From a virus (taxonomy: Duplodnaviria; Caudoviricetes), in the IMG/VR virus record IMGVR_UViG_3300033999_000083, positions 1 through 64,000 of that record: a stretch of 64,000 bases of DNA; one strand, given 5' to 3'. This document shows, one piece after another, positions 1 through 64,000 of this stretch. A program made the translations under genes and the position numbers. The notes under the pieces were generated by a model. It had not been told where the DNA came from, did not search any database, and saw only the letters and a program-made list of their open reading frames with translations. Numbering within the stretch: the stretch's first letter is position 1; every line of letters starts with the position of its first letter.

Positions 1-210
1 ATTATTGCTAGTTCTGGAGAGACAGTACATTCATATTGTCATGTACAGTATGATCCTGAAAAGGATGAAATGTACTATAAGTCTGTAGAAAATGATTATC
101 ATAATGAGGTATCTGGATCTATGAAATATGATCACAGTAAATCTCTAAGTGATAACATTACTGATCTAGGAAAATCTTTCTTGGATAAAGTTTATAATGA
201 ATTGAAGTAA
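1..210 (+). CDS. 3' part of a hypothetical protein (truncated by window start)
   Basis: Frame 1 open from base 1 (IIASSGETVHSYCHVQYD...NELK) to TAA at 208-210. Confidence 0.7.
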   Translation: MIASSGETVHSYCHVQYDPEKDEMYYKSVENDYHNEVSGSMKYDHSKSLSDNITDLGKSFLDKVYNELK

Positions 211-1133
211 TAATATTAAAAAATATTATTCTGGAAATACATTATAATCATATCTGTAATCTGTATATTAAATTTCTTATCAATTATGCAATTTATTAAC
301 TAGTATTGTATTTTTTTATTATTAATAATATTAATATGATAAAAATTATAAATTGCATATTTAATAATATTTTTAATATAATAGAAATATTGATATTTAA
401 ACATATAATGCTTAAAAATTAAAATAGTTGAATAGTAAAATAAGAGATGTAAATAGTTGTGGGTAGAGTAGAGTAGGTGAATATGATTGTATTGAGTTAT
501 TCCCCTACTCTCTAAACATTCCAAATCTTTCAGATTTACTTTCTTATAGTGAAAATGGGTCGTTATTTATCGTTTATCCTAAAACATCTTATAATCCTTT
601 ACAAATACCTAAAATCCTTTTTTCACTATCTATTCAACTTATTTTACAAAACAAGGATCAAACAAAATTTTCCATTTACTAGTTCACTTAATTTGAAGTT
701 ATATTTAGTAGTGAATAGCTTTATCTATACAGCAACCTATTCCTTGAGGTTATAAACATAGACAAAAAGTATATATTAAATATAACATGGTATTAAATAG
801 TTAATACAAGGAAAATCTTTAATACTTGCATTTTAAGTGGACTTTTCATTGAACTTTAATCATCTATAATATAACTCATTCATTTTGGGGTTAATTAATA
901 ACTACTTTTAGTACTGAATACATATTTCCTGGAATATGTATTATATAATAATTAATATATAATAGTGCTTTAAAATGGAGTTGTACGAGTCCATGCAACT
1001 TAATAAATGCGGATCGATAGCATTTAAAATTATAGAATTATAGGTTAGTAATTAATACTATAATTCAGGACACTAAAAGTTAGTTAATAATTTAATGTTA
1101 GTAAATTCAGGAAAATACTAACAATTCCCCAAT

Positions 1134-2494
1134 TTGAATGAGTTTTTAAATAAGATTATGAAAGAATATTATTACTTATGGATGGGTAAAAAAGAAGATC
1201 CGTTCTCTATGTCTATAGCTGTAAAAATAATAGATGGTATTATCACCTCTATAACAACTAGAAATAATAACTGGAAGTTTGATCTCAGAACACTACTAAA
1301 TAAATCTTTAAAGGATGCTGTTCATATTATGTACACCTATCTTCACAGTACTAATATACTTGAACCTCCAATAATCAACTACTTAGATATAGATGAAGGT
1401 GTGTATGAAATACTAAGTTATAGATATGGATCAATACATAACTTTGTTCTAAATTATGAATGAATATTACTGCATTTGGATAAATAAAAAAGATACTGTT
1501 GAAGAAATTTCATTAGTGGTGAAACTAACTGACCAGGTTATCAAACACATAGAAGCCTTTTATTCAGATATCAAAGTATTAAATCTAAATACTGATGAAT
1601 ACTGTATAGTGGATCCAAAATGTTTATTAGACAAACGTATGGATATAGCATTAGGTATATTAGATAGGTATATTAGTAGTGAAAATCTAAATAAAAAATA
1701 TATCCTAGTTAGATCTAAAAAGATATCTAAATTTTCTTATGATAACATTATGTCAAAAACTAAAGGATTTAACAAACATAAATTATGAAAAGATATTATT
1801 ACATTAATGTACACTTAAGAGACTTTCTTGATGATACAGAAGCAATAGTTACTGTTGCTAGAGTTTGTTAAGTATAAATTTAAATATATACATAAGCTAT
1901 GGAAGAGTTTTATTGTATTTACATAGATGAACCAAATATAGGTTCTAATACAGAAGCTTTTGTGAAAATAAATCATAACACAATCGTTTCTATAAAGGAT
2001 ACATCAAGACCTAAAAAATATCAATGGGATGGATGGAAAATTAATCTTAACACTCTAATAGGTAAAACATTAGATGAAGCTTTGGACATCTTATCTGATT
2101 CCCTAAATGAAACTAAATACACTTCTGGTGAACCTTATGTCTATTATACAGTAATATCAAAAAATACATACTATAAAGTAACAATTTAAAACTCTAAAAC
2201 AAAATGGAAAAGAAGTTTCAATTCCGAGTTTCTGAGATATCTCTTAGAGACTCTTCATCAGTTGTTGTCTCAGTAGAAGACAACATTATAACAAAAGCAG
2301 TTAGTATTGCTAGTAAAAAGTGTCACTACTGGGACAATTGTCTTCCTAAAGCCAGTAATATGGTAGGAAGAAACATCAATGAAGTAGAAAAAGAAATTAA
2401 AAAATCTGTTCTACTATATCAAATGAATGGTTACACTCCTTATGTAATAAGAAGAGAAGTAAAATCTTCTGATAAATGTAATAAATATTTGTAA
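1134..2494 (+). CDS. Array of four weakly related small hypothetical proteins (1134-1463, 1456-1788, 1899-2189, 2204-2494)
   Basis: Shared pattern EYY.(I/L)W/Y ... VKI.D.II.SI ... L..LL.K.LD.A..IL; tightly packed on + strand. Confidence 0.7.
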
Positions 2495-2496
2495 TT

Positions 2497-3245
2497 ATGA
2501 AAACTTCTGAAAATAAAGTAAAAATAGAACTTGAGGGGCCAGCACTTGGCACCCTCGAGTGGTTTGAAAAGTTCATGTCTAAAAGCAAGTTTGTAATAAA
2601 AGGAAATGAAGAAGAAACCCCAAGTATTTTTTTAAGACACCTGGAAGATGACAGATTAATATGTAAGAAGAAAACAGAGAAAAGTGATGAAAGGTTCTAT
2701 AATATATCATCTAATGGATGTGCTTACATATCTCCAGAATATGAAGGAAATAAAGAAGGACTTTTTGATTTTCCTCTAACTCCTAAATGTAGAGAAGCTG
2801 TGGAAAATATGATAAATGAAGCAATGACTTTATTTGTCAATTGGTGGAAAGAATCTTAAATTAAAAGAAAATGGAAATATATTTAAATCATAAACCAACT
2901 TATGTTGGTACTTTAGATTGGTTTGAGGACTTTATGTCCGAAAGTGATTTGGTAATAAAAGAAATAGTTAATGGTATTCCTGGATTATTCTTACATCATA
3001 AAGATGATATGGGAAGAGATTGCTATCACTTTTTATGTAGGAAAGATTTAAATGGTGGATATTATGATGACTTTAACAAAACAGCAGATGGTTATATCTG
3101 TGTTTTTCCATCAACAAAACTATCTGAAAATGGACTTTTTGATTTTCCATTAAGTCCACAGTGTGAAAAAGCTGTAGATAAAATGATTTTGGAAGCAAAG
3201 AATTTATTTAAAAGATGGTGGGAAAATGATGGAGTTCCTTATTAA
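2497..3245 (+). CDS. Two tandem paralogous hypothetical proteins (2497-2859, 2871-3245)
   Basis: Shared GTL(E/D)WFE.FMS.S..VIK and GLFDFPL(T/S)P.C..AV..MI.EA..LF..WW. Confidence 0.85.
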
Positions 3246-3256
3246 GATATAAGGCA

Positions 3257-3619
3257 ATGGAAGAAATAATTAAAAAATTAGTAGAATTAGCTACTGAATA
3301 TGCAGAATTTATGGAGAGAAAACCAACCAGACGTGAAGTTGCTTTCTGGTATAGTGAAGATTACTCTGAAAAAATATCTGCATACTTTACTGATAGTAGA
3401 GAATATGTAGTTACTTTTGGAAAAGTTCATATAGCTGAGTATAAAAGTACTATTGAATTTCCTTTCAGTTATACAGTTGAAGACCTTGAAAGAGAATATG
3501 ACAGAGCTAAACTTTTCTTTGAAGAAGAAAAGGAAAGGGTTAAAAGAAAAATTCAAGAAGCTAAGGAAATTGAAATTGAGTGTTTAAAGAAACAATTAGA
3601 GGAGTTAGAAAAAAGTTAA
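3257..3619 (+). CDS. hypothetical protein, C-terminal coiled coil
   Basis: 120-aa ORF in operon orientation, E/K-rich tail. Confidence 0.7.
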   Translation: MEEIIKKLVELATEYAEFMERKPTRREVAFWYSEDYSEKISAYFTDSREYVVTFGKVHIAEYKSTIEFPFSYTVEDLEREYDRAKLFFEEEKERVKRKIQEAKEIEIECLKKQLEELEKS

Positions 3620-3686
3620 TAAAGAGTCATCTGTTGTTAGTAGGAGAATTCTTAGTAGTTCTCCTACTTTATAAAATTAAAAAAAA

Positions 3687-3902
3687 ATGAAAATAGATAA
3701 AATATTAAGTCAGTATCGTAGGGATTTCTATGCAATTTATATCTGTGAACATTGCGGATATAAAGAGGAGAAAAGTGGATATGATGATAATTACTTTCAC
3801 ACTGAAGTAATCCCAAAAATGGTATGTCCTCAATGTGGTAAAACTGCTGATAGTGATTATAGACCACTACAAACAAAATATCCTGATAATTTTGAAATTT
3901 AG
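3687..3902 (+). CDS. small zinc-ribbon protein
   Basis: CEHCG and CPQCG motifs. Confidence 0.75.
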   Translation: MKIDKILSQYRRDFYAIYICEHCGYKEEKSGYDDNYFHTEVIPKMVCPQCGKTADSDYRPLQTKYPDNFEI

Positions 3903-3928
3903 GGATAATTTCTTTAAAGATTTATATA

Positions 3929-4614
3929 ATGAAAACTTATGAACAAATTAAAGAATTTTTAGAATCTTTACTAATAGATAAAAATATTGTAGATTCTATT
4001 GATATAAATATGATAGATCAAAACAATCCTTTTGATTCTATCTTTAATTACCTTTCTAGCATAAATGGATTTCATAAGAAATTTGTTAACTCTAAAGAAG
4101 CTATGGATTATTTAACTAGGTATGATACATCTTTAGTTACTAGCTTAAATTTAATTGGAGGTTATGGATTAGGTGTATATGATATAAATGCCATAACTTT
4201 AGCTACAGTGTTATCTAACGAAAGAGGTATAAATAGTCTATATGAAGTAAAAGATCAAATAGAAGACTTCTTTAGAGTTAATAATTATTTTGAAAATTAA
4301 ATATGGAAACAGTAGAAAAGAAAAAATTAAGAATAATCCTAAGTAAACTCTTAGACAACACAAATAAAGCATTTGAAACTCTTATGTTGCATCTAAATGA
4401 GTTAAAGGACTGTAATGACTTTGGTTCTATAAACAAAAAAATTAGAATTATAAGTGAAGATTATGAAAGGTTTAAATTTTATGCAGGTAGGTTAGATAAG
4501 TTAGAAGCACTTTATAGCTTACCAAGCTCTACAAAAAGTATGCATGAAACTGTAGAAGAGTATATAGATAATCTAGGTATCTATGTTAAAGTTGTTAAAT
4601 CACACAATCACTAA
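3929..4614 (+). CDS. two hypothetical proteins (3929-4300, 4303-4614)
   Basis: Adjacent ORFs with 2-nt spacing. Confidence 0.65.
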
Positions 4615-4630
4615 ATTTTATATTAAACTT

Positions 4631-5077
4631 ATGATAGAAATAAAAGCACCAAATCCAATTTTACAGTTAGATGATCACCAGACTATTTTCTTGGCTGGGA
4701 GTATAGAAATGGGTGTAGCTGAAAATTGGCAGGATAGAGTCAAGAATCTACTAAAAGATAAAAAAGTAATATTATTAAATCCGAGACGTGATGATTGGGA
4801 TTCAACTTGGATTCAAAGTAAAGATAATCCTGAATTTGTAAAACAAGTTATGTGGGAATTAAATGCTCAAGAATTAGCAGATAAGATAATTATGTATTTT
4901 GATCCTAACACAAAATCGCCTATTAGTTTATTAGAATTGGGTTTATTTGCTAGAACTGGTAAAATGATTGTTATTTGTCCTAATGGATTTTATAGAAAAG
5001 GAAACGTTGATATTGTGTGCGAAAAATATAATGTAAGACAAATTCAAACATTAGAAGATGTGGTTAATTGCATTTAA
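4631..5077 (+). CDS. nucleoside 2-deoxyribosyltransferase-like protein
   Basis: IFLAGSI..G.A..WQ, LLNPRR, WEL, SPISLLELGL motifs; ATG 4631 is the likely start. Confidence 0.85.
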   Translation: MIEIKAPNPILQLDDHQTIFLAGSIEMGVAENWQDRVKNLLKDKKVILLNPRRDDWDSTWIQSKDNPEFVKQVMWELNAQELADKIIMYFDPNTKSPISLLELGLFARTGKMIVICPNGFYRKGNVDIVCEKYNVRQIQTLEDVVNCI

Positions 5078-5141
5078 ATATAAGTATATTAATCAAAACT
5101 ATAATTTGCTTTTAAACTTATATTTTTGATATTGCAACACA

Positions 5142-5393
5142 ATGATAAAAATTAATAGAATTATACCTCCAACCTTACAAATTTATACACCAAATGGTGA
5201 ATTATTAGGAACTGTTAATGAATATGAATTTCTGGATATTAGAGTACAAATTAAAAAGCAACAAATATCAGGTTATTATGGTATTTTTAATGGAGAAAGA
5301 ATTAACATAGATAGGAACGGAGAATTAGAAAAATATCCTAATGGTTTACTAGATACAATGACTAGGTATTACCTTGAACTATACAATGACTAG
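5142..5393 (+). CDS. hypothetical protein, paralog of 54006-54296
   Basis: NEYEFLDIRVQIKK vs NELEFLDLRCQIKK. Confidence 0.75.
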   Translation: MIKINRIIPPTLQIYTPNGELLGTVNEYEFLDIRVQIKKQQISGYYGIFNGERINIDRNGELEKYPNGLLDTMTRYYLELYND

Positions 5394-5464
5394 GTATTAC
5401 CTTGAACTATACAATGACTAGGTATTATCTTGAACTATACAATGACTAGGTATTATCTTGAACT
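5353..5464. repeat. 28-bp tandem repeat x4 (ATACAATGACTAGGTATTA[C/T]CTTGAACT)
   Basis: Four head-to-tail copies, no spacers. Confidence 0.95.
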
Positions 5465-5488
5465 TACATAATAAATTTTATTTTAATT

Positions 5489-5674
5489 ATGACAGATTAT
5501 TTTATTAAGTTGGAGGGTATAACAAAGAGAGAATTCTTTGCTATAGAAGCAATGAAAGGATTACTCTCAAATCCTGAATAAGTTAATGCTACTGATTATA
5601 AATGGGCAGCAAAAACCTCTATTGAGTATGCTGATGCTCTTTTAAAAGAATTGAAAGATGAATTACCTCAGTAA
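5489..5674 (+). pseudogene. small phage protein (G.TKRE.FA..AM.GLL...ADALL.EL type) with in-frame TAA at 5579-5581
   Basis: MTDYFIKLEGITKREFFAIEAMKGLLSNPE*VNATDYKWAAKTSIEYADALLKEL; motif continues in frame past the stop. Confidence 0.65.
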
Positions 5675-6068
5675 AGACCACTGGAATTATAGGGTAATGG
5701 CGAAGGGATACAAAAATGAAGTATATCTTGGTATATATGAGGTATATTATAAAGACGATATTCCTTCTTCATATTCTAAAGATCCAGTAACCATTGAAGG
5801 AAATAACTTATTTGAGCTTGATAAAGTCTTATCTTTAATGACAGAGTGTTTGGGAAAACCAATACTTTGGTATGGAGAGAAGTTTCCAGAAGAATATAGA
5901 AAAGGAGCTACAGATTATTTTATTTTACATAAAGAATTTGAAAAGCAAAAAGAAAAACATCCTTTTAAGTACAAACTAGAGTCTATCTGGTTTGAATTAT
6001 ACTGTCTCATTACAAATAATAAATTAATGAGATGGATTAAAAGTAAATTCAAAATCAATCAAATATAG
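5658..6068 (+). CDS. hypothetical protein
   Basis: WNYRVM...GIYEVYY pattern; 136-aa ORF. Confidence 0.7.
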   Translation: MNYLSKDHWNYRVMAKGYKNEVYLGIYEVYYKDDIPSSYSKDPVTIEGNNLFELDKVLSLMTECLGKPILWYGEKFPEEYRKGATDYFILHKEFEKQKEKHPFKYKLESIWFELYCLITNNKLMRWIKSKFKINQI

Positions 6069-6094
6069 ACAAGAAAGGCTAAACATTGATACCT

Positions 6095-6492
6095 TATAGA
6101 CTTATTCTATAGAAGATACTAATCTTGAATTGGCAAGATAGCTATTCCTTATGAATAGTTGGAGTAATCCTAGACGTACCATTTGCTCGGAGGAAGCAAT
6201 ATATAAAATTGGTGCGAATGAGTCCTCAGCAAAGATAAATCAACAAAAGGACAGGTTTAACCGACCTGCACCAGCTATAAGGAAGAATTATAGCCACAGT
6301 TTTGCAGTGAGTAAGACACTGTAGAGGGGAAAAGAGTTCATAAGTGAAATGATACCCCACTGCTATTTGAAAAAGTAGCAAGATAAGTAAGAGAGACTCA
6401 TCAACTCTTAAGCTTATTGAAAGCGCCTTGAAATGAGGATTGTATAAGTTGATTTATCCTGACCCTACTTCTAAACAAATGAAGAGGGTGCT
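6095..6492 (+). ncRNA. large, highly structured ncRNA candidate
   Basis: ORF-free, richer in GC than flanks, more than 10 hairpins plus long-range pairings (6234-6244/6448-6458; 6218-6224/6395-6401); strand inferred from flanking genes. Confidence 0.7.
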
Positions 6493-6519
6493 AATAAGAA
6501 TAATTTAATAATTAATAAT

Positions 6520-6945
6520 ATGAAAAATCTTATTGATGAATTTGTAGCTTTTTTAGAAGAAAATAATATAAAAGAACTTTATAAAAAAGCTCTTATAGAA
6601 AATGGAGTAATAAACTACTTGCATTTCTTAGAAGATAGTAAACCACGTAATTTTATATGTGGTGCATTCTCTTGGAGTAATACTCCAGAAGGATATAAAT
6701 TTTGGCAAGATGTAGATTTAAAGTGGGTTACTTTATTAAAGGAATTAGAAACTCCTATTAAAGTAGGTGATAAATGTATATTTTGGAATGATAATCCAGA
6801 GTTGGTAGTAGTTGGAAGATTAGATAAAATAAAGTTAGATAAAGACTTAGAGAATCCTAGTTTTTATCAAACTGGATATTTATTATTTCAAAATTGTGAA
6901 AAATATTCTGAAAAAAGATTAACTGAAATAGCAAATAATGTATAA
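6520..6945 (+). CDS. hypothetical protein
   Basis: AFSWSNTPEGYKFW motif, similar to motifs in the 9349 and 9810 proteins. Confidence 0.7.
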   Translation: MKNLIDEFVAFLEENNIKELYKKALIENGVINYLHFLEDSKPRNFICGAFSWSNTPEGYKFWQDVDLKWVTLLKELETPIKVGDKCIFWNDNPELVVVGRLDKIKLDKDLENPSFYQTGYLLFQNCEKYSEKRLTEIANNV

Positions 6946-7318
6946 AGTAAGTTTTGATTTTGACGGCGTATTAGACAGAGAAGATGTACAAAAATATGCT
7001 AGATCTTTAGTAGATAACGGATTTGAAGTATGGATATGTACATCAAGACTTAGGGATAAAGATTCTCCAAATAGTATGTGGAATGAAGACATATATAAAG
7101 TAGCCAATTATATAGGTATAGATAAAAATCATATTAAGTTTTGTGGGTTAGCAGATAAATATAAATTCTTTATAAAAAAAGATTTTGTATTTCATTTAGA
7201 TGATGATTTAGAAGAAATAAATTTAATAAATAAATATACTAATATTATTGGAATATATCTATATCCTTTAGATAATTGGTTAGAATCTTGTGAAAAAATT
7301 ATTAACCCTTTAAAATAA
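6938..7318 (+). CDS. HAD-superfamily phosphatase
   Basis: VSFDFDGVL motif I, TSR motif II, HLDD motif IV. Confidence 0.8.
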   Translation: MYKVSFDFDGVLDREDVQKYARSLVDNGFEVWICTSRLRDKDSPNSMWNEDIYKVANYIGIDKNHIKFCGLADKYKFFIKKDFVFHLDDDLEEINLINKYTNIIGIYLYPLDNWLESCEKIINPLK

Positions 7319-7482
7319 TTACTATGTATAGGTATTCAATTATTTATATTCCAATATGGGTAATTTTACAAGATGCTGTGAATATGTAATGGCTTCTAGT
7401 AAAATTAGAGAACCTTTAGAAGAAATGGTTAGTGTTATTAATTCGGTATCAGAATCTATTAATAAACCAATAATTTGGTCTG

Positions 7483-7800
7483 ATGATAGATTCCCTGAAG
7501 AATATAAAAAATAGTACTATGAATAAAGAAGAGTGGATAAAAGAAGAGGTCATAAATTATGACTGGAAAAATGATGGATTTGGAGATAATTCTATTGCAG
7601 AATTACTAAATAAAGGTTATGAAAGAGGATATAATGATGCTATGAAACTAATAGATCCATTAATAAAATCTCTTGAGTATATTATTGAAAAAGCATATCC
7701 AAATACTATTAAAGAAGCTATTACATTTGTAAATGATTCAAAGAATATAGCTTATAATGCTTTAAATACTTTTAAAAAGCAATATGAAGACTGGACTTAA
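7483..7800 (+). CDS. hypothetical protein
   Basis: ORF; true start probably the internal MNKEEW. Confidence 0.6.
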   Translation: MIDSLKNIKNSTMNKEEWIKEEVINYDWKNDGFGDNSIAELLNKGYERGYNDAMKLIDPLIKSLEYIIEKAYPNTIKEAITFVNDSKNIAYNALNTFKKQYEDWT

Positions 7801-7975
7801 GGATAAGAATGGCACAGAAATAATGGTTGGCGATAAGGTGCGATTTAAATGTTATGGAAGGTATTGGACTGAAACTGTATCTAAAATGAGCACAGGATAT
7901 TATCCGTTTAATCCATATATTAGAGTAGATACTGGTTTTTATATAAAACCATCTGATTGTGAAGTTGTAAAATAG
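7784..7975 (+). CDS. YopX-like protein
   Basis: TGLKDKNG.EI..GD.V signature. Confidence 0.75.
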   Translation: MKTGLKDKNGTEIMVGDKVRFKCYGRYWTETVSKMSTGYYPFNPYIRVDTGFYIKPSDCEVVK

Positions 7976-7995
7976 CGTAAATTTAAGATATTTAT

Positions 7996-8406
7996 ATGAA
8001 AGAAATTCTTAAAGTAGCAAAGGAAATACTTGATCTAAATGAAAATGCATCTTTAACTGGCACATTGATGTTAAAATTAAGAGGTATTGATTTAGGCAGA
8101 GAACCTAATGACATAGATATACTAATTAACGATTATGCTGTAAATATTAATTTTAATAAAGATTTTGAAGTAGAAATTTTAAGTAACGAATCATATAGAG
8201 AAACATCAATGAAGTACAAATACAAAGGTTTTGTTATTGATGTTATTAGTAGCAATGAAATTCCTGAAATTGTAAACGGATGGCGTTTAGGTTCGATTGA
8301 TGAATTGATGAAAGCAAAATACGAATTTAGTAAACAAGATTATGAGAGCGCGAAAAAACACTATGAGGATCTGGTAAAACTAGGTTTTAAATTTCCTGAA
8401 GAATAG
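7996..8406 (+). CDS. nucleotidyltransferase-fold protein
   Basis: LTGT.....G....REPNDIDIL (G[S/T]...DxD) motif. Confidence 0.6.
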   Translation: MKEILKVAKEILDLNENASLTGTLMLKLRGIDLGREPNDIDILINDYAVNINFNKDFEVEILSNESYRETSMKYKYKGFVIDVISSNEIPEIVNGWRLGSIDELMKAKYEFSKQDYESAKKHYEDLVKLGFKFPEE

Positions 8407-8447
8407 TAATTACTATACAATAATATATAAACTAATAATTATCTAAG

Positions 8448-9220
8448 ATGAAAGTGTATGTAGTTGAATCAGATTTCGGTGTCTATGAAGACTATAGAAG
8501 AATAATTAATGGAGTTTATGCACGTCCAGAAGTAGCTGAAATTGAAAGACAAAAAATTCAAGACTATTATCAGGAAATACTTGATAAAGGTGATCCTTCA
8601 GAAAAAATGTTGGATTGGGAAAATATGCCTGATGAAGAGTATGAAAGATTAAATGAGATGTTGGAAAATTATGAAACTGCTATTGATTATAATACTACAA
8701 CAGTAACAGAATATGATGTTATTGATTAATATATTATTATAATAAAATAGGACGTGCTTGGTATAAAAATAAATTACTTGGAAGAATTATTTCAGATAGT
8801 GACTATTTAAAATTAATAGAATTACTAAAAAGTAAATAAAATGGAAAACAAAAATTTAAAAAGAGTATATTATCCAGCATCTGATACTTATGGATGGTAT
8901 GATCCAGATACTGATACATACTATGATGATAATTATGAAGAAGAGCCTTATCAAGAGAATTATAAAGATGAAGATGATTAATATAAAAAATAACTAAAAT
9001 GAAACTATATAAATATAAAATAATATTACCCAATGGTAAAAAATTGATACAAGAAGCTAGTTATTTTGATACTAGAACTGGAGATTCAAATATATACTTT
9101 TTTAAAAAAGATCATATGGTTGCAGTAGTTCCTAATGGAAGTGCAGTAATTGAGATTGGTTATGAAGATAATAGTTTTAATCTAAGGGAGAGATATAATG
9201 ATGAACTTCCATGCGATTGA
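8448..9220 (+). CDS. small hypothetical proteins (8448-8729, ~8841-8981, 8999-9220)
   Basis: Co-oriented short ORFs with A-rich leaders. Confidence 0.55.
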
Positions 9221-9348
9221 AACAGTAGAAGAGCCTATTTTGTTTAGAAGGATGAAAGTCTGTAATAGTAGATGGTGAAACTATAAAAGAGGATACTTAT
9301 TATCAGCTAAAAAATTCAGAAATAACAGAATATAAAGAATAATCTAAG

Positions 9349-10277
9349 ATGGTAGTAAATACAAGAACTAAAAATGAATTAGCAACTTTATTAAGATTCT
9401 ATAAGGCTCTTAATTACAAGGTAGAAGTTACTGCTAAAGATTGGGATAATTATAAAGACAAAACCTGTATTGAAATAGATTTAGATAAAGAAGAGATAAT
9501 TAACTATTCTTCTATTAACTATTTTAAAGCTAAAGGATTACCTGTAGTTGACTACTCTACTTATGTAGAGGATTTATTTGGATATGAATTAAAAGGACTT
9601 ACAATAGAAATAGTTACTTCTATGTTGATACAACAAAAGAATCAAGGAAATAAACCAAGTTTAGAAGTATTTGAAAATAATGCAACTGCTTCAGCAGATG
9701 GTCGTGGATTTGATTGGCATGAAACTGTTCAAGGATATGATTTCTGGTATGATATAATAGATAGTAGAGACTTTAGTGATTTTAATTTTGTAAAAGCTTC
9801 AAGAATAAAATGATTGTAAATACAAAAACAAAAAAAGAGCTTGCTAGTTTACTAAGGTTTTTTAAAGCCTTAGGATATAACGTAGAAGTAAAGGTAGATG
9901 ATTGGGACTCATATGAGGAAAAAACTTGTATAAAGATAGACCACAAATCAGGTAGTATAAAAGAATTTTCCTCTATAAATTATTATAAAAGTAATAGTAA
10001 TTTTCCTGTTAATAGTTATGATGACTTTATTGAATTAACTATTGATGGAAATATAAGAGGCTTTCCATTAGATGTTGTAACAGCAATGATAGTACAACAA
10101 AAAAATCAAGGTAATCCACCTGATCTTTTAGTATTCAGAGACAGTAGGTATGTTGATAAACCTCTTAAAGGATTTAATTGGAAGGATACTTTTCAAGGAC
10201 AAGAATATTGGAAAGATATAATTGAGAACAGAAATTTTGAAAACTTTAATTACTTACATGCAACAAGAATAAAATGA
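9349..10277 (+). CDS. two tandem paralogs (9349-9813, 9810-10277)
   Basis: Near-identical N-termini (VNT.TK.ELA.LLRF.KAL.Y.VEV) and QQKNQGN; ATGA overlap. Confidence 0.9.
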
Positions 10278-10372
10278 AAATAGTATTAATAATATTAACA
10301 TTAGTATTCTCTATTCTTATGATTGCCTCTGGATGGAATAATCATGGAAAGAAAAGATTTAGGGATTAGATT

Positions 10373-11054
10373 ATGAACTCTTTAATAGACAAAATAAAAA
10401 ATTTTATAACTCTTCTTTCTAAAGATTGTAGCTTAGAAACTAAATCTGTGTTAGAAGATATAGTTGGAGAAATAGAAGTTATGGAAGATGAAGCTACTTT
10501 TGAAGAAATAGCTTTAATTTTAAAAAATCATCTCTCTGGTACACAATACTACGGAAATTATAAAATTATAGCTAGTTCAGATTCAGTAGAACTATTAAAA
10601 CTTAAAGATGAAGTATGAAAAATAAAGTAATCTGGGAAGGATGGACTATACAAGATTTTATAGATGTTTTAGAACCTTCTATAGATTTAATAATGAATAA
10701 TTCATCCTATCTTCCTAAATTTAAGAATAAAGGAGAATTGAAAAAGTATTGTATGGATAATCAACCATATTACAAGAAACATATACCAGAAGTGGTAAAT
10801 TACTTTGCAAAAAAATATTCTATAAAATGAAAATATTAGTAATATTAGATAATAATTATTTAGATAAAATATCTTATAATGAAGGTAATTTTGCAAAAGT
10901 AGTTACATTTCATGATTCTTGTATTATTGAGTATAAGGTAAGTAAGCAGTGTATTGTAGATTTTTTAGATGAGTTGGGAATAGAATACTCGGATAACTGG
11001 TTAGAAGATATTTCAACTTATCAAGTTACTGAAGATGTTGGACTATTAATGTAA
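10373..11054 (+). CDS. three small hypothetical proteins (10373-10618, 10615-10830, 10827-11054)
   Basis: Coupled by ATGA overlaps. Confidence 0.7.
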
Positions 11055-11159
11055 ATAAATTATGAAACTAAAATACATTGGATACCTTATAACTTTTATA
11101 GTTGTTATGAGATTAATTAATAAAAAACATTACAAGGATTACACTAATACCAATATATT

Positions 11160-11342
11160 ATGATAACAGATAAAATGCAAAAAATTGTATTTGGTAAATA
11201 CAGAAATAAAACAATTTATTGGGTAATGCAAAATGACCCAGATTATCTTATTTGGGTATATAGTAATGTTGGATCTTTTAATTTGTCTGATAACATATTA
11301 TTAGAAACAATTAAAAATTGTAGAAACTTAAAGTTAAAATAA
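11160..11342 (+). CDS. small FGKY-motif protein (exonuclease X C-terminal-like)
   Basis: FGKYRNKTI..V...DPDYL.W. Confidence 0.65.
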   Translation: MITDKMQKIVFGKYRNKTIYWVMQNDPDYLIWVYSNVGSFNLSDNILLETIKNCRNLKLK

Positions 11343-11346
11343 AATT

Positions 11347-11592
11347 CCGAAACTTTGTTCCTAGAACAAAACTAAGGTACTTCCCACTTGAAAGGAAATC
11401 ATAAGTGGACAATAAAAACCAAAGTAGTATGGTTCTCACTTCATAATGAGTTTTTGAGAGAGAAAACTAAGGATGTTCTCTCTAGCGAGATCCTTTAATC
11501 AAAAAAGTGTCTCCCACGTTGGAGTTTTCGATCGAAGCCTTGCAAAGTAGATTAGGCCCTGAAAGCCTTAATCAAAATGCATCGCTTCGATT
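11347..11592 (+). ncRNA. structured intergenic RNA candidate
   Basis: About 8 hairpins, enclosing CGAAAC/GTTTTCG pairing, ATCGAAGC/GCTTCGAT terminal stem, no ORF. Confidence 0.5.
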
Positions 11593-11819
11593 TCTTATTA
11601 ATCAATTAATTAAAAAATTATGTTAGATATTATTATTATTAGTCTTATATTATTATTAGTTGGAGGTGAGTTAACCTTATATGGATTAGTCATATTTGAT
11701 AGAGACAATGGAGAAAAGTATATGGATATAGCAAGGGTAATGTTACTTGCCTCAACTATATTAGTAATAATTTCTTTCTTATCAATCATGTATCAGTAAA
11801 CATATTTTATTTTAAAATT

Positions 11820-12002
11820 ATGATGTCAACTATTTTAATGCTCATAGCAGCATTTCTTGATTTTATAGCATTATTTTTATTAGCTTATTCATTTCCTTTA
11901 GAAAATAATAAAAATTCTGGTAAACTTTTAAATGCATCTTTAATACTAGCATGTGCTGGTCTTGTAATAGCTATTATTGCAACAACAATGCACATGACAT
12001 AA
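11820..12002 (+). CDS. small two-TM membrane protein
   Basis: Two hydrophobic segments; a similar hydrophobic ORF lies just upstream (~11619-11798). Confidence 0.6.
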   Translation: MMSTILMLIAAFLDFIALFLLAYSFPLENNKNSGKLLNASLILACAGLVIAIIATTMHMT

Positions 12003-12159
12003 TAAAATAAATTTACGAAAACAGTAGTATTAAATTAATGAGGATAGGAATAAATATGTTAGCTATTTCAAGTATATTAGCGTTTATATTTATTTTTGTA
12101 ACATTAATTAAATATATGATACATCTGGCCTAATGGTCAGTCATTTTGTTTTTAGAGTT

Positions 12160-12193
12160 AGAACTGGAGAAAATTAACATCTCCAGTTCTTTT
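12160..12193 (+). terminator. intrinsic terminator
   Basis: AGAACTGGAGA / TCTCCAGTTCT stem followed by TTT. Confidence 0.7.
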
Positions 12194-12229
12194 AAAAGAA
12201 ACTAATTAAATAATATAAAACATAAAAAG

Positions 12230-13887
12230 ATGACAAAGAATGAGATCATAGATTTCTGTTTAGATAACGGAAATCTTTCAAATGAAGAACTTGTTAGTAA
12301 GCTTTCTAATAAGTTAAGTAATGAACAGTATGTTCCTTTTAATCATGAAGATAGCGATGTAGTTGCTGCTTGTGGACTGAAAAATTCTAAAATAATTTCA
12401 GGAAATGCAATAGCTATTGCTGCTGATAAAGAAGTAAGTACTACCTCAGAACTTGTAGAATACTTTGAAAATAATTTAACTAAAAGAGAACTAGCATTTG
12501 TATTTGTAAGTGCTATTAACTCTTCTAAAGAATTATATAAAACTAATGAACAATTAAAAGAATTACTAAGGAGATTAATGTAATGAACAGAGTAGGAGAT
12601 ATGATAACTAGTCTAACTAGTTTAATGAGTTTTGATGATATAGTACTTTTATTAGCAGAGCAGATAAAAGTATATTCTGAAACAAAGTCCAGAAGTGATA
12701 GAGATTATTTGAGTATGATATGCTCTATGGTAATCAGTAAAGAAATTCAGGAATCTGAAAATATTAATAAAGACAAAATAAAAGATCTTCCTCCTGATTT
12801 ACAAGAACTGGCTAGGAAGCTTAAAAATGGAGAACTATGATAAAATCTTTATTTAATACATTAGGAAATCTATTCTATAGTTTAAAATATGGCATTCATA
12901 ATTTAGTAACATGGTTTGGTATAATTTGGAATCTTAGGGAGAATGATTATATTGAAGGAGTAGATTTGTTTGTAAAGTATTTAAGACTGTTTAGAGAAAG
13001 ATTACTTACTCATCATAATTCCGATAATTGGTGTGATATAGTAAATGAAATAAATTACTTTCTCACACTTGAAGAAATTATAAATACTGATAAAATTTTT
13101 GAATGGTACTCTAAAGAAGCAGAAAAATTAGATCCAGAAGATGAGGAAGGAAGATCGAAATTATTTGATTTATGTATAGAAGAAGAAAATAGAACAAAAG
13201 ATGAAGCTTACCAATTTCTAAAAGACCATATCGGAGGTTGGTGGGATTAATAAAAGGAGGGCCTAAATAAATATGGCAGGAATTGATAAAACTTACACAG
13301 ACTCTTACAAGGATTACAAAGAGTTTAAAGATTGGGCAGATAAACAAAAATTAACCTTTTTCAACGGACATACAGTTTGTATTGGTGATTGGGTATGGGA
13401 ATATAAAAAAGAAGATTTTGATGGAGGTGAAATACCTATTATGAATACTCCCACTTGGTTAGATATTTATCTTATTCAAAATTGTAAAAGCGATTTTGTT
13501 TTGGATAGAATGAAATCTGTTTATAGTGAAGAGTCTTATAAAAAGTTTCAAACCGTTGATTTAACATCACCACCATCAGGAGATTTTAAACAAAACAGAA
13601 AAATAACCATTAAGCGAAGCGGTAGTACTAAATTTCCGCTACATAAAAGACCTTATGGTGGTAAAACAAAGTGGTGGTTACAATGTAATGGTGATTTTGG
13701 GTATTGTGATAAAACCAAAGTCTGGTCAAGTTATGACAGCTATTATCCATACAACACAGATACTGCATTTATTAAGAGCATTAAAGGTGTTGTAAGACAT
13801 TTAAGAAAACAATACTTACCTAAAGGAATTACATTTAATTTGATAGGTAGATATGTTGGTGAGGACTATTTAATTGTCGTATCTTAA
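12230..13887 (+). CDS. four hypothetical proteins (12230-12583, 12583-12840, 12837-13250, 13273-13887)
   Basis: Coupled ORFs of 85-204 aa. Confidence 0.7.
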
Positions 13888-13926
13888 AATGGCATGATGA
13901 ATTTTGTTGATAATTTCATTGATATA

Positions 13927-13958
13927 TTTGTAGGTTTAAAATAAAAGTTATATATTTG
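13927..13958 (+). promoter_or_regulatory. Bacteroidota sigma70-type promoter (TTTG-N20-TATATTTG)
   Basis: Exact -33/-7 consensus with 20-nt spacer. Confidence 0.75.
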
Positions 13959-13975
13959 TGTAGTTTATATAAGAT

Positions 13976-14044
13976 ATGCTGAAATCAATTAAATACGAGC
14001 TTAATCCTACCAGTCAACTACCCACAAACTAAAGATTTGTGGGC
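13976..14044 (+). mobile_element. IS200/IS605-family remnant: TnpB N-terminal stub plus element-end hairpin
   Basis: MLKSIKYELNPT resembles the TnpB start ML.AYKYRL.PT; followed by GTCAACTACCCACAAACTAAAGATTTGTGGGC. Confidence 0.65.
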
Positions 14045-14083
14045 AGTTTACATTAAACAATTAACCCAGCTATTGTGTAGCAT

Positions 14084-15259
14084 ATGTTACCAGTAGTTAT
14101 TATTCCACTAATTATGAAAAGAACAGAAGTAAAAAAAGCAAACGTACACCAATTTGATATTGAAGAATTGGCGTGTAAAATATTAGGAATTGATTATGAT
14201 GAAATAGATGCAGATACGGAAATCATTAATGAAGAATTATACAATCAATTTGAAACCGATTTAGGTAATTTTCAAGACATAGTAAATAGATTATTGCCAT
14301 TAATTGATGTAGGAGAAAGCCCCATCACAGGAGAGAAATACAAAGGTTTTGCATCTGGTAATTCTTGGCTGGCAAAAGTTCCCTATAATTACCGATAACG
14401 TTGCGTTTACGAATGTTTGTAATAATATGATACACAGGGCTAAGACAAAAACGGGGGGCGTGGGTATCTTTCAGAAGATGAGGTATCTAAAGTTATGAAA
14501 AAAATTCAAGAATTATAAAAAGAAAATAAGAGTTATTCTTATATTATAAAATGAATGGAATTATTATTACCACTAATCTGCCAGGCAGAATTGGTGGAAG
14601 TGTTAGCCACACTTCGACACAGGCTGTAACGATTAATGTAGCTCAGGGTAATAAATCTATTAAAATAACAAGAGAGATATTACACACTGACAGACCCTAT
14701 CAATCCTGTTACAAAAAGGTAAATATTTCAGAAGAAGTAGTAAATGATTGGATATCAAATACTATTCCAGAATGGAGTAACAAAAAGGATTGGATGAAGA
14801 TGTCTCCTAAGCAAAGACTTATATCTTACGTTAGTACCTTCGATGAAGGCTTTGGTGTAACTTATGAAGAACTTTGATATGAAAAAAGTATTATTAATGT
14901 TTACAATGATAGTTTTAACACTATCATCATACAGTCAAGGTAATTTTAAATTGAAATCATTTGATTTTAATTATATTGAAAATGATGAAATTACCACAAT
15001 TAAAACTGAAGTAGATATGTACTTAAATCTGAATACCCGTGTTTTAAGTATATATTCAGAAGAAACTCAAATATTTAATTTTTATCCTCAAAGGATTTAT
15101 AAAGAGGATAAATATGATATTTTAGAGTGTGATGCAAGAGACCAAGAAGGAGTTAATTGTTTATTACGTATTTATACTCATGAGAAAGAAAATTTTATAA
15201 TTATAAAAGTGGATTATAGAAATTTTTCTTATTTTTATACATGTTATATGTCTATGTAA
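14084..15259 (+). CDS. three hypothetical proteins (14084-14398, 14551-14877, 14864-15259; the last has a signal peptide)
   Basis: ORFs; MKKVLLMFTMIVLTLSSYSQ is a Bacteroidota-type signal peptide. Confidence 0.65.
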
Positions 15260-15384
15260 CAATATTCAAAAGAAAAGAGTTATATAATCAACTTATTTAA
15301 AGAAAGTTACTATTTTATGTAATTTTTTGTTATTAAATTCACTAACTTTGTAAAACCGCATTTTTAACTAAAGCAGTAGTAATA

Positions 15385-15458
15385 TGCGAGGTGGACTGGA
15401 GAGGTTCCAGCTCAGTCCCATAAGCTGAATGACGTAGGTTCGAGTCCTACCCTCGCAA
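15385..15458 (+). tRNA. tRNA-Met (CAT)
   Basis: Acceptor TGCGAGG/CCTCGCA; anticodon arm TCAGT-CCCATAA-GCTGA; T arm GTAGG-TTCGAGT-CCTAC; TAACTTTG box at 15343-15350. Confidence 0.9.
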
Positions 15459-15498
15459 CTACTTGTTTTATAAAGATGCTAAACTAAAATAATTAAAT

Positions 15499-15729
15499 AT
15501 GGAATATACGAAAAGACAACAAGAAATCCTAGCATTACTTGATGTAACTGATGAGCCTCAAGAAATAGTTAGTCCCTCTGGTGAAGTTGTTATATTAGAA
15601 CCATTAGGAGTAGCTCTGTATGACTTCATAAATGGGTGTGAAGCTTTAGAAAATTATGAGGATATGAATGCTGCAATAGATATTTTTGCAGGTATGTATC
15701 CAGAAGAGTATTTTCTACTACTAGATTGA
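15499..15729 (+). CDS. hypothetical protein
   Basis: 76-aa acidic ORF. Confidence 0.65.
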   Translation: MEYTKRQQEILALLDVTDEPQEIVSPSGEVVILEPLGVALYDFINGCEALENYEDMNAAIDIFAGMYPEEYFLLLD

Positions 15730-15791
15730 ACACACTTACTAGATAAAGAATCTCTATTAGAGATCAGTAATATTAACTTAAACCAAAGTAA

Positions 15792-16130
15792 ATGCGATCT
15801 AAATTAATTATAGTAACTTTATTTCTGGCTATGTCTGTATTTTCTAAAGAAGGTATAGCATCTTATTATCACGATAAACATCATGGTAAGAAAACAGCAA
15901 GTGGAGTTATTTATGATAGAAATAGTTTTGTTTGTGCACATAAGGATCTTCCTTTTGGAACAAAATTATTAGTAACAAATCTTAGTAATAACAAGAAAGT
16001 TATAGTTACTGTCGTTGATAGAGGGCCTTTTATAAGGGGTAGAGAGATAGATTTATCTTTTGCTGCTGCCGATTCTTTAGGAATGATAGAAAAAGGTGTA
16101 CAAAAAGTAGATTATAAAATTATAAAATAG
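15792..16130 (+). CDS. rlpA: RlpA-like lytic transglycosylase (double-psi beta-barrel)
   Basis: GIASYY...HG.KTASG, AHK.LPFGT, V.V.DRGPF..GR.IDLS.AAA..LG; signal peptide. Confidence 0.9.
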   Translation: MRSKLIIVTLFLAMSVFSKEGIASYYHDKHHGKKTASGVIYDRNSFVCAHKDLPFGTKLLVTNLSNNKKVIVTVVDRGPFIRGREIDLSFAAADSLGMIEKGVQKVDYKIIK

Positions 16131-16174
16131 CTCTTTTGAGTTTTATATATATAATTAGCAATAATTAACGAAAA

Positions 16175-16282
16175 AAGGATTGTAGTAGTAGCTACCAAAC
16201 CAGAATCCTTGAGCCTTAAGAAATTAATAATTTCAGGCAACAGTCCACGAGGTAATGCTCCAGGAGCGCTGTTAGGGTAGCT
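16175..16282 (+). ncRNA. compact pseudoknotted RNA candidate
   Basis: AAGGATT/AATCCTT stem whose loop AGCTACC pairs with GGTAGCT at 16276-16282. Confidence 0.5.
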
Positions 16283-16386
16283 TTTTAAATTAAACAAACA
16301 TGTTAATAGCTATATTATTTTTTGTAGTATTATTTATAATACTATTTATAGCAGGAATAATAATTTCATCTGATGATAATTAAATT

Positions 16387-17495
16387 ATGGACATTTATAA
16401 TCTGATAATACCTCATATTGAAAAAGAAGCATTTGGCTTTGATAGATACAGAGTAATTATATCTATAGAAAGTCTTCTTAGGGCTTTTGCAGAGTACAAC
16501 AATACTTCTTATGAGGAAGAAGTGGAAAAATTCAATAAAATTCTAAGTAATGAATATAATGTTAAAGAATTAGAACTAAATGAATTCGATGAATATGAGG
16601 AAATAAAGTAATAATTAGATACTGTGGTATCCACTCTGCCTGATAAGCAGTAGAAATGGTAATCGGTTACATGTGGGTTCAAGTCCCACCCACAGTACTC
16701 TATAGATTTATAAACTAATAGATTTTAAAATTATGGTAACAAAAATTAGATTTACTGAAAGCTCTGGAGAGTGCAAAACTGTTGGCACAATAAAAGTAGA
16801 GCATAACTTTGAAAATGAAGAAGATCTTTTGAATTTCATCCAAGACAATTGGCTTAATCTGGAAGATCAAAATGTAGTTAATATCCTTGATGTTGATATT
16901 AGCAGTAATGGTGATTTATATGTAGAATTGAAAACAATTGATGAAGATTAATTAATAAATAATTTACCAAGATGATTAAACAATATTATCGTACTAAAAA
17001 GGGTAACCCAAGAGGTCTTATCATAGCTTTAGATAAAGGTATCTATGGCTGGTCATTGTGTAGTAAGAAAGATGTTTTCAACAAAAAGGTTGGAACTTCT
17101 ATAGCTATGGGTAGAGCTCAAAAAGCAGCTTTACTTTCTGATGATGAAAGGTTCGACTATTATCAATACAGTGTTCCAAATTCTATGTGGGAACTATTTA
17201 CAGAAATTAATAAAAGAGCACATAAGTACTTTAAATGATAATTCAAGGTAAAGACTATAAAATAGAGAAGTTAGAAAATTCTGAATTCTATAATCTTAGC
17301 TTGCTATCTATTATAAATAAAGGTACAGATAAAGAAAGAGAGGAATTCAAAGTAATTAGCTATGGTATTCCTTTTGATGAATGTATCAAAAAAATAGTAG
17401 ATTATAAGTTAAGGCAAGTTGATGGTACTTATACTATAAAAGAATATGTAGATAAGTATAAAGACTTGGTAAATGAAATAAGTAATGAATTTTAA
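16387..17495 (+). CDS. four small hypothetical proteins (16387-16611, 16733-16951, 16972-17238, 17235-17495)
   Basis: ORFs; 16972 has the CSKKDVFNKKVG..IA.GRA phage motif. Confidence 0.65.
16621..16697 (+). tRNA. atypical tRNA-Ile(GAT)-like RNA lacking a canonical D arm
   Basis: Acceptor ACTGTGG/CCACAGT; CTGC-CTGATAA-GCAG anticodon arm; perfect T arm; only 8 nt where the D arm should be. Confidence 0.65.
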
Positions 17496-17512
17496 CAATA
17501 ATAACACATAAG

Positions 17513-18082
17513 ATGGATAAACAAGGACCAAATCATCCAGATGTACCTAATATATTTGGTCATCTAATGCTAGATATTGAAACTATGGGAAGTGAAAGTT
17601 TTTCTAGTATATTAAGTATTGGAGCATTAGAATTTGATATTGAAACAGGTGCTACTGGAAAAGAGTTTTATGTAACTATTGACTTACAAAGTTGTTTAGA
17701 TTTAGGTTTAATAGTAAACGCTTCAACCATTATGTGGTGGTTAGTTCAAAATGAACAAGCTAGAAAAGACCTAGCCGAAAGAGTTACTATACCTATCAGG
17801 GAAGCACTTTTAAGATTTGCACAATTCTGTAATAAGGATTACCAAATATGGGGAAACTCTGTAAGATTTGATTGTGGTATTCTTCAGAATGCTTATAATA
17901 AGGCTGGTATACCTATTCCGTGGGACTTTAGAAAAGAAAGATGCGTTAGGACACTTGTAAGCTTTAATCCTAATATAAAAGATAGTTTTCCAAGAACAGG
18001 AACAGTTCATAATGCCCTTTCTGACTGTTATTCTCAAGTTGGTTATTGTTCAGCTATATGGAAATCTCTACATAACTCTTAA
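17513..18082 (+). CDS. DEDDh 3'-5' exonuclease (Rv2179c/exo VIII-like)
   Basis: HLMLDIETMG, WGNS..FD..IL, HNALSDC..Q. Confidence 0.85.
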   Translation: MDKQGPNHPDVPNIFGHLMLDIETMGSESFSSILSIGALEFDIETGATGKEFYVTIDLQSCLDLGLIVNASTIMWWLVQNEQARKDLAERVTIPIREALLRFAQFCNKDYQIWGNSVRFDCGILQNAYNKAGIPIPWDFRKERCVRTLVSFNPNIKDSFPRTGTVHNALSDCYSQVGYCSAIWKSLHNS

Positions 18083-18104
18083 TAAATTGTAGTAGATTAA
18101 AATT

Positions 18105-18380
18105 ATGAGACAAGTAGTTGGTAATATTGATGGTAATGATGTAATATATAATACAGAAGACGAAACTGTTTTTTGTAAAAATACCGAATTACCTTATAAA
18201 TTGCTTAAAAAGGTTTTTGATAGCAGTTTAAATAGAGTTAAAATAAAAGATGATTTATACTATATAGATCACGGTTTTAACATGTCTATTGGATGTCTAA
18301 AATTAGACAAAAATGAATATAAAGAGATGATTAATAATATTGAAAAGATTAAATTAAATTATGGAAAGAGAAATCACTAA
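18105..18380 (+). CDS. hypothetical protein
   Basis: 91-aa ORF overlapping the next gene. Confidence 0.6.
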   Translation: MRQVVGNIDGNDVIYNTEDETVFCKNTELPYKLLKKVFDSSLNRVKIKDDLYYIDHGFNMSIGCLKLDKNEYKEMINNIEKIKLNYGKRNH

Positions 18381-20131
18381 TTCAAAGATTCACACTCAAA
18401 TTAAATCTTACGAACAAAGACAAAAAGAAAAACTTGTAGAACTTGGTCAATCAAATAAAAGCTATAAAAATATTTTAGCTTATTTGGAGGCTGAAATCAA
18501 GCAATCTACTAAAATTTCAACATTTAACTACAAAATTAAATGTTTTAAAGATGATGGAGTATATCAACTAAATAGAGCTATAGAAGAAATCTATGGTTCT
18601 GTAAGTTTTAAGAAAGATGAAAGTCCTTCAGGAGGATCTGACTCTATTCAAACTATAGATATAACTTTAGCATCTGGAGAAAGAATTAAAACTTTGTTTG
18701 GTAAGATAGCTTTACCAGAAGCAGGAGAAGGAGCCTACATTGATATATCTTATGATAGTGCGAATGATACTTTGCATGTTGTAGGCAACTGCGAATTCAG
18801 ATTTTCAAGTATGATTGATGAGATTGTTAAAAGAGCAGAAAAACTCTTGAAAACTGATTCAATCTATAAGGATCAAGCTATTGAGTTAGATGAATCTTTT
18901 TCACCAAGAATAATGGATTTAACTTCATATACTAAAGAGTTTGTTGTTCTTAGTAGCCAAACTAAGTATGAATTACAACCATTAATGAATAGGATATTTG
19001 ATCCTGCAAAATGTAAGGCAAAAGGTATTCCACTTAAACTGGGAGTGCTCTTAGATGGCCCATACGGTTGGTAGTTTAATATTATATATAAATATTTAAC
19101 TTAAACAGCCCTTATGCGAGGTAACTCGTATTAAGAATTCTAGTGAATTGCTGGAAAATCCTTAGAGCTATATAGACTACAACATAGATAGTAATATCAA
19201 GTGTGAATGTTTAAAAACTATATAGATTGGAAAATCAGCAGCGAAGCTTCTTATAAATAAGAAGAACGTTCAACGACTATCCCTGAAATGGGAGTACACT
19301 CAAATGAGTGGAAGTACTAGACATCCTTATAGGATGAAGATATAGTCTGGTCTTTATAGAAATATAAAGAAGTTCATAAGAGAACTGCATAAGAGTAATG
19401 AACTTATGTGAACAACAACGACAGGAAAAACTTTATTAGCATTTAAACTAGCAGCAGATGCTATTAAAAACAATTGGAGTTTTATTTATCTTAAAGAACC
19501 TAGTTATTTAGCAAGAACTTTAAGATTAGCAAAAACCCTTGATCAAAATGGCAATGGTGTAATAATTTTCTTAGAGGATCTTGATCAAATAACTAGAGGA
19601 GAAAGAGATGCTGCTATGCAGGACATCTTAAATACCTTAGATGGTGGAGATACTAAGAGTATGAATGTAATCTCAATATTTACTACTAATCATCTAGAAC
19701 TAATTGAACCAACATTCTTAAGAGGAAAAAGAATTGGTTCTCTTATCTCACTTGGTTTCTTGGATAAAGAAACTGCTCTGGAATATATCACCACAACTTT
19801 TGAACGTGATGGTTACAGAGTAGATAATAATGGGATGGATAAAGTATGTAAACTTATTGAAGAAAGTAACATAGCTCCTGCTTTTATGGCAGAAATATGT
19901 GAATCTGTTAAATCTCATGTACTATATGAAGATGATGTAATTATCAAACCAGAGTATATTGAGAATGCAGTAAAATCTTATTTAAGGCAAGTTAATATTG
20001 CTAAGAAGAAAGATATGTCTGAAACAGATGAATCTCGCCTTGCTGATTCTTTAAGAAAGATTATTAATAAAGATTTAATGAAATTACTTGAAGAACAGAA
20101 ACAATTTATTGAAGAACGTTTTGGAGAATGA
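18361..20131 (+). CDS. AAA+ ATPase, spliced (exons 18361-19068 + 19421-20131)
   Basis: Joining restores Walker A LLDGPYG|TGKT; Walker B IIFLEDLD; TTNH...PTFLRGKR. Confidence 0.9.
19069..19420 (+). mobile_element. group I intron (352 nt, no ORF) in AAA ATPase Walker A
   Basis: GAATTGCTGGAAA (P), AATCAGCAGCGAAG (Q), GTTCAACGACTA (R), GAAGATATAGTCT (S); exon ends in U, intron ends in G; P1 GGT|TG with CAGCC. Confidence 0.92.
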
Positions 20132-20665
20132 AGTTAGTTTATAAAGATTTCGTAATAGAGTGTGATGGAACATTCACACTCTATTACAAATATTTAAAGA
20201 AAGATAAAGTAGAGCATAAACTACTTGGATATTTTTCTAATTTTGAATCAGTTTTAAGAAGAATCATATCTATTTCTAAAGATAAGGAACTTATTACTTA
20301 TTATAATGAATACAAGGAATATAAACAAAAACTAAACTATATATCTAACATAGTTTATAAACCAATAAAACAATTATATAGCCAAATATATGGAATTAGA
20401 AAAGTATAAGGTAGAAATAGATCCTAAATTAGGAATAATATCAGTAGAGCATCCATACAAATCTACTACTTTATCTAAGTTAATGGAAATTAAGGAAACT
20501 ATAGAAAAATCTACTAAGTCTAAGTATAATTACGGCATTTTATTAAGAATGCCAGGATATTATTTTAGTTATAGATTAAGCGATGAAAAAGTTATAGTTT
20601 GTGGTAGCTTTAATAAAAAAGAAACAATAGAAGAAACTAAAAATTTTATAAATAATGTTAAGTAG
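20128..20665 (+). CDS. two hypothetical proteins (20128-20409, 20390-20665)
   Basis: Overlapping co-oriented ORFs. Confidence 0.6.
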
Positions 20666-20701
20666 ATTAGAACTTCAGTTACTAAAAAATATAATAAAAC
20701 T

Positions 20702-21382
20702 ATGAAAATATGTGCAATATCTGATTTACACGGTAAGTTAATAGAATTACCAGATTCTGATCTTACTTTAATAGCTGGAGATATTACTCCGCCAGCAAAA
20801 GAAAATAATCCAGATTTGGTATTCAAATGGCTAGACAATGAATTCAAACAGTGGTGTAAAAATATAGAAACTTATGAAATAGTTTTAGTAGCTGGAAACC
20901 ATGATTTTGTTTTTCAATCCCATCCAGATGAAGTAAAAAGTATATTTAAAAATTATGGAAATTGGTTTCATTATTTAGAAAATGAAACTAAAGTAATAAA
21001 CATAGAAGGATTTCCTAGTTTATCTATATATGGTACTCCATATTGTCATGAATTTGGTTACTGGGCTTTTATGCCAGGAGATGAACATCTTCCAGAATTA
21101 TTCTCTGTTTGTCCAGATAAAGTTGACATTATATTATCACATGATGCTCCTTATGGGATAAGTGATATGTGTCTTCAAAAGAAATTTGGAAATGATGAAC
21201 ATTTAGGAAATAAAGCTCTAAGAGAAAGATTAAATTGTGTAGATTACAAATATTTAATTCATGGACACTTACACTCATCTTCTCATTATTTTGAAAAATT
21301 TAAGCTTGGTAAAATAGCTTGTGCTAGTATATTAGATGAAAGTTATCAAGTAGCTTATAAACCATTATTATTTGAGTATTAA
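20702..21382 (+). CDS. calcineurin-like metallophosphoesterase
   Basis: SDLHG, AGD, AGNHD, HGHLH. Confidence 0.9.
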   Translation: MKICAISDLHGKLIELPDSDLTLIAGDITPPAKENNPDLVFKWLDNEFKQWCKNIETYEIVLVAGNHDFVFQSHPDEVKSIFKNYGNWFHYLENETKVINIEGFPSLSIYGTPYCHEFGYWAFMPGDEHLPELFSVCPDKVDIILSHDAPYGISDMCLQKKFGNDEHLGNKALRERLNCVDYKYLIHGHLHSSSHYFEKFKLGKIACASILDESYQVAYKPLLFEY

Positions 21383-22033
21383 ATGAATAAGATTTTTGTA
21401 ACAGCTGATTTACATTATAAACATAAAAATATTGTAAAAGGTGTTTCTTGTTGGGATAATGTAAATGCTACTAGAGATTTTGATACTGTAGAAGAAATGG
21501 ATGAAGCAATAGTAGAATCTATAAATAATACAGTAGGAAAACAAGATACTTTATATATCTTAGGAGATATAGCTTTTGGGAATGTAGATTGTTTATTAGA
21601 GCTAATGAAAAAAATAAGATGTGAAAATATACATTGTATCTTAGGTAATCATGATAAATATATAAAGAAGAATGTATCTTTTACTAAAACAATTCCCAAT
21701 GGATTGTTAGGTTATGAGTTTTTAGGTAAAACTCTAGTTCCTGGAAATACTTATACTTTTAATGTAAGAGATTTATTTAAAAGTGTTAGTACTAGAGAAG
21801 AAGTATATTATAAAGGTAAATTATTTGTACTGGATCATTATCCGTTAGAAGCTTGGAAAGATTCTTTTAAAGGGTCTTATATGATACATGGTCACGTACA
21901 TGGTTCTTTAGATTATTCTGATACTAGTATGTTTAATAAACGTATTGATGTAGATTGGGGAAAATTCAAAAGACCTATTAGCCTTGATGAGATTATGGAA
22001 CTACTTAGTAATAGAGAAAAATTAAATATTTAG
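21383..22033 (+). CDS. calcineurin-like metallophosphoesterase
   Basis: ADLH, LGD, LGNHD, HYP, HGHVH. Confidence 0.9.
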   Translation: MNKIFVTADLHYKHKNIVKGVSCWDNVNATRDFDTVEEMDEAIVESINNTVGKQDTLYILGDIAFGNVDCLLELMKKIRCENIHCILGNHDKYIKKNVSFTKTIPNGLLGYEFLGKTLVPGNTYTFNVRDLFKSVSTREEVYYKGKLFVLDHYPLEAWKDSFKGSYMIHGHVHGSLDYSDTSMFNKRIDVDWGKFKRPISLDEIMELLSNREKLNI

Positions 22034-22035
22034 CC

Positions 22036-22368
22036 ATGTCAATGTTTGATACAATAGAAGTTCCAAAAGAATTTCTACCATTACCTAACAACTTTATAAA
22101 AACACTTCCAGATGTTATTAGTTTTCAAACAAGAGATTTAGGAGAGAATTTAGATACTTATATAGTAGATGATACTGCGCAATTAATAGAATATGTTATT
22201 AATAGTGAGGGTACTACCTACTATTCTAATTATGACTATGATGGGTATGTATTATTTTATGGATATATAAATGAAACAATGTATGAATTTAAAGCTAATT
22301 TTTCTAATGGTAAACTGATATCTGTAGTAAATTCCGATAACACTATTAAAACAATAATAATTTTATAA
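22036..22368 (+). CDS. hypothetical protein
   Basis: MSMFDTI...FQTRDL...EFKANFSNGKL. Confidence 0.65.
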   Translation: MSMFDTIEVPKEFLPLPNNFIKTLPDVISFQTRDLGENLDTYIVDDTAQLIEYVINSEGTTYYSNYDYDGYVLFYGYINETMYEFKANFSNGKLISVVNSDNTIKTIIIL

Positions 22369-22778
22369 TGTATATAATTTATACTGATGGAGCTTGTAAA
22401 AGTTCTAATAAAACTGGAGGATGGGCTTTTGTAGTAATCAAAGATGATAAAAAGATTTATTTTGATTTTAACTCAGAAGACGACACAACAAATAATCGCA
22501 TGGAAATAACAGCTTGTATCAAAGCTCTTGAATATTGTATTGATAATAATATAAAAGAAGTGGTGATTCAAACTGATTCCATGTATGTAATTGGTACTAT
22601 TAAATATGGTTGGAAAAGAAATGTTAATAATGATTTATGGCCAGTATTAAGTAGTATGTGTAATCGTGTTAGAGTGGTATGGCAACATGTTAAAGGACAT
22701 AATGGAGATAAATATAATTCTCTTTGTGATTCTTTAGCTTCTGTTGCAAGTAATTATAAAAAAATAAAGAAAGTATGA
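22368..22778 (+). CDS. rnhA: ribonuclease HI
   Basis: YTDGAC, GGW, TTNNRME, TDSMY, HVKGH.G...N..CD.LA. Confidence 0.95.
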   Translation: MYIIYTDGACKSSNKTGGWAFVVIKDDKKIYFDFNSEDDTTNNRMEITACIKALEYCIDNNIKEVVIQTDSMYVIGTIKYGWKRNVNNDLWPVLSSMCNRVRVVWQHVKGHNGDKYNSLCDSLASVASNYKKIKKV

Positions 22779-23338
22779 TAAGAACAATCGTAGAAGAGAG
22801 GACTAAGAATATAGCAGTTATGGATGTATTTTCCAAATTAGCCCAAAATAGAATTGTATATATAGATGGCCCTATAGACGATGAATTGGCTAATGGAGTT
22901 ATATCTCAACTACTATATTTAGATTCTCTTAATAATAATGAAATATCTATTTATATAAACTCTTATGGAGGTTATATATATGATGGGTTAGGTATTATAG
23001 ATGCTATGAATTTAATTAAAAGTCCTGTAAAAACAGTTTGTATAGGAAAAGCTATGAGTATGGCAGCTATAATTTTAATTTGTGGTAAGACTAGATATGC
23101 CACAGAAAATGCAACAATAATGTTACATGAACCTTCTGGAGGTACAATAGGTACATTTAGAGAAGTAGAAACTACTTATAAGGAAATAGAGAGAACAAAA
23201 AACATACTCTATGGTATTATTAGGAAAAAAACAAATATTTCTGACCCAGAAGATATTTTAGATAGAGATGTATATTATACACCAATAGATGCTAAAAAGT
23301 TAAACATAATAGATGAGATTTTAATTGGAGAATTCTAA
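22775..23338 (+). CDS. clpP: ATP-dependent Clp protease proteolytic subunit
   Basis: DVFSKL...RI, YINSYGG, G.AMSMA (Ser), IMLHEP (His), DRD (Asp). Confidence 0.92.
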   Translation: MIRTIVEERTKNIAVMDVFSKLAQNRIVYIDGPIDDELANGVISQLLYLDSLNNNEISIYINSYGGYIYDGLGIIDAMNLIKSPVKTVCIGKAMSMAAIILICGKTRYATENATIMLHEPSGGTIGTFREVETTYKEIERTKNILYGIIRKKTNISDPEDILDRDVYYTPIDAKKLNIIDEILIGEF

Positions 23339-23648
23339 ATTGATTTATATAAAAGATGATGAAGTTGTATATGCAGGAAACTCATTTATATATGAAGTAA
23401 GTGTATATAATTATTTTAAAAATTATTTTTCATTAGTTAAAACAACTTTATATGAATCAAAGATTCCAATAAAACATACAATTAGATCATTTTTTATAAA
23501 CAAGTACACAGAGATATGTTGTGATTTATATCAAGCACCTCTGGAATATTTAATTGATAATAATTATGAGTCGCAAGCAAACTTTAATAAGCGAAAAATT
23601 AAGCACAATGCTAGTAAAACAACTAGCTCACGAACTAAAAAATTATAA
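23325..23648 (+). CDS. hypothetical protein
   Basis: ORF overlapping the ferritin start. Confidence 0.45.
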   Translation: MENSKLIYIKDDEVVYAGNSFIYEVSVYNYFKNYFSLVKTTLYESKIPIKHTIRSFFINKYTEICCDLYQAPLEYLIDNNYESQANFNKRKIKHNASKTTSSRTKKL

Positions 23649-24069
23649 TCTGTATAAAACTTTTGCAAACTATTTTGATGTGGAAGGTGTAGTTGATTTA
23701 GCAGAATACTATAGTAAGAGGGCTGATGAAGAATTCAAACACCAAGATTGGATATATAAATACTTAACTGATGCTGATATAGTATTTCAATATCCAGCCA
23801 TAGAAGCTAATAATTATGTAGTAAAAAACTATGTAGAACCTTTTCAGTTAACTGTGGATAGAGAAATTGAAACTACTGATGGGATTTATAAAATTTATGA
23901 AGAAGCTCAGATGGAAAAGGATTATATGACAGTAGTATGGTTACAACAACATCTTGTTCCAGAACAAATAGAAGAAGAAAATACTAGTAGGATGGCATTA
24001 GTTATAATGGAAGAAGATGCAGATTTATATATTAAAGCAGAACGTGTTCTACATTTACTTGATAAATAA
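23566..24069 (+). CDS. ferritin-like protein
   Basis: Q..HE...Y..Y, EE..H, E..TT..I, EQIEEE ferroxidase pattern. Confidence 0.85.
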   Translation: MSRKQTLISEKLSTMLVKQLAHELKNYNLYKTFANYFDVEGVVDLAEYYSKRADEEFKHQDWIYKYLTDADIVFQYPAIEANNYVVKNYVEPFQLTVDREIETTDGIYKIYEEAQMEKDYMTVVWLQQHLVPEQIEEENTSRMALVIMEEDADLYIKAERVLHLLDK

Positions 24070-24541
24070 TGATTTTTTTGGTTCTAAATAAAGAAACTGA
24101 CGAATTAGTAGAAGTTCTTAAAGATCCTACTAAAGAATATTTGGAAAAATACACAGAAGAACACCCAAACGTATATATACGAGATGAAAATTACTTAATA
24201 GATAAACAATTTTATGAAGATGGTATAGACTACAATGATCTATGGTAGAAAAAGTAGAAAGAGTAGAATTAGTAGCAGTAAGGGAAGGATCATATACTAT
24301 CTACGTATTTAAAAAGGTAGAAGACTCTGAATATATTATGTGTACCAGACTTCCTAATTGGAATGTTCCTGATGTGCATATAGGAGAAAAAGGATTTCTA
24401 AATTATCAGATAGTTAAAGCTGGAGAAACATATTATAATCCTTCAATCGATGAAACTGTTAAATATCAATACTCTAATATCTACTTTATCAACTTCATAA
24501 AGGAATCAGATGTAACAGACAACGATAGTATTATAATATGA
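24069..24541 (+). CDS. two small hypothetical proteins (24069-24248, 24242-24541)
   Basis: 59-aa ORF below the track cutoff plus a 99-aa ORF, both coupled. Confidence 0.6.
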
Positions 24542-25362
24542 TAGAAAAAAGTATAAATCAAGATATAAATTCTTTTACTTGGAAATGGGAAAAAGAGTTA
24601 ACTGATAAAGGAGAGTATAAACAGAAAGAGTGTAAGATGGTTGACATGACTGAGGATGAGCTAAGACTAGCTTATAATCAATGTAAAACTATGTTATATA
24701 ATAGAGATCCTGATAAAAGTGGAAGATATCTAGTACTTGAAAGTATATATGATCAAAGAAATAGATGTGGAGCAGAACTATTCTTACGATATGCCGAAAG
24801 AACAAAAGGCATTAGTAGAATAAGTCTCATAAACTCTATTAATGAATTTATGTTAAATAATAAAGAAGCTCTTGCTAGTATTAAACCAACTTTAGATATA
24901 GCTTTTCAAAACTTACCAGATGAATTTAAAAACATACCACTAGACTTAGTGTTAGATGGCTGTCTGGATAGATTAGGAGCTTTTTCTAAAAAGCATATAA
25001 CAAGAACTTTTATTTTAAAACAGGGGGTTTGGTTAACTCCTGCTGAAGCTATTGACCTTACAGAATTAGATAAGGACAATAAACCTATAAATAAGTTAGA
25101 TGTAATTAGGGAACGTCTAAATATAAAGGAGGTTGAAAAACTATCCCTAAATTCCAAAGGTTTAAGTTATACAGAATTAAGAGCTATGCTTACATTAAGA
25201 CCCAATAAAAAATACAGGGACTTAACTACTGTACAACTAGAAACTTTAAGAAATAAAATTTTATTTATTCTAGAAGAAAATGTTAGGAAACATATAGACT
25301 TCTGGGAAGATAAAATAGATCAAATAGAAAAAGTAGCAAAATACAAAAATATAAAACTTTAA
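24538..25362 (+). CDS. hypothetical protein
   Basis: 274-aa ORF, ATGA overlap. Confidence 0.75.
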   Translation: MIEKSINQDINSFTWKWEKELTDKGEYKQKECKMVDMTEDELRLAYNQCKTMLYNRDPDKSGRYLVLESIYDQRNRCGAELFLRYAERTKGISRISLINSINEFMLNNKEALASIKPTLDIAFQNLPDEFKNIPLDLVLDGCLDRLGAFSKKHITRTFILKQGVWLTPAEAIDLTELDKDNKPINKLDVIRERLNIKEVEKLSLNSKGLSYTELRAMLTLRPNKKYRDLTTVQLETLRNKILFILEENVRKHIDFWEDKIDQIEKVAKYKNIKL

Positions 25363-25363
25363 T

Positions 25364-26018
25364 ATGGATAAATATTACTTTTTTAAAGACGAGAGAGTAT
25401 CAATTTGGCATAGAACATATTTTACTGTAGAAGCTGATTCTATTGAAGAAGCTGTAGATAAAATAAAGTCAGATCCATATAGTTTAGATTTTGATGGTGT
25501 AGAAATAACTGATTCTGAATTTTTATATGATAGTATGGAATTACTCTCTACTAATGCAGTAGGTGGAGCTACACTAGAAGTATTTGAGGATGATGGAGAT
25601 ATGATATATAATAACTATGAATAATATAAATGAAAAGAAATTTACTAGTTCTTTAAAGTATATTAAAAAAGTAATTAGTAACATTAGTTCCTACTATGAA
25701 TTACCAGAAGAAGTTAAAAGTATAATTAGTAAAGAAGATTTCGATAATCTGAAACAAATACTAAGAAATAGGTATGAATATTGTATAAAGAAAAAGGTAA
25801 TGATTATTAAAGAAACAACTTTTTTTGTATTTGCAGAAAGTAAAGAAGAAGCTGATAAAAAAGCAATTGAAATTGTTGCAAATAATATTAAAGTTGAGTC
25901 TACTAATATAGTTCTCAGACCTAGTACAATGGAAGATGTACCTCCAAAAGAAGGTGAACCAACAATAGAACTTTACTCAACTTTAGATAGTCAAAATATT
26001 TTATACAAAAATGGATAA
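25364..26018 (+). CDS. two related hypothetical proteins (25364-25624, 25617-26018)
   Basis: Shared T.F.V.A(D/E)S.EEA..K motif. Confidence 0.7.
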
Positions 26019-29000
26019 ATATTTAATAGAATATGGTTTAGAAAATAAAGATAAAATAATTGAAATTATATACTGTAATCATTATCTAGATGCAATAGAT
26101 ATAGCTCAATCTAGGGCTATAAAGCTTTTAGATGATATTAAAGAATATAAAAACTTAAAAGAAGAAATCTATAAAACTTACAATTATAATCCTTTTACAC
26201 CGTATGCCTATTATTTATCAACTATTTTAAGTCTTATAACATACAGTGTGGAAAAAATAGACAAAGATCAATCTATAATATATTTAGTATCTAATGAAGC
26301 TAGTTTATTTGATAGTAAATTTAAAACTATATCTTTAGATAGGGCTATACAATTACTCAGTGAGTGTGACATTCTAGGATTAGATTCTGAAACTGAAGGG
26401 TTAGATCCCTATACAAAGGCTCTATTGTTACTTCAGATTGGTAATAAAGAATTTCAAGTGGTATTTGATATAGCTAGCTTTGGTGGTATAATACCTAAGA
26501 AGTTAGTTAATTTTTTAAATAACTATCCAAATACTTTTATATTACAGAATGCTAAATTTGATTTAAAATTCTTATTTAAACAAGGGGTAATACTTAAAAG
26601 AGTATTTGATACTATGCTCTGTGAAATAATTCTTACTAATGGATTAGAATATGAAGGTAGGGATTTAAAGAGTTTGGCAAAGAAATATTGTAATGTAGAA
26701 TTAGATAAATCTGTTAGAGGGGAAATTATAAGTAATGGTTTATCTAGTGCTGTAATAGAATATGGAGCTAATGATGTAAAGTATCTTCCAGAAATAAGAG
26801 AGAAACAATTAATAGAAGTTAATAAATACAATCTTAAAGGTGCAGTAGATTTAGATAATACGTTTGTGGTAGTCTTAGCTTATACTGAATATTGCGGTAT
26901 AAAGTTAGATTATGAAAAATGGAAGATAAAAGTATTAAAAAATATAGAGACTGCTGAGAAATATAAAAAAGAATTAGAAGATTATATTTATAACGATAAA
27001 AAATATGAATACTTTTCTGGAATGGTAGATATGTTCACAGGAAAGCAGGAATGTATTATCAATTGGGATTCTCCAAAACAAGTTACTAAACTTCTTAAAG
27101 AGTATGGTGTTAATACTGAAATAGTAATTAAAGGAGAAAAGAAAGAATCTATAGATTCTAAAGTTTTAGAACCTCAACAAGATCAATTTCCTATTATAAA
27201 GCCATATCTTAAATATAAAGAAATGCAAAAAGAAGTTAGTACTTATGGATATAACTGGAAAAACTATATAAATCCTATTACTGGCAGAATACATACTTCT
27301 TTTACCCAAATACTTAACACAGGGCGTATGTCATCTGGAAATAAGTATGAAAACCTTCCCAATATTCAAAACCTACCTCGAGGAGAAGATACTAGGTCTT
27401 GTTTTATAAGTGAACCAGGAAATTTACTAATTGATGCAGACTATGCAAGCCAAGAACAAATAGTCTTAGCTAACTTCTCTAAAGAACCTAATCTTTTAGA
27501 ATTTTATCATAGAGGTTTTCAAGATATGCACAGCTATGTAGCTTTTTTAATGTATAAAGACATTAGGAAATGCACTGTAGAAGAATTAACTCCTGAAAAA
27601 CTTTCATACGTTAAAGAAGAATACTCAGAGAAAAGAAGAATTGCTAAATCTGCTGGATTTGCGATGAACAAACCATTTTATTTAATTTAGGTGTAACTGA
27701 ACTTAAAAATAAAAAATTTGCCATTAACTACTAATTTATGACAAAACTTTTTATTATATTTGTGTGTAATTAAAATACATAAATATGGATAAAAATAAAA
27801 TAAATGAACTATTAGAAGATTATTCTTCTGGAATGTCTTTAAAAGACATTAAAAGTAAATACCAGACTAGTTCTGATACAATTTATAAATTAGTAGATGC
27901 TAATGGCATAAATAGAAAGAATTATAAAAATTTAGATAAATTTTATGACTTAAATAATCCTGAAACACAATATTGGCTAGGATATATATGTGCAGATGGA
28001 AATATTCAATACGATATTGTTAAAAGAATATATAAAGTATCTTTGTTTAGTAAGGAAGAAGAACCTATCAACAGATTTAAAGAGTATTTTGGAAATATGG
28101 TATGTATTCATAGAAGACCTACAGGTATCATTGAAGCATACATAAATTCTAAAAAATTATGTGAATACTTTATAAATGTTCTAAACATACTTCCTAATAA
28201 ATCTTTAATTCTAGATCCTAATTTAGAATTTACAACAAATTTTATATTAGGATATTTTGATGGAGACGGTTCTATAATGAATAGTTCTGAAACTAGAATT
28301 AGATATGAAACTAAAATAACAAGTGGTAGTAAAACCTTTATCAATAAAATATGTAAAATATTAGATAATAAGGGTATCTACTATATACTTAGAGAAAAAA
28401 GCAGTGCTTTTGACATTAGTATTGAGAGAAAAGAAGAGTCTAAAAAATTTTATAATTGAATTTATTCTGAAAAAGTTTGGTGTTTATCACGAAAATTAAA
28501 TAACTTTGTCGCTCTCTTTGGAAACTTAGAGATAAATAATCGGGAGAATTGCGGGGAAATTAATGGACAATCCGCAGCCGAACTATCTGAATAGCATAAA
28601 AGTAAGATAGGAGGTTCAACGACTAACAATTGAGGAGCTAATCCAATAATATTGACACGAGTACCCGACACCTAAGGAGAAATCTATGGTGAAGATATAG
28701 TCTGAGCTATATAGTAATATATAGAAGTAAGTATAAAGAGACTTACGATAACATAACTGAAATTATGGAGGAAATGGTAGTACTATAGCTAAAAATTGTA
28801 ACATAAGCAAAGCAGAAGGAGATTTTGTATATAATTCATATTTTGAAGCCTTCCCTAAACTCAAAGATTATTTTGATCTAATGTTTAGAAAATCAGCTTA
28901 TTCTGGATATATAGAGTATAATCATGTAACTAAAAGAAAATATTTCTTTAATAAAGAAACCAATGATTATTACAGATATAAAGATATAGTAGAAAAGAAT

Positions 29001-30397
29001 CTACTTTATGAAGAAGACAACCCAAGAGATGTTATATCTAAATATAATAGAGCTAAAAATGAGATACAACGCCTATCTCAAAACTATCCTATAATTGAAT
29101 GGGACTTTATACAGTAATGTATATCGAAAATTGGGTGAATTGCTGGAAACCTAAGTATTATTAAATATAAGGCAATCAGCAGCCAAGCTAGTGAATATCT
29201 TAATGTAACTAGAAGGTTCAGAGACTAGAGGGTGAGTAGATAAACAATAACCTCTCAAAAAGCGCCCGACAACCAATAAATTGGTTGATAATATAGTCCA
29301 ATCTACATCTAAAGATGTAGCAAGATTTTTTAAAAATTATACATTTTATGTGTTGATAATTTTATATCTTTGTATTATTAATAATTTTAAATACAAAGAA
29401 AATGGAAAAAGTAAAAACATGTAAAATTTGTAATTTGAGTGAACCAGAGGTAGAATTTTATAAGAATTCTGGTTCAAAATGTAAAAAATGTAAAAATAGA
29501 GAAGACAGCAGGAGAAGGGCTGAGAAAGCTGGTAGAGAGTATATTCCTAGAGAAAAAGTAGAAGTACCCGAAGAATATAAACTCTGTACTAAGTGTAAAA
29601 GAGTATTACCTATAGATGATTTTTATGTATTAGGGGCAACTAATAAAGACGGTACTAATAGAATATATTCAAGATGTAAAGAATGTGAAAGACAAATTGT
29701 CTTAGAGCATCCTAACAGAAAAGAATATATTGAGAAATCTAATAAAAATAAGTTAGAAAAATCTCAAGAAGACCCTGATTATAGAGATTATCTAAATGAA
29801 ATAAACAAAAAATATTATCATAGTGAAAAAGGTATAATTGCACACATGCTTTATGAGGCTAAGAAAAGAGCTGCTAAGAAGAATTTAGAGTTTGATCTTA
29901 CAGAAGAAGATATTATATTACCTACACACTGTCCTATTTTAGAAACAGAGTTTGTAAAAGGTGATAGTTCTGATTATTCTATGACATATTCTTTAGATAG
30001 AATAGATAACTCTAAGGGATATGTTAAAGGAAATGTAAGAGTAATTTCTATGTTAGCTAACTCAATGAAGAACTCAGCTACACCAGAACAACTAGAAGCA
30101 TTCTCTAGAAACATTTTAAACTACATTAAAAAATCTTAAATGATTCAAGGCTCTTCAGCAGATATAACTAAGTATGCAGGAATACTATTTATGAGAGAGA
30201 TTCTTAAAAGAGATTGGTTTATGAAAGTAAAAATAGTAAATTTTGTTCATGATGAGATACTAGTTGAAGCTCCTAAAGAGATAGCTGAAGAAGTTAAAGA
30301 TGTTTTAGTAAGTTGCATGGAAGAAGCTGGAAAGCCTTTCTGTAAGATATTACCTTTACATGCTGAAGCATTAATAGGAGATCACTGGGTTCATTAA
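26011..30397 (+). CDS. polA: family A DNA polymerase, spliced (exons 26011-27665, 28760-29090, 30143-30397; 746 aa)
   Basis: Exo LGLDSETEG, QNAKFDL; TGRMSS, DADYASQE; splicing restores AKSAGFAI|NYGG and QNYP|IQGSSAD; VHDE. Confidence 0.95.
27666..28759 (+). mobile_element. group I intron 1 of polA, LAGLIDADG ORF in loop L1
   Basis: GAATTGCGGGGAA, AATCCGCAGCCGAA, GTTCAACGACTA, GAAGATATAGTCT; IGS GTCGC (28508) pairs with exon GCGAT. Confidence 0.92.
27785..28594 (+). CDS. LAGLIDADG homing endonuclease with in-frame TGA (Trp) at 28457
   Basis: YWLGYICADG, FILGYFDGDG; readthrough gives KKFYN(W)IYSEKVWCLSRK, a typical C-terminal motif. Confidence 0.85.
29091..30142 (+). mobile_element. group I intron 2 of polA, HNH-type ORF after the core
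   Basis: GAATTGCTGGAAA, AATCAGCAGCCAAG, GTTCAGAGACTA, ATAATATAGTCC; P1 TCCT/GGGA. Confidence 0.92.
29402..30139 (+). CDS. His-Me finger (HNH-like) homing endonuclease with Zn ribbons
   Basis: Multiple CxxC; CPIL, SLDRIDNSKGYVKGNVRVIS..AN.MK. Confidence 0.85.
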   Translation: MEKVKTCKICNLSEPEVEFYKNSGSKCKKCKNREDSRRRAEKAGREYIPREKVEVPEEYKLCTKCKRVLPIDDFYVLGATNKDGTNRIYSRCKECERQIVLEHPNRKEYIEKSNKNKLEKSQEDPDYRDYLNEINKKYYHSEKGIIAHMLYEAKKRAAKKNLEFDLTEEDIILPTHCPILETEFVKGDSSDYSMTYSLDRIDNSKGYVKGNVRVISMLANSMKNSATPEQLEAFSRNILNYIKKS

Positions 30398-30484
30398 GAT
30401 TGTTAGTTCAAAAATATCAATATTTTCATTTTTTAGGTAGATATTTTTTGTAACTTTACAGTCCAATTAAAATTAGAATATGTA

Positions 30485-31708
30485 ATGAATAGAACTGAGA
30501 GACAGAATTTATCAGTTTCAAAATGGATTAAGGCTGGTGGTAGAGGTGTAGTAGTTGCTGCTACAGGGGTGGGTAAAACTATGATAGCATTAATTGCTAT
30601 TAAATCTTTTCTGTCCAAAAATCCAAATAAAGTTGTTAAGATAATAGTTCCTACAGAACCATTAAAACTACAATGGATATCAGAACTTAATAAATACAAT
30701 TTAAATGCTTCAGTAGAAATAATAAATTCAGCTATTAGGAAAGAAGAATATGTAGATTTGTTAATATTAGATGAAATACATAGATATTTCTCTGATACAT
30801 TTGTAAATATTTTTAAAATAAAACATCCAAAACTTATCTTAGGATTGTCTGCAACATTTCATAGGCTAGATGGAAAACAAAAAATAATACAAAAGTATTG
30901 TCCTATTGTGGACACAATATCAATTCAAGAGGCTTTAGAAAATGGGTGGTTATCTAATTATAGGGAATATAAAGTTCTTATAGAAGTAGATGACTATCCT
31001 GTATATCAACAAGCTTCTTCTGATTTTCAAGAAACTTTTAGTATATTTAATTATGATTTTAAACTAGCTATGAAATGTCTTACTAATATATTATATAGAA
31101 GACAATATGGCAAATCTTTAGGAATGTCACCAAAAGATATGGATGCTATAGTATTTACTTGGAATAGGGCTCTTAAGAAAAGAAAAGATTTTGTAATGAA
31201 TCATCCATCTAAAATTGCTATAACAAGAAAAATTCTTGCTTCAAGACCTTTTTCTAAAGCAATAACTTTTTCTGGAACTATATCTCAGTCAGAAAAAATA
31301 GGTTCTGGTTATATAGTAAATTCCAAAAAGACTAAAAAAGAAAATAGAGCAATTATAGAGAAATTCTCTAAATTGTCTTGTGGTATAATAAATACTAGTA
31401 AAGTCTTAAATGAGGGAATAGATATTCCAGGATTAAATTTAGCTGTTATTCTTACTAATTCTTCTTCTCCTACAGAAAAAACTCAAAGAATAGGTAGAGT
31501 TATAAGAAAGGAAGAGGACAAAATAGCTGAAGTATTTACTTTAGTAATTAAAGATACTATTGAAGAAAGATGGTTTGAAAACAGTAGTCAGTTTTCTGAT
31601 TATATAGAAATAACTGAGGAAGAACTTGATTTAGTATTAAATAATTCTGATTTTAGATCAGATAAAATAGAAACTGGAAAAGAGGTAGATGAACTTTTTA
31701 GGAACTAA
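30485..31708 (+). CDS. superfamily 2 DExH helicase
   Basis: ATGVGKT, LLILDEIH, GLSAT, LNEGIDIP, QRIGRVIR. Confidence 0.92.
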   Translation: MNRTERQNLSVSKWIKAGGRGVVVAATGVGKTMIALIAIKSFLSKNPNKVVKIIVPTEPLKLQWISELNKYNLNASVEIINSAIRKEEYVDLLILDEIHRYFSDTFVNIFKIKHPKLILGLSATFHRLDGKQKIIQKYCPIVDTISIQEALENGWLSNYREYKVLIEVDDYPVYQQASSDFQETFSIFNYDFKLAMKCLTNILYRRQYGKSLGMSPKDMDAIVFTWNRALKKRKDFVMNHPSKIAITRKILASRPFSKAITFSGTISQSEKIGSGYIVNSKKTKKENRAIIEKFSKLSCGIINTSKVLNEGIDIPGLNLAVILTNSSSPTEKTQRIGRVIRKEEDKIAEVFTLVIKDTIEERWFENSSQFSDYIEITEEELDLVLNNSDFRSDKIETGKEVDELFRN

Positions 31709-31729
31709 AATAGATAGACATACTAAACC

Positions 31730-31879
31730 ATGACAGTAGAGCGAATGTTAGAATACTTAATGTGTAGAAATATATTATTAAGTAGAGTGGAAATGACTCC
31801 AGAGGAAACAGCTTCTCTGGAAAATAGACTAAGGTTGCTGGAAGATGAATTTGTAGTAGAATACAGATTACCAGCGTAA
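31730..31879 (+). CDS. small hypothetical protein (49 aa)
   Basis: MTVERMLEYL...EYRLPA fills the gap. Confidence 0.55.
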   Translation: MTVERMLEYLMCRNILLSRVEMTPEETASLENRLRLLEDEFVVEYRLPA

Positions 31880-31914
31880 TTCTTAAACAAAGGTAATCTG
31901 AATAAATATTTAAT

Positions 31915-32526
31915 ATGAATTCAGACTTATCCTTTAGAGAGGAAATTCAAATTTATATAGATAGTGGACTTACTCCATCTGAACTATTTATATTAAGATT
32001 GCTATTTTTAGCACAAGATGGAGAATTACAGTTAATAAATAACTATTTGAGTAATACAGTTAATGGAAAAGAAGTTTTCAGAACTGTATTAAGGACATTA
32101 CAAGAAAAGGGTATTATATTAGCTTCTTTTAAACTTCCTAAAGAAGGAGAAGTACTAAAATACACAGACATACCAATTAATAAAAACTTTGTAAAAAAGT
32201 ATATAAAAGAATCTCATCAAGCAGGTAAAGAATTCTTTGGTACTTATCCACCATTTATATATATAAATGGAAAAATGGCCTCTATTAAGAATATAACTAA
32301 AGCAGGTTTATTTAGTATAGATGATTTTTGTTTATATTATAATAAACACATAAAAACGTCATCCATAACTCATGAAAGAATTATGGAAGATTTAAAATAT
32401 GCTATAGAAAACGGTTTAATCCATTATTCTATTATTGAATTTCTAGCTAGTCAAAAATATTTAGAGATAGAATATATTAGAGATTCTGGAGAAGTAGCTG
32501 GATACAAAAATAGTGAGTTATTATAG
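31915..32526 (+). CDS. hypothetical protein preceding the replicative helicase (possible loader or initiator)
   Basis: Position and winged-helix-like N-terminus; function inferred. Confidence 0.6.
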   Translation: MNSDLSFREEIQIYIDSGLTPSELFILRLLFLAQDGELQLINNYLSNTVNGKEVFRTVLRTLQEKGIILASFKLPKEGEVLKYTDIPINKNFVKKYIKESHQAGKEFFGTYPPFIYINGKMASIKNITKAGLFSIDDFCLYYNKHIKTSSITHERIMEDLKYAIENGLIHYSIIEFLASQKYLEIEYIRDSGEVAGYKNSELL

Positions 32527-32527
32527 T

Positions 32528-33589
32528 ATGGTAGTAGAAAGCTTACTAAAACAAATAGAAGATGGTAGGTCTGGAAAGAATATAGGTATTTCTATGGGAT
32601 TACCTGCTATAGATAAAGTTCTTTATGGTATTCAGAGAAGATATATATATACAATAGGAGCCGATACTTCTGGAGGAAAGACAAGTTTTGGATTAGATAT
32701 ATTTGTATATAATCTTATTAAAAATGCTGGAAGTAGAAAAGTTAATATTTTATATTACTCTTTTGAAATGGCTTCTGAAGTATTATATGCAAAATTATTA
32801 TCTAGATATATATATGATGAGTATCATGTAGTTATCACTTTTGAAGAAATATTATCATTAACTAAACCTATTAGTGATGATAAACTCAAAATAGTAAATA
32901 AATGTGTTCCATTTTTAAATAAACTGGAAAATACCCTTACTATATATGATAGACCCTTATCTCCTAATTATATATATGGCACATTAAAAGATTGGCTAAA
33001 AAGATTTGGTACTTTTATTCCTATCAATGAACATAAAGAAGATTATGTAGAAAATGATATAGAAGAATATAAAGTAGCTATAATCGATCATATGGGGTTG
33101 ATTTCAGGGCCAGGAACTAAAAAAGAAAGAATAGATACTGTCGTAGATTATTTTATATATTTTAGAAATAAATGTGGATTAACTGGTGTATTTATTCAGC
33201 AGTTAAATAGAGGACAAAAGTCTATGGACAGGAAGCTTAATGGATACGAGCTTACTCAACTCGATGATTTTAAAGATACTTCAGGAACTACTGATGGCTC
33301 TGAAGTTGTATTAGCTTTATATTATCCATATAGAGAGAAAATACCAAGAGTTGAAGGATATCCTATACAAAATGTCCTTAAAGATAGGTTTAGGCTGGTT
33401 ATGGTACTTAAAAACAGGTTTGGGAAGTCTGATGTTAATAAAGGAGTAGTATTTCATGGTGAAATAGGAATGTTTAGAGAATTACCAAAGCCTGAAGAAA
33501 TTACTGATTATTCAGAATATTTATTATTAACTGGAGCAGATAAATCAACTACAATAGATAACGATGATAGGAATGTTTTTAAATTATAG
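32528..33589 (+). CDS. dnaB: DnaB-like replicative helicase
   Basis: GADTSGGKT, SFEM, IIDH, QQLNR, DFKDT, LKNRFG. Confidence 0.9.
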   Translation: MVVESLLKQIEDGRSGKNIGISMGLPAIDKVLYGIQRRYIYTIGADTSGGKTSFGLDIFVYNLIKNAGSRKVNILYYSFEMASEVLYAKLLSRYIYDEYHVVITFEEILSLTKPISDDKLKIVNKCVPFLNKLENTLTIYDRPLSPNYIYGTLKDWLKRFGTFIPINEHKEDYVENDIEEYKVAIIDHMGLISGPGTKKERIDTVVDYFIYFRNKCGLTGVFIQQLNRGQKSMDRKLNGYELTQLDDFKDTSGTTDGSEVVLALYYPYREKIPRVEGYPIQNVLKDRFRLVMVLKNRFGKSDVNKGVVFHGEIGMFRELPKPEEITDYSEYLLLTGADKSTTIDNDDRNVFKL

Positions 33590-33592
33590 ATA

Positions 33593-34297
33593 ATGGCTGA
33601 ATCAATAGCTATTGTAGGTGCTTCGGGATCTGGAAAGAGCACTTCATTAAGAAATCTAGATCCAAAATCAACTTTTATTATTAATGTTACTGGAAAAAGC
33701 TTGCCTTTTCCAGGTTTTAAGAAAAATTATACTCTTTTTAAGCAAGACCCAGAAACAAAAAAGTTTGTGGGTAATTTATATAATACTTCTGATGTAAAGA
33801 AAATTGCACAAGCTTTAAAAATTATAGATAAAACTAGACCAGATATAAAGGTTGTAGTTTTAGAAGATGCACAATATCTTATGGGATTTGAAATGATGGA
33901 TAGAGCCAATGAAAAAGGGTATGATAAGTTCTCTCAAATTTCAGCTAATTTTTATTCAGTTTTAAAAGAAATTATGAATATGAGAGACGATTTAAAAGTC
34001 TGTGTAATTACTCATAGTGAAAATATAGGCGATTCTACCAATCCTAGTTATAAAATTAAGACTGTTGGAAAAATGTTGGACACTTTTATAACTATAGAAG
34101 GGTTATTCACATATGTACTATTCACAGAAGTAATAAGAACTGAAGATGCTAATGGTAAGAAAATAGAATATAAATTTATCACTAAGTCTGATGGCACAAC
34201 CACAGCAAAAACTCCTATGGGATGTTTTGAAGATTTATATATAGATAACGATCTAAAATATGTTTTAGAAAAAATAGACGAATATAACAATGGTTAA
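33593..34297 (+). CDS. AAA_24/Sak4-like P-loop ATPase
   Basis: IVGASGSGKSTS, VLEDAQY, AKTPMG.F. Confidence 0.85.
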   Translation: MAESIAIVGASGSGKSTSLRNLDPKSTFIINVTGKSLPFPGFKKNYTLFKQDPETKKFVGNLYNTSDVKKIAQALKIIDKTRPDIKVVVLEDAQYLMGFEMMDRANEKGYDKFSQISANFYSVLKEIMNMRDDLKVCVITHSENIGDSTNPSYKIKTVGKMLDTFITIEGLFTYVLFTEVIRTEDANGKKIEYKFITKSDGTTTAKTPMGCFEDLYIDNDLKYVLEKIDEYNNG

Positions 34298-34838
34298 GGC
34301 AATAACTATAAGTTTTGATGTAGACACTGATACCGGAGAAGTTACTAACGTAAAAGCTCATGTAGAAGGTGAAGTAAAGAAAAAAACTACTACTAAAAAG
34401 AAGAAAGAAGTAATAGAAGAATTGGAAAATACTCCTCTTATTATAAGAGAGGATGGAAAATTAATATTTAACAATAAAGCTATAGATGAAATGGGATTAA
34501 CTTCTGAATCTAGAGTAGTTGTTGAATATGAGAAAGATAAAGGTAAATTATTTCCTGTAATAGGAACTGATGTGTCTTTTGATACAATAGGAGCTGGTAA
34601 TAAACTTACCAAATCTAAAACTGTTTCCTTTAGAGGAAACCAAAATACAGTATTAGGTGAATTTGGAGATGAATTTACTATACAAAAATATAGAGATGGA
34701 GTGTGGAAACTAGTATCTAATTCTAAAGTGGCTGAAACAGTAGAAGAGGCTATGGAATTATCAGATGAGGTTGATACACAATTACTTGTAGATGATGATG
34801 AAACTTATGAGATAGATGAATTAGAATTTAAGTTATAA
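34290..34838 (+). CDS. hypothetical protein
   Basis: 182-aa ORF, acidic tail. Confidence 0.7.
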   Translation: MVKAITISFDVDTDTGEVTNVKAHVEGEVKKKTTTKKKKEVIEELENTPLIIREDGKLIFNNKAIDEMGLTSESRVVVEYEKDKGKLFPVIGTDVSFDTIGAGNKLTKSKTVSFRGNQNTVLGEFGDEFTIQKYRDGVWKLVSNSKVAETVEEAMELSDEVDTQLLVDDDETYEIDELEFKL

Positions 34839-34845
34839 TAAGAAA

Positions 34846-35544
34846 ATGACAATGGACGGATTTAATTTTAACATTACTGCAAATGCATCACAATCTACAT
34901 TTAAACCTCAATTACCAGGAAACGAAATACATGAAGTAAGATTCGATGGAATAGTTTCTGAAGACATGCAAGGTAGAAAAGAACCTGATAAAACTTTTAG
35001 AGTACTAAGAATAAAATTCTCAAATGACAAAGGTCAGTTTGAGCATACTATATTTGAACCTAGACCAGAGGACTCCAAAAGAAGGGAGAATACTGTAGTA
35101 AGAGACGGTAAAGAGCAAAAAATACCTTCTGCTTCAAATAAAGAAAATATGATGCTATTACTTAAGCATTTAATTGATGCAGTTCTCCCAGAAGTGGGAA
35201 AGAAAATAGATAAAGGGGAGGTAACTCTAGGTGGTAAAGACTGGGAACAATTTAGAAATAATGTAGTCGCCATTCTTAATAAAGGTATAGGTGCTACAGT
35301 TAAAATAAAATTAGTAAAAGATCAAGAAGGTAAAGTAATATTTCCTAAATATTTTACTGGAATAAATCAAGAAGGAAGAGCATACGTTAGAAATAATTTT
35401 ATAGGAAGTAACTTAGCATTTACTGCTTATGAAAAATCAAATATGAACAATGAAGCTAAAGCTACTCCTACTAAAGTAGATGACGAAATGGATTTTCCAG
35501 AAGTAGGTAACTTAGATTTAGATTTTGATGTTTCTGGACTATAA
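34846..35544 (+). CDS. putative single-stranded DNA-binding protein
   Basis: Between Sak4-like ATPase and primase; acidic/aromatic C-terminus (DLDFDVSGL). Confidence 0.55.
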   Translation: MTMDGFNFNITANASQSTFKPQLPGNEIHEVRFDGIVSEDMQGRKEPDKTFRVLRIKFSNDKGQFEHTIFEPRPEDSKRRENTVVRDGKEQKIPSASNKENMMLLLKHLIDAVLPEVGKKIDKGEVTLGGKDWEQFRNNVVAILNKGIGATVKIKLVKDQEGKVIFPKYFTGINQEGRAYVRNNFIGSNLAFTAYEKSNMNNEAKATPTKVDDEMDFPEVGNLDLDFDVSGL

Positions 35545-35555
35545 TTGAATAATTA

Positions 35556-36605
35556 ATGGAGTTTAAGTATGAAGGAGCTCCAAAGATTACTAAAGAATTC
35601 CTATATAATACGATAGGACAAGAAAGATTGATGGAGCATTATTTAGGAGTCCCTGTAAAAAAGGGACTCTTTATATGCCCATCTTTTTTAAGAAAAGACA
35701 CTAGGCCAACCTGTGCTTTCTATAAAAATAAAAATGGGATTCTTATATTTAAGGATTTTGCAGGAATTTCTGGAGATGCTGCAACTGTAGTTATGAATAT
35801 ATTCCATTGTAGTTATTATCAATCTTTAAGAATAATAGCTAATGATTTTGGATTAATACCATATACTAAACTAGATACTAATCCACCTAAGATACAATAC
35901 TCTGGTAATGTTTTAGAAGAAACTAAACATGCTAATATACAAATAGAAGCAAAAGATTTTTCTGAAAAGGAGTTAAATTGGTGGAAAGAATTTGGTATAT
36001 CTTATGATATATTAAAAAAATTTAGAGTTTATTCCGTAAAGTCTGTATTTTTAAATGGAAATTATTTTACAGGCTCATCAGAAAAAACTTCTATATATGG
36101 ATATTATGGAGGTAAAAGTAAAAATGGAGACGAGTTCTGGAGATTATATTTTCCAACAAAAACTAAATATAGATTTTTAAGTAATTGGAGCTCTTCCATG
36201 TTACAAGGAATAAGACAACTTCCAGTTTCTGGAGAAAATCTTATAATAACTAAATCATTAAAAGATGTCATGACATTATACAGTATAGGGATAAATTCAG
36301 TTGCCCCTATATCTGAAACTATTGTAATAAATAAAGCTAGATTTGAAAAATTACAAAATAGTTTTAATAATATAATATGTTTATATGATAATGATTTAGC
36401 TGGAGTAAAAGGTGCTCAAAAATATAAAAAACTCTATAATACGAGATGTATATTTATAAAAAGAAAATATGCCAAAGATATTAGTGATTTATGGAAAAAA
36501 TCAAACTATGTTCAAAGGTATGAAATAATCAAAGATATGGAATTAATACTACAAGATAAAACTATTCATAATACAAAATATTTTTATATATTCAATGGAA
36601 AATAA
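35556..36605 (+). CDS. DNA primase (Zn-binding + TOPRIM)
   Basis: CP..R.D..PTC.FY...FKDF; IITKSLKDVM; YDND.AG. Confidence 0.88.
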   Translation: MEFKYEGAPKITKEFLYNTIGQERLMEHYLGVPVKKGLFICPSFLRKDTRPTCAFYKNKNGILIFKDFAGISGDAATVVMNIFHCSYYQSLRIIANDFGLIPYTKLDTNPPKIQYSGNVLEETKHANIQIEAKDFSEKELNWWKEFGISYDILKKFRVYSVKSVFLNGNYFTGSSEKTSIYGYYGGKSKNGDEFWRLYFPTKTKYRFLSNWSSSMLQGIRQLPVSGENLIITKSLKDVMTLYSIGINSVAPISETIVINKARFEKLQNSFNNIICLYDNDLAGVKGAQKYKKLYNTRCIFIKRKYAKDISDLWKKSNYVQRYEIIKDMELILQDKTIHNTKYFYIFNGK

Positions 36606-36996
36606 CGAATTAGAGGAAAAACCCAAGAAAAAAGTAAATGGCAGCAAAAATAAGAGAAAAGGAAGTTCTTATGAAAGAAAGATTGTAAATGAATTAAAGG
36701 AAATAACCAGAGATTCTGAACTATGTACATCTAGATCTGAAAGTAAGAGGTTAGATGATGCTAAAATAGATATAGCAGATCCCAATAATGTGTTAGATTT
36801 CTATGTACAATGTAAAAATACTCAATCTAATCCTAGTGTTAAAAAACTTAATGCTGAAGTAGGAAAAAAAGATAAACCACTGGCTATATTCTGAAATGCA
36901 CAAGAAAAAAGAGAAGTAAACAGTGTTAGTGTAGGAGAATATGTTATAATACCAAAAGAGTTATTCTATAAACTATTAAAACTTAAATATGACTAA
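36595..36996 (+). CDS. Holliday junction resolvase (PD-(D/E)xK) with in-frame TGA (Trp) at 36892
   Basis: K.KGSSYER, DIAD, VQCK; readthrough gives PLAIF(W)NAQEK...GEYVIIPKELFYKLL, ending at a TAA that overlaps the next ATG. Confidence 0.85.
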
Positions 36997-37456
36997 ACAA
37001 ATTATTATTATACTGTCTTTACTCTTATTTATATCTTGTAGTGGATATAATGTAGAATATTTTAAAAACAACAAAAATAATAAAGTAAAAATTCCTATTA
37101 TAGAGAAAGATATAGGAAATAAAAAAGTTTTATTTATAGTAGATTCTGGAGCTAATTTATCTGTTATAGATAGTACTTGGTATTTCAATAACTCTGATTT
37201 ATTTCGTAAAGAAGGTGAAGAAACTAGTACTATTATAACAGGTATATCAGGTACCTCAAATTTAAAAACTATTTTGGTATCTACAATCATAGATGGCAGA
37301 CGTATCCTTTTTTCTACTTCAGATTTAAGTCCTATTATTAAAGACTTAGAGACACAAGGTTTTAATATAGTAGGAATATTAGGTTCAGATTATTTAAGGG
37401 ATAATTATTCAATAATAGATTATAAAAAACAAGCTGTTTATTCAGCTAAAAGATGA
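36989..37456 (+). CDS. retropepsin-like aspartic protease, lipoprotein
   Basis: LLFISC lipobox, FIVDSGA, GILGSDYL. Confidence 0.85.
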   Translation: MTKQIIIILSLLLFISCSGYNVEYFKNNKNNKVKIPIIEKDIGNKKVLFIVDSGANLSVIDSTWYFNNSDLFRKEGEETSTIITGISGTSNLKTILVSTIIDGRRILFSTSDLSPIIKDLETQGFNIVGILGSDYLRDNYSIIDYKKQAVYSAKR

Positions 37457-37464
37457 AATAAAAT

Positions 37465-38492
37465 ATGATAAGTTTAGATAATTTTGCTAAATTAGCGCAT
37501 TATATAAGAGAGAGTATTAATACTAAGGACTTTCTATCAGAAAGATATGATATTGATATCTATCCTTTAACTAAGAATTTAGAAAATGCTTTAGATATAA
37601 CTTTAAGAGAGGTTCTTCCAGATAAATTAGATATATTAGATTATTTCATGGATATGATAATATATACTGATTTAACTGACGATGATATAAAAGAAACATA
37701 TGATTATATATTTAATGAATAACAGAATATGATGAATTTAGATGATTTTAATCGTTTAGTGCGTGCTATAGCAAGTAATGATGATACTAAACAATTTCTG
37801 TATGATAAATATGGTATAGATATTTATCCATTAACAGAAAATTTGGAAATTGCTTTGGATATAGTTCTTAATGAACTTATTCCAAAAGAAAAAATAGACT
37901 ATCTCATCGATATGGTAGCATATGATGATTTGACTGATAGTGAAATAGAGGAAGCATATAATTACATATTTAATGAATAATGAGTTATGATAAGCTTAGA
38001 AAATTTTAACATACTAGTATCTGGTATATTAAGGAGTAACAAACTCTCAAAGAAATTATCTAAAAAATATGGTATAGATTTATATCCTGTGGTTAAAGAT
38101 TTAGATATGGCTCTTTCAGCAGCTATAGATGAAATTATTCCTAAAGATAAGTCTGACTACTTTTATGATATAGTGTATTCTGGTTATTTGAAAGAAGATA
38201 ATATAGAAGACTTATATCATGATATATTTGAAATATAACTATGATTAGTTTAGATAATTTTTCCATTATAGTAAATAATATATTGGAGAATAATAGGCTC
38301 CTAAAAGAGGTTCCAATAGAACATGATGTTGATTTATATTCTGTGTTTAATAATTTTGATGAAGCACTGTCAACTGCTTTAGAAGAAATTATACCAGAAG
38401 ATAAGATAGATTATTTTTACAAAACAGTATATTCAAAATCTATGTCAGAAAATAAAATAGAAGAGTTATATAATAATATATTCAATAAATAA
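37465..38492 (+). CDS. four tandem paralogous acidic proteins (37465-37722, 37729-37980, 37987-38238, 38241-38492)
   Basis: MISL(D/E)NF...Y.IDIYP...L..AL...L.E.IP..K.DY...I.E.Y..IF. Confidence 0.9.
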
Positions 38493-38494
38493 AT

Positions 38495-38986
38495 ATGTTA
38501 AGGATAGCATGTGATATTGACGACTGCATTGCGGATTTTTTGAATCCATATTATAGATTATATGGAAAACCTAAAAAGGGAGATTATGAAATCACCAGAA
38601 ATGTATATAAACTCAGAAATAATAAAAATTTCTGGGAAAGTTTACCAGTATTAGAAACTATGGATTTTGAACCTCATATATATTGTACTAAAAGGGTAAA
38701 TAGTAAAAGATATACTAAGAATTGGTTATTAAAAAATAACTTTCCTGTAAAACCTATATATCAATTATACAATCAAAAAGGAAATAAAGCTACTTTAATT
38801 AAGGGAAGGTGTGATGTGCTGGTAGACGACTCTTATAGTAATGTAATAAAAGCTATAGAATCTGGACTACCAGCATTATTATTAACTAGACCTCATAATA
38901 TCAATATATTAACTCCTTATAGAATAAATTCTTTAAGATATAAAGAAATTGAGGAGAAGTATAATAGATTTTTTAATAATAAATAA
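38495..38986 (+). CDS. 5'(3')-deoxyribonucleotidase-like HAD phosphatase
   Basis: IACDIDDCIADF, DVLVDDS, LLTRPHN. Confidence 0.8.
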   Translation: MLRIACDIDDCIADFLNPYYRLYGKPKKGDYEITRNVYKLRNNKNFWESLPVLETMDFEPHIYCTKRVNSKRYTKNWLLKNNFPVKPIYQLYNQKGNKATLIKGRCDVLVDDSYSNVIKAIESGLPALLLTRPHNINILTPYRINSLRYKEIEEKYNRFFNNK

Positions 38987-38987
38987 T

Positions 38988-39968
38988 ATGACATTTAAAG
39001 AATTAGAGGCCAGATATGGAAAACAAAATAGATCTGAGTGGAGTCAACATCCTAATGGTGGAGGTTGGGTATACAAAAAGGCTGAGGTAGCTGATAGTGC
39101 CTTTGTAGGAGAAAATGCAGTAGTACTTTCAGGTTATGTAGCTATATATGCCAGAATAGAAGATTATGCTGTAATACGTGATAGTGCAAGAATACTTGAT
39201 AACGCTGTTATAAAAGGCAATGCACAAATATTTGATAATGCTACTGTATGTAAAAATGCAGTGGTAAAAGATAATGTTATTATACTTGATCAAGCAATAG
39301 TAACCGATAATGCAGAAGTATCTGGAAATGTTATAATAAAAGATCATAGTGAAATACGTGATTCAGCTAAAGTAATGGATAATGTTGTCATATCAGAAGA
39401 AGCTAACATATATGATAGTGCCAAAGTATTTGGAAATGCAAAAATATCAGGAAGTGCTAAAATATTCGGAAATGCAAAAGTATATGACAATGCTATAGTA
39501 AAAGATAGAGTAAGTATATATGATAATGCAGAAATATATGGCAGTGCTAAAATATATGGCAAAGCTAAAATACTAGATAATTGTAAAGTATATGATGATG
39601 CACAGATATTTGATCATGCTAGATTAAAAAACTTTTCTCAAGTATTTGAAAATGCTAGAGTATTTGGTTTTGCAGTAATATATGATAATGCTAAAATATC
39701 AGGCAATGCTATAGTATATGGTGGTGCTAAGGTATTTAATAAAGCTATTATAACAGGAAGTCCAGAAGTATATGGAGATGCAATGGTTTTTGAAGAAGCA
39801 GTTATAGAAGGTTATGCTAAAATATTTGACCTAGCAAAAATATATGGTAAAGCTAAAGTATCTGATGATGTATTTATATATGAATGTTCTAGAATTTTTG
39901 GTAATACTGTATTATCAGGAGAGTTAAGTATATTTGGAAACACTGAAATACCTAATAAAAAGATATAA
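38988..39968 (+). CDS. hexapeptide-repeat left-handed beta-helix protein
   Basis: HPNGGGWV followed by a long run of xA(K/V)(I/V)(Y/F)(G/D) hexapeptides. Confidence 0.85.
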   Translation: MTFKELEARYGKQNRSEWSQHPNGGGWVYKKAEVADSAFVGENAVVLSGYVAIYARIEDYAVIRDSARILDNAVIKGNAQIFDNATVCKNAVVKDNVIILDQAIVTDNAEVSGNVIIKDHSEIRDSAKVMDNVVISEEANIYDSAKVFGNAKISGSAKIFGNAKVYDNAIVKDRVSIYDNAEIYGSAKIYGKAKILDNCKVYDDAQIFDHARLKNFSQVFENARVFGFAVIYDNAKISGNAIVYGGAKVFNKAIITGSPEVYGDAMVFEEAVIEGYAKIFDLAKIYGKAKVSDDVFIYECSRIFGNTVLSGELSIFGNTEIPNKKI

Positions 39969-39999
39969 ATGAATAAAATATGTTTAGTAGTATGTAATA

Positions 40000-40998
40000 G
40001 TGAAAATAGATAATGAAATATCTTTAAAAGTAGTTCCGGGTAGTTTACAACTCCTACGAATGAGTGACGAAGAATATTTTTCTGATAAATATTCTGATTA
40101 TATAAGTAATAGTAGGTTAAGCCTTATTAATCCTGAAGAAGATGGTTCTATAGATAAGTTTAAAAAAGGATTAGAGTCAAAATATTCTAGTTCATTAGAA
40201 TTAGGTTCTAGTATCCATTGTATGCTCTTACAACCAGATGAATATGAAATATCTGATATTAGAAAACCATCTGGAAAATTAGGAGTATTTGCAGAGAATG
40301 TTTATCTGTATAGAAAAGAAGGATATAGTATAGAAGACTCAATAAAATTAGCTTCTGAAAAATCTGACTATTATAAGGATAAATTAACAAGTAAAAGATT
40401 AAAAACTGCAATAAAAGAATCTATTGAATTCTATTTAAATAGACTTAGAGTAAAAGAAAGTTTAGATAAATCTACTATATTCTTATCTAAGTCTATGGCT
40501 AGTATATTTGATATTTGTATTTCTAATATAATAAGTAATAATGAATTTATGAGCACATTGTACCCAAAAGGAATTATAAATGATCCTGAAGTATATAATG
40601 AATATGCTATATTAGGAGAAATACAGGCTGGAGACAAAATAGTAAAGGTAAAAGGTAAATTAGATAATTTTACTATTGACCATGAACAAAAAATCATAAC
40701 TCTTAATGATGTAAAATCTACTGGCAAGCCTTTATCTTTTTTTATGGGTAATGAATTTAATGGGATTTATATTCCTGGATCATTTGAGAAATACAGATAT
40801 TATAGACAGTTGGCAATGTATTTATATTTACTAAATAACTGTTTAAATTTAGAAGGATATAAATATAAAGCTAATATTCTAGCTATAGAAACTATTCCAG
40901 AATATAATTCTGGAGTATTTAAAATATCAGATAAATGGATTAAAAAAGGCTTAGAAGAGTTTAAAAATTTATTAATACTTGTTGCCTATGAATGTTGA
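40000..40998 (+). CDS. PD-(D/E)xK exonuclease (RecE/exo VIII-like)
   Basis: YISNS.L, LGS.IH, KGKLD, DVKSTG, YYRQLAMY. Confidence 0.85.
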   Translation: MKIDNEISLKVVPGSLQLLRMSDEEYFSDKYSDYISNSRLSLINPEEDGSIDKFKKGLESKYSSSLELGSSIHCMLLQPDEYEISDIRKPSGKLGVFAENVYLYRKEGYSIEDSIKLASEKSDYYKDKLTSKRLKTAIKESIEFYLNRLRVKESLDKSTIFLSKSMASIFDICISNIISNNEFMSTLYPKGIINDPEVYNEYAILGEIQAGDKIVKVKGKLDNFTIDHEQKIITLNDVKSTGKPLSFFMGNEFNGIYIPGSFEKYRYYRQLAMYLYLLNNCLNLEGYKYKANILAIETIPEYNSGVFKISDKWIKKGLEEFKNLLILVAYEC

Positions 40999-41362
40999 TG
41001 AGATAACTAATGAGATTAATAAGTTATCATATGAGGATAGATTTAAGTTATATGTAAGATGTTTTGGATTTGGGAATTTATTATCTGATGAGTTTGATGA
41101 TAAACTAATTCTTATATCATTAGTAGCCTTAACAGCTAATAAATTAAAAGAGAAAAATCCTAAACTTACTACACTAGATGTATTATTACAAATAACTAAA
41201 GAAAAAGAAGGAACTTCTTTCTATAATGCTTTAGAAAATTTATCTATGTTAGTAGATGATTTATCATATGGTGTTAGTAAATTTAATTCATATGGATTAA
41301 CTGATTCAAAACAAATTATAAATAAAATAAAGGAGTTATTAAATACATGGACTCCATTTTAA
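40979..41362 (+). CDS. hypothetical protein
   Basis: ORF. Confidence 0.65.
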   Translation: MLPMNVDEITNEINKLSYEDRFKLYVRCFGFGNLLSDEFDDKLILISLVALTANKLKEKNPKLTTLDVLLQITKEKEGTSFYNALENLSMLVDDLSYGVSKFNSYGLTDSKQIINKIKELLNTWTPF

Positions 41363-41371
41363 TTTTTAGTT

Positions 41372-42280
41372 ATGGAGAGTATAACAGAATTTAGTGAGGA
41401 ATATTATATGGATGAGGATATAGTTAGTAAAGCGTCCATATGGGTTAGAGACAAGGATGTCTTTATGCCATCTACAGATATTACTATATATAAGGAACTG
41501 CCTCCTGGAATGTATAAAATAGATTATAGTAATGACAAAGGATTTACTTGTAAACCTATAAATGTTGATACAGATGAATTATTTGTTTTTAGTGATTCTA
41601 TAACTAAAAATTTATTAGATGAAATTCAAACATTTTGGGATAAAAAAGATGTATATGAAAAAAAGAAACTAATACATAAAAGAGGAATTTTATTGGCAGG
41701 TTTCGCAGGTACTGGTAAAAGTACTATCATAAACATTATAAGTAAAGAGTTAATTAAAAATGGAGGTGTAGTGTTTAAAGTATATGGTATAAATAATTTA
41801 TCTAATTACATAGACTTTATTCAGTACGGATTTAGAAAAATTCAAAAAGACACTCCTATAATAACTATATTAGAAGACATAGATCAATATAGAGAAGTAG
41901 AAGCAGGTTTATTGGATTTTTTAGACGGTCAGTTTCATTTAAATCATCATTTAGTTATAGGAACTAGCAACAATACTGAGGACATTCCTGAAACTTTTTT
42001 AAGACCAAGTAGATTAGATTTAAAAATAGAAATAGGATACCCATCTGAAAAAACTAGAGAAGAATATTTTAGATATAAAAATGTTCCAGAAGAAGATATA
42101 AGTACCTTAGTTGAAGCAACTAAGGATTGCTCGTTAGCTGATTTAAAGGAAATATTTATATGTGTGTATGTTTTAGATTATAGTATTGATAAAGCAGTAA
42201 ATCAAGTATTAAATCCAACAGATAAGAAAAATTATACCAATGCAAAGTATAATAAATCTAGAATAGGATTTGGAATATAA
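41372..42280 (+). CDS. AAA+ ATPase
   Basis: KRGILLAGFAGTGKS, LEDID, TSN, RPSRLD. Confidence 0.9.
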   Translation: MESITEFSEEYYMDEDIVSKASIWVRDKDVFMPSTDITIYKELPPGMYKIDYSNDKGFTCKPINVDTDELFVFSDSITKNLLDEIQTFWDKKDVYEKKKLIHKRGILLAGFAGTGKSTIINIISKELIKNGGVVFKVYGINNLSNYIDFIQYGFRKIQKDTPIITILEDIDQYREVEAGLLDFLDGQFHLNHHLVIGTSNNTEDIPETFLRPSRLDLKIEIGYPSEKTREEYFRYKNVPEEDISTLVEATKDCSLADLKEIFICVYVLDYSIDKAVNQVLNPTDKKNYTNAKYNKSRIGFGI

Positions 42281-42473
42281 TATGAGTTTATTATAATAAT
42301 TATTTTTAGATTTATTATATACATATACTATGTTTAGACACTAACCAAGTAAACAGATAAAAATTATCAAAGTTGAGGCAATTTTAGAATTTTAATTGTT
42401 GTAACTTTGTAATACAATTAGATGGAAATACTAGTAGATGGTAAATTAACAATTTTTAATGTAATATGTAAAT

Positions 42474-43055
42474 ATGAAAATTGCAGAATCGCAGGGATAC
42501 AGCAAGAAAAAAGCTTATGAAGAAACAGGATTTGTAATTCCTTTTGAGAAATTAAAAAATGCCACACTCTCCTGGAAAAAGGCAGGTGAGCCACAAGGTG
42601 GTAAAAAATTAGCGGAATTCCTTGAAAACTATTTAAAAGAAAATAGAAATTCAGGGGCTTATATTGTTCTGGAGTCCGCTTCAGAAGATACTCGAGAACG
42701 ACCGTATAAAATTATTAATGAGGCTACTAAAGGTAAGAGAAAAACAACTACTACTTACCAAATAAAAGAAGCTGAATTTAAGGTAAAATACCGCACGGTA
42801 AAAGATGAAAATGGAGAAGATGTAGATGTTCCTGAAGTAACTGTTATATCTACTGGTAAAGTAGAGGGAAAGGCTACTAAGAAAGACCAAGCTTTAGATC
42901 TTATGAAGGAACTTATTAAGGAAAATCGGAAACCTTACGTAATTGAAATCGTTAAAGAGGTGACCGAAGGGCAGAAGTACGCAGCTTATGGAGAATATAC
43001 TCCGTCTGCTTCCGCTAAAATGGGTAAATTTGTTTTTGCCGTAGAAGAGTACTAA
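42474..43055 (+). CDS. hypothetical protein, probably a separate transcription unit
   Basis: TAACTTTG box ~42402 upstream and terminator downstream. Confidence 0.7.
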   Translation: MKIAESQGYSKKKAYEETGFVIPFEKLKNATLSWKKAGEPQGGKKLAEFLENYLKENRNSGAYIVLESASEDTRERPYKIINEATKGKRKTTTTYQIKEAEFKVKYRTVKDENGEDVDVPEVTVISTGKVEGKATKKDQALDLMKELIKENRKPYVIEIVKEVTEGQKYAAYGEYTPSASAKMGKFVFAVEEY

Positions 43056-43065
43056 AAACAATTAC

Positions 43066-43095
43066 AAAGGTGGGGAAACATTCCTCACCTTTTTT
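43066..43095 (+). terminator. intrinsic terminator
   Basis: AAAGGTGGGGAA-ACA-TTCCTCACCTTT plus T run. Confidence 0.8.
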
Positions 43096-43130
43096 AGTCT
43101 AATTTAAGATTTAAACTTATAGATTACATA

Positions 43131-44474
43131 ATGAAAAAAAAGAAAGATTTACGAGAAGTTGAATATAATGCCTCACAGGATGAAGCATTTGACCAAAGGT
43201 CTGTAGGAGAACCAGTTAGAGACGAAGACGGAAAGATAAATGGCTATAGATTTAAGATATATGTTAGAGATTCTAGACCGTTAGAAGGATTTCTTACTAA
43301 CGAAGAAATGGAACTAATATATAGAGAGTACTCTTCTGATGGAGCTAATCTTACTCAGAGGAATATATCTAGACATTTTCCATATACAGTATCTGAATTT
43401 AAAAAGATACTACGTGCTTTTAATGTCACTAAGTCTGTAGTACCATTTCCTCCTCATGTTCTAGAATCTAGAACAACCGAAGAGTTACTAGAATTACATA
43501 TAAAGCAGAAAGAGGTAGATTTTCTTAAGAAGTATGAACAAGATAAAGGAGATTTATATAAGAAAAAATATAATGAACTTTTATTAGAACATCAAAAACT
43601 TAAAGAAGATTTTGAATCTGCAAAATATATTTCCGAAGACATAAATAAAGATAAGTTTAATACTATCAAATTAGATAGCTCTAATGAAACTATTATAGTG
43701 TATTTAAGTGATATGCATATTGGAGCTTATGTGTCTGAAGAAGGAGTATATGATAATAAGTATGATGAGGAAGAAGTTCATAGAAGGTTAAATATAATCC
43801 TAAACAAAATAAATAGTTATAATGGTACATTTAAAAATATAATTATTTTAAATTTAGGAGATGCAATTGATGGATATAATGCACAAACCTCAAGACCTGA
43901 TTCAACTCACATTCTTCCACAAAATATGTCTAATAAAGAACAAGGACAAGTTTTATTAAGACAAATGAGTGGTTTCTTTACAAATTTAAAAGATAATAAT
44001 CCAAATTCTGATATATTCTTTGTATCTGTTGGTCATTCAAATCATGGTGGAGATTTTGAACATAGTATTATTACAGCATTAGCTATAATGCTAGAGCATG
44101 AAGGTATTAGTACATATGTAGCGGTTAGGCCTATAGATCACTTTATTATTGGTGATAAAACTGTTATATTCTTACATGGTAAAGATAATATGGACCAATT
44201 TAAGAATTTTCCCCTTGTACTTAATGACAGAACAGAGTTATACTTTGATGAATATATAAGATATCATAGTTTAGGAGGCGATATTACTGTAGTAAAAGGT
44301 GATTTACATCATAGTGCTACAACGTATGGAAGAGCTTTTAAATACAAATCTGTAAGTAGCTTATTTGGTTCTAGTAATTGGATACATGCTAATTTCGGAT
44401 TTGCTAAATGGGGATGTGACTTTACCCTCATAGATAAAAACGGAGATACATTAGACGGCATAATAAAAGAATGA
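43131..44474 (+). CDS. metallophosphoesterase-domain protein with N-terminal extension
   Basis: LSDMHIG, LGDAIDG, SNHGG, HGKD, GDLH. Confidence 0.85.
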   Translation: MKKKKDLREVEYNASQDEAFDQRSVGEPVRDEDGKINGYRFKIYVRDSRPLEGFLTNEEMELIYREYSSDGANLTQRNISRHFPYTVSEFKKILRAFNVTKSVVPFPPHVLESRTTEELLELHIKQKEVDFLKKYEQDKGDLYKKKYNELLLEHQKLKEDFESAKYISEDINKDKFNTIKLDSSNETIIVYLSDMHIGAYVSEEGVYDNKYDEEEVHRRLNIILNKINSYNGTFKNIIILNLGDAIDGYNAQTSRPDSTHILPQNMSNKEQGQVLLRQMSGFFTNLKDNNPNSDIFFVSVGHSNHGGDFEHSIITALAIMLEHEGISTYVAVRPIDHFIIGDKTVIFLHGKDNMDQFKNFPLVLNDRTELYFDEYIRYHSLGGDITVVKGDLHHSATTYGRAFKYKSVSSLFGSSNWIHANFGFAKWGCDFTLIDKNGDTLDGIIKE

Positions 44475-44477
44475 ATT

Positions 44478-45245
44478 ATGGAAATTAGTGCAGATGCATT
44501 GCTTAAAGGCAAAAGCACAATAATTAAAAATAGAGAATACTTACCTACTAGAGAATATGCAGAACCATTTTTTGAGAAACTTAGTAAAGTAACTGATAAC
44601 TTTATTATACAGGTTAAGGAAGCAGATCAAATGAGTCTTACAAAAGATTCTAAAGATGTGGTATATAATAGAGTATGGATACAAGCTGTATTACCAGATA
44701 AATATACTGTAGATAATCATGCAGAAACATATGGTTTAATATATGGCTTAGATGTTAGGAAACCTGTTGCAAAAATTTATAGAGGTGTATTAAATAAAGC
44801 GTGTTTAAACTTATGTGTATTTGATCCATCTTGGTTAAATATTCAAGAATTAAAACCAGATGAACCTATAAATTATAGTTCTTTAAAAGAGCTTGTTGAA
44901 AAGGAAAATAATATGCATAAAGTATTAGAGGGAATGAAAAATGAATATTTTGTCCGTGAGGATAAAAAGATTCAACTAGGAGAATGGGTAGATTTTACAA
45001 TAAGTCATTATGATGATAAGGGCTTTGATAAAATAAGAATACCTTCGTCTGTTCCTATTGAAGTATATAAAGATTTATATTTAGATTCGGATAGTAAGTA
45101 TTTTGTGCCTGGAGGAATTAATCCTAGTAAATTTCAAGTATATAATGCTTTTACCGACATTATCAGCCACGATAAAAAAGATATAGTTAACATAGCAGAT
45201 AAAACAATACTGTTATCAAAACTATTGAATGTATCAGTTAATTAA
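44478..45245 (+). CDS. hypothetical protein (possibly DUF932-like)
   Basis: ACLNL motif, F.VYNAFT; family assignment tentative. Confidence 0.6.
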   Translation: MEISADALLKGKSTIIKNREYLPTREYAEPFFEKLSKVTDNFIIQVKEADQMSLTKDSKDVVYNRVWIQAVLPDKYTVDNHAETYGLIYGLDVRKPVAKIYRGVLNKACLNLCVFDPSWLNIQELKPDEPINYSSLKELVEKENNMHKVLEGMKNEYFVREDKKIQLGEWVDFTISHYDDKGFDKIRIPSSVPIEVYKDLYLDSDSKYFVPGGINPSKFQVYNAFTDIISHDKKDIVNIADKTILLSKLLNVSVN

Positions 45246-45800
45246 AATTGTGTATGACGACGACTGTAAATTTATTCTAGACATTGTTAAAGACTATAAT
45301 GTAAAGAAGGAAATTTACAGTCTAAGTCATTACAAAGAAAAGAAAAAAGGAATTCCTATTCTTACAAAGAATGGAACTAAAAAAGTTCCACTAGTAGAAT
45401 TAGTGGGAGAAGATTCAGAAAAGGTTATCTGGAGTGAAAGTAACCCTGATTGGAAGAAAGAACTAGATTCATTACTAAAAGATGATAAATAATTAATTAT
45501 AAAATTTTAAAAATGGTAACACTATTTGATGAAAGAGATTTAGTATCATTTGGAGCTTATATGATTTCAGATACAAGAAGAAAATCTATAGAAGAAAATC
45601 CAGATATAAAAAGTCAAGAAGAGATGGATAAAGTATTAAAAATGGTTACTCAATTTGACTTTAATAACTGGCTGACTTTGAAATTAAGATCTGAACAAGA
45701 GGAAAAAGACACAACTTTAGATAATGAAATATCTGATGAAGATATTATAGATGAAGAAGATCATCCTAAAATTGTAAAACTTAATCCTAATAATAATTAA
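45229..45800 (+). CDS. two small proteins (45229-45492 glutaredoxin-fold-like without CxxC; 45513-45800)
   Basis: GTKKVPLV resembles the glutaredoxin cis-Pro loop; upstream of RNR. Confidence 0.55.
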
Positions 45801-48800
45801 TGGAAGATTATTTTAAACATGATGAACTAGCCTATGATGTTTGGAAAGACAAGTATAGACAAGAAGGAGAAAGTTTAGAACAATTTTTTGAAAGACTGGA
45901 AAAAGGGTTTGATAGATCTTTTAGTTATGATAGAAATCTATCAGAGTATGGAAAAAAGAGGCTAAACAATCCATATAGAGAAACCTTACATACTTTATTT
46001 AAAGATTTTAAATATATAATTCCTGGAGGCTCTGTACTATATGGAATAGGTACTGATAAGCCTGTAAGCCTTAGTAATTGCTATGTTCTTAGCACTGAAG
46101 ATTCTATATCAGAAATCTTTGATACAGCTAAATATATGGCTAATATCTATAAAAGAAGAGGAGGAGTTGGAGTAGACATTTCAGTTTTAAGACCTAAAGG
46201 CGCTTCTGTTAATAATGCTGCTAAAACTACTACTGGGATTATACCATTTATGGATTTATTTAGTAATGTAACCAATACAATTGGGCAGAGTGGAAGACGT
46301 AAAACAGATGAAACATTTTTTAATATTGAAAATATACAGAGTAAATATTATGGACGAACAATTTTTAATGGAATGCTTAGAGAAAGGACTAAGTACTAGA
46401 CAAATAGAAGCTCTTCCTGGAGTTAATATAAAGAGAAGTGCTATAAGTTATTGAATTCATAAATATGGTTTAGAAAATGATATGAAATATAAAAAACCTA
46501 TTTACAATGAAAATTACTTTAGTACTATTGACACTAAGGAAAAAGCTTATATTTTAGGATACACTTTAGCAGATGGGTATATTAGTAATTCTGATTTAGT
46601 TTATGGATGTGCTATTGCAGATAAAGAAATACTAGACTTTATAGCCTCAGAAATAGGAGGACAAGTAAGAACTTATACCAAGTTAAATAGAGAATCTAGA
46701 ACATTTCCTAATGCAAAATTGAGTATAGGTAATAGAAAAATAGTAGAAGATATAAATAGGTTATGTAATTCTAAAGAGAATAAAACATTTCCTAGAATAA
46801 GAAAAGATTTACAACCATATATGCTATTAGGTTTTTTTGATGGAGATGGATGTTTAACATTCGGACATAGAAAAGATCGTAATAGATTATGGTATAAAAT
46901 ATGTTTTACAGGTTCTTATAAACTATTATATGCTATACAAAAATTACTTGAAAAGAATAAAGTTGTATCAAGCCTTCACCCTAAAGGTGATGAAAATTGT
47001 TATGTCCTAGAAATGTCATCGAAAGATTCAGTATTAAGAATTTTAAAAGCCATGTATGGTAAAGAAGATTTAATTGTACTGAAAAGAAAATATAATAAAT
47101 ACAATGCGCTGCGTCTTGAATTGGGAGAATTCGGTGAAACTACTATAAATAGTACAATACCGAGCCGAGCTTCAGACCATTCTGAAGAAGGTGTAGAGAC
47201 TACTGGAGGGAAAGAGGATTCCCTTAATAACCAGCTAGAGAACCCAAGTCTTACTATTAAGTAAGATAAGATATAGTCCAAATAAAGGGGCGCATTAATG
47301 ATAACCCTAGATATCAGACATCCTGATTCTCCAGATTTTGCTATTTGTAAAAGGGATTTAACTAAAATAACTGGTGCTAATATATCTTTAAAAGTATCTA
47401 AAGATTTTATATATGCTGTAGAAGGTAATAAAGATTACCTATTAAGATGGCCTGTAGATATAAATATAGATGATATAGATTTAAGTAAATTAGAATATGA
47501 TAAACTATATGAAGTATCTACTAAGAGATATATCAAGAAAATAAAAGCTAAAGAATTATGGGATACTATAATAGAATCTAATTGGCAGTCGGCTGAACCA
47601 GGAATACTTTTCTGGGATAACATTGTAGATTATGATTTAGCTAGTGTATATCCAGAGTATAAACCTATATCAACAAATCCTTGCGGTAGATTTTGCTGCA
47701 AGTAAAAAAATTCGAGAATTGCTGGAAACTTGGGATAGTTATACAACTACAACAAAACTAGAAATGGTATTTGTGAATGTTTGAAAATAGTATAACGTTA
47801 AGTAATCAGCAGCCGAGCTCCTAAGTTATTTATAATATGGAGAAGGTTCACAGACTATGTACGAATCAAAATTAATTTATGAAAACATTTAAAGAAAGGG
47901 CAGAAGAATTAGCCCTATCATGTACAAGAGTTAAAAATAATAATGTTTATGAAACTCTTGCAAAAGAATTTGGAATATGTAAAAGGACAGCTGGAGATAG
48001 GTTTAAGAGCCTATTTGGAATGCCTGTTAGTGAGTTTATTTCTAATAATCTTATTCCTTCAGAAGAAAAGGTAATTGATTGTTTAGTTCAATCAGAAACT
48101 TATAAAGAGTTTTATGATTTAACTGGAATAAATGATAGTGTAAGATTAGCTAATACATTAAAAAAATATTTTGGTACATCAGATTACTATAAATTAAAAG
48201 TATTAGCTTTATCTAAAATACCAAGTAAGAAATATAATCCAACTCCTGAAGATAATGAAGCTATTTTAGTTTCTCAAATGTTAGGAGATGGTTCTATAGA
48301 AAGAGAAAATTCTTTTAAAATAGAACATGGTTATAAACAGTATGAATACTTAAAATTTAAGGTCTCATTATTTAATAAAGCTTACCCTCAAACAAATGGT
48401 TTAGAGAAAATAAGAAAGAGAATATCTAAAGATAATTATGAATCTTATGTTTATAGAACTGGAGAGGTTTTACATAAACAATTATCAAGATTACTACATT
48501 TATCTAAAAAAGATTTAGTAAGTAAATTAACACCTTTTGGAGTTATGCTTTATTTTCTGGATGATGGATATTTTTCTATAAGTAAGGGTAAATATATTAC
48601 TTGGGAATTAGGTTTTAGCACTATAAATACAGAGTTACAAGAAGCTTTGTTTGAGTACTTTAAAACGTATGGATATACTTTTAACATCACTCCTAAAGCT
48701 ATAATCTTACAAAGTAAACCCACTATAATTAAGTTCATAAAAGATTTCTTAGAACCTTTTAAAGATATTATTCCAAAAAGTATGTATTATAAATTTAATT

Positions 48801-50412
48801 TAGAAGATATAGTCGAAATGATTTAATTAAATTTAAATCATAGGAAATTCCACTTAGTGCTTTAGATTCTTGTCGCTTAATTGCAGTTAACTTATATAGT
48901 CTTGTTAAGTATCCTTTTACAAAAGAAGCTTATATAAATGAAGATCTAGCATATACCGTATTTTATGAAGCTCAGGTTATTGCAGATACTCTTGTTGATG
49001 TTGAATTAAAGCATATAAAAAGAATTATAGATCTTAATGATGAGCCTGAACTTTGGAAAAAAGTATATGCTGTAGGAAAAAATGGAAGACGAACAGGTAC
49101 AGGAATAACTGCATTAGGTGACATGTGTGCTGCACTAGGAGTTCCATATGGAGATCCTTCAGTAGTAGAAAGAATAATGCATATAAAATTGCAAGCAGAA
49201 TTAGATGCTTCTATTGATTTAGCAATTACTGATGGGCCTTTTCCAGTTTATAATGGGGCTCTAGAGTATTATTCAGGAGAATATGGACTAGAAGGCGGTA
49301 ACAAGTTGTATGAATTTCTTCTAAAAGAATATCCAGAACAAGTAAGTAAAATGGTGCTGTACGGTCGGAGGAACATTTCAATTAGTACTGTGGCTCCTAC
49401 GGGGTCTCTAAGTATATTAACAGGTACTACTTCTGGTTGTGAACCTGTATTTTCATTATACTACCAAAGAAGGAAGAAATGTAATCCTGGAGAAACTCCT
49501 GATTTTGTAGATCAAAATGGAGTAGGTTTTAAGACTTATATGGTTATTCATCCTAAGTTTAGAGAATGGTATAAAGTAAAATATGGTGAAGAATTAAAAG
49601 ATGAGTCAGTAGAAAATTTGGACAGATTATATAAAGAATCTCCATATTATCTACAAACTGCTAATGATTTAACACCAGAACAAAGAATAGATACGCAAGC
49701 TATTTTACAGAAATATACAACTCATAGTATCAGTTCTACAGTTAATTTACCTGAGAATATAGATAAAGAAACTGTTAATAAGTTGTATATATTAGGTTAT
49801 GAAAAAAACTTAAAAGGTTTAACAACTTATAGAGCTGGAAGTAGATCTGGTATTTTAATTAACATAGAAAGTAAAGATTCTACAAGACCTCCTGAATTAC
49901 CTTGTAAAGTATTAAGATTTAAAAATGAAAAAAAGGATTGGATAGCTTTTATAGGTATAAAAGATGGTAAACCATATGAAATATTCACAGGTATTAATGA
50001 CCTAGATGAATTTCCAATACCATCTTATATAGAAGAAGGTACTATTATAAAAATACCTTCTGAAGGAAAATCTAGATATGATTTTAGGTATGTTGACAAT
50101 TATGGATACTCTAATACATTAGGTGGATTAAATAGAATATTTAATAAAGAGTATTGGAATTATGCCAGGTTTGTATCTGCTTTACTAAGAGAAGGAGTAG
50201 CTTTAGAAAATATTATTCATATTATAGAGAAATTAGAATTTAATAATAAATCTCTAAATTCTTGGCAATATGGAGTTATTAGAGCTATAAAGTCTTTTAT
50301 TGAAGATGGAACAAAGACTGATGAGGTTTGTTCAGAATGCGGAGAAAAAGCTATAGTATATGAAAATGGATGTAAAATCTGCAAGAACTGTGGAAACAGT
50401 AAATGTGGTTAA
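45800..50412 (+). CDS. nrdJ: class II (B12-dependent) ribonucleotide reductase, spliced (exons 45800-46300, 47289-47687, 48844-50412; 822 aa)
   Basis: SLSNCY, RRGGVG; splicing restores GQSGRR|GALM and TNPCG|EIPL; TVAPTGS; C-terminal CxxC Zn ribbon; no beta subunit nearby. Confidence 0.92.
46301..47288 (+). mobile_element. group I intron 1 of nrdJ, ORF in L1, apparently no P9
   Basis: IGS AATGCGCT-GCGTCTT (47103-47117) pairs both exons; GAATTCGGTGAAAC, ATACCGAGCCGAG, GTAGAGACTA, AAGATATAGTCC. Confidence 0.9.
46350..47264 (+). CDS. HTH + LAGLIDADG homing endonuclease with in-frame TGA (Trp) at 46452
   Basis: MDEQFLMECLEKGLSTRQI...AISY(W)IHKYGL in frame with AYILGYTLADG and LLGFFDGDG. Confidence 0.85.
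47688..48843 (+). mobile_element. group I intron 2 of nrdJ, ORF between R and S (P8 region)
   Basis: P1 TGCGGT/GCTGCA; GAATTGCTGGAAA, AATCAGCAGCCGAG, GTTCACAGACTA, GAAGATATAGTC; P9 ATGATTTAA/TTAAATCAT; terminal G. Confidence 0.92.
47879..48826 (+). CDS. LAGLIDADG homing endonuclease
   Basis: ILVSQMLGDGS, H...QYEYL.FK, LTPFG....FLDDG. Confidence 0.85.
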   Translation: MKTFKERAEELALSCTRVKNNNVYETLAKEFGICKRTAGDRFKSLFGMPVSEFISNNLIPSEEKVIDCLVQSETYKEFYDLTGINDSVRLANTLKKYFGTSDYYKLKVLALSKIPSKKYNPTPEDNEAILVSQMLGDGSIERENSFKIEHGYKQYEYLKFKVSLFNKAYPQTNGLEKIRKRISKDNYESYVYRTGEVLHKQLSRLLHLSKKDLVSKLTPFGVMLYFLDDGYFSISKGKYITWELGFSTINTELQEALFEYFKTYGYTFNITPKAIILQSKPTIIKFIKDFLEPFKDIIPKSMYYKFNLEDIVEMI

Positions 50413-50749
50413 CAAAATAAAACAAAATTTAAGAGATTTTTACTTAATCTATTTTTCTAAAAAGATGTCTAAAGATGATGCTGTTAGATTAATAATAAAT
50501 AAAGAATTAAAGAGATACAAAGTTGATATAGATTATGTTAAAGATAATCCTACAATAGAAGGAGAAAGATGGTACGAATATTATACTTTTAACTCTGAAG
50601 AAGAATATGAAAAATGGGAGAAATTTTCTAAAAGAATACTTAGAAAAGTATTTCCTTATTCAGACAAAAAGTTCATAGATAATGAATTTAGCTATCTTAA
50701 TTTAGCCTATGGTTTAAGATGTAAATATGGTAATAAAAATAATAAATAA
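50360..50749 (+). CDS. hypothetical protein
   Basis: ORF; start probably downstream (MSKDDA). Confidence 0.55.
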   Translation: MKMDVKSARTVETVNVVNKIKQNLRDFYLIYFSKKMSKDDAVRLIINKELKRYKVDIDYVKDNPTIEGERWYEYYTFNSEEEYEKWEKFSKRILRKVFPYSDKKFIDNEFSYLNLAYGLRCKYGNKNNK

Positions 50750-51158
50750 ATCAAAAAATCCACTACCTAAATATGCACATGATGAAGATTCTGGATTGGA
50801 TCTATATGCTTCTTTAGATTTCGAAATTGTTATAAAACCTGGAGAAAGAGCCCTTATACCTACTGATATTTATGTAGCACTTCCTAAAGGTTTTGAGTTT
50901 CAGGTAAGAAGTAGATCAGGTTTAGCTTTAAAACATGGTATATTTGTATTAAATTCTCCAGGAACTATAGACTCTGGATACAGAAATTCTATAGGAGTTA
51001 TTTTATATAACTCTGGAAAGGAAGATTATATTGTTAGAAATGGAGATCGCATAGCACAGTTAGTACTACAAGAAGTACCCAAAGTAGTATGGAAAGAAGT
51101 TGATACTTTGGATAACACAGAAAGAGGTACAAAAGGTTATGGATCTAGTGGATATTAA
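50727..51158 (+). CDS. dut: dUTPase (trimeric)
   Basis: SGLDL, RSRSGLA, GTIDSGYR, GDRIAQL, RGTKGYGSSG. Confidence 0.97.
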   Translation: MVIKIINKSKNPLPKYAHDEDSGLDLYASLDFEIVIKPGERALIPTDIYVALPKGFEFQVRSRSGLALKHGIFVLNSPGTIDSGYRNSIGVILYNSGKEDYIVRNGDRIAQLVLQEVPKVVWKEVDTLDNTERGTKGYGSSGY

Positions 51159-51166
51159 TTATTAAA

Positions 51167-52333
51167 ATGGTAATATTAAAGGATATATATTTAGTTAGCA
51201 GAAATGCTAGAGACAAAGTTCAACAGGTAGAGGTTCAATTAATTCAAGATACTAAGTCTTTTATTATAAAGAGATTTACTGGGCAATATTTAGGTAAACA
51301 GACAGAGCAGCCAGACCTAATTATAACTAGTGGTAAAGTTAAAAGATCTTCTATAGAACAGGCTGAATTACAGTTTAACAGCATAATTAACAAGTATCTT
51401 GATAAAGGATATAAGAAAGTATCTGACCTTACTAAGACACCTTTTAATGAGATTAATGAATCTGAAATGAATAGACTTGTTCCATCAGTTAGTACAGATT
51501 CAGATGGATTCTTAAAACCGATGTTAGCTAAAGACTCTAATAAGTGTCAAACGTCTGTATTAAATAAGAGGATGTTATGTAGCAAAAAGTTAAATGGCAC
51601 CAGAGCTATGATTCAGAAGAGAGGTGATGAAATCTATGCAATCTCTAGAGGTGGTAAGGATTATAATATACCTACTACATTAATTAGAAATCAATTAAAA
51701 GATTTCTTTGATAAACATCCTACTGTAATATTGGATGGAGAATTATATAGACACGGACACCATTTACAAGAATTGAGTGGCATAGCTAGATTAAAAGAAT
51801 GGGATGATAGGTGTAACCTACTAGAATATTGGGTTTATGATATAGCTGATTCAGAAAAAACTTTTGAAGAAAGATTAGAACTTTTAAAAGAATATGAAAA
51901 AGAATTGATAGATGCTGATAAGATAAAGTTTCTTGAACATGTAGAAACTAACAGTTTTAGTGAAATTAAAAAACTTCATGATCAATGGGTTAAAGAAGGG
52001 TTTGAAGGATTAGTTGCTAGAAAACCTACTAGTACTTATCAATTCGGTAAAAGAGGTTCTGATATGATTAAAGTTAAAGAATATATGGAACAAGAATTTG
52101 AGATTGTAGATTATAAAGATGGTCTTAGAGATGAAGATTTTTGTTTCATATTACAAACTGAAGATGGTAAGTTATTTTCTGCTAAACCTATAGGAGATAG
52201 AGAACTTAAAAAACAATATCTTGAAAATATTGATAATATTATTGGTAAAAAAGGAACGGTAAAATTCTTTGAATGGTCTAAAGATGGAGTTCCTTTGCAA
52301 CCCATATTTCAAGTTGTAAGAGATTATGAATAA
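51167..52333 (+). CDS. ATP-dependent DNA ligase
   Basis: KPMLA, KLNGTR, LDGELY, YDI, EGLVAR, IKVK. Confidence 0.92.
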   Translation: MVILKDIYLVSRNARDKVQQVEVQLIQDTKSFIIKRFTGQYLGKQTEQPDLIITSGKVKRSSIEQAELQFNSIINKYLDKGYKKVSDLTKTPFNEINESEMNRLVPSVSTDSDGFLKPMLAKDSNKCQTSVLNKRMLCSKKLNGTRAMIQKRGDEIYAISRGGKDYNIPTTLIRNQLKDFFDKHPTVILDGELYRHGHHLQELSGIARLKEWDDRCNLLEYWVYDIADSEKTFEERLELLKEYEKELIDADKIKFLEHVETNSFSEIKKLHDQWVKEGFEGLVARKPTSTYQFGKRGSDMIKVKEYMEQEFEIVDYKDGLRDEDFCFILQTEDGKLFSAKPIGDRELKKQYLENIDNIIGKKGTVKFFEWSKDGVPLQPIFQVVRDYE

Positions 52334-52405
52334 TAAATATATGGTATAGAGGAGGTTATTATAGCTACTCTATACCTATATTTTAAAAGTAAACTATTAA
52401 TATTT

Positions 52406-52588
52406 ATGCAAGAAAATAAAAATTCTATTTATACTGGGTATAGCACCCTAAGTAATAAACTAAGAATAGAACCTTTTTATTCTGGAGAAAGTACAGCTGT
52501 AACTCAATATAAAGTTGTTGATGAATTTGGAAATATATGGTTTATAGGTGAAAGAAATGAATGTGAACAATTATTAAATACCAAGTGA
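52406..52588 (+). CDS. small hypothetical protein
   Basis: ORF overlapping the next gene. Confidence 0.5.
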   Translation: MQENKNSIYTGYSTLSNKLRIEPFYSGESTAVTQYKVVDEFGNIWFIGERNECEQLLNTK

Positions 52589-53319
52589 TGAAAATAAATA
52601 AGTTAAATATTATATTACTTATTGTTTTGGGTATAGTTATATTTATAACTATAATAAGAATAAATACTTATAAAAATAAATATGATAATCAGATAGAATT
52701 ATATAATGCAATAACTGATTCTTTAAAAGTATATAAAAACAAAGATTCTTTAAATGTAGCTAAAATTAGAGTAATGCAAACAGATAAAGAATCAGATTTT
52801 TTAAAAATTAAGAATCTTACAGGCACTAATTTAGAGCTGCAAAATCTTATTAAGAATAAAGATAAGAAAATTAAAGATTTAAATACTGCATTGATATTAA
52901 AAGATGAAACTGTTTTTATTGATACATTAAGGCAATTCTATCCTATAGGAGGAGATACAATTGTGTTTTCTCAATCTACTATATTAGATACTATATCTGA
53001 TAAATGGATAAATACAGTATTTGGATTTAGAAAGGGTTTTTCTTATTTGGATTTAAAAGTATATAATGAATATCAACTTACTATAGGGTATGAAGGAGGT
53101 AATATATTTAGACAGGGAACTCCTTATGGTATAGTAACTAACTTAAATCCTTATACTGTTACTAAAGATATGAAAGTATATCAAGTTAATATACCACAAA
53201 AGAAATTTGGGGTATCTCTACAATTAGGGGTTGGTAGTTTATATGATTTAAATACTAAGTTACTTGGGTATGGCCCATATGCAGGTATAGGATTTAATTA
53301 TAATTTTATGTTATGGTAA
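52585..53319 (+). CDS. membrane-anchored coiled-coil protein (possibly spanin-like)
   Basis: N-terminal TM, coiled coil, C-terminal beta-hairpin FGVSLQLGVG...PYAGIGFNY. Confidence 0.6.
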   Translation: MMKINKLNIILLIVLGIVIFITIIRINTYKNKYDNQIELYNAITDSLKVYKNKDSLNVAKIRVMQTDKESDFLKIKNLTGTNLELQNLIKNKDKKIKDLNTALILKDETVFIDTLRQFYPIGGDTIVFSQSTILDTISDKWINTVFGFRKGFSYLDLKVYNEYQLTIGYEGGNIFRQGTPYGIVTNLNPYTVTKDMKVYQVNIPQKKFGVSLQLGVGSLYDLNTKLLGYGPYAGIGFNYNFMLW

Positions 53320-54296
53320 ATATAGAATGGAATTCATATTTAGCTTGTGCTTATGCAGAAGGTTTCTGTGAGGGTGAAGATGCTACAATAGAAGAACAAA
53401 TGGAAGCTTGGGCTTATATAATTAAGAATAAGCTTTATAGAAATTTACAGGGATTCTATGGTAGAATTTCAAGTGAATTGATAAATAATGGATATATATC
53501 TATAGATGGAAAAATAAATTGGGATAAAGTATATAATAGTGAATAAATATGATGATGAAAAAAATAGAAATAAGTAAAGAGCTAGAGAATTTACTTGATA
53601 AAGCCAATCTATTAACTAATAGCTGTAGAAACGACATAACTATATTAGAACACATGGATAAAAGCTCAGGAGACTTTGAAAAAAGAATTAGTAGTTTAGA
53701 AAAGAAACTTAATGACTTAAATGCATTAGCTAATTTAATTAATGATATGGTTTATAAAGTTAAAAAACAATAGTCTATGGGATTTTATTTGGTATGGACT
53801 CCATATCTAGCTTGCACTTGTGTGGAAAGTGGTACCAAAGATGTAATGATACAATTGGATGCTTGGGCTTATATTATTAGAAACAAATTATATAACAAAA
53901 ACCGTGAAAAATGGTATAATGATATGGCAGAAGCATTTATTAGAACTGGTCTTATATCTGAAGATGGAGTTATAGACTTATATAAAATTAATGAAGCTTT
54001 AAATAATGAGTAAAATAAAGATTAAGGTTATTGAACCAGAGACTATAGAAGTATTCGGGCCAGATGGGTCTTCATATGGTAAATTGAATGAGTTAGAATT
54101 CTTAGATTTAAGATGCCAAATAAAGAAAAATAAACAATCTGGGTTTTATATATATTACAACGGAGAAAAAGTTAAGATAAGAAGAGATGGGTTAATGGAA
54201 AAATATGTTCCAATTTTTGTAGATAGTATATATAAATACAATTATCTATTAGATATACCTAATGAAAGTTTTAAAAATGATACTTTAAATGGATAA
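53313..54296 (+). CDS. four small hypothetical proteins (53313-53546, 53549-53773, 53777-54013, 54006-54296)
   Basis: 53313 and 53777 are paralogs (W..YLAC...E...Q..AWAYII.NKLY). Confidence 0.7.
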
Positions 54297-54555
54297 TATA
54301 GAAAGGTTTAAGAATATAACTGATTATATGATTAAATTGTACGAAGAGAAGAATAAGAACTATGGAAATAGTTTTGATAAAACTCTTGATGATGATGGAT
54401 TGATAGTAGCTAAAATAAGGTTATCAGATAAACTAAATAGATTCTCAAATATAATTAAAAATGGTATTGGAGAAACTGATGAGTCTATAACTGATACATT
54501 AATTGATTTAGCTAATTATGCTATTATGACTGTTATGTGGATAAATAAAAAATAA
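54289..54555 (+). CDS. nucleotide-modification-associated domain 1 (DUF1599-like) protein
   Basis: KN.NYGNSF...RL.DK..R...ES..DTL.DLANYAIM. Confidence 0.85.
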   Translation: MDNIERFKNITDYMIKLYEEKNKNYGNSFDKTLDDDGLIVAKIRLSDKLNRFSNIIKNGIGETDESITDTLIDLANYAIMTVMWINKK

Positions 54556-54561
54556 TAAACT

Positions 54562-54996
54562 ATGAGTTTAGATGTAACACTAAGAGATAATAAAAAATCT
54601 ACTAGACTAAGAACTGGTATATTTGTAAGAGAAGATGGAAAGAATAAGGAACTAACTTTAGAGGAAGCCAAACAAAGATATCCTGACAAAGATATAAATC
54701 TTTATGAAGTTGAAGATGATGTATTATATTCCGATAATATAACACATAATCTAACACATATGGCTAGAGAAGCTGGTTTATATGAAGCTTTATGGAATCC
54801 TAAAGTACACAGAGCTGGAGATTTAATAGAGCCTTTAAAAGAAGGATTACACTTATTAAAATTAGATCCAGAAAAGTATAAAAAATTTAATCCAGAAAAT
54901 GGATGGGGTAACTATGAAACTTTAGTAAATTTTGTACAAAGTTATCTAGATGCTTGTTATAAATATCCAGATTCTATTGTTGAAATTGATAAATAA
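54562..54996 (+). CDS. hypothetical protein
   Basis: NITHNL..MA, NPENGWG.Y motifs. Confidence 0.7.
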   Translation: MSLDVTLRDNKKSTRLRTGIFVREDGKNKELTLEEAKQRYPDKDINLYEVEDDVLYSDNITHNLTHMAREAGLYEALWNPKVHRAGDLIEPLKEGLHLLKLDPEKYKKFNPENGWGNYETLVNFVQSYLDACYKYPDSIVEIDK

Positions 54997-56009
54997 TGAA
55001 TAAAATAAGTGCTAATATTGTAGCTGACTCAATATCTATACATGGGGATAGAGTTACTACATTTTTACTTACCTTTCCTAGATTTATACTACCTGAATTA
55101 AATACTCACAGAATGTTTTCACGTAATAGTGCTAGTAGTAGGGCTATACCTTTTGAAAAAATGGTTAAAATGGTAGAAGAAGATCCATTTATACCTATAG
55201 CCTGGCAAAAAGATCACAAAGGTATGCAGGGTACTGAGTATTTTAATGAAGAGGAATCTAAATCTAAAATTAAAGAGTGGTTAATTGCTAGAGATAATGC
55301 TGTTACTCAAGCTAAAAAACTACATTCTGAAGGTGTAACAAAACAACTATGTAATAGATTATTAGAACCTTTTTTATGGCATACAGTATTACTTACTGCA
55401 ACTGAGTTTGAAAACTTTTTTAAACTCAGATGTCCGCAATATGTAATTAATTGGTATCCAAAAGATAGACCAGAAGCTTTAGAACCAACTCAAGCTACAT
55501 TTAAAAGTAAAGAGCAAGCAATCCTATATACAGGAGAATGTTCTAATTGGACAGAAAATGATTGGAGAATGAGTAACATAGCTCAAGCAGAAATACATAT
55601 GCAAGCATTAGCAGAAGCTATGTGGGATGCTTATAATAAATCTACCCCTGTATTTCTTAGAGAGAATCAGTGGCATATTCCTTATAGAGAGAATATAGAT
55701 AAAGATAATATTGATGATGTTATTAAAATAGCAACTGCAAGATGTGCTAGACTGTCTTATATGACATTTGATAATGAGATTGATTATGAAAAAGATATAA
55801 AACTTCATGACAAACTCATAGAAAATTGTCATTTAAGCCCTTTAGAGCACATTTGTCAATGTTTAACTGAAGAAGAATATCAAGCTAGTACAAAAACAAT
55901 AGGTTTTTATAATGGAAGAATAATTCTGGAAGAGGGTTGGTGTGGTAATCTTAGAGGATTTAAATCTTATAGATATATAATAGAGAATGGAATATATAGA
56001 TCTTATTAA
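54996..56009 (+). CDS. thyX: flavin-dependent thymidylate synthase
   Basis: ELNTHRMFSRNSASSRAIP, KQLCNRLLEPF, ARCARLSY, HLSPLEH. Confidence 0.92.
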   Translation: MNKISANIVADSISIHGDRVTTFLLTFPRFILPELNTHRMFSRNSASSRAIPFEKMVKMVEEDPFIPIAWQKDHKGMQGTEYFNEEESKSKIKEWLIARDNAVTQAKKLHSEGVTKQLCNRLLEPFLWHTVLLTATEFENFFKLRCPQYVINWYPKDRPEALEPTQATFKSKEQAILYTGECSNWTENDWRMSNIAQAEIHMQALAEAMWDAYNKSTPVFLRENQWHIPYRENIDKDNIDDVIKIATARCARLSYMTFDNEIDYEKDIKLHDKLIENCHLSPLEHICQCLTEEEYQASTKTIGFYNGRIILEEGWCGNLRGFKSYRYIIENGIYRSY

Positions 56010-56199
56010 TAATGCATATTTACACAAAGTAAAAAATTACACTATTAATATAATAAGTAAATATCCTAATATTAAGAATTTAATAGAAGATGAATATTAC
56101 AAACTTCTTATAAAAATAGCTAACAGAGAATTAAAAAATAATGATTTTTCAAATTATTATAGACAAACTGAAATTTTGATTATGAAAAATTTAGGATAA
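55987..56199 (+). CDS. small hypothetical protein
   Basis: Last + strand ORF in the track before the strand switch. Confidence 0.5.
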   Translation: MEYIDLINNAYLHKVKNYTINIISKYPNIKNLIEDEYYKLLIKIANRELKNNDFSNYYRQTEILIMKNLG

Positions 56200-56319
56200 T
56201 AATATATTGTAAAATCAATGTAAAGGCTATACAAATACATTAGGATCAATTCAAAAGTTGGTTATGAAGAAGATGTTAACTGAAATTTTTTAAAGTCTTA
56301 GAAAGGATATTTAAAAATA

Positions 56320-56539
56320 GGAGAGATGGCGGAATTGGTTAGACGCATAGAGATGGTAAGATTGGTAGAGACCGTGTTTTGCGACATGGAATAATACATA
56401 AACCCATGTGAGTTAGTGAATTGAAGGCTTTTGTCAAAAACACATAACAAGCATGACTGTTCAATTCAGTCCTAGAAACTGGAAGCTGACCTCCATTTCA
56501 AAATCCAATCATGCAGGTTCAAATCCTGCTCTCTCCCCA
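56320..56539 (+). ncRNA. tRNA-like RNA with ~150-nt structured insert replacing the anticodon arm
   Basis: Acceptor GGAGAGA/TCTCTCC + CCA; D arm GCG-GAATTGGTTAGA-CGC; T arm GCAGG-TTCAAAT-CCTGC; internal helices and pseudoknots. Confidence 0.8.
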
Positions 56540-56595
56540 ATTAAAATAGTTAAAAACTATTTTGTTTCCATTTTATTTTTGTTTGTTTGTTAGAA

Positions 56596-56681
56596 AAAGG
56601 GAATAGTCTGTATAGATTATTCCCTTTATTTTTTTAATAAAAAAGCCGAGTACAGAAATTACTGTATTCGGCTTATTTTTT
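56596..56681. terminator. two hairpin terminators at the convergence of the + and - modules
   Basis: AAAGGGAATAGTCT/AGATTATTCCCTTT + T run; AAGCCGAGTACAG/CTGTATTCGGCTT flanked by A and T runs. Confidence 0.85.
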
Positions 56682-59600
56682 TTATCTTAACATTTCAAAC
56701 ATACCTATAGATTGTGCAGCTGCTTTACCCAAAGTCTTGTCACCTTGAATAACATCTCCTACATTTTGCGTGGCTCCTAAACTCCAACTTAATCATGCTG
56801 GTTCGGAACTTAATGCTCCAAAAGTATTATTTCATAAATTATACTCATTAAGTACTTTTGTATTAACAGCATCCATAAAGGCTACAGTTTCACCACTAAA
56901 AGTACCTCTTTCAGTAGAATCTTTCATTGAGTCGTATATAGCTCTCATAATACCTAATATCATAAAGATCAAAACAGAATCTCCTATAGCATAAAGAGTT
57001 CTATTCACTCTTCATTTATTCTTTTTAAGATCATCCCAGTTTAATCTAACCAAATCATTTATTGTATAAAAGACAGAATAAAATATACCTTCTTGTGGAG
57101 TACCATTTCAAGCCATAAGTTTTTCATCTGTTTCATATTCTACAATTTCTCTTTTTGGAACACCATACTCATCTAATACTGGATCACCATTTTCATCTAC
57201 AACATCTTTAAGATATAAATGTATTGGTTTACCTTTATCATCGAGTATTAGATTGCCATCAGCATCTTTTTTGACTGCATGTTCAAACTTACCTACAGGA
57301 GATGCATCAGCTGATATTGGTTTACCAAATCAAAATTGCATCTTAGATGGCCAATACTGCATAAATTGAAAGAATGCAATTCCTGCTAACTTATTATTAA
57401 TTTGAGCTTGTGCATCTTTATCATATGCTCCATATACTCTATCAGCCATAGCTTTTATTGAGTTTCTTTCTTTAAGAGTATAAGCTTTAGGAATTAAATC
57501 TTTTTCTGTAAGATGACCTTCTCCTACAATAGCATATTCAGAATTAAATTGTTCTATCATTAAAAGATATAGATTTCTTTGCTCATTGTATAAAGAGTCT
57601 CCAGATTTTTTAGTATAATTGCCATCAGCATCCTTATACTTTTCCCTTTCTGCTAAGTAATAGGAAAATCTTTTATCTTTTCTTGGATCATATACTAAAG
57701 TATTTCCTTTCATAGAATGCGCTTCATAAGAACCATCTTTAATCATTCTAGCTAATAATATGGCTAACCTATTAAAGTAATCTCCACCAGTTGATGTAGC
57801 AAACATTCATCTACCTAATCCCCTTGCCAATCCTAATTTATCATGTTGAACTTTTTCTGGCATGGTTGCTATATCCATATTAGCTATTCTATACTCATTA
57901 TTTAATGCCTCTATTAAATTATGTTCTACAGCTTGTTTTAACCCTACAGTTAATAACTTTTCATAAGCCTTTATCATTTCTTTTTCTCCAAAGTCAGCAT
58001 GTATTCCTGTACCAGCAGTAAGTAGATTTCTTATAGTTCCAACAGTTATTTCTTTTACTAACATAGTTGGTCTAAAAGCTAGCATTGCTATAGTAGAAAA
58101 TTTCTTTTGAAAAGCTAATCCTTGAGCTATATTTTTCTCTTCATCATCCACTAATGGTTTACTAAATACTGCTAGGTTTACCTGGTTAACTATATAGTTT
58201 AGTTGCTTCCTAACCTTTTCATCCATCTTTCCTCCCATTAACTTCATTCACCATACATATGATTCAATAGTTGGGAGTATTATATCAAATATTCTTTTTC
58301 TAGTTTTATAAAAAGCTACCTTATGAGCTATAGTATCAAGATTTAGTTCAAAATAATCTATTTGCTCCCTATCCATCATTCTTGCTCTTGTCTCATCATC
58401 TTGACTTCCAAACACATCATACATTTGAAAAAACCCAAGTCTTTGATGTTCTATATTTTCTACATCAAGTGAGGAGAATTCTCTAGGATCTATGGTGTCT
58501 CTTAGATTATCTTTTACCATATTATATCACTCACCAAACCCAGTTACAAGTCTTTTATATTTAGAGATTTCTTCTCTCCTCATAAGTGGCATTTTAAAAT
58601 AATCTCCAGATTCTATTCTAGCTTTTAGTCATTTATTATTAGTAATGTTCTCTAAGTTAGTTGGATCTATAGAATAAATTTCATTTTCTGGTAATCCAGC
58701 CATGAAACCATTTATATAAAGCAATGTTTGTTTTAAATATTTTCTCTGGTCTTCAGTTAAAGCATTTTCTTCATCAATTATATATGGATTTTTAGCTCTA
58801 AAAGATTTATCAATTTTTCCAGTTTCTTTATCCTTTACAAAAAAGTCAGCATGTATAGATTGAGTTTCCCCTCAAGTCATTTGTTTAAACTTACCATATC
58901 CTAGTTTTCTATAAAGTTCATCAGTTAAAGGTCATTGGTGTTCACTAAATTTATTAAGTTTCTGTCCATTTATAGAGTTGCCATTAGCAACCATCTCATT
59001 TATATTCCTTAAGTCTTTGGATTGAACAAATTCTGGATTAATCCAGGATAACCCACCTATTATACCAAGTATTCTATTACCTTTTTTATCATATTTTCTT
59101 TGATTCTTGTTAAGAATACCTAATCACAGAGACTGAAAATCTCCAGCCTCGATACTATATTCTGTTAAACCTTGAAAATCAACTTCAGGTTTTATACCAG
59201 ATTTAGATAATATAGCTGTTTGTAATAAAGCATATAATACTTCTGTTGGATTTTGAAAATCTAGTTCTTTAGTTGGTTCTACATCTCTATATTCAGGAAA
59301 AGCTATTAGAAATTGATCCCTTGCTTCAATTAATCTTTCTCTTGATATTTCGTCAAACCTATTATTTTGCAGTATAGAAAATATATTTTCAACTTCTTTT
59401 TGTCCTTTACCTGCATAGTTTTTTACATAAGTATTTAGAGTCATTAATGCAAGATCTTCTGTTCCTACTAAATCATTGTCATTAATTTTTATTTTATCTC
59501 CCATACCTACTTCATTCATTCTTCTTCTAAACCAAGTAAGAACAGTTGCAGAAGACCTATATCTACTTTTTCCATTCCTACTATTAAAAACTATTATTTC

Positions 59601-61322
59601 TCCTAACTTATAAGCTCCTTTGGCTAAAAGAACATCTTTATATTCATTTAAGAAATACATAGCTTTTAACATTTCTACCTGGTCATAAGTCATTCCTTTA
59701 ATTCCAGATTCTGCTCATAAGTTATGAACTGTAATATCAAATAAATTTATTATTCCAGTTTTAGTATTTCTCATGACAATTATTCCTAAGGCATCAGCTT
59801 CGTTAATACCTTCTAAAACTTGCCAATCATCATTTAAATATTCTGTTAATACGTGGTCTAAAGCTATATCTTTTTTACTTGGATTTTTTCCTAATTTTAT
59901 ACTAGAACCTGTAGCAATAGATGATATTACAGCATTTTTTACTACACTAACACCTCTACCTTCTAATGATTTTACATGATTTACATATAAAGCCATCTTT
60001 TCTCTAAACTTTGCTTCTGCTTCCTCAGCAGTTTGATGTTCAGTAGTTTCTATTATCATCCCTTCTGGTAATCCATCTATATCTTTAAAACCATTATATT
60101 TTTTAAATACTCCAGTTTTTTCAAATCTTTCTCTAGAGTTTTTCATTAATAACTCTAAATCATTATCTTCCCACTCTGTTTTAACTCTGTAATCTGGAAA
60201 CAATAATTTATTCAAAGAATCTTTAAGTGCTGCTATTTTATTTGGATCATACTCAGGTTTAATTTTTCTAGGAAGTAATATCTCAGCAATAGAAGATATT
60301 TGTCTATACTTTTCTAAACCAGAGACTCCTTGAGTAGTTCTGTTTATTGGAGTTCCAAATTTTAAAGTAGTTACATCACCTAACTTACTAAATTCTATAG
60401 GTATTATATAAAGCCTAGTGTTTTCTACATCTATATGTTGTCCTAATAATTGTCTTTCTAGAGCTAGCTCCCAATCATAAGTAAGAGTTTTAGATTCATC
60501 CCAATCACTAAAAGGATGTTTAGATATTTTCACATCATATATACTAGCCACTCCAGAAGTATTAACAGTTACTATACCTAGTTTAGCTTTTAATTGAACA
60601 TTATTTGCTTTATTAGGTAAAGATACTAAATGAATAGAGCGTAAGGGTTCTCCTTCTAAAGAACGTATTATATTACCAATAATAGACTTTATTCTTTCTT
60701 CTCATATAGATATATCTACATCATTACCAAATATCTCTGGATTCTCTGAATAAAATTTTCTAAAATCTTCTTCAAATTTTCCATTATTTGATAAAATCAT
60801 ATCTACTCATTCATGAAACTTAATACTAAAATTTTTAGTCATTTCTTCTATTCTAATCCTACTTTCTACTTCAGCAAGTGCAGGTATTAAGTCTTTATCA
60901 TCGTATTGTTTTAATACAGGATCTCTCTTTAACATCTCTAAATATTCTGGAGTATAGACTGCACCAGTGTTGTTAGTATACTCTTCTAAATGTGCCTTAA
61001 CAAATTCTAGAATTCTATTTTCTTGTATAAATTCTGGAGCTAACCTACTCTGTCCTTTTAGTGCTGCTATATTTCCAAATATTTCAGCATGAGGTTTAGT
61101 AATAAATTCATACACAGTTTCTACATCTGTAGCTTCATAATAAGATTTAGGAGAATTAGCTTTAAGTATTTCTCTTTTAATACTATCTACCACATCTTCA
61201 GAACTAAATATAGAATTTGAAGCTAAAATACTAGTTTCTTTTAGAAAATCTTCATATACAGAACTTTCTAAATCATATCTTATTAATTCACCATTTTCTT
61301 TTTTATAATAAAAGCATCCCAT
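56682..61322 (-). CDS. giant protein (1546 aa with TGA=Trp), likely virion/ejected protein; contains a PD-(D/E)xK-like segment
   Basis: Six track ORFs share one frame, broken only by 15 TGA codons, no TAA/TAG until 56682-56684; SIYDVKIS...YDWELALERQLL. Confidence 0.9.
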
Positions 61323-61323
61323 A

Positions 61324-64000
61324 TTAATCACATTTTAGTATTATTTTATTTTTAGCCCATTCTCTAAATGAAGCTTCTGAATCTATTAATCTAACATTAT
61401 AGTAAGGAGAAGATATATCACTTTTATAATTAAATATATCTTTTAAAGATGACTTAAACAATTCTTCAGGATTATTTATTGCTCTTTCTATATTTAAACT
61501 AAAATCAGGATTTATTTTTTTAATTACATTATATAACTGTTGAGCTACTATCTCTGCTTTATCTAAAAAATCAGTAATATAATCACCTTGTAAAGCATTA
61601 ACTATAGCTTTAACAAACTGTTCCTCTCTTTCTGAAATATCTTCCTCATTTTCATTTTTTCCTAGTACAGATTCAATTGTTCTTTCGTATGTACTGTAAT
61701 CACTGTATCTGAGTAATGTTAAAAATATATGTAAATTTTCATGAACTAGATCTGACTTAGTACCTTTATTTCCATTTAATAATATAGAAGTTTTTAGTTT
61801 ATCATCTACTACTTCAGTTTTTATTTTAGCAAATTGATTATTTTTAAACTCTTTACTATCATTACTTATATCTACATCTATACTATAATTTCCAAAGTAT
61901 GCTTTCATTTTATCTAATAAATCCTGCATACCAGCAATATTAAGAATTTCATCATGAGATAAGATACCTCCCGTAGCTTTTAACAAAACATTGGTTTTAC
62001 TGTTACCACTTTGTAAGTATAGATTATATATTGCACCATCTGGAGTTGTGTCTTTACCATCTATCTTTATTGGGGTTTGATATAATTGTTTTTTACTAAA
62101 TATTCTTTCTACAGTTATAATATCACCTTTATCATTAGTTCTGTTTGTATGAGCTATAATTTCATTTCCAACATCTTCCATAACTCTGTACATAGTGTCA
62201 GATAAACTTCCATGTTCAGCTATAGTAAAATATACACCTTTCTTTAAAGGATTTATTCTTTCTTTTTCTTCTATCGGTATTTTATTAAAATCAGTAATCT
62301 TTCTAAGATCAGATAAATTTCTTTGATACTTTCTAGAACCATTTAAGTCAGTAACATAAAGTTTAGTATTTTTATCTATAATTTTAAAGAATGTAGCTTT
62401 TACATAATTAGTAATATCTTTATATCCTCTTGGAATATCGGTATATTTATCTATATATCTACCTATATTAGCATAACCAGTTGGAAAAAATACTAAACTA
62501 TTTTCATCTACATCGTTAGGAATAATATATTTCACTTCTACAAGATTAGTTTCTTGTTCTGCAATCCCAATTGGTTTAGGGGTTACTTTTCAATTATTGA
62601 CTCTTAAAATATGCACAGTGTATGGAGATGAGATATCTCTTGGAGTATAAAATTGTATATTAGATATATTGGATATATCTACTGTTTCATATACTTTAGA
62701 GGTGTCTGTAAATATTATACCTTTATTTTTATCTACTATTTTACCATATACTGTAGTTCCATTTAGTTTGCCATAAAAATAATCCCCTTTAGTAGCTTTA
62801 TTAATATCAAAAAATGAAGATAGTGTTCTAGCTGATATACTCGAAGTATTAACGTTATCTATTATTTCTTTTCTTTCATTACTAGTAAACACAGCATTCG
62901 AGTGCATCCATGCTTTACTATCTCTTAATTCTATTCTTGAAATTGGTTTTATGTACCTTTTATTGTCATTACCTACTATTATAAATACATAATCTGGATT
63001 AGAATATACCACAACTGCTTTATTTTTAATAGTAGATGTGGGATCTACTATAATATCATCTTTTGATATAAGATTTACATCACGTATTTCTGTATAAGCA
63101 TTATAATTAAAGTTCTTAAGTACATTAGAATATACTTTATACAATTCTCCTAATTTGGCTGAATTAAAATTCTTTACATCAGAATATGCTTGTTTAATAA
63201 ATTCATCACCAGATTTTACATATAGATATGCAGGATATACACCTACTACAGTACCTATATCTGTTTTATCGCCAATCATTGCATTGTCTTTTATAAACTC
63301 TTGCAAATCGTTTCTAGACAAATACTTAAAATTTCTTCTTAATTCTACAAGATTATCATTAGTTAAAATCTCAGCATCTGGATCATATGGTATTTTAGGA
63401 TTTTCTCTTTTTCTTATAAACAACTCATCTCCTGGTAAATATGCTTTCTTAAAATATTTGTAATTACCTTCCTGATCTTTGTATAAACTAACTATATAGA
63501 CACCATTATTTTTTGGAAATATGTTCTGAATAATATATGGATTAAAATGTTTTTTACCAGTTTCATCTACTCTAGGAACCATTAACAAGTCTTTTCCTAT
63601 GGAAACATTTTGAACTATATATTTATAATCTACGTTGTCTAATTTAATCATTTCAGAAAATAAATCATCCTTAGCTTTTGTATAATCAAATAAATTTATA
63701 GCTTCAGCATAAGACTTTATCTTATCAACATTATATTCACTACTAAATGCTTTTTCCATTTCTAGAAATTGCTGTTGATTTATAATCTCCCTAATTACAT
63801 TGTATCCGTAACTATTTGGGTTTAAATTTTGAAACACACTTTTAGTAGTACTATATAAAGAATTTGTAGAGTCTAGTCTATTAGTGACTAACTTTATTAT
63901 TTCAGAAATTACATTATTATTCTCTTTACTTTCTAATAATTTTTCAAACTTAGAAGGATTAACTGCTTCTTCTGCTATATTATCAAAAAATTCTTTAGAA
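61324..64000 (-). CDS. giant protein (5' end outside window) with zincin-like HExxH motif; one in-frame TGA at 62590
   Basis: Frame open from 64000 to TAA at 61324-61326 except for one TGA; LVHENLH. Confidence 0.85.

Follow-up and report, generated by a model that had tools for sequence, protein, structure and literature searches.

A 451-nt gap (6069-6519) in the genome of a wastewater and sludge phage that is large (~175 kb) and very novel raises the question of whether it is a passive intergenic spacer or encodes a structured RNA. The window analysed here is the first 64 kb (64,000 nt) of the phage's IMG/VR virus record, which is 93,401 bp long and rated 53% complete. A sequence-only reading had placed an ornate non-coding RNA with several long-range pseudoknots at 6095-6492 and assigned it either to a class such as ROOL and GOLLD or to a new one. 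Our analysis supports a large, ornate, non-coding and phage-borne RNA as a candidate, with altered boundaries and without the pseudoknots. We consider it likely that the gap encodes a stable plus-strand non-coding RNA of ~390 nt, belonging to an undescribed class and carried in a variable accessory block, which would act in trans as a scaffold or decoy or by self-assembly.

Genomic context

The gap lies between two plus-strand ORFs, so that the RNA is on the same strand as both neighbouring genes. Its GC content is 0.375-0.385, compared with ~0.26 on either side. The longest ORFs within it are 57 aa (plus strand) and 51 aa (minus strand), which bears out the earlier description of the region as free of ORFs.

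5658-6068, plus strand: upstream ORF, 136 aa, phrog_21321 (E 2.7e-07), no Pfam match
6069-6464, plus strand: candidate RNA, ~390 nt, spanned by RNA-library contigs; putative mature or stable form
6520-6945, plus strand: downstream ORF, 141 aa; the gene occurs without the RNA in the relative L016

ORFs within ~2 kb of the RNA are at most 164 aa long, and no reverse transcriptase, homing endonuclease or other nuclease is found nearby. A Pfam search of ten neighbour proteins gave a single match above the curated cut-off, Nuc_deoxyri_tr2, and no RNA-related domain. This match (E 2e-34) is a nucleoside 2-deoxyribosyltransferase-like protein encoded at 4583-5077, 1 kb upstream of the RNA and in the same accessory block; its homologues are found in jumbo phages of Caulobacter, Ralstonia and Xanthomonas.

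On the plus strand, the flanks of the RNA contain no promoter with better than 9/12 matches, and no intrinsic terminator was called there, so that an independent transcription unit is only a possibility. A k-mer enrichment search had suggested ATATAGWC as a promoter motif, which we rejected: it occurs 12 times against 12.3 expected by chance, mostly in group I intron cores. The element has no iterons or tandem repeats, its sole direct repeat being a 13-nt pair of 85% identity, 245 nt apart.

Predicted fold of the RNA

Folding of the plus strand of the gap gives an MFE of -116.6 kcal/mol (z -5.20), with none of 100 dinucleotide shuffles as good; the minus strand, with a z of -2.66, is also better than its shuffles. 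For the span 6069-6464 the MFE is -106.0 kcal/mol, with z values of -5.24 on the plus strand and -2.81 on the minus strand. As a within-genome control, 19 of the 30 ORF-free gaps of at least 150 nt in the 93-kb contig were folded on both strands with 25 shuffles, and the gap 6069-6519 has the lowest plus-strand z of this set (-6.34; minus strand -2.99). The fold model contains 118 pairs, 11 of them G.U, and most of its helices have pair probabilities of 0.85-1.0. It consists of a short leader and two domains, followed by a separate hairpin in the fold of the full gap.

6069-6098, plus strand: 5' leader with one weak 4-bp hairpin, 6075-6078/6092-6095; z -0.54, like shuffles
6099-6224, plus strand: Domain I, 9-bp closing helix 6099-6107/6216-6224 and multi-way junction
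6122-6139, 6140-6160, 6161-6170 (GUAA loop) and 6176-6215, plus strand: Domain I hairpins in the MFE
6226-6462, plus strand: Domain II, closing helix of 4+11 bp (6226-6229/6459-6462 and 6234-6244/6448-6458) and seven-hairpin junction
6249-6272, 6274-6294, 6301-6325, 6326-6358, 6361-6380 (GAAA loop), 6382-6418 and 6426-6438, plus strand: Domain II hairpins in the MFE
6234-6244, plus strand: 5' strand of the 11-bp helix, partner 6448-6458; nested closing helix, pair probability 1.0
6448-6458, plus strand: 3' strand of the 11-bp helix, partner 6234-6244
6462-6489, plus strand: hairpin ACCCUACUUC...GAAGAGGGU in the MFE of the 451-nt gap; no U-tract after it, not called as an intrinsic terminator

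Both domains are significant when folded alone. Domain I has a z of -3.23 on the plus strand (2/200 shuffles as good) and -1.52 on the minus strand, with helix pair probabilities of 0.8-0.97 except for a weak hairpin at 6110-6121. Domain II reaches z -6.31 on the plus strand, with 0/100 shuffles as good, and -4.51 on the minus strand; its pair probabilities are 0.85-1.0, falling to 0.64 for the 2-bp helix 6249-6250/6271-6272.

All 14 complementary pairs listed in the sequence-only reading are found at the places it gave. Eight of its ten hairpins are paired in the MFE of 6069-6464 and a ninth, ACCCT/AGGGT, in the MFE of the 451-nt gap, while TGGTGC/GCACCA is unused, the partner of TGGTGC in the MFE being GTACCA. 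The long-range complements fared differently. That between 6234-6244 and 6448-6458 is real, and its length of 11 bp is attained by only 2/200 dinucleotide shuffles; it is nested, closing Domain II, and forms no pseudoknot. The other three (ATGAGTC/GACTCAT, TTCCTTAT/ATAAGGAA and AAGAGTT/AACTCTT), on which the claim of several long-range pseudoknots had partly been built, all overlap bases of nested helices. They are 7-8 nt long, a length common in shuffles. Long-range 7-mers as a whole class show a mild excess (13 versus 4.9 +/- 3.1 in shuffles), with 5 of the 13 inside the 11-mer. The three shorter complements are chance-level alternatives that compete with the nested helices.

Presence in RNA libraries

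A word index of public sequencing runs returned 20 runs (11 studies) containing the RNA stretch. Six of these runs are RNA libraries, made from activated sludge, sludge and river samples; the DNA runs are metagenomes of wastewater, digesters, bioreactors and the subsurface. One RNA run from each of four studies (X15, X17, X19 and X20) was compared with positions 4500-8500 at 85% likeness. The data are assembled contigs, from which strand, true ends and expression level cannot be read, and an RNA library may also contain DNA.

With this limit, the contigs agree with the transcript expected from the earlier proposal: all four runs have contigs on 6069-6464, and all 13 pieces listed, of 25, fall there. 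X17 has contigs at 6069-6172 and 6143-6464, while X19 covers 6255-6438 and X20 covers 6217-6437. In X15 there are many short contigs, which start at 6073 or 6101 and reach 6455, and a loose end of adapter lies at 6459. The word depth of single X15 contigs is 709-1,108, and the sum at one position is as high as 2,773. Adapter sequence in this run abuts 6101, 6222, 6286 and 6459, which indicates that library inserts ended at these positions. One 122-nt contig with adapter at both ends (6101-6222, depth 709) corresponds nearly exactly to Domain I.

The 3' stops lie at 6438 and 6437 in X19 and X20, two separate studies, and at 6455-6464 in X15 and X17, whereas the DNA assemblies continue. No loose end other than adapter is present at these stops, and we regard their being shared as a weak hint. 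The listed RNA-library pieces all end at or before 6464, 56 nt ahead of the downstream start codon. None of the four RNA runs has depth in any bin of 4500-5973 or 6510-8500; this is no evidence of silence there, and it does not count as support since the runs were chosen for the RNA stretch. At the other end, one X15 contig of depth 40.5 (versus 709) joins 6073 to 167 nt unlike the window, so that the RNA also occurs in a second upstream context. No joints or spliced forms were seen in the RNA-run contigs.

These contigs require the boundaries first proposed, 6095-6492, to be shifted to 6069-6464. The ACCCT/AGGGT hairpin at 6462-6489 then falls outside this span, beyond the last base reached by the contigs (ends 6455-6464). 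The segment 6460-6519 has a z of -3.67, and the hairpin is possibly a processing or termination signal.

Natural variation

Across the DNA relatives and the RNA-run contigs, all of them near-identical copies, 11 positions vary. Eight are simple substitutions, four at unpaired bases and four in stems, where they convert G.U to A-U (6141 and 6382) or C-G to U.G (6147 and 6188). None of the eight breaks a plus-strand pair, against a mean of 2.75 (P = 0.015) when the same kinds of substitution (five G>A and three C>U) are placed at random, in a test based on the consensus letters of contigs, of which two have a depth of 2.5, and on a fold that was itself predicted from the reference. Without the two depth-2.5 variants P is 0.039, and the same test on the minus-strand fold gives one break (P = 0.29). 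All variant haplotypes fold to within ~2 kcal/mol of the reference; the cluster at 6184/6185/6189 shifts the register of the hairpin 6183-6199, which still forms. The variants give modest support to selection on the plus-strand structure, which is distinct from covariation. It is the asymmetry of the fold together with this test that assigns the RNA to the plus strand, as contigs cannot show strand.

Two further arguments from variation were rejected. C6295U and G6351A, found together in one X20 contig, could be a compensatory tertiary pair; only 2 bp are possible there, and the depth is 2.5. Conservation among close relatives says nothing of constraint on the RNA, as 6142-7009 (868 nt) shows zero differences including coding sequence.

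An ATG-initiated ORF of 57 aa at 6151-6324 on the plus strand would be the basis for reading the element as the mRNA of a small protein. We judge this extremely improbable. A variant in X17, at depth 25, carries a 1-nt deletion at 6189 that breaks this ORF, the sole sizeable one, and so argues against coding. The start codon lies within a predicted 8-bp stem, and by eye no Shine-Dalgarno-like sequence precedes it.

The same data bear on whether the structure belongs to the DNA, as an origin, a recombination or packaging site, or to the remnant of a decayed gene, without any function as RNA. The many inverted repeats and a minus strand that also beats its shuffles (z -2.66 to -2.99) would fit such an element, as would its dispensability in relatives and the want of homologues that could prove constraint. 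However, the plus strand folds far better than the minus strand, 11 G.U pairs become mismatches on the other strand, and the substitutions spare the pairs of the plus strand only. Contigs of high word depth in RNA libraries from four studies, and an element free of iterons and tandem repeats, also argue against this explanation, which we hold to be quite unlikely.

Comparison with known RNA families

The element is ORF-free, phage-borne, present in RNA libraries and significantly structured on one strand, properties that define a kind of RNA and not a homology family. In Rfam 15, a scan of the whole window gave no match to the RNA region at gathering score, and a permissive local scan of 5950-6650 at E <= 10 returned only three junk matches with E values of 4-5; of the two class assignments originally offered, this favours the new class. 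As a positive control, the same permissive mode picks up group I sequences at 19086-19369 (81.9 bits) and at 47665-47867 (35.9 bits). Membership in ROOL or GOLLD is not supported: neither the ROOL model nor the GOLLD model, which covers the conserved 3' region, matches at gathering score or at E <= 10. No riboswitch or leader family in Rfam matches.

Several established types of RNA were considered and rejected. A group II intron or retron has neither an Rfam match nor an adjacent reverse transcriptase. For a tmRNA or tRNA-like element, ARAGORN finds one tRNA in the window (15385-15459) and no tmRNA, and Rfam has no tmRNA or tRNA match in the gap. The tandem repeats of ~34-36 nt of a ToxI-like type III toxin-antitoxin RNA are absent. 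A guide RNA of IscB or TnpB (HEARO or omega RNA) is opposed by neighbours of 136 and 141 aa without a RuvC-type nuclease and by the lack of a HEARO match. As for an antisense RNA against the phage itself, the longest complement in the remainder of the 93-kb contig is 13 nt, with 12-19 nt in shuffles.

A selfish or catalytic RNA, that is, a degenerate or novel self-splicing intron or a mobile element bearing a ribozyme, deserves separate mention, as group I introns (at least three, plus a partial match) are already present in the phage. The RNA is present or absent between near-identical genomes and occurs in a second upstream context, and its GUAA and GAAA loops are of the GNRA type, which is typical of large ribozymes. 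Nevertheless, at E <= 10 neither the introns of group I and group II nor the small ribozymes are matched, including the P3-P8 core of the group I model Intron_gpI, in accordance with the earlier remark that no core motifs of group I or II are visible; the permissive mode does detect a 35.9-bit partial intron elsewhere in the same phage. Nor does the RNA split a gene: the flanking ORFs are separate genes, in different PHROG families, rather than halves of one, and the downstream gene stands alone in L016. With no joints or spliced forms in the RNA contigs, and no homing endonuclease or reverse transcriptase nearby, we consider an origin of this sort very unlikely.

Distribution among relatives

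The RNA was found in only two other IMG/VR contigs, with 449/451 bases identical. Both contigs are identical to the window over 6142-7009, so that the RNA and the downstream gene share a zero-difference block. Searches with blastn found nothing in 50,697 phage records or 72,556 plasmids, and an exact 20-mer retrieved only the two known contigs in IMG/VR and none of 185,579 species genomes. Scans with the flanking proteins over IMG/VR and JGI metagenomes found distant flank homologues without a comparable gap.

Covariance models R1 and R2, one per domain and each built from a single sequence, were run over several genome sets, which are samples. Together they gave no match in 182,619 bases of collected loci or in the whole records of five relatives, including a complete 178-kb genome, and over three MAGs the best E value was 7, with no credible match. 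For R2, the best per-genome E value over 151 + 151 Bacteroidota genomes was 0.34, as expected by chance, and three further records, a set that did not include L020 or L016, gave no match. A diverged homologue was not found in the collections searched, which is weaker than absent. So far, the RNA is confined to one phage species-level group.

A literature search found no description of this RNA. An IMG/VR 3.0 survey of 2023 filtered for motifs of 29-151 nt, intergenic pairs and bit scores of 20-200 (PMC10690425); by these filters, an RNA of ~390 nt would have been excluded.

The metagenome contig L016 is 99.6% identical to the window from 6580 onward and lacks the RNA. Its copy of the downstream gene has its own start and is preceded by an ORF other than the upstream one of the window and by a classic terminator. 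In this contig, ~0.4 kb at 2595-3000 (a 101-aa ORF and the terminator) replaces the 5.4-kb block of small genes at 1157-6579 in the window. The region 1157-6579 is a hypervariable accessory island. As the downstream gene is intact without it, the RNA is not an obligatory leader. The complete 178-kb relative (L034, 178,320 bp, IMG/VR) lacks the RNA and both flanking genes, and from these two genomes we conclude that the RNA is dispensable.

This comparison weighs on the proposal that the RNA is a stable processed 5' leader or spacer of an early operon, acting in cis on the 141-aa gene, or a nuclease-resistant decay fragment. The RNA does share its strand with both neighbours, no plus-strand intrinsic terminator is called between it and the next gene, and in the closest relative it forms one zero-difference block with that gene; the contig of depth 40.5 that continues upstream of 6073 resembles a precursor. 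Yet L016 has the gene, 99.6% identical and provided with its own start, but not the RNA, and the listed RNA-library pieces stop at least 56 nt short of the start codon. A passive spacer would have no need of 118 pairs, an elevated GC content or substitutions that leave the pairing intact, and no riboswitch or leader family matches. We therefore regard this proposal as unlikely.

Proposed role and relation to known RNAs

Under the preferred reading, a stable trans-acting RNA, transcription would proceed rightward from a start near 6069-6073, or the RNA would be cut from a longer early transcript, with its 3' end trimmed to the base of the helix that closes Domain II, at ~6459-6464. The compact fold would allow the RNA to accumulate far above the phage mRNAs. 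It may then bind and sequester a host or phage protein in trans, in host takeover or counter-defence, or assemble with its own copies, as ROOL and GOLLD do. Action in trans is favoured because there is no long complement elsewhere in the contig, no dependence in cis and no signature of an intron or ribozyme. By analogy with such RNAs, we put forward a high-copy scaffold or decoy working in trans, or self-assembly, with low confidence. That a swappable accessory block would suit a role in host takeover or counter-defence is conjecture.

In a more ambitious version, the RNA would be the first known of a class of ornate phage RNAs with rRNA-like abundance in wastewater communities. It would be an RNA-only device, either a self-assembling particle or a high-copy decoy that disarms a host defence or RNA-binding factor, encoded in a swappable accessory island of a crAss-related giant phage of Bacteroidota. 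We see this version as possible but doubtful; if true, the RNA would be the first RNA-based 'moron' of such size for host takeover or counter-defence.

To our knowledge, large structured RNAs without a known function, such as ROOL, GOLLD, OLE and raiA, are rare, and each new class widens the known capabilities of RNA. Cryo-EM has shown that such large RNAs can form RNA-only cages. A cofold estimate for two copies of the present RNA is -219.6 kcal/mol versus 2 x -106.0 kcal/mol, a figure that is uninformative on multimers. Stable and abundant RNAs of phages and bacteria include phi29 pRNA, tmRNA, RNase P RNA and 6S RNA. These are structured and trans-acting, as proposed for the present RNA, but none of them matches at E <= 10.

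Like ROOL and GOLLD, the RNA is phage-borne, ORF-free, elaborately folded, non-essential and patchily distributed. Unlike them, it is only ~390 nt long, has no Rfam match to either and is not beside a tRNA island, the nearest tRNAs being 9-10 kb away. ROOL is reportedly as abundant as 16S rRNA and GOLLD increases during lysis, with sizes of 659 nt for ROOL env-120 and more than 800 nt for many GOLLDs (PMC12286853). Phage K (Kayvirus) has two abundant intergenic lncRNAs, lnc001 and lnc002, which the authors of the report on them liken to ROOL and GOLLD, and whose table coordinates correspond to ~635 and ~1,154 nt (PMC9241854). Like the present RNA, they are abundant, intergenic and non-coding and come from a large virulent phage whose genome is split by introns, but they differ in size and phage lineage, and blastn against the 50,697 phage records shows no similarity.

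Our best reading is that the RNA is analogous, not homologous, to ROOL, GOLLD and the phage K lncRNAs. The kind, an abundant large phage non-coding RNA, is known; the RNA itself belongs to no known family. We see in it a genuine, interesting candidate for a new class of RNA, with more support from expression than the sequence-only reading had called for. At ~390 nt it is compact enough for cryo-EM and in vitro study, its two domains are cleanly delimited, and near-identical genomes with and without it amount to a natural knockout.

The phage, its host and its introns

The nearest relatives of the phage polymerase, at ~40% identity, are in crAss-like phages and a Leptolyngbya phage. For the thymidylate synthase they are 51-53% identical and lie in contigs of MAGs labelled Flavobacterium and Bacteroides. 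From these sequence affinities, the host may be a Bacteroidota bacterium, which is a weak inference. One of the contigs, L040 (163,048 bp, in a MAG labelled Bacteroides, thymidylate synthase 51% identical), may be a related phage mis-binned into the MAG. The complete relative L034, rated 100% complete, has a polymerase 55% identical to that of the present phage.

The plus-strand block holds a replication and nucleotide-metabolism module. Ten large minus-strand ORFs of 281-1,167 aa, at 62590-63834 and in the 64-93 kb part of the record, are all (10/10) without a PHROG match at E <= 1e-5, and the module encoded there, presumably the structural one, is very novel.

The phage carries at least three group I introns, scoring 80-103 bits, and one partial match. 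Those at 19086-19369, 28487-28724 and 29081-29320 resemble the RNA in being GC-enriched and structured (240-280 nt) with GNRA-type loops; they differ from it in these scores, whereas the RNA is unmatched, interrupts no gene and shows no joints. The third intron, 19086-19369 on the plus strand (Intron_gpI, 81.9 bits, E 3e-21), appeared in the permissive scan only and was missed by the whole-window scan at gathering score. Around the other two, a Pol I-type DNA polymerase is in apparent pieces at 26011-27690, 27785-28459 and 29402-30139. Of these pieces, 27785-28459 and 29402-30139 appear to be polymerase exons and are candidates for such; in the relative L014 the polymerase is one unbroken ORF of 748 aa. 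The partial group I match at 47665-47867 (35.9 bits) is directly followed by a LAGLIDADG homing-endonuclease ORF at 47879-48826 and the ORF of the ribonucleotide reductase (RNR) large subunit at 49123-50412; probably the RNR gene here contains an intron that carries an endonuclease.

The tRNA at 15385-15459 is reported by ARAGORN as 'tRNA-???', with an odd anticodon loop ('cc'), and a second one at 16621-16697 scores 35.4 bits in Rfam and is not called by ARAGORN. Two other gaps of the window also stand out in folding. A 570-nt gap at 56200-56769, where genes switch from the plus to the minus strand, has z values of -5.59 and -4.22 on its two strands, with only weak sRNA- or terminator-like Rfam matches at 56581-56759, and could act as a terminator in both directions or be the region of an origin. 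The 227-nt ORF-free gap at 12003-12229, with z values of -5.24 on the plus strand and -3.09 on the minus strand, is a candidate structured element.

Follow-up and report, generated by a model that had tools for sequence, protein, structure and literature searches.

The recoding of stop codons in phages is regarded as a kind of translational clock, and the evidence so far is mostly a pile-up of recoded stops in late and lysis genes. Opal gating of an intron endonuclease within an early gene is already in print for the Agate phages: in the main text of Borges et al. (bioRxiv 10.1101/2021.08.26.457843), a preference for TGA is described for the endonuclease of a group I intron that lies within an early gene, and it is argued that in-frame stops should block production of the endonuclease until late; the word 'resolvase' does not occur in that text, supplements aside. 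Zeta-group crAss-like phages are described as having genomes of 145–192 kb, many group I introns and suppressor tRNAs (PMC7886860, PMC12386605). They are reported to use TGA as Trp mostly in late genes and to have intron ORFs with TGA (PMC7886860; Lera phage, PMC12386605), and PolB exons with TGAs were described in one Zeta genome (Yutin et al. 2021, PMC7886860). The accounts of recoding in these Zeta-group papers (PMC7886860, PMC12386605) do not single out nucleases. In T4, endonuclease translation is held back to the late phase, as we propose for the phage studied here, by an RNA hairpin that covers the ribosome-binding site of I-TevI, together with a late promoter; the present phage would use an opal codon and a suppressor tRNA instead.

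The window analysed here, a stretch of 64,000 nucleotides, belongs to a 93.4-kb contig (G000) of a crAss-like phage, which is rated about 53% complete and has a G+C content of 28%. By its features the phage is of the large, intron-rich, recoded kind. The replication block described for the Zeta group (DnaG-type primase, DnaB and SNF2 helicases, AAA+ ATPase) has the same genes as the window, a likeness in gene content and features; no terminase was found on the 93.4-kb contig. In the minus-strand late block, 53 in-frame TGA codons stand beside 55 TGG codons across 13 ORFs, all of which terminate in TAA or TAG and none in TGA, so that the late-gene recoding known from some crAss-like phages, which the earlier note had invoked, is present here as well. 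The PHROGs held no family for seven of eight late-block proteins searched, and tblastn of a late protein against named phages matched three unannotated records. Homologs of the late gene with 11–21 TGAs were found in six of 12 matching records among 27 searched (G007, G009, G010, G011, G019 and G020). Of the 108 ORFs in the plus-strand block, 20 terminate in TGA; nine of these stops share an ATGA overlap with the start codon that follows, and past the terminal TGA the frame stays open for 0–25 codons in 16 of the 20. TGA ends genes in the plus-strand replication block and encodes Trp in the late block of the minus strand.

When the plus strand was scanned from 1 to 56400 for TGAs with at least 30 open codons on each side, four passed, at 28457, 36892, 46452 and 44472. 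The last is where the first of two genes in one frame truly ends; the second (44478–45245) has its ATG one codon after the TGA. A single gene of 704 aa across both (43131–45245) was rejected, as its halves match separate places or genes in other phages; Pfam gave no match in this frame. At the other three the frame is open for 33–269 codons, and both the positions and the flanking peptides given in the earlier note were matched. That note had also held that PolA, DnaB, primase, NrdJ, ligase and ThyX use only TGG, which we found for the PolA, DnaB-like, Toprim primase, NrdJ, ligase and ThyX pieces alike, and that two other endonuclease ORFs lack TGA, which they do. Its wider class, DNA-cutting enzymes, holds for the three nuclease genes with TGA and is too broad otherwise, since the PolA exonuclease domain, the DUF3799 protein, the metallophosphatase-like protein and the two further endonuclease ORFs have none. 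Counted together, five nuclease genes, the three with TGA and the two further endonuclease ORFs, contain 3 TGA and 4 TGG codons, against 0 TGA and 167 TGG in the rest of the plus strand (Fisher p = 4e-5, for a class defined post hoc). Among the genes of the replication block, only a small nuclease of resolvase-like type and the homing endonucleases of two introns need TGA read-through. Two further contigs, L004 at 99% and L142 at 100% identity, carry the TGAs as well, which are therefore not assembly errors; with these copies and the conserved residues past the TGAs described below, pseudogene and sequencing-error readings of the three genes were rejected.

Table 1. Coordinates of the introns, ORFs and stop codons discussed in the text
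Feature	Position	Strand	Basis
polA group I intron 1, 1101 nt	27660..28760	+	blastn G000 vs G001; DNA contigs
HTH-LAGLIDADG homing endonuclease ORF, polA intron 1; TGA 28457-28459 = codon 225 (site 1)	27785..28594	+	
Ribozyme core of polA intron 1	28487..28724	+	Rfam RF00028, 80.2 bits (cut-off 50)
polA group I intron 2	29093..30142	+	Rfam RF00028, 103.4 bits at 29081-29320
Endonuclease VII/HNH-like ORF, polA intron 2; no Trp codon	29402-30139	+	PHROG, E 3e-28 to 3.6e-30
Small PD-(D/E)XK Hjc-like nuclease (probable); TGA 36892-36894 = codon 100 (site 2)	36595..36996	+	homologs, PHROG, Pfam, fold search
DUF3799 PD-(D/E)XK protein, no TGA	40000-40998	+	
Metallophosphatase-like protein, ends at TGA 44472	43131-44474	+	
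True stop between two in-frame genes (43131-44474, 44478-45245)	44472..44474	+	long-open TGA scan, homologs
nrdJ insertion 1, about 988 nt, ends known within 7 nt	46304..47291	+	blastn, DNA contig
HTH-LAGLIDADG homing endonuclease ORF, nrdJ insertion 1; TGA 46452-46454 = codon 35 (site 3)	46350..47264	+	
nrdJ insertion 2	47691..48843	+	blastn G000 vs G001
LAGLIDADG_2 ORF, nrdJ insertion 2; one TGG, no TGA	47879-48826	+	Pfam E 1.3e-7
Example late-block ORF, 1549 aa, 15 in-frame TGA	56682..61331	-	codon reading; relatives' homologs with 11-21 TGA

Both endonuclease genes with TGA lie in insertions that other alleles lack. By blastn, polA intron 1, polA intron 2 and nrdJ insertion 1 are absent from contig G001, which is 97–99% identical; G001 lacks all four G000 insertions yet has others of its own, and alleles with an intact host gene and no insertion thus exist. 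In DNA of runs X5 and X8, contigs pass directly from 27659 to 28761, without polA intron 1, and in an X5 DNA contig only 7 letters separate 46296 from 47292, giving nrdJ without insertion 1. RNA run X16 yielded short contigs only, none spanning an intron joint and none showing timing or strand. Core-like blocks of nrdJ insertion 1 align with both polA intron cores, and it is probably a group I intron; an Rfam search of 45700–49300 at E ≤ 1 turned up no group I intron.

Reading the TGA as Trp in polA intron 1 gives an endonuclease of 269 aa (Pfam LAGLIDADG_3, E 7.7e-12). In 21 aligned homologs the TGA column holds 8 W, 7 Y and 6 F; these homologs, of 266–288 aa, span the region past the TGA, where L234, R236 and K237 are invariant. 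Past its TGA the ORF overlaps the 5′ part of the ribozyme core, by our reading from P2 to the 5′ strand of P6, and ends at TAG 28592-28594. In nrdJ insertion 1, read-through gives 304 aa (LAGLIDADG_3, E 4.2e-10), with the TGA inside the N-terminal HTH. Among 22 homologs this column holds 10 W, 7 Y and 1 H, and the other four are called from a downstream Met, with the region missing; the homologs are about 300 aa long and retain the HTH. In the close relative L222 this column is TGA too, and in another sequence (L224) a TGA lies four codons on.

The resolvase-like product has 133 aa with read-through, and its end overlaps the ATG of the next gene (36989) by 8 nt; a stop at the TGA would instead leave a 94-nt gap. 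The TGA column is W in 21 of 21 homologs (Trp100), and S112, G114, E115, Y116, K121 and Y125 downstream are invariant. E27, D54, D59, D62, Q72 and K74 are invariant in 22 resolvase-like sequences and may be catalytic. The protein matched PHROG 244, 'RusA-like Holliday junction resolvase' (E 6.4e-9), and Pfam PDDEXK_15 at E 7.8e-5, with 23.1 bits, below the cut-off of 27. Searches with a structure model (pLDDT 75.5) returned PD-(D/E)XK nucleases as the top Foldseek and VIA rows, all weak (E ≥ 0.067, Z ≤ 5.0), the best fold matches being Hje and Hjc at weak Z scores of 5.0 and 4.8; Foldseek against pdb gave nothing at E ≤ 0.001, and a profile search found no solved structure at E ≤ 1. In common with the archaeal-type Hjc and Hje are the small size and an ER..v..L motif, an acidic pair and (E/Q)xK in PD-(D/E)XK order, whereas Gln stands in the (E/Q)xK position where Hjc has Glu, and the overall match is weak. 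Taken together, the protein is probably an Hjc-like junction-resolving nuclease, with its activity predicted from sequence and model. In each of the ten related contigs its gene comes directly after the primase-like one. The earlier claims that Trp fits at the three TGAs and that a motif-bearing continuation follows each of them find backing in the Trp or aromatic columns, in the invariant residues downstream of sites 1 and 2 and in the homologs of about 300 aa at site 3. Judged from these alignments, the conserved full-length proteins of the three genes require TGA read-through.

We then counted homology-covered Trp codons by gene class in ten related TGA-recoded contigs, G001 being omitted as a near copy; the counts are not phylogenetically independent. 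Homing endonucleases had TGG/TGA counts of 41/38 (TGA 48%), a share biased upward because the class was seeded partly from ORFs chosen for TGA, and the resolvase-like gene had 5/12 (71%). The late strand had 259/446 (63%). Other replication-block genes had 806/30, a TGA share of at most 30/836; by our reading, 24 of these 30 TGAs fall in antisense ORFs or ahead of start codons. In the endonucleases and the resolvase-like gene, TGA is about as frequent as in late genes; in their neighbours it is not. Pfam assigned 20 TGA-bearing replication-block ORFs to GIY-YIG (9), LAGLIDADG (4), HNH (3), NUMOD only (1), phage lysozyme (1) or no family (2). In relatives, in line with the earlier note's reading, the in-frame TGAs of the replication block are concentrated in three homing endonuclease families and the resolvase-like gene. 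The same nuclease genes in relatives have full-length frames with up to six TGAs at Trp or aromatic columns. At aligned Trp columns, TGA in some sequences stands against TGG in others. Early and late genes are not cleanly separated: in two relatives (G009 and G017) a helicase carries a genuine TGA, and the lysozyme gene with TGA occurs in two. Compared with what is described for the Agate phages, in which an endonuclease inside an early gene likewise uses TGA for Trp, the present case differs in phage group, in comprising three endonuclease families (LAGLIDADG, GIY-YIG and HNH), in including a non-mobile resolvase-like gene and in the overlap of ORFs with the ribozyme core.

The resolvase-like gene was surveyed more widely, in 84 distinct sequences from 160 loci. 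All six lineages that are TGA-recoded by their late gene had at least one TGA in it, and the two TAG-recoded relatives read (L037/L038 and L039) had no in-frame TAG in it, a point against gating. In leader-bearing genes, a Trp codon lies 4–17 codons past the ATG inside a variable Lys/Glu leader; all 29 distinct sequences have TGA there and none has TGG. At Trp100 these genes have TGG in 24 of 27 and TGA in 3 of 27, with L051 and L303 unreadable. The leader TGA is missing and Trp100 is TGA in L004, whose sister L005 clade keeps the leader TGA (support 99/91), and equally in L012, whose sister L282 keeps it (support 97/95). Phages L030, L031 and L032 have TTA at the leader site; L030 and L031 combine it with TGG at Trp100, which would speak against gating if their code is of the TGA-recoded kind. 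We tentatively suggest, at somewhat less than even odds, that selection keeps one opal 'lock' on this gene in TGA-recoded crAss-like phages. The usual lock would be the invariant leader TGA, set in a hypervariable leader with no later start codon, and once that codon is lost it would reappear at the invariant Trp100, as in the window. The gene might then serve as a dedicated read-through switch, so that a DNA-debranching nuclease is made once suppressor tRNA arrives and hence in the late or packaging phase. On this view the opal codons ahead of the ribozyme cores might act likewise on the intron endonucleases and shield splicing.

Our main reading, to which we give a probability of roughly 0.6, is that the opal codons gate or throttle nuclease synthesis through late suppression; on the sequence evidence, the earlier note's view of the code switch as a timer is plausible. 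A phage suppressor tRNA(UCA) would decode TGA, as in a complete relative (G019), which has a tRNA with anticodon UCA on its late strand, apart from a 24-tRNA array on its early strand. ARAGORN and Rfam found no suppressor tRNA on the 93.4-kb contig, a record about 53% complete; they found two tRNAs, whose anticodons we read as CAU and GAU, plus one interrupted tRNA-like stretch that is doubtful. While the suppressor is scarce, ribosomes would stop at the TGA and, leak aside, make truncated nucleases only; once suppression comes on with the late genes, full-length endonucleases and nuclease would be made, and the opal codon would therefore delay or throttle their synthesis. Because the 3′ ends of both intron ORFs overlap the ribozyme core, in nrdJ insertion 1 a probable one, we also propose that the stop could keep ribosomes off it while the PolA and NrdJ messages splice, a task that would correspond to that of the I-TevI hairpin in T4.

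A late-like TGA share would also be expected without a selected timer if these genes were translated late or were weakly selected. In the main alternative, AT-biased mutation would have turned TGG into TGA wherever trace read-through suffices or selection is weak, with selfish endonucleases or enzymes required in tiny quantities as examples, and with no regulatory role. The 28% G+C content fits this, as does the fast turnover of the endonucleases seen in the loss or gain of all four insertions between G000 and G001, and TGA shares of 48% and 71% near the late 63% are what neutral use under suppression predicts. We nevertheless regard such passive tolerance as unlikely, at about one chance in four, since no other replication-block ORF has a long-open TGA (many of these ORFs being small and of unknown function), since a leader TGA in every case beside a Trp100 that is mostly TGG is not expected from drift at saturated synonymous sites, and since in two sister pairs the opal codon shifts position rather than being lost.

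Two further explanations appear weaker. The endonuclease genes could have brought their TGA usage from other TGA-recoded phages or from late regions, given that intron-less alleles occur in G001 and in DNA of other runs, that endonuclease relatives occur within late genes (7 TGG and 2 TGA there) and that close homologs are scattered over many contigs. Such a history leaves unexplained both the resolvase-like gene, with its fixed place after the primase-like gene, and the TGG-only host exons a few bases away, which makes it improbable. Slightly less credible still is that the TGAs are real stops, with functional short products (224 aa, 99 aa or a 260-aa form restarted at 46482) or else with genes in decay. 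Gene callers did give 224-aa (P0002) and 260-aa (P0242) proteins for the studied genome, truncated homologs of the same length exist elsewhere (P0009, P0257, P0278, P0287 and P0289), and TGA terminates 20 neighbouring ORFs; yet the invariant residues past each TGA, the long open frames, the multiple TGAs within relatives' full-length frames and the usual 8-nt overlap given by the 133-aa product all argue for read-through.

At this locus early-type and late-type codon use adjoin within one transcriptional block, and one small gene has retained an opal codon in many lineages, even where its position had to change. The leader TGA offers a compact, testable case for gating of single proteins by recoding, and the intron ORFs offer a test case for an in-frame stop shielding ribozyme folding from ribosomes. 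For annotation, standard-code calls truncate the nucleases, as in P0002 and P0242, and Table-4 calls over-extend early genes.

The window (28% G+C) covers positions 1 to 64,000 of a 93.4-kb contig whose record is rated 53% complete; related records with terminal repeats measure 172-185 kb, and a 147.5-kb contig from sequencing run X1 spans the entire stretch compared. GC skew and ORF orientation divide the genome into a plus-strand block, with genes for PolA, an SNF2/DEAD-type helicase, a DnaB-like helicase, AAA ATPases, a Toprim primase, a class II ribonucleotide reductase, an ATP-dependent ligase and ThyX, and a minus-strand block of very large proteins (1143 to 3021 aa), seven of the eight searched having no PHROG family. 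In these respects the contig is consistent with the crAss-like phages, large, recoded and rich in introns, that Yutin et al. (PMC7886860) call the Zeta group. Near-identical DNA was found in runs from nine studies (X1-X16) whose labels read subsurface, soil, wastewater or bioreactor metagenome, not gut, and intron-less alleles occurred alongside in some of them.

When the late, minus-strand block was translated with table 4, its 13 ORFs contained 53 in-frame TGA and 55 TGG codons, and all 13 ended in TAA or TAG. A single minus-strand ORF of 1549 aa held 15 TGAs; its product was searched in 27 records and matched in 12, with 11-21 in-frame TGAs in six (G007, G009, G010, G011, G019 and G020), in-frame TAG in three (G015, G016 and G024) and no in-frame stops in the remaining three (G021, G022 and G026). 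On the plus strand, TGA is the terminal codon of 20 of 108 ORFs; the frame beyond it stays open for just 0-25 codons in 16 of these 20, and nine overlap the next start as ATGA, as coupled genes typically do. The late-block sense use and the plus-strand stops together indicate that TGA works as a stop in the replication block, whereas the late block reads it as sense, a split already described for such phages (PMC7886860, PMC12386605).

Only four plus-strand TGAs have at least 30 open codons on both sides. One of them is a gene boundary and was rejected as a sense codon; the others lie in the LAGLIDADG ORF of polA intron 1, in a resolvase-like gene and in the LAGLIDADG ORF of nrdJ insertion 1. 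The earlier note had reported in-frame TGAs with motif-bearing continuations at these three places, and homolog alignments confirmed this. The polA-intron column holds W 8, Y 7 and F 6 among 21 homologs, with an invariant LSRK block downstream; the resolvase-like column holds W in 21 of 21, followed by a conserved GEY..PK..FY block; and the nrdJ column holds W 10, Y 7 and a lone H among 18 homologs with an N-terminal HTH. Read through, the resolvase-like ORF (133 aa, against 99 aa if it ends at the TGA) overlaps the next gene by 8 nt, versus a 94-nt gap otherwise. The three-site observation holds and is far more than chance would give and, judged from these alignments, the three TGAs are shown to be sense codons in evolution. 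Codon reading of the plus block also bore out that PolA, DnaB, primase, NrdJ, ligase and ThyX use only TGG, and a codon count that two further endonuclease ORFs lack TGA.

Coordinates of the features discussed (window positions unless a related record or locus is named)
Feature	Position	Strand	Remark
Plus-strand block	1 to ~56.2 kb	+	
Odd tRNA	15385-15459	+	anticodon loop CCCAUAA (CAU, C at position 33)
Odd tRNA	16621-16697	+	anticodon GAU (our reading)
W-rich stretch	24206-24241		upstream of the 24242-family start
polA intron 1	27660-28760		
TGA, polA-intron-1 ORF	28457	+	
First group I core	28487-28724		Rfam
Second group I core	29081-29320		Rfam
polA intron 2	29093-30142		
SNF2/DEAD-type helicase	30485-31708		
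Resolvase-like gene	36595-36996	+	
TGA, resolvase-like gene	36892	+	codon of Trp100
Four head-to-tail ORFs	37465-37722, 37729-37980, 37987-38238, 38241-38492	+	83-85 aa
Hexapeptide-repeat protein	38949-39968	+	339 aa; TTG start
TGA, gene boundary	44472	+	
nrdJ insertion 1	about 46304-47291		
TGA, nrdJ-insertion-1 ORF	46452	+	
nrdJ insertion 2	47691-48843		
tRNA-like stretch	56320-56538	+	strand-switch gap
Minus-strand block	56.7 kb to end	-	
tRNA(UCA), G019	L129:1242-1337	-	96 bases; long extra arm
tRNA(CUA), G019	L122:4197-4271	+	
tRNA, anticodon UUA, G020	L106:1850-1933	+	
Helicase ORF, G009	L108 28614-29930		one TGA
Helicase ORF, G017	L136 15479-16540		one TGA
Phage_lysozyme2, G019	70686-71423 (L124:10686-11423)		two TGAs
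Phage_lysozyme2, G010	59114-59830		two TGAs

To compare gene classes, ten related contigs were taken whole, all TAA/TAG-bounded frames were translated with table 4 and compared all against all, and Trp codons entered the count only where the alignment to a different genome's homolog reached at least 8 columns beyond them in both directions; G001 was excluded from the class counts because it is a near copy of the window genome. The counts, which are not of independent events, were TGG 41 and TGA 38 in homing endonucleases, TGG 5 and TGA 12 in the resolvase-like gene, TGG 806 and TGA 30 in other replication-block ORFs, and TGG 259 and TGA 446 on the late strand. In the class of other replication-block ORFs, 24 of the 30 TGAs were judged artefacts from sequence context: a W-rich stretch ahead of the 24242-family start held 13, six lay upstream of other starts, four in antisense ORFs and one at an exon end. 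The W-rich stretch, treated as outside the gene, overlaps the end of the preceding ORF and has homologs with several TGAs in G009, G010, G019 and G020, including six in a row of Trp codons in G010. Pfam assigned 20 TGA-bearing ORFs to GIY-YIG (nine), NUMOD only (one), LAGLIDADG (four), HNH (three), lysozyme (one) and no family (two). ORFs that carry TGA served as part of the seeds for the endonuclease class, which BLAST links extended to 40 ORFs; the contrast with neighbouring genes is unaffected by this choice of seeds.

The results revealed that the endonuclease and resolvase-like classes share the codon use of late genes. The six remaining TGAs were taken as real. Helicases of the SNF2/DEAD type in G009 and G017, homologous to that of the window, each carry one, confirmed as in frame at a Trp column, and are exceptions to a nuclease-only pattern. 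In G019 and G010 a Phage_lysozyme2 gene on the early strand, just before the strand switch, has TGA at the conserved GLAQW Trp; a lysis-type gene, it uses late-type codons even though it is not part of the late block. Of the proposal that TGA marks DNA-cutting enzymes, the enrichment in endonucleases and the resolvase-like gene stood, and the class as worded was too broad.

We then found a second opal position in the resolvase-like gene. Among 48 motif-bearing loci (60 of 80 loci examined), 40 have TGG at Trp100 and 8 have TGA. Most relatives have an extra N-terminal leader, consisting of Met, a Lys-rich run and an acidic linker with one Trp codon 4-17 codons past the ATG. Two collections together supplied 160 loci, with 84 distinct sequences. 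Of the distinct sequences that bear the leader, 29 of 29 have TGA at its Trp codon and none has TGG; L030 and L031 have TTA at the site. In the contexts inspected, GTA, GAA, GAG and similar codons, and no start codon, followed the leader TGA. Trp100, readable in 27 of the 29, was TGG in 24 and TGA in three. Leaderless genes with TGA at Trp100 were those of L004 (a near twin of the window phage), L012, L041, L042 and L043. A tree of 61 sequences placed L004 sister to a clade with the leader TGA (support 99/91) and L012 sister to L282, which has the leader TGA (97/95); a 13-row clade without any TGA included the TAG-recoded G015 and G016. We tentatively read this pattern, which few events underlie, as an opal codon that was kept and, after loss from the leader, replaced at Trp100.

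The product is probably an Hjc-like, junction-resolving nuclease, as predicted from remote matches and a structural model. Pfam PDDEXK_15 matched below its cut-off and PHROG 244, named Holliday junction resolvase, at E 6.4e-9. An AlphaFold model from 22 sequences (pLDDT 75.5) gave only weak PD-(D/E)XK matches in Foldseek, and a representative-wide structure search ranked Hje and Hjc top at Z 5.0 and 4.8, values that can arise by chance. The gene is followed by a 155-aa ORF, which has weak aspartyl-protease matches, and then directly by four head-to-tail ORFs that look like a tandem paralog array.

The four insertions in polA and nrdJ were delimited against G001, which is 97-99% identical and lacks all four. 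DNA contigs contained joins across polA intron 1 (X5 and X8), polA intron 2 (X8) and nrdJ insertion 1 (X5). Compared over window 27460-52000 (loci L116-L118), G001 has three different endonuclease insertions in polA, the DnaB-like gene and the ligase (LAGLIDADG, GIY-YIG and LAGLIDADG, with 3, 5 and 3 TGAs), a very fast turnover of mobile endonucleases. The post-TGA part of the polA-intron-1 ORF passes through the 5' half of the first group I core, and the ribozyme's conserved CCGCAGCC region doubles as coding sequence for the conserved C-terminal peptide of the ORF. The 3' ~150 nt of the nrdJ-insertion-1 ORF align with conserved blocks of both polA cores, a region over which Rfam gave no scored ribozyme match. 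Full-length translation therefore sends ribosomes into the ribozyme of polA intron 1 and into a probable one in nrdJ insertion 1; both TGAs stand 5' of the core.

The code switch had been proposed as a timer that gates DNA-cutting enzymes until after replication. If suppression by a phage tRNA rose during infection, the codons would delay or throttle the three proteins. By an idea borrowed from T4, the TGA stop may also protect the splicing of polA and nrdJ: a review reports that td splicing falls without the hairpin that blocks early I-TevI translation. Where T4 uses a hairpin, the window phage would use an in-frame TGA. T4 gene 49 (endonuclease VII) is also under translational regulation.

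A nuclease-gating interpretation is reasonable and has been partly anticipated in print. Borges et al. (bioRxiv 10.1101/2021.08.26.457843) report that a group I intron endonuclease in an early gene of Agate phages prefers TGA, and that in-frame stops should block endonuclease production until late; Yutin et al. (PMC7886860) describe TGAs in intron ORFs and PolB of a Zeta genome. In the Lera paper (PMC12386605), which counts 41 ORFs with TGA, genes for structural proteins, lysis, terminase, RNA polymerase and helicase are among those listed with the codon, and five endonuclease ORFs are remarked on. The word 'resolvase' does not occur in the main text of Borges et al., and in the main texts that our literature search covered, control of this kind was not mentioned for any resolvase-like gene. 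What is new here is one pattern over three endonuclease families within a crAss-like clade, endonuclease ORFs that overlap ribozyme cores, and a conserved, relocatable opal codon in the resolvase-like gene.

No tRNA with anticodon UCA was found on the 93.4-kb, 53% complete contig. The complete TGA-recoded relative G019 encodes a tRNA(UCA) at the head of its late strand, distant from a 24-tRNA array on the early strand; this array also includes a tRNA(CUA), though the late gene shows only TGA. In G020 a tRNA with anticodon UUA was seen. A tRNA-like stretch in the strand-switch gap of the window has a perfect 7-bp acceptor stem, a canonical T arm and ~130 extra bases in the anticodon region; it was found by ARAGORN only in intron mode, Rfam matched its T arm only (E 0.22), and the stretch may represent a tRNA that is interrupted or degenerate. 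Two further tRNAs are odd: one was left unnamed by ARAGORN, and the other, an Rfam match only, has four bases in place of a D arm, together with a long extra arm. The replication block also encodes a hexapeptide-repeat (left-handed beta-helix) protein.

Follow-up and report, generated by a model that had tools for sequence, protein, structure and literature searches.

On the evidence of sequence comparison, the TGA triplets inside the late genes of this phage are sense codons read as tryptophan, and the genes of its early and replication block carry TGA at their ends only. The boundary between the standard-code block and the TGA-sense block is real, as is the feature as a whole, and the phage, probably a large crAss-like one of gut type, is a divergent member of a late-gene recoding group that has already been described. 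We assign a probability of roughly 0.85 to a scheme with two block-wise readings of TGA, standard in the early genes and Trp in the late genes, the latter by way of a late-transcribed suppressor tRNA(UCA) charged by the host TrpRS. The preliminary description of this DNA had proposed a dual code of this kind together with antagonism of RF2; the Trp reading of the minus-strand genes and the absence of in-frame TGA from the plus-strand genes were borne out, and RF2 antagonism found no support. With standard-code annotation the late genes fall apart into some 38 spurious fragments and four proteins of 1400-3000 aa stay concealed, so that annotation with a mixed code is needed.

Organisation of the contig

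The window, by which we mean the whole stretch of 64 kb analysed, is the first part of a 93.4-kb phage contig of low GC content (~28%). CheckV rates the contig as ~53% complete, i.e. 53% of the expected size, and ORFs left open at both ends indicate that it is truncated. The plus-strand block (Table 1) encodes DNA polymerase, helicases, primase, exonucleases, RNR, ligase, thymidylate synthase and LAGLIDADG endonucleases, and under code 11 the domains of its replication enzymes are matched in full; two group I introns and three LAGLIDADG ORFs are present in the contig. The minus-strand block, made up of late, virion-type genes, extends from 56.7 kb to the contig end, and every gene in it requires TGA as a sense codon. 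Terminator-like sites of the kind found in the gap between the blocks are rare by chance (3 found, against 0.1 expected from shuffles).

Table 1. Features of the window and of the adjoining part of the contig.
Feature	Position	Strand	Remarks
Early and replication/nucleotide-metabolism block	1..56199	+	Standard code suffices
tRNA, anticodon CAU (Rfam alignment)	15385..15458	+	Not an opal suppressor
Atypical tRNA-like gene, anticodon GAU, 35 bits	16621..16697	+	Not an opal suppressor
Interrupted tRNA-like element	56320-56538		Block junction
Two strong hairpin + T-run terminator-like sites	56596..56674	+	Convergent gap between blocks
Late gene, ~1546-1549 aa	56682..61331	-	15 in-frame TGA and 10 TGG; stop TAA
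3' part of 1143-aa late gene	61324..64000	-	Full gene 61324-64755 in contig; stop TAA
3021-aa protein	contig 64757-73822		Late block; D-F-D-V-D motif read in translation

In-frame TGA occurs 50 times and TGG 52 times in the nine late minus-strand ORFs, which lack internal TAA and TAG and without exception terminate in TAA; TGA makes up about half of the late-block Trp codons (49%). Changing from code 11 to code 4 raises the coding coverage of the minus block from 0.822 to 0.984 and reduces its 38 ORFs to 13. In the plus block, coverage hardly changes (0.866 vs 0.869). The gain in coding density is thus confined to the minus block, in line with the region-specific code claimed earlier. Reading TAG or TAA as sense brought no gain for the minus block in this coverage test.

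TGA in the plus-strand block

The 107 plus-block ORFs (at least 50 aa) contain 170 TGG codons and not a single in-frame TGA, and their stop codons are TAA (70), TGA (20) and TAG (17). The TGA triplets cited in the preliminary description as gene ends (9813, 10618, 10830, 12840, 17238, 20131, 22778 and 24541) are all true ORF ends, and each overlaps the next ATG as ATGA, as had been stated; the plus-strand stop-start junctions comprise these eight ATGA overlaps and one GTGA. The accompanying claim that TGA is a stop in early genes holds in so far as plus-strand TGA is confined to ORF ends, and strictly it extends no further than that.

These data bear on an alternative in which TGA is sense throughout the phage and in its host (table 4, or table 25, where it encodes Gly) and the plus-strand TGA stops are coincidental. 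Such a code would be in keeping with a GC content of ~28%. Read-through of a plus-strand TGA also adds a median of only 3 codons before the next TAA or TAG, and so would scarcely alter the plus-strand proteins. At a TGA share of 49%, however, the probability of finding 0 TGA beside 170 TGG is ~2e-50; because this figure is conditional on the code-11 ORFs, the unchanged coverage of the plus block, to which code 4 adds 0.3%, provides an independent check. The eight stop-start overlaps also argue against a genome-wide code, and the scarcity of Gly in the alignment columns that contain TGA (39 of 1372 cells, see below) argues against code 25. In addition, the TerL of the relative G001 matches phages of Crassvirales or other Bacteroidota wherever a taxon or host is given among the matches listed. 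Bacteroidota use the standard genetic code. We therefore consider genome-wide use of TGA as sense very improbable. The distance to the next back-up stop is not significantly shorter for plus-strand TGA than for the other two stop codons (Mann-Whitney p=0.15, Fisher p=0.21), and given these values we do not claim selection for tandem stops.

The first late gene and its neighbours

Translated with table 4, the minus-strand gene that lies next to the convergent junction forms a single frame of 1549 codons (61331-56682). The likely start codon is the ATG at 61322, which is residue 4 of this frame and the point at which the homologues begin. The in-frame TGA codons fall at residues 175, 210, 539, 736, 800, 820, 901, 935, 1028, 1175, 1334, 1408, 1440, 1500 and 1513, an exact match to the 15 positions (60807 to 56793) that the preliminary description had listed for the frame 61322-56682. 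Its statement that this frame contains no internal TAA or TAG was equally accurate, the stop being TAA, and the single in-frame TGA that it reported for the next gene (61324-64755) is indeed found at 62590-62592. Across 56682-61331, TAA and TAG taken together make up 10.6% of codons in one of the other two frames and 9.5% in the second, and the chance of an open frame of 1549 codons is thus ~1e-67 to 1e-75.

A phmmer search returned 570 homologues of the 1549-aa protein at E<=1e-3, many of them ~1500 aa long. Among the 150 homologues listed, 105 have at least 1300 aa, indicating that the gene is a single long ORF. Its identity to the closest relatives in IMG/VR does not exceed 38%, and for phage records in GenBank the figure is 22-27%. 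Exact-peptide scans with this protein alone found nothing in IMG/VR or in metagenome contigs; an alignment used as query, in place of the single protein, led to 13 distant related IMG/VR loci. The orthologue has 4-22 in-frame TGA codons and neither TAG nor TAA in all 13 of these loci.

If the TGA codons were true stops, the late genes would be decayed or fragmented, or the product of a sequencing or assembly artefact, and code 11 does still give ORFs of 90-1168 aa in the late region. However, the fragments of each gene share a reading frame that neither TAA nor TAG interrupts, the identical architecture recurs in 13 independent contigs, full-length homologues of ~1500 aa exist, and TGA and TGG replace one another where Trp is conserved. 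The likelihood of this explanation is, in our view, negligible.

Pfam and PHROG contain no family for the 1549-aa protein, and a PDB sequence search with a 9-sequence profile gave no match. An AlphaFold2 model of residues 950-1549 has a pLDDT of 81.8; Foldseek retrieved nothing for it from the PDB at E<=0.001, and the best hit of VIA-align wide (Z 7.2) covers a single helical hairpin only and is uninformative. The complete relative G001 has six of the giant late genes in the same order and at similar lengths; its orthologue of the 1143-aa protein, also collinear, has 1179 aa. The 3021-aa protein has no sequence match to any solved structure in the PDB. Its sole named family match is a weak one to a PHROG virion protein, and the region around its motif matches only two unannotated faecal phage records. 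This motif, D-F-D-V-D, has the form of DxDxD, the catalytic motif expected in the giant transcription-block protein of Zeta-group phages, for which the 3021-aa protein is no more than a candidate.

The amino acid at TGA

In the homologue alignment, W occupies 175 of the 1372 cells in TGA columns (12.8%), compared with a background of 0.87% and with 20.7% in TGG columns; Gly is not favoured. The preliminary description had taken TGA to mean Trp, and the enrichment of W in these columns agrees with it. W gives the best BLOSUM62 fit at TGA columns when the 8 closest homologues are used, and Y marginally outscores W once the full set of 105 distant homologues is included. Many of these columns vary, with Y or hydrophobic residues frequent.

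Database homologues may have been translated with code 4, which makes this comparison partly circular, and for this reason we also compared the genes at the DNA level and used a standard-code relative. In 11 distinct IMG/VR relatives, the 15 TGA columns of this gene contain TGA in 31 and TGG in 15 of 142 non-gap cells, and its 10 TGG columns contain TGA in 28 and TGG in 19 of 94 cells; the corresponding background is 75 TGA and 30 TGG among 13,760 codon cells. Thus, TGA and TGG interchange at homologous Trp columns. MT835470, the standard-code relative (code-11 coverage 0.977), has W in 6 of 18 residue cells facing G000 TGA codons and in 4 of 24 facing G000 TGG. The Trp content of the late block is 0.87% if TGA encodes W and 0.44% otherwise; that of the early block is ~1.0%.

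Suppressor tRNA, release factor and TrpRS

Neither ARAGORN nor the Rfam tRNA model detected a tRNA(UCA) in the 93.4-kb contig, nor did a DNA search with the suppressor of G001, and the anticodon-loop motif occurs 15 times against 18.5 expected, which is chance level. ARAGORN miscalls the tRNA at 15385..15458 with a 2-base anticodon, and in the tRNA-like gene at 16621..16697 the D arm is vestigial and the variable region long. G001 (172,188 bp, 100% complete, 26-29 tRNAs) encodes a tRNA(UCA) with G73 and a loop context identical to that of the phage's own tRNA-Trp(CCA), and a closely similar tRNA(UCA) is encoded by G002 (138.5 kb, 75% complete). In both genomes it stands apart from the main tRNA array: it precedes TerL by ~7 kb, close to the divergent junction, and occupies the promoter-proximal start of the late block; in our phage this region is past the end of the contig. 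The suppressor region would be missing here because the assembly amounts to about half of the genome. The loci fetched around tRNA matches in G003 (59% complete) and G005 (48%) contain no tRNA(UCA), and G004 (43% complete) gave zero tRNA matches. The tRNA-UCA expected in the preliminary description is therefore absent from the contig and present in two relatives. In G002, the gene directly 3' of the suppressor already has 8 TGA codons, and a clean TGA-free leader is thus not a general feature.

A release-factor domain (PF00472) or a TrpRS-type synthetase (PF00579) was found in none of five records, namely the contig and four relatives, one of which is 100% complete. This result gives no support to the RF2 antagonism that had been thought probable. 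We infer that this phage, like G001 and G002, has a suppressor tRNA, that the host TrpRS charges it, and that the switch is temporal. The early and replication genes (1-56.2 kb) would be translatable by a standard-code host. Once the late block is transcribed, the phage tRNA(UCA) would be made, would receive Trp through the TrpRS of the host and would out-compete RF2 at UGA, so that full-length late proteins would be produced only after the start of late-block transcription.

Alternatively, the late TGA codons might be sense codons without a suppressor of the phage's own, being decoded by a host factor, by near-cognate tRNA-Trp(CCA) or by a non-canonical RNA, for which the element at 56320-56538 is a candidate. 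The lack of a tRNA(UCA) in 93 kb would fit, as would the location of this interrupted tRNA-like gene at the block junction. In the accessible part of the Borges preprint (10.1101/2021.08.26.457843), suppressors are reported for only ~35% of TGA-recoded phages, and mismatches between recoding and suppressor are noted in the accessible parts of Yutin 2021 (PMC7886860) and of PMC12386605 (Table 1). However, the contig is only about half a genome, both relatives that reach the late-block head have a canonical tRNA(UCA), and no UCA anticodon arm can be derived from 56320-56538, for which ARAGORN models yield other anticodons. Decoding without a phage suppressor seems unlikely to us, and decoding by a phage tRNA(UCA) remains our preferred reading.

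Relation to known recoding phages

The preliminary description had pointed to crAss-like phages, a link supported by the TerL matches of G001 that were listed and by published late-gene recoding in that group. The TerL of G001 matched 115 phage records, of which 30 were inspected; among the matches listed, the taxon or host, where given, is that of Crassvirales, Flavobacterium or Azobacteroides phages. G001 TerL and portal are assigned to phrog_6681 and phrog_6547, respectively, and an MCP was not identified in G001. The genes for TerL, portal and MCP are absent from our contig, which covers ~53% of the genome.

According to the accessible parts of Yutin 2021 (PMC7886860) and PMC12386605 (2025, on phage Lera and relatives), late-gene opal or amber recoding occurs in the Zeta crAss-like group, the published genomes of which have 145-192 kb and a GC content of 28-38%. 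Our phage fits this group by shared features (genome size, tRNA arrays, introns) and not by phylogeny. The same sources allow the likeness to be extended to the large genome (172 kb in G001), tRNA arrays of 17-29, replication genes with self-splicing introns and LAGLIDADG endonucleases, and in-frame TGA in TerL, portal, giant virion/RNAP-type proteins and a protein that bears a helicase, the replication genes being free of it; likewise, some genomes have a tRNA(UCA) and others lack one. In contrast, the sequence here is very divergent, its GC content of 28% lies at the bottom of the published range, and the suppressor of G001 and G002 is located where the late block begins, off the main array, a placement not mentioned in the accessible parts of either paper.

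The Borges 2021 preprint, in the part available, describes recoding of late or lytic genes as a switch in gut phages. There, as in our contig, the standard code suffices for the early genes and recoding affects the late structural ones. The code-change gene, a suppressor tRNA, directly precedes the recoded genes, as it does in the relatives, and the host TrpRS is likewise proposed to charge it. The TGA-recoded Jade phages of the same preprint have a 'code change module' with RF1 and TrpRS beside the suppressor, whereas neither an RF domain nor TrpRS is found in our contig or four relatives. The crAss-like phages with code 15 (TAG to Gln) described in the available text of Peters 2022 (PMC9523058) belong to the same phage order, follow the same late-gene recoding logic and have been validated by metaproteomics, but the codon and amino acid differ and that validation applies to code 15 only. 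The literature that we searched yielded no proteomic validation of the reading of TGA as Trp in phages. In Mollicutes (code 4), in Gracilibacteria and Absconditabacteria (code 25) and in their phages, TGA also encodes an amino acid and GC is low. Unlike these genome-wide codes, recoding here is limited to one strand block, the early block being without in-frame TGA, and, unlike in code 25, TGA aligns with Trp and not Gly.

The principle of late-gene recoding is itself already published, and this phage or a near relative may already figure in the lists of codes and suppressors by genome that supplement Yutin 2021, the Borges preprint and the Zeta paper. With it, a very divergent low-GC lineage joins the phages that recode TGA in late genes only, and provides a compact test case in which the apparent apparatus for changing the code is a tRNA only, with no RF or TrpRS.

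A tRNA-like element at the block junction

A lone suppressor tRNA placed early in the late block, ahead of terminase, could constitute a self-timed feed-forward switch that needs neither RF nor synthetase, to which the interrupted element at 56320-56538 may add a splicing layer or in which it may be the decoder; we regard this elaboration as doubtful. The element is interrupted by an insert of 131 nt; Rfam detects only its T arm (14 bits), and RNAfold gives z=-1.9. It is missing at the junction in 11 relatives, and its 5' half does not occur in IMG/VR (exact 27-mer). An interrupted element with a similar D arm is, however, present in G001.

TGA usage in two coding blocks

Our analysis of the IMG/VR contig G000 (IMGVR_UViG_3300033999_000083) locates the boundary between two coding blocks at ~56.4 kb and establishes that TGA is a sense codon beyond it, read as Trp. 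G000 is a single virus record of 93,401 bp, classed as 'linear', with a completeness of 53% (CheckV estimate) and a GC content of ~28%; the window is its first 64 kb, and the sign of the GC skew flips at ~56 kb. From 56.7 kb on, the minus strand is a run of same-frame fragments under table 11, which are fused under table 4. Coding coverage of the late minus block (56.4-93.4 kb) rises from 0.822 (38 ORFs) under code 11 to 0.984 (13 ORFs) under code 4, and that of the early plus block (1-56.4 kb) is nearly unchanged (0.866 vs 0.869; 103 vs 100 ORFs), in line with the preliminary description, which had TGA as sense in the giant minus-strand genes and as stop in the early and middle ones. Setting TAG or TAA as sense brought no gain in coding for either block in this coverage test.

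The nine minus-strand ORFs of the whole contig (1549, 1143, 3021, 3002, 632, 1415, 389, 422 and 159 aa) contain 50 in-frame TGA and 52 TGG codons but no TAA or TAG, and all nine stop at TAA. By arithmetic, the Trp content of the late proteins is 0.87% with TGA as Trp and 0.44% without, compared to ~1.0% in the early block. The 1549-codon frame at the block junction has 15 TGA, 10 TGG, no internal TAA or TAG, and a TAA stop; table 4 translation and arithmetic returned all 15 TGA at exactly the positions previously reported, as well as the sole in-frame TGA of the next gene, at 62590. Because TAA and TAG make up ~10% of codons in the remaining two frames of this stretch, an open frame of 1549 codons is not due to chance (~1e-67 or less).

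The plus block contains 107 ORFs of at least 50 aa, with 170 TGG codons and 70 TAA, 20 TGA and 17 TAG stops. Every TGA stop singled out in the preliminary description is a real ORF end lying in an ATGA overlap. Read-through in the presence of an active suppressor would add a median of 3 codons to the 20 genes ending in TGA, and back-up stops after these ends are not significantly enriched. Only one plus-strand TGA stop is followed by a long in-frame ORF: that of an SbcD-like exonuclease (447 aa, complete domain), with a 255-aa ORF beginning 4 nt on in the same frame. These are probably two genes; late-infection read-through could produce a fusion protein, which has 704 aa under code 4.

Amino acid read at TGA

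A homology search with the 1549-aa protein reveals a large family (570 matches at E≤1e-3, 143 at E≤1e-30, many of them ~1500 aa long); neither Pfam nor PHROG families nor PDB sequences match it. The last 600 residues give a confident AlphaFold2 model (pLDDT 81.8), mostly helical and with no convincing neighbours in the PDB. We aligned the 105 homologues of at least 1300 aa among the 150 listed, excluding 45 shorter ones. Trp occupies 175 of 1372 cells (12.8%) in the 15 TGA columns, against a background of 0.87% and 20.7% in the protein's own 10 TGG columns; Gly is found in only 39 of the 1372 cells. Trp is by far the best fit in the eight closest homologues, in which columns 210, 1028, 1175, 1334 and 1408 are mostly Trp. 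Across all 105 distant homologues many TGA columns are variable, and Tyr scores slightly above Trp.

Since database proteins may themselves be code 4 calls, the comparison was also made at the DNA level, using 11 distinct IMG/VR relatives (two of 13 loci were removed as duplicates with 99-100% identity). The relatives have 31 TGA and 15 TGG in 142 non-gap cells of the TGA columns, 28 TGA and 19 TGG in 94 cells of the TGG columns, and 75 TGA and 30 TGG in 13,760 cells of the non-Trp background columns. TGA and TGG swap freely at homologous sites. A distant relative in GenBank, MT835470 (117 kb, GC 36%), is on the standard code (coverage 0.977 under code 11, 0.973 under code 4), and ARAGORN finds no tRNA in it; Trp is present in 6 of 18 of its residue cells opposite TGA codons of G000 and in 4 of 24 opposite TGG codons.

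Relatives and suppressor tRNA

In all 13 related loci, the orthologue of the 1549-codon gene contains between 4 and 22 in-frame TGA, and neither TAG nor TAA. One locus lies in G001 (172,188 bp, 100% complete by CheckV), in which the plus block spans ~62-155 kb and the minus block 155-172 kb together with 0-62 kb. The orthologue is the first minus gene at the convergent junction in both genomes, and six giant genes are collinear, with 26-36% identity and similar lengths. The 26-29 tRNAs of G001 are arrayed on the plus strand, apart from a separate minus-strand tRNA(UCA). This tRNA has a normal cloverleaf fold, G as its discriminator and a loop context identical to that of the phage's own tRNA-Trp(CCA). 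Its neighbours near the divergent junction are small ORFs, mostly free of TGA, and the genes for TerL (704 aa, with 9 TGA) and portal (741 aa, with 4) lie ~7 kb downstream. A similar tRNA(UCA) occupies the equivalent site in the relative G002 (138.5 kb, 75% complete), again upstream of TerL, which has 10 TGA there; the first gene downstream of this tRNA already carries 8 TGA.

We found no suppressor tRNA(UCA) in the 93.4 kb of G000 using ARAGORN, the Rfam tRNA model and the G001 suppressor as query. The late block extends over ~79 kb in G001, of which G000 has the counterpart of just the distal 37 kb, and G000 has open-ended ORFs at either end; the absence is therefore expected and not informative. 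The RF2 antagonism suggested earlier gained no support. No release-factor or TrpRS-type domain was found in G000 or its relatives G001, G002, G003 and G005.

The relatives and the literature suggest that TGA would be decoded by a phage-borne tRNA(UCA) which the host TrpRS charges (for this charging, the Borges et al. preprint, bioRxiv 10.1101/2021.08.26.457843, provides grounds), and that late proteins would be made only once this tRNA accumulates. TGA recoding has been published for Zeta-type crAss-like and other phages (PMC7886860; PMC12386605; bioRxiv 10.1101/2021.08.26.457843), and Mgcod is a dedicated annotation tool for mixed genetic codes; G000 is a divergent new case of this phenomenon. 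The published accounts covered by a limited literature search yielded no mention of a solitary promoter-proximal suppressor, as in G001 and G002, or of a tRNA-only code-change apparatus lacking RF or TrpRS.

Within the recoded late block of G001, a sub-block of eight genes (282-548 aa) contains just one in-frame TGA, the other seven genes being free of it; these genes are rich in TGG, and TAG is the stop of some. This makes a mosaic of coding styles in a single transcription direction. In G003, also TGA-recoded, ARAGORN predicts a tRNA of the ochre-suppressor type.

Coordinates of features in G000 and related records
Feature	Record	Position	Strand	Remarks
tRNA, anticodon CAU	G000	15385-15458	+	C instead of U at position 33
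tRNA-like gene, anticodon GAU	G000	16621-16697	+	Rfam 35 bits; missed by ARAGORN
DNA polymerase fragment	G000	26011-27690	+	upstream of both introns
LAGLIDADG ORF	G000	27785-28459	+	upstream of both introns
Group I intron	G000	28487-28724	+	Rfam 80 bits
Group I intron	G000	29081-29320	+	Rfam 103 bits
ORF	G000	29402-30139		downstream of both introns
339-aa protein	G000	38949-39968	+	phrog_5070 4.6e-74; phrog_7964 3.7e-69
SbcD-like exonuclease and 255-aa ORF	G000	43131-45245	+
LAGLIDADG ORF	G000	46482-47264	+	precedes RNR
LAGLIDADG ORF	G000	47879-48826	+	precedes RNR
RNR	G000	49123-50412	+	matches C-terminal part of profile only
Interrupted tRNA-like gene	G000	56320-56538	+	convergent gap between blocks
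1549-codon frame	G000	61331-56682	-
Next gene	G000	61324-64755	-
Eight-gene sub-block	G001 (L050)	~26,000-38,600	-
tRNA(UCA)	G001	60,008-60,081	-
tRNA-like element	G001	~102,016-102,229
84-nt tRNA, anticodon UUA	G003 (L042)	698-781		ARAGORN
Same site	L045	1944-2027

tRNA-like elements of G000

In the interrupted tRNA-like gene, the acceptor stem is a perfect 7 bp, the D arm resembles that of tRNA-Leu, a T arm is present, a CCA-like 3' end is encoded, and ~131 nt are inserted in the anticodon region. The provisional ARAGORN call, with introns allowed, is tRNA-Thr(GGT) with a variable arm of 17 unpaired nt, and Rfam detects the T arm alone. The G001 element shares this D arm, has an insert of 121 nt and is called Pro by ARAGORN. 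We found no evidence for the G000 element being an opal suppressor. The GAU element almost lacks a D arm and has an 18-nt variable region with a small hairpin. ARAGORN gives the CAU tRNA a two-base anticodon, 'cc', because of its unusual position 33.

Gene content and classification

The best hit among 115 phage records matched by G001 TerL is MT835470 (45% identity). Among the matches listed (30 of 115, together with tallies of the set), those with a stated taxon or host are crAss-like, Flavobacterium and Azobacteroides phages; the crAss-like ones include PhiCrAss isolates on Bacteroides and cr124_1 (Crassvirales, Suoliviridae). There is agreement with the Zeta group (Yutin et al. 2021, PMC7886860; the 2025 Zeta/Lera paper, PMC12386605) in genome size, tRNA arrays, the occurrence of introns and of homing endonucleases, and the reassignment of TGA in late genes. 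We provisionally place the G000 lineage in this crAss-like group, from shared features and not from a tree.

The giant proteins of the minus block have hardly any family matches. A helicase-type P-loop/UvrD_C domain lies in the 3002-aa protein. The 3021-aa protein weakly matches a PHROG 'virion structural protein' and contains a D-F-D-V-D motif; a DxDxD motif is described for the crAss-like RNAP block (PMC7886860), but a PDB sequence search found no homology to crAss-like RNAP. Many small ORFs precede the plus block's genes for replication and nucleotide metabolism, among which are a family-A-type DNA polymerase fragment, two helicases, primase, exonucleases, RNR, ATP-dependent ligase, thymidylate synthase and AAA ATPases. 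The block also contains three ORFs for LAGLIDADG endonucleases, along with two group I introns that appear to interrupt the DNA polymerase gene. The 339-aa protein consists of three repeats and matches two PHROG families of unknown function very strongly.
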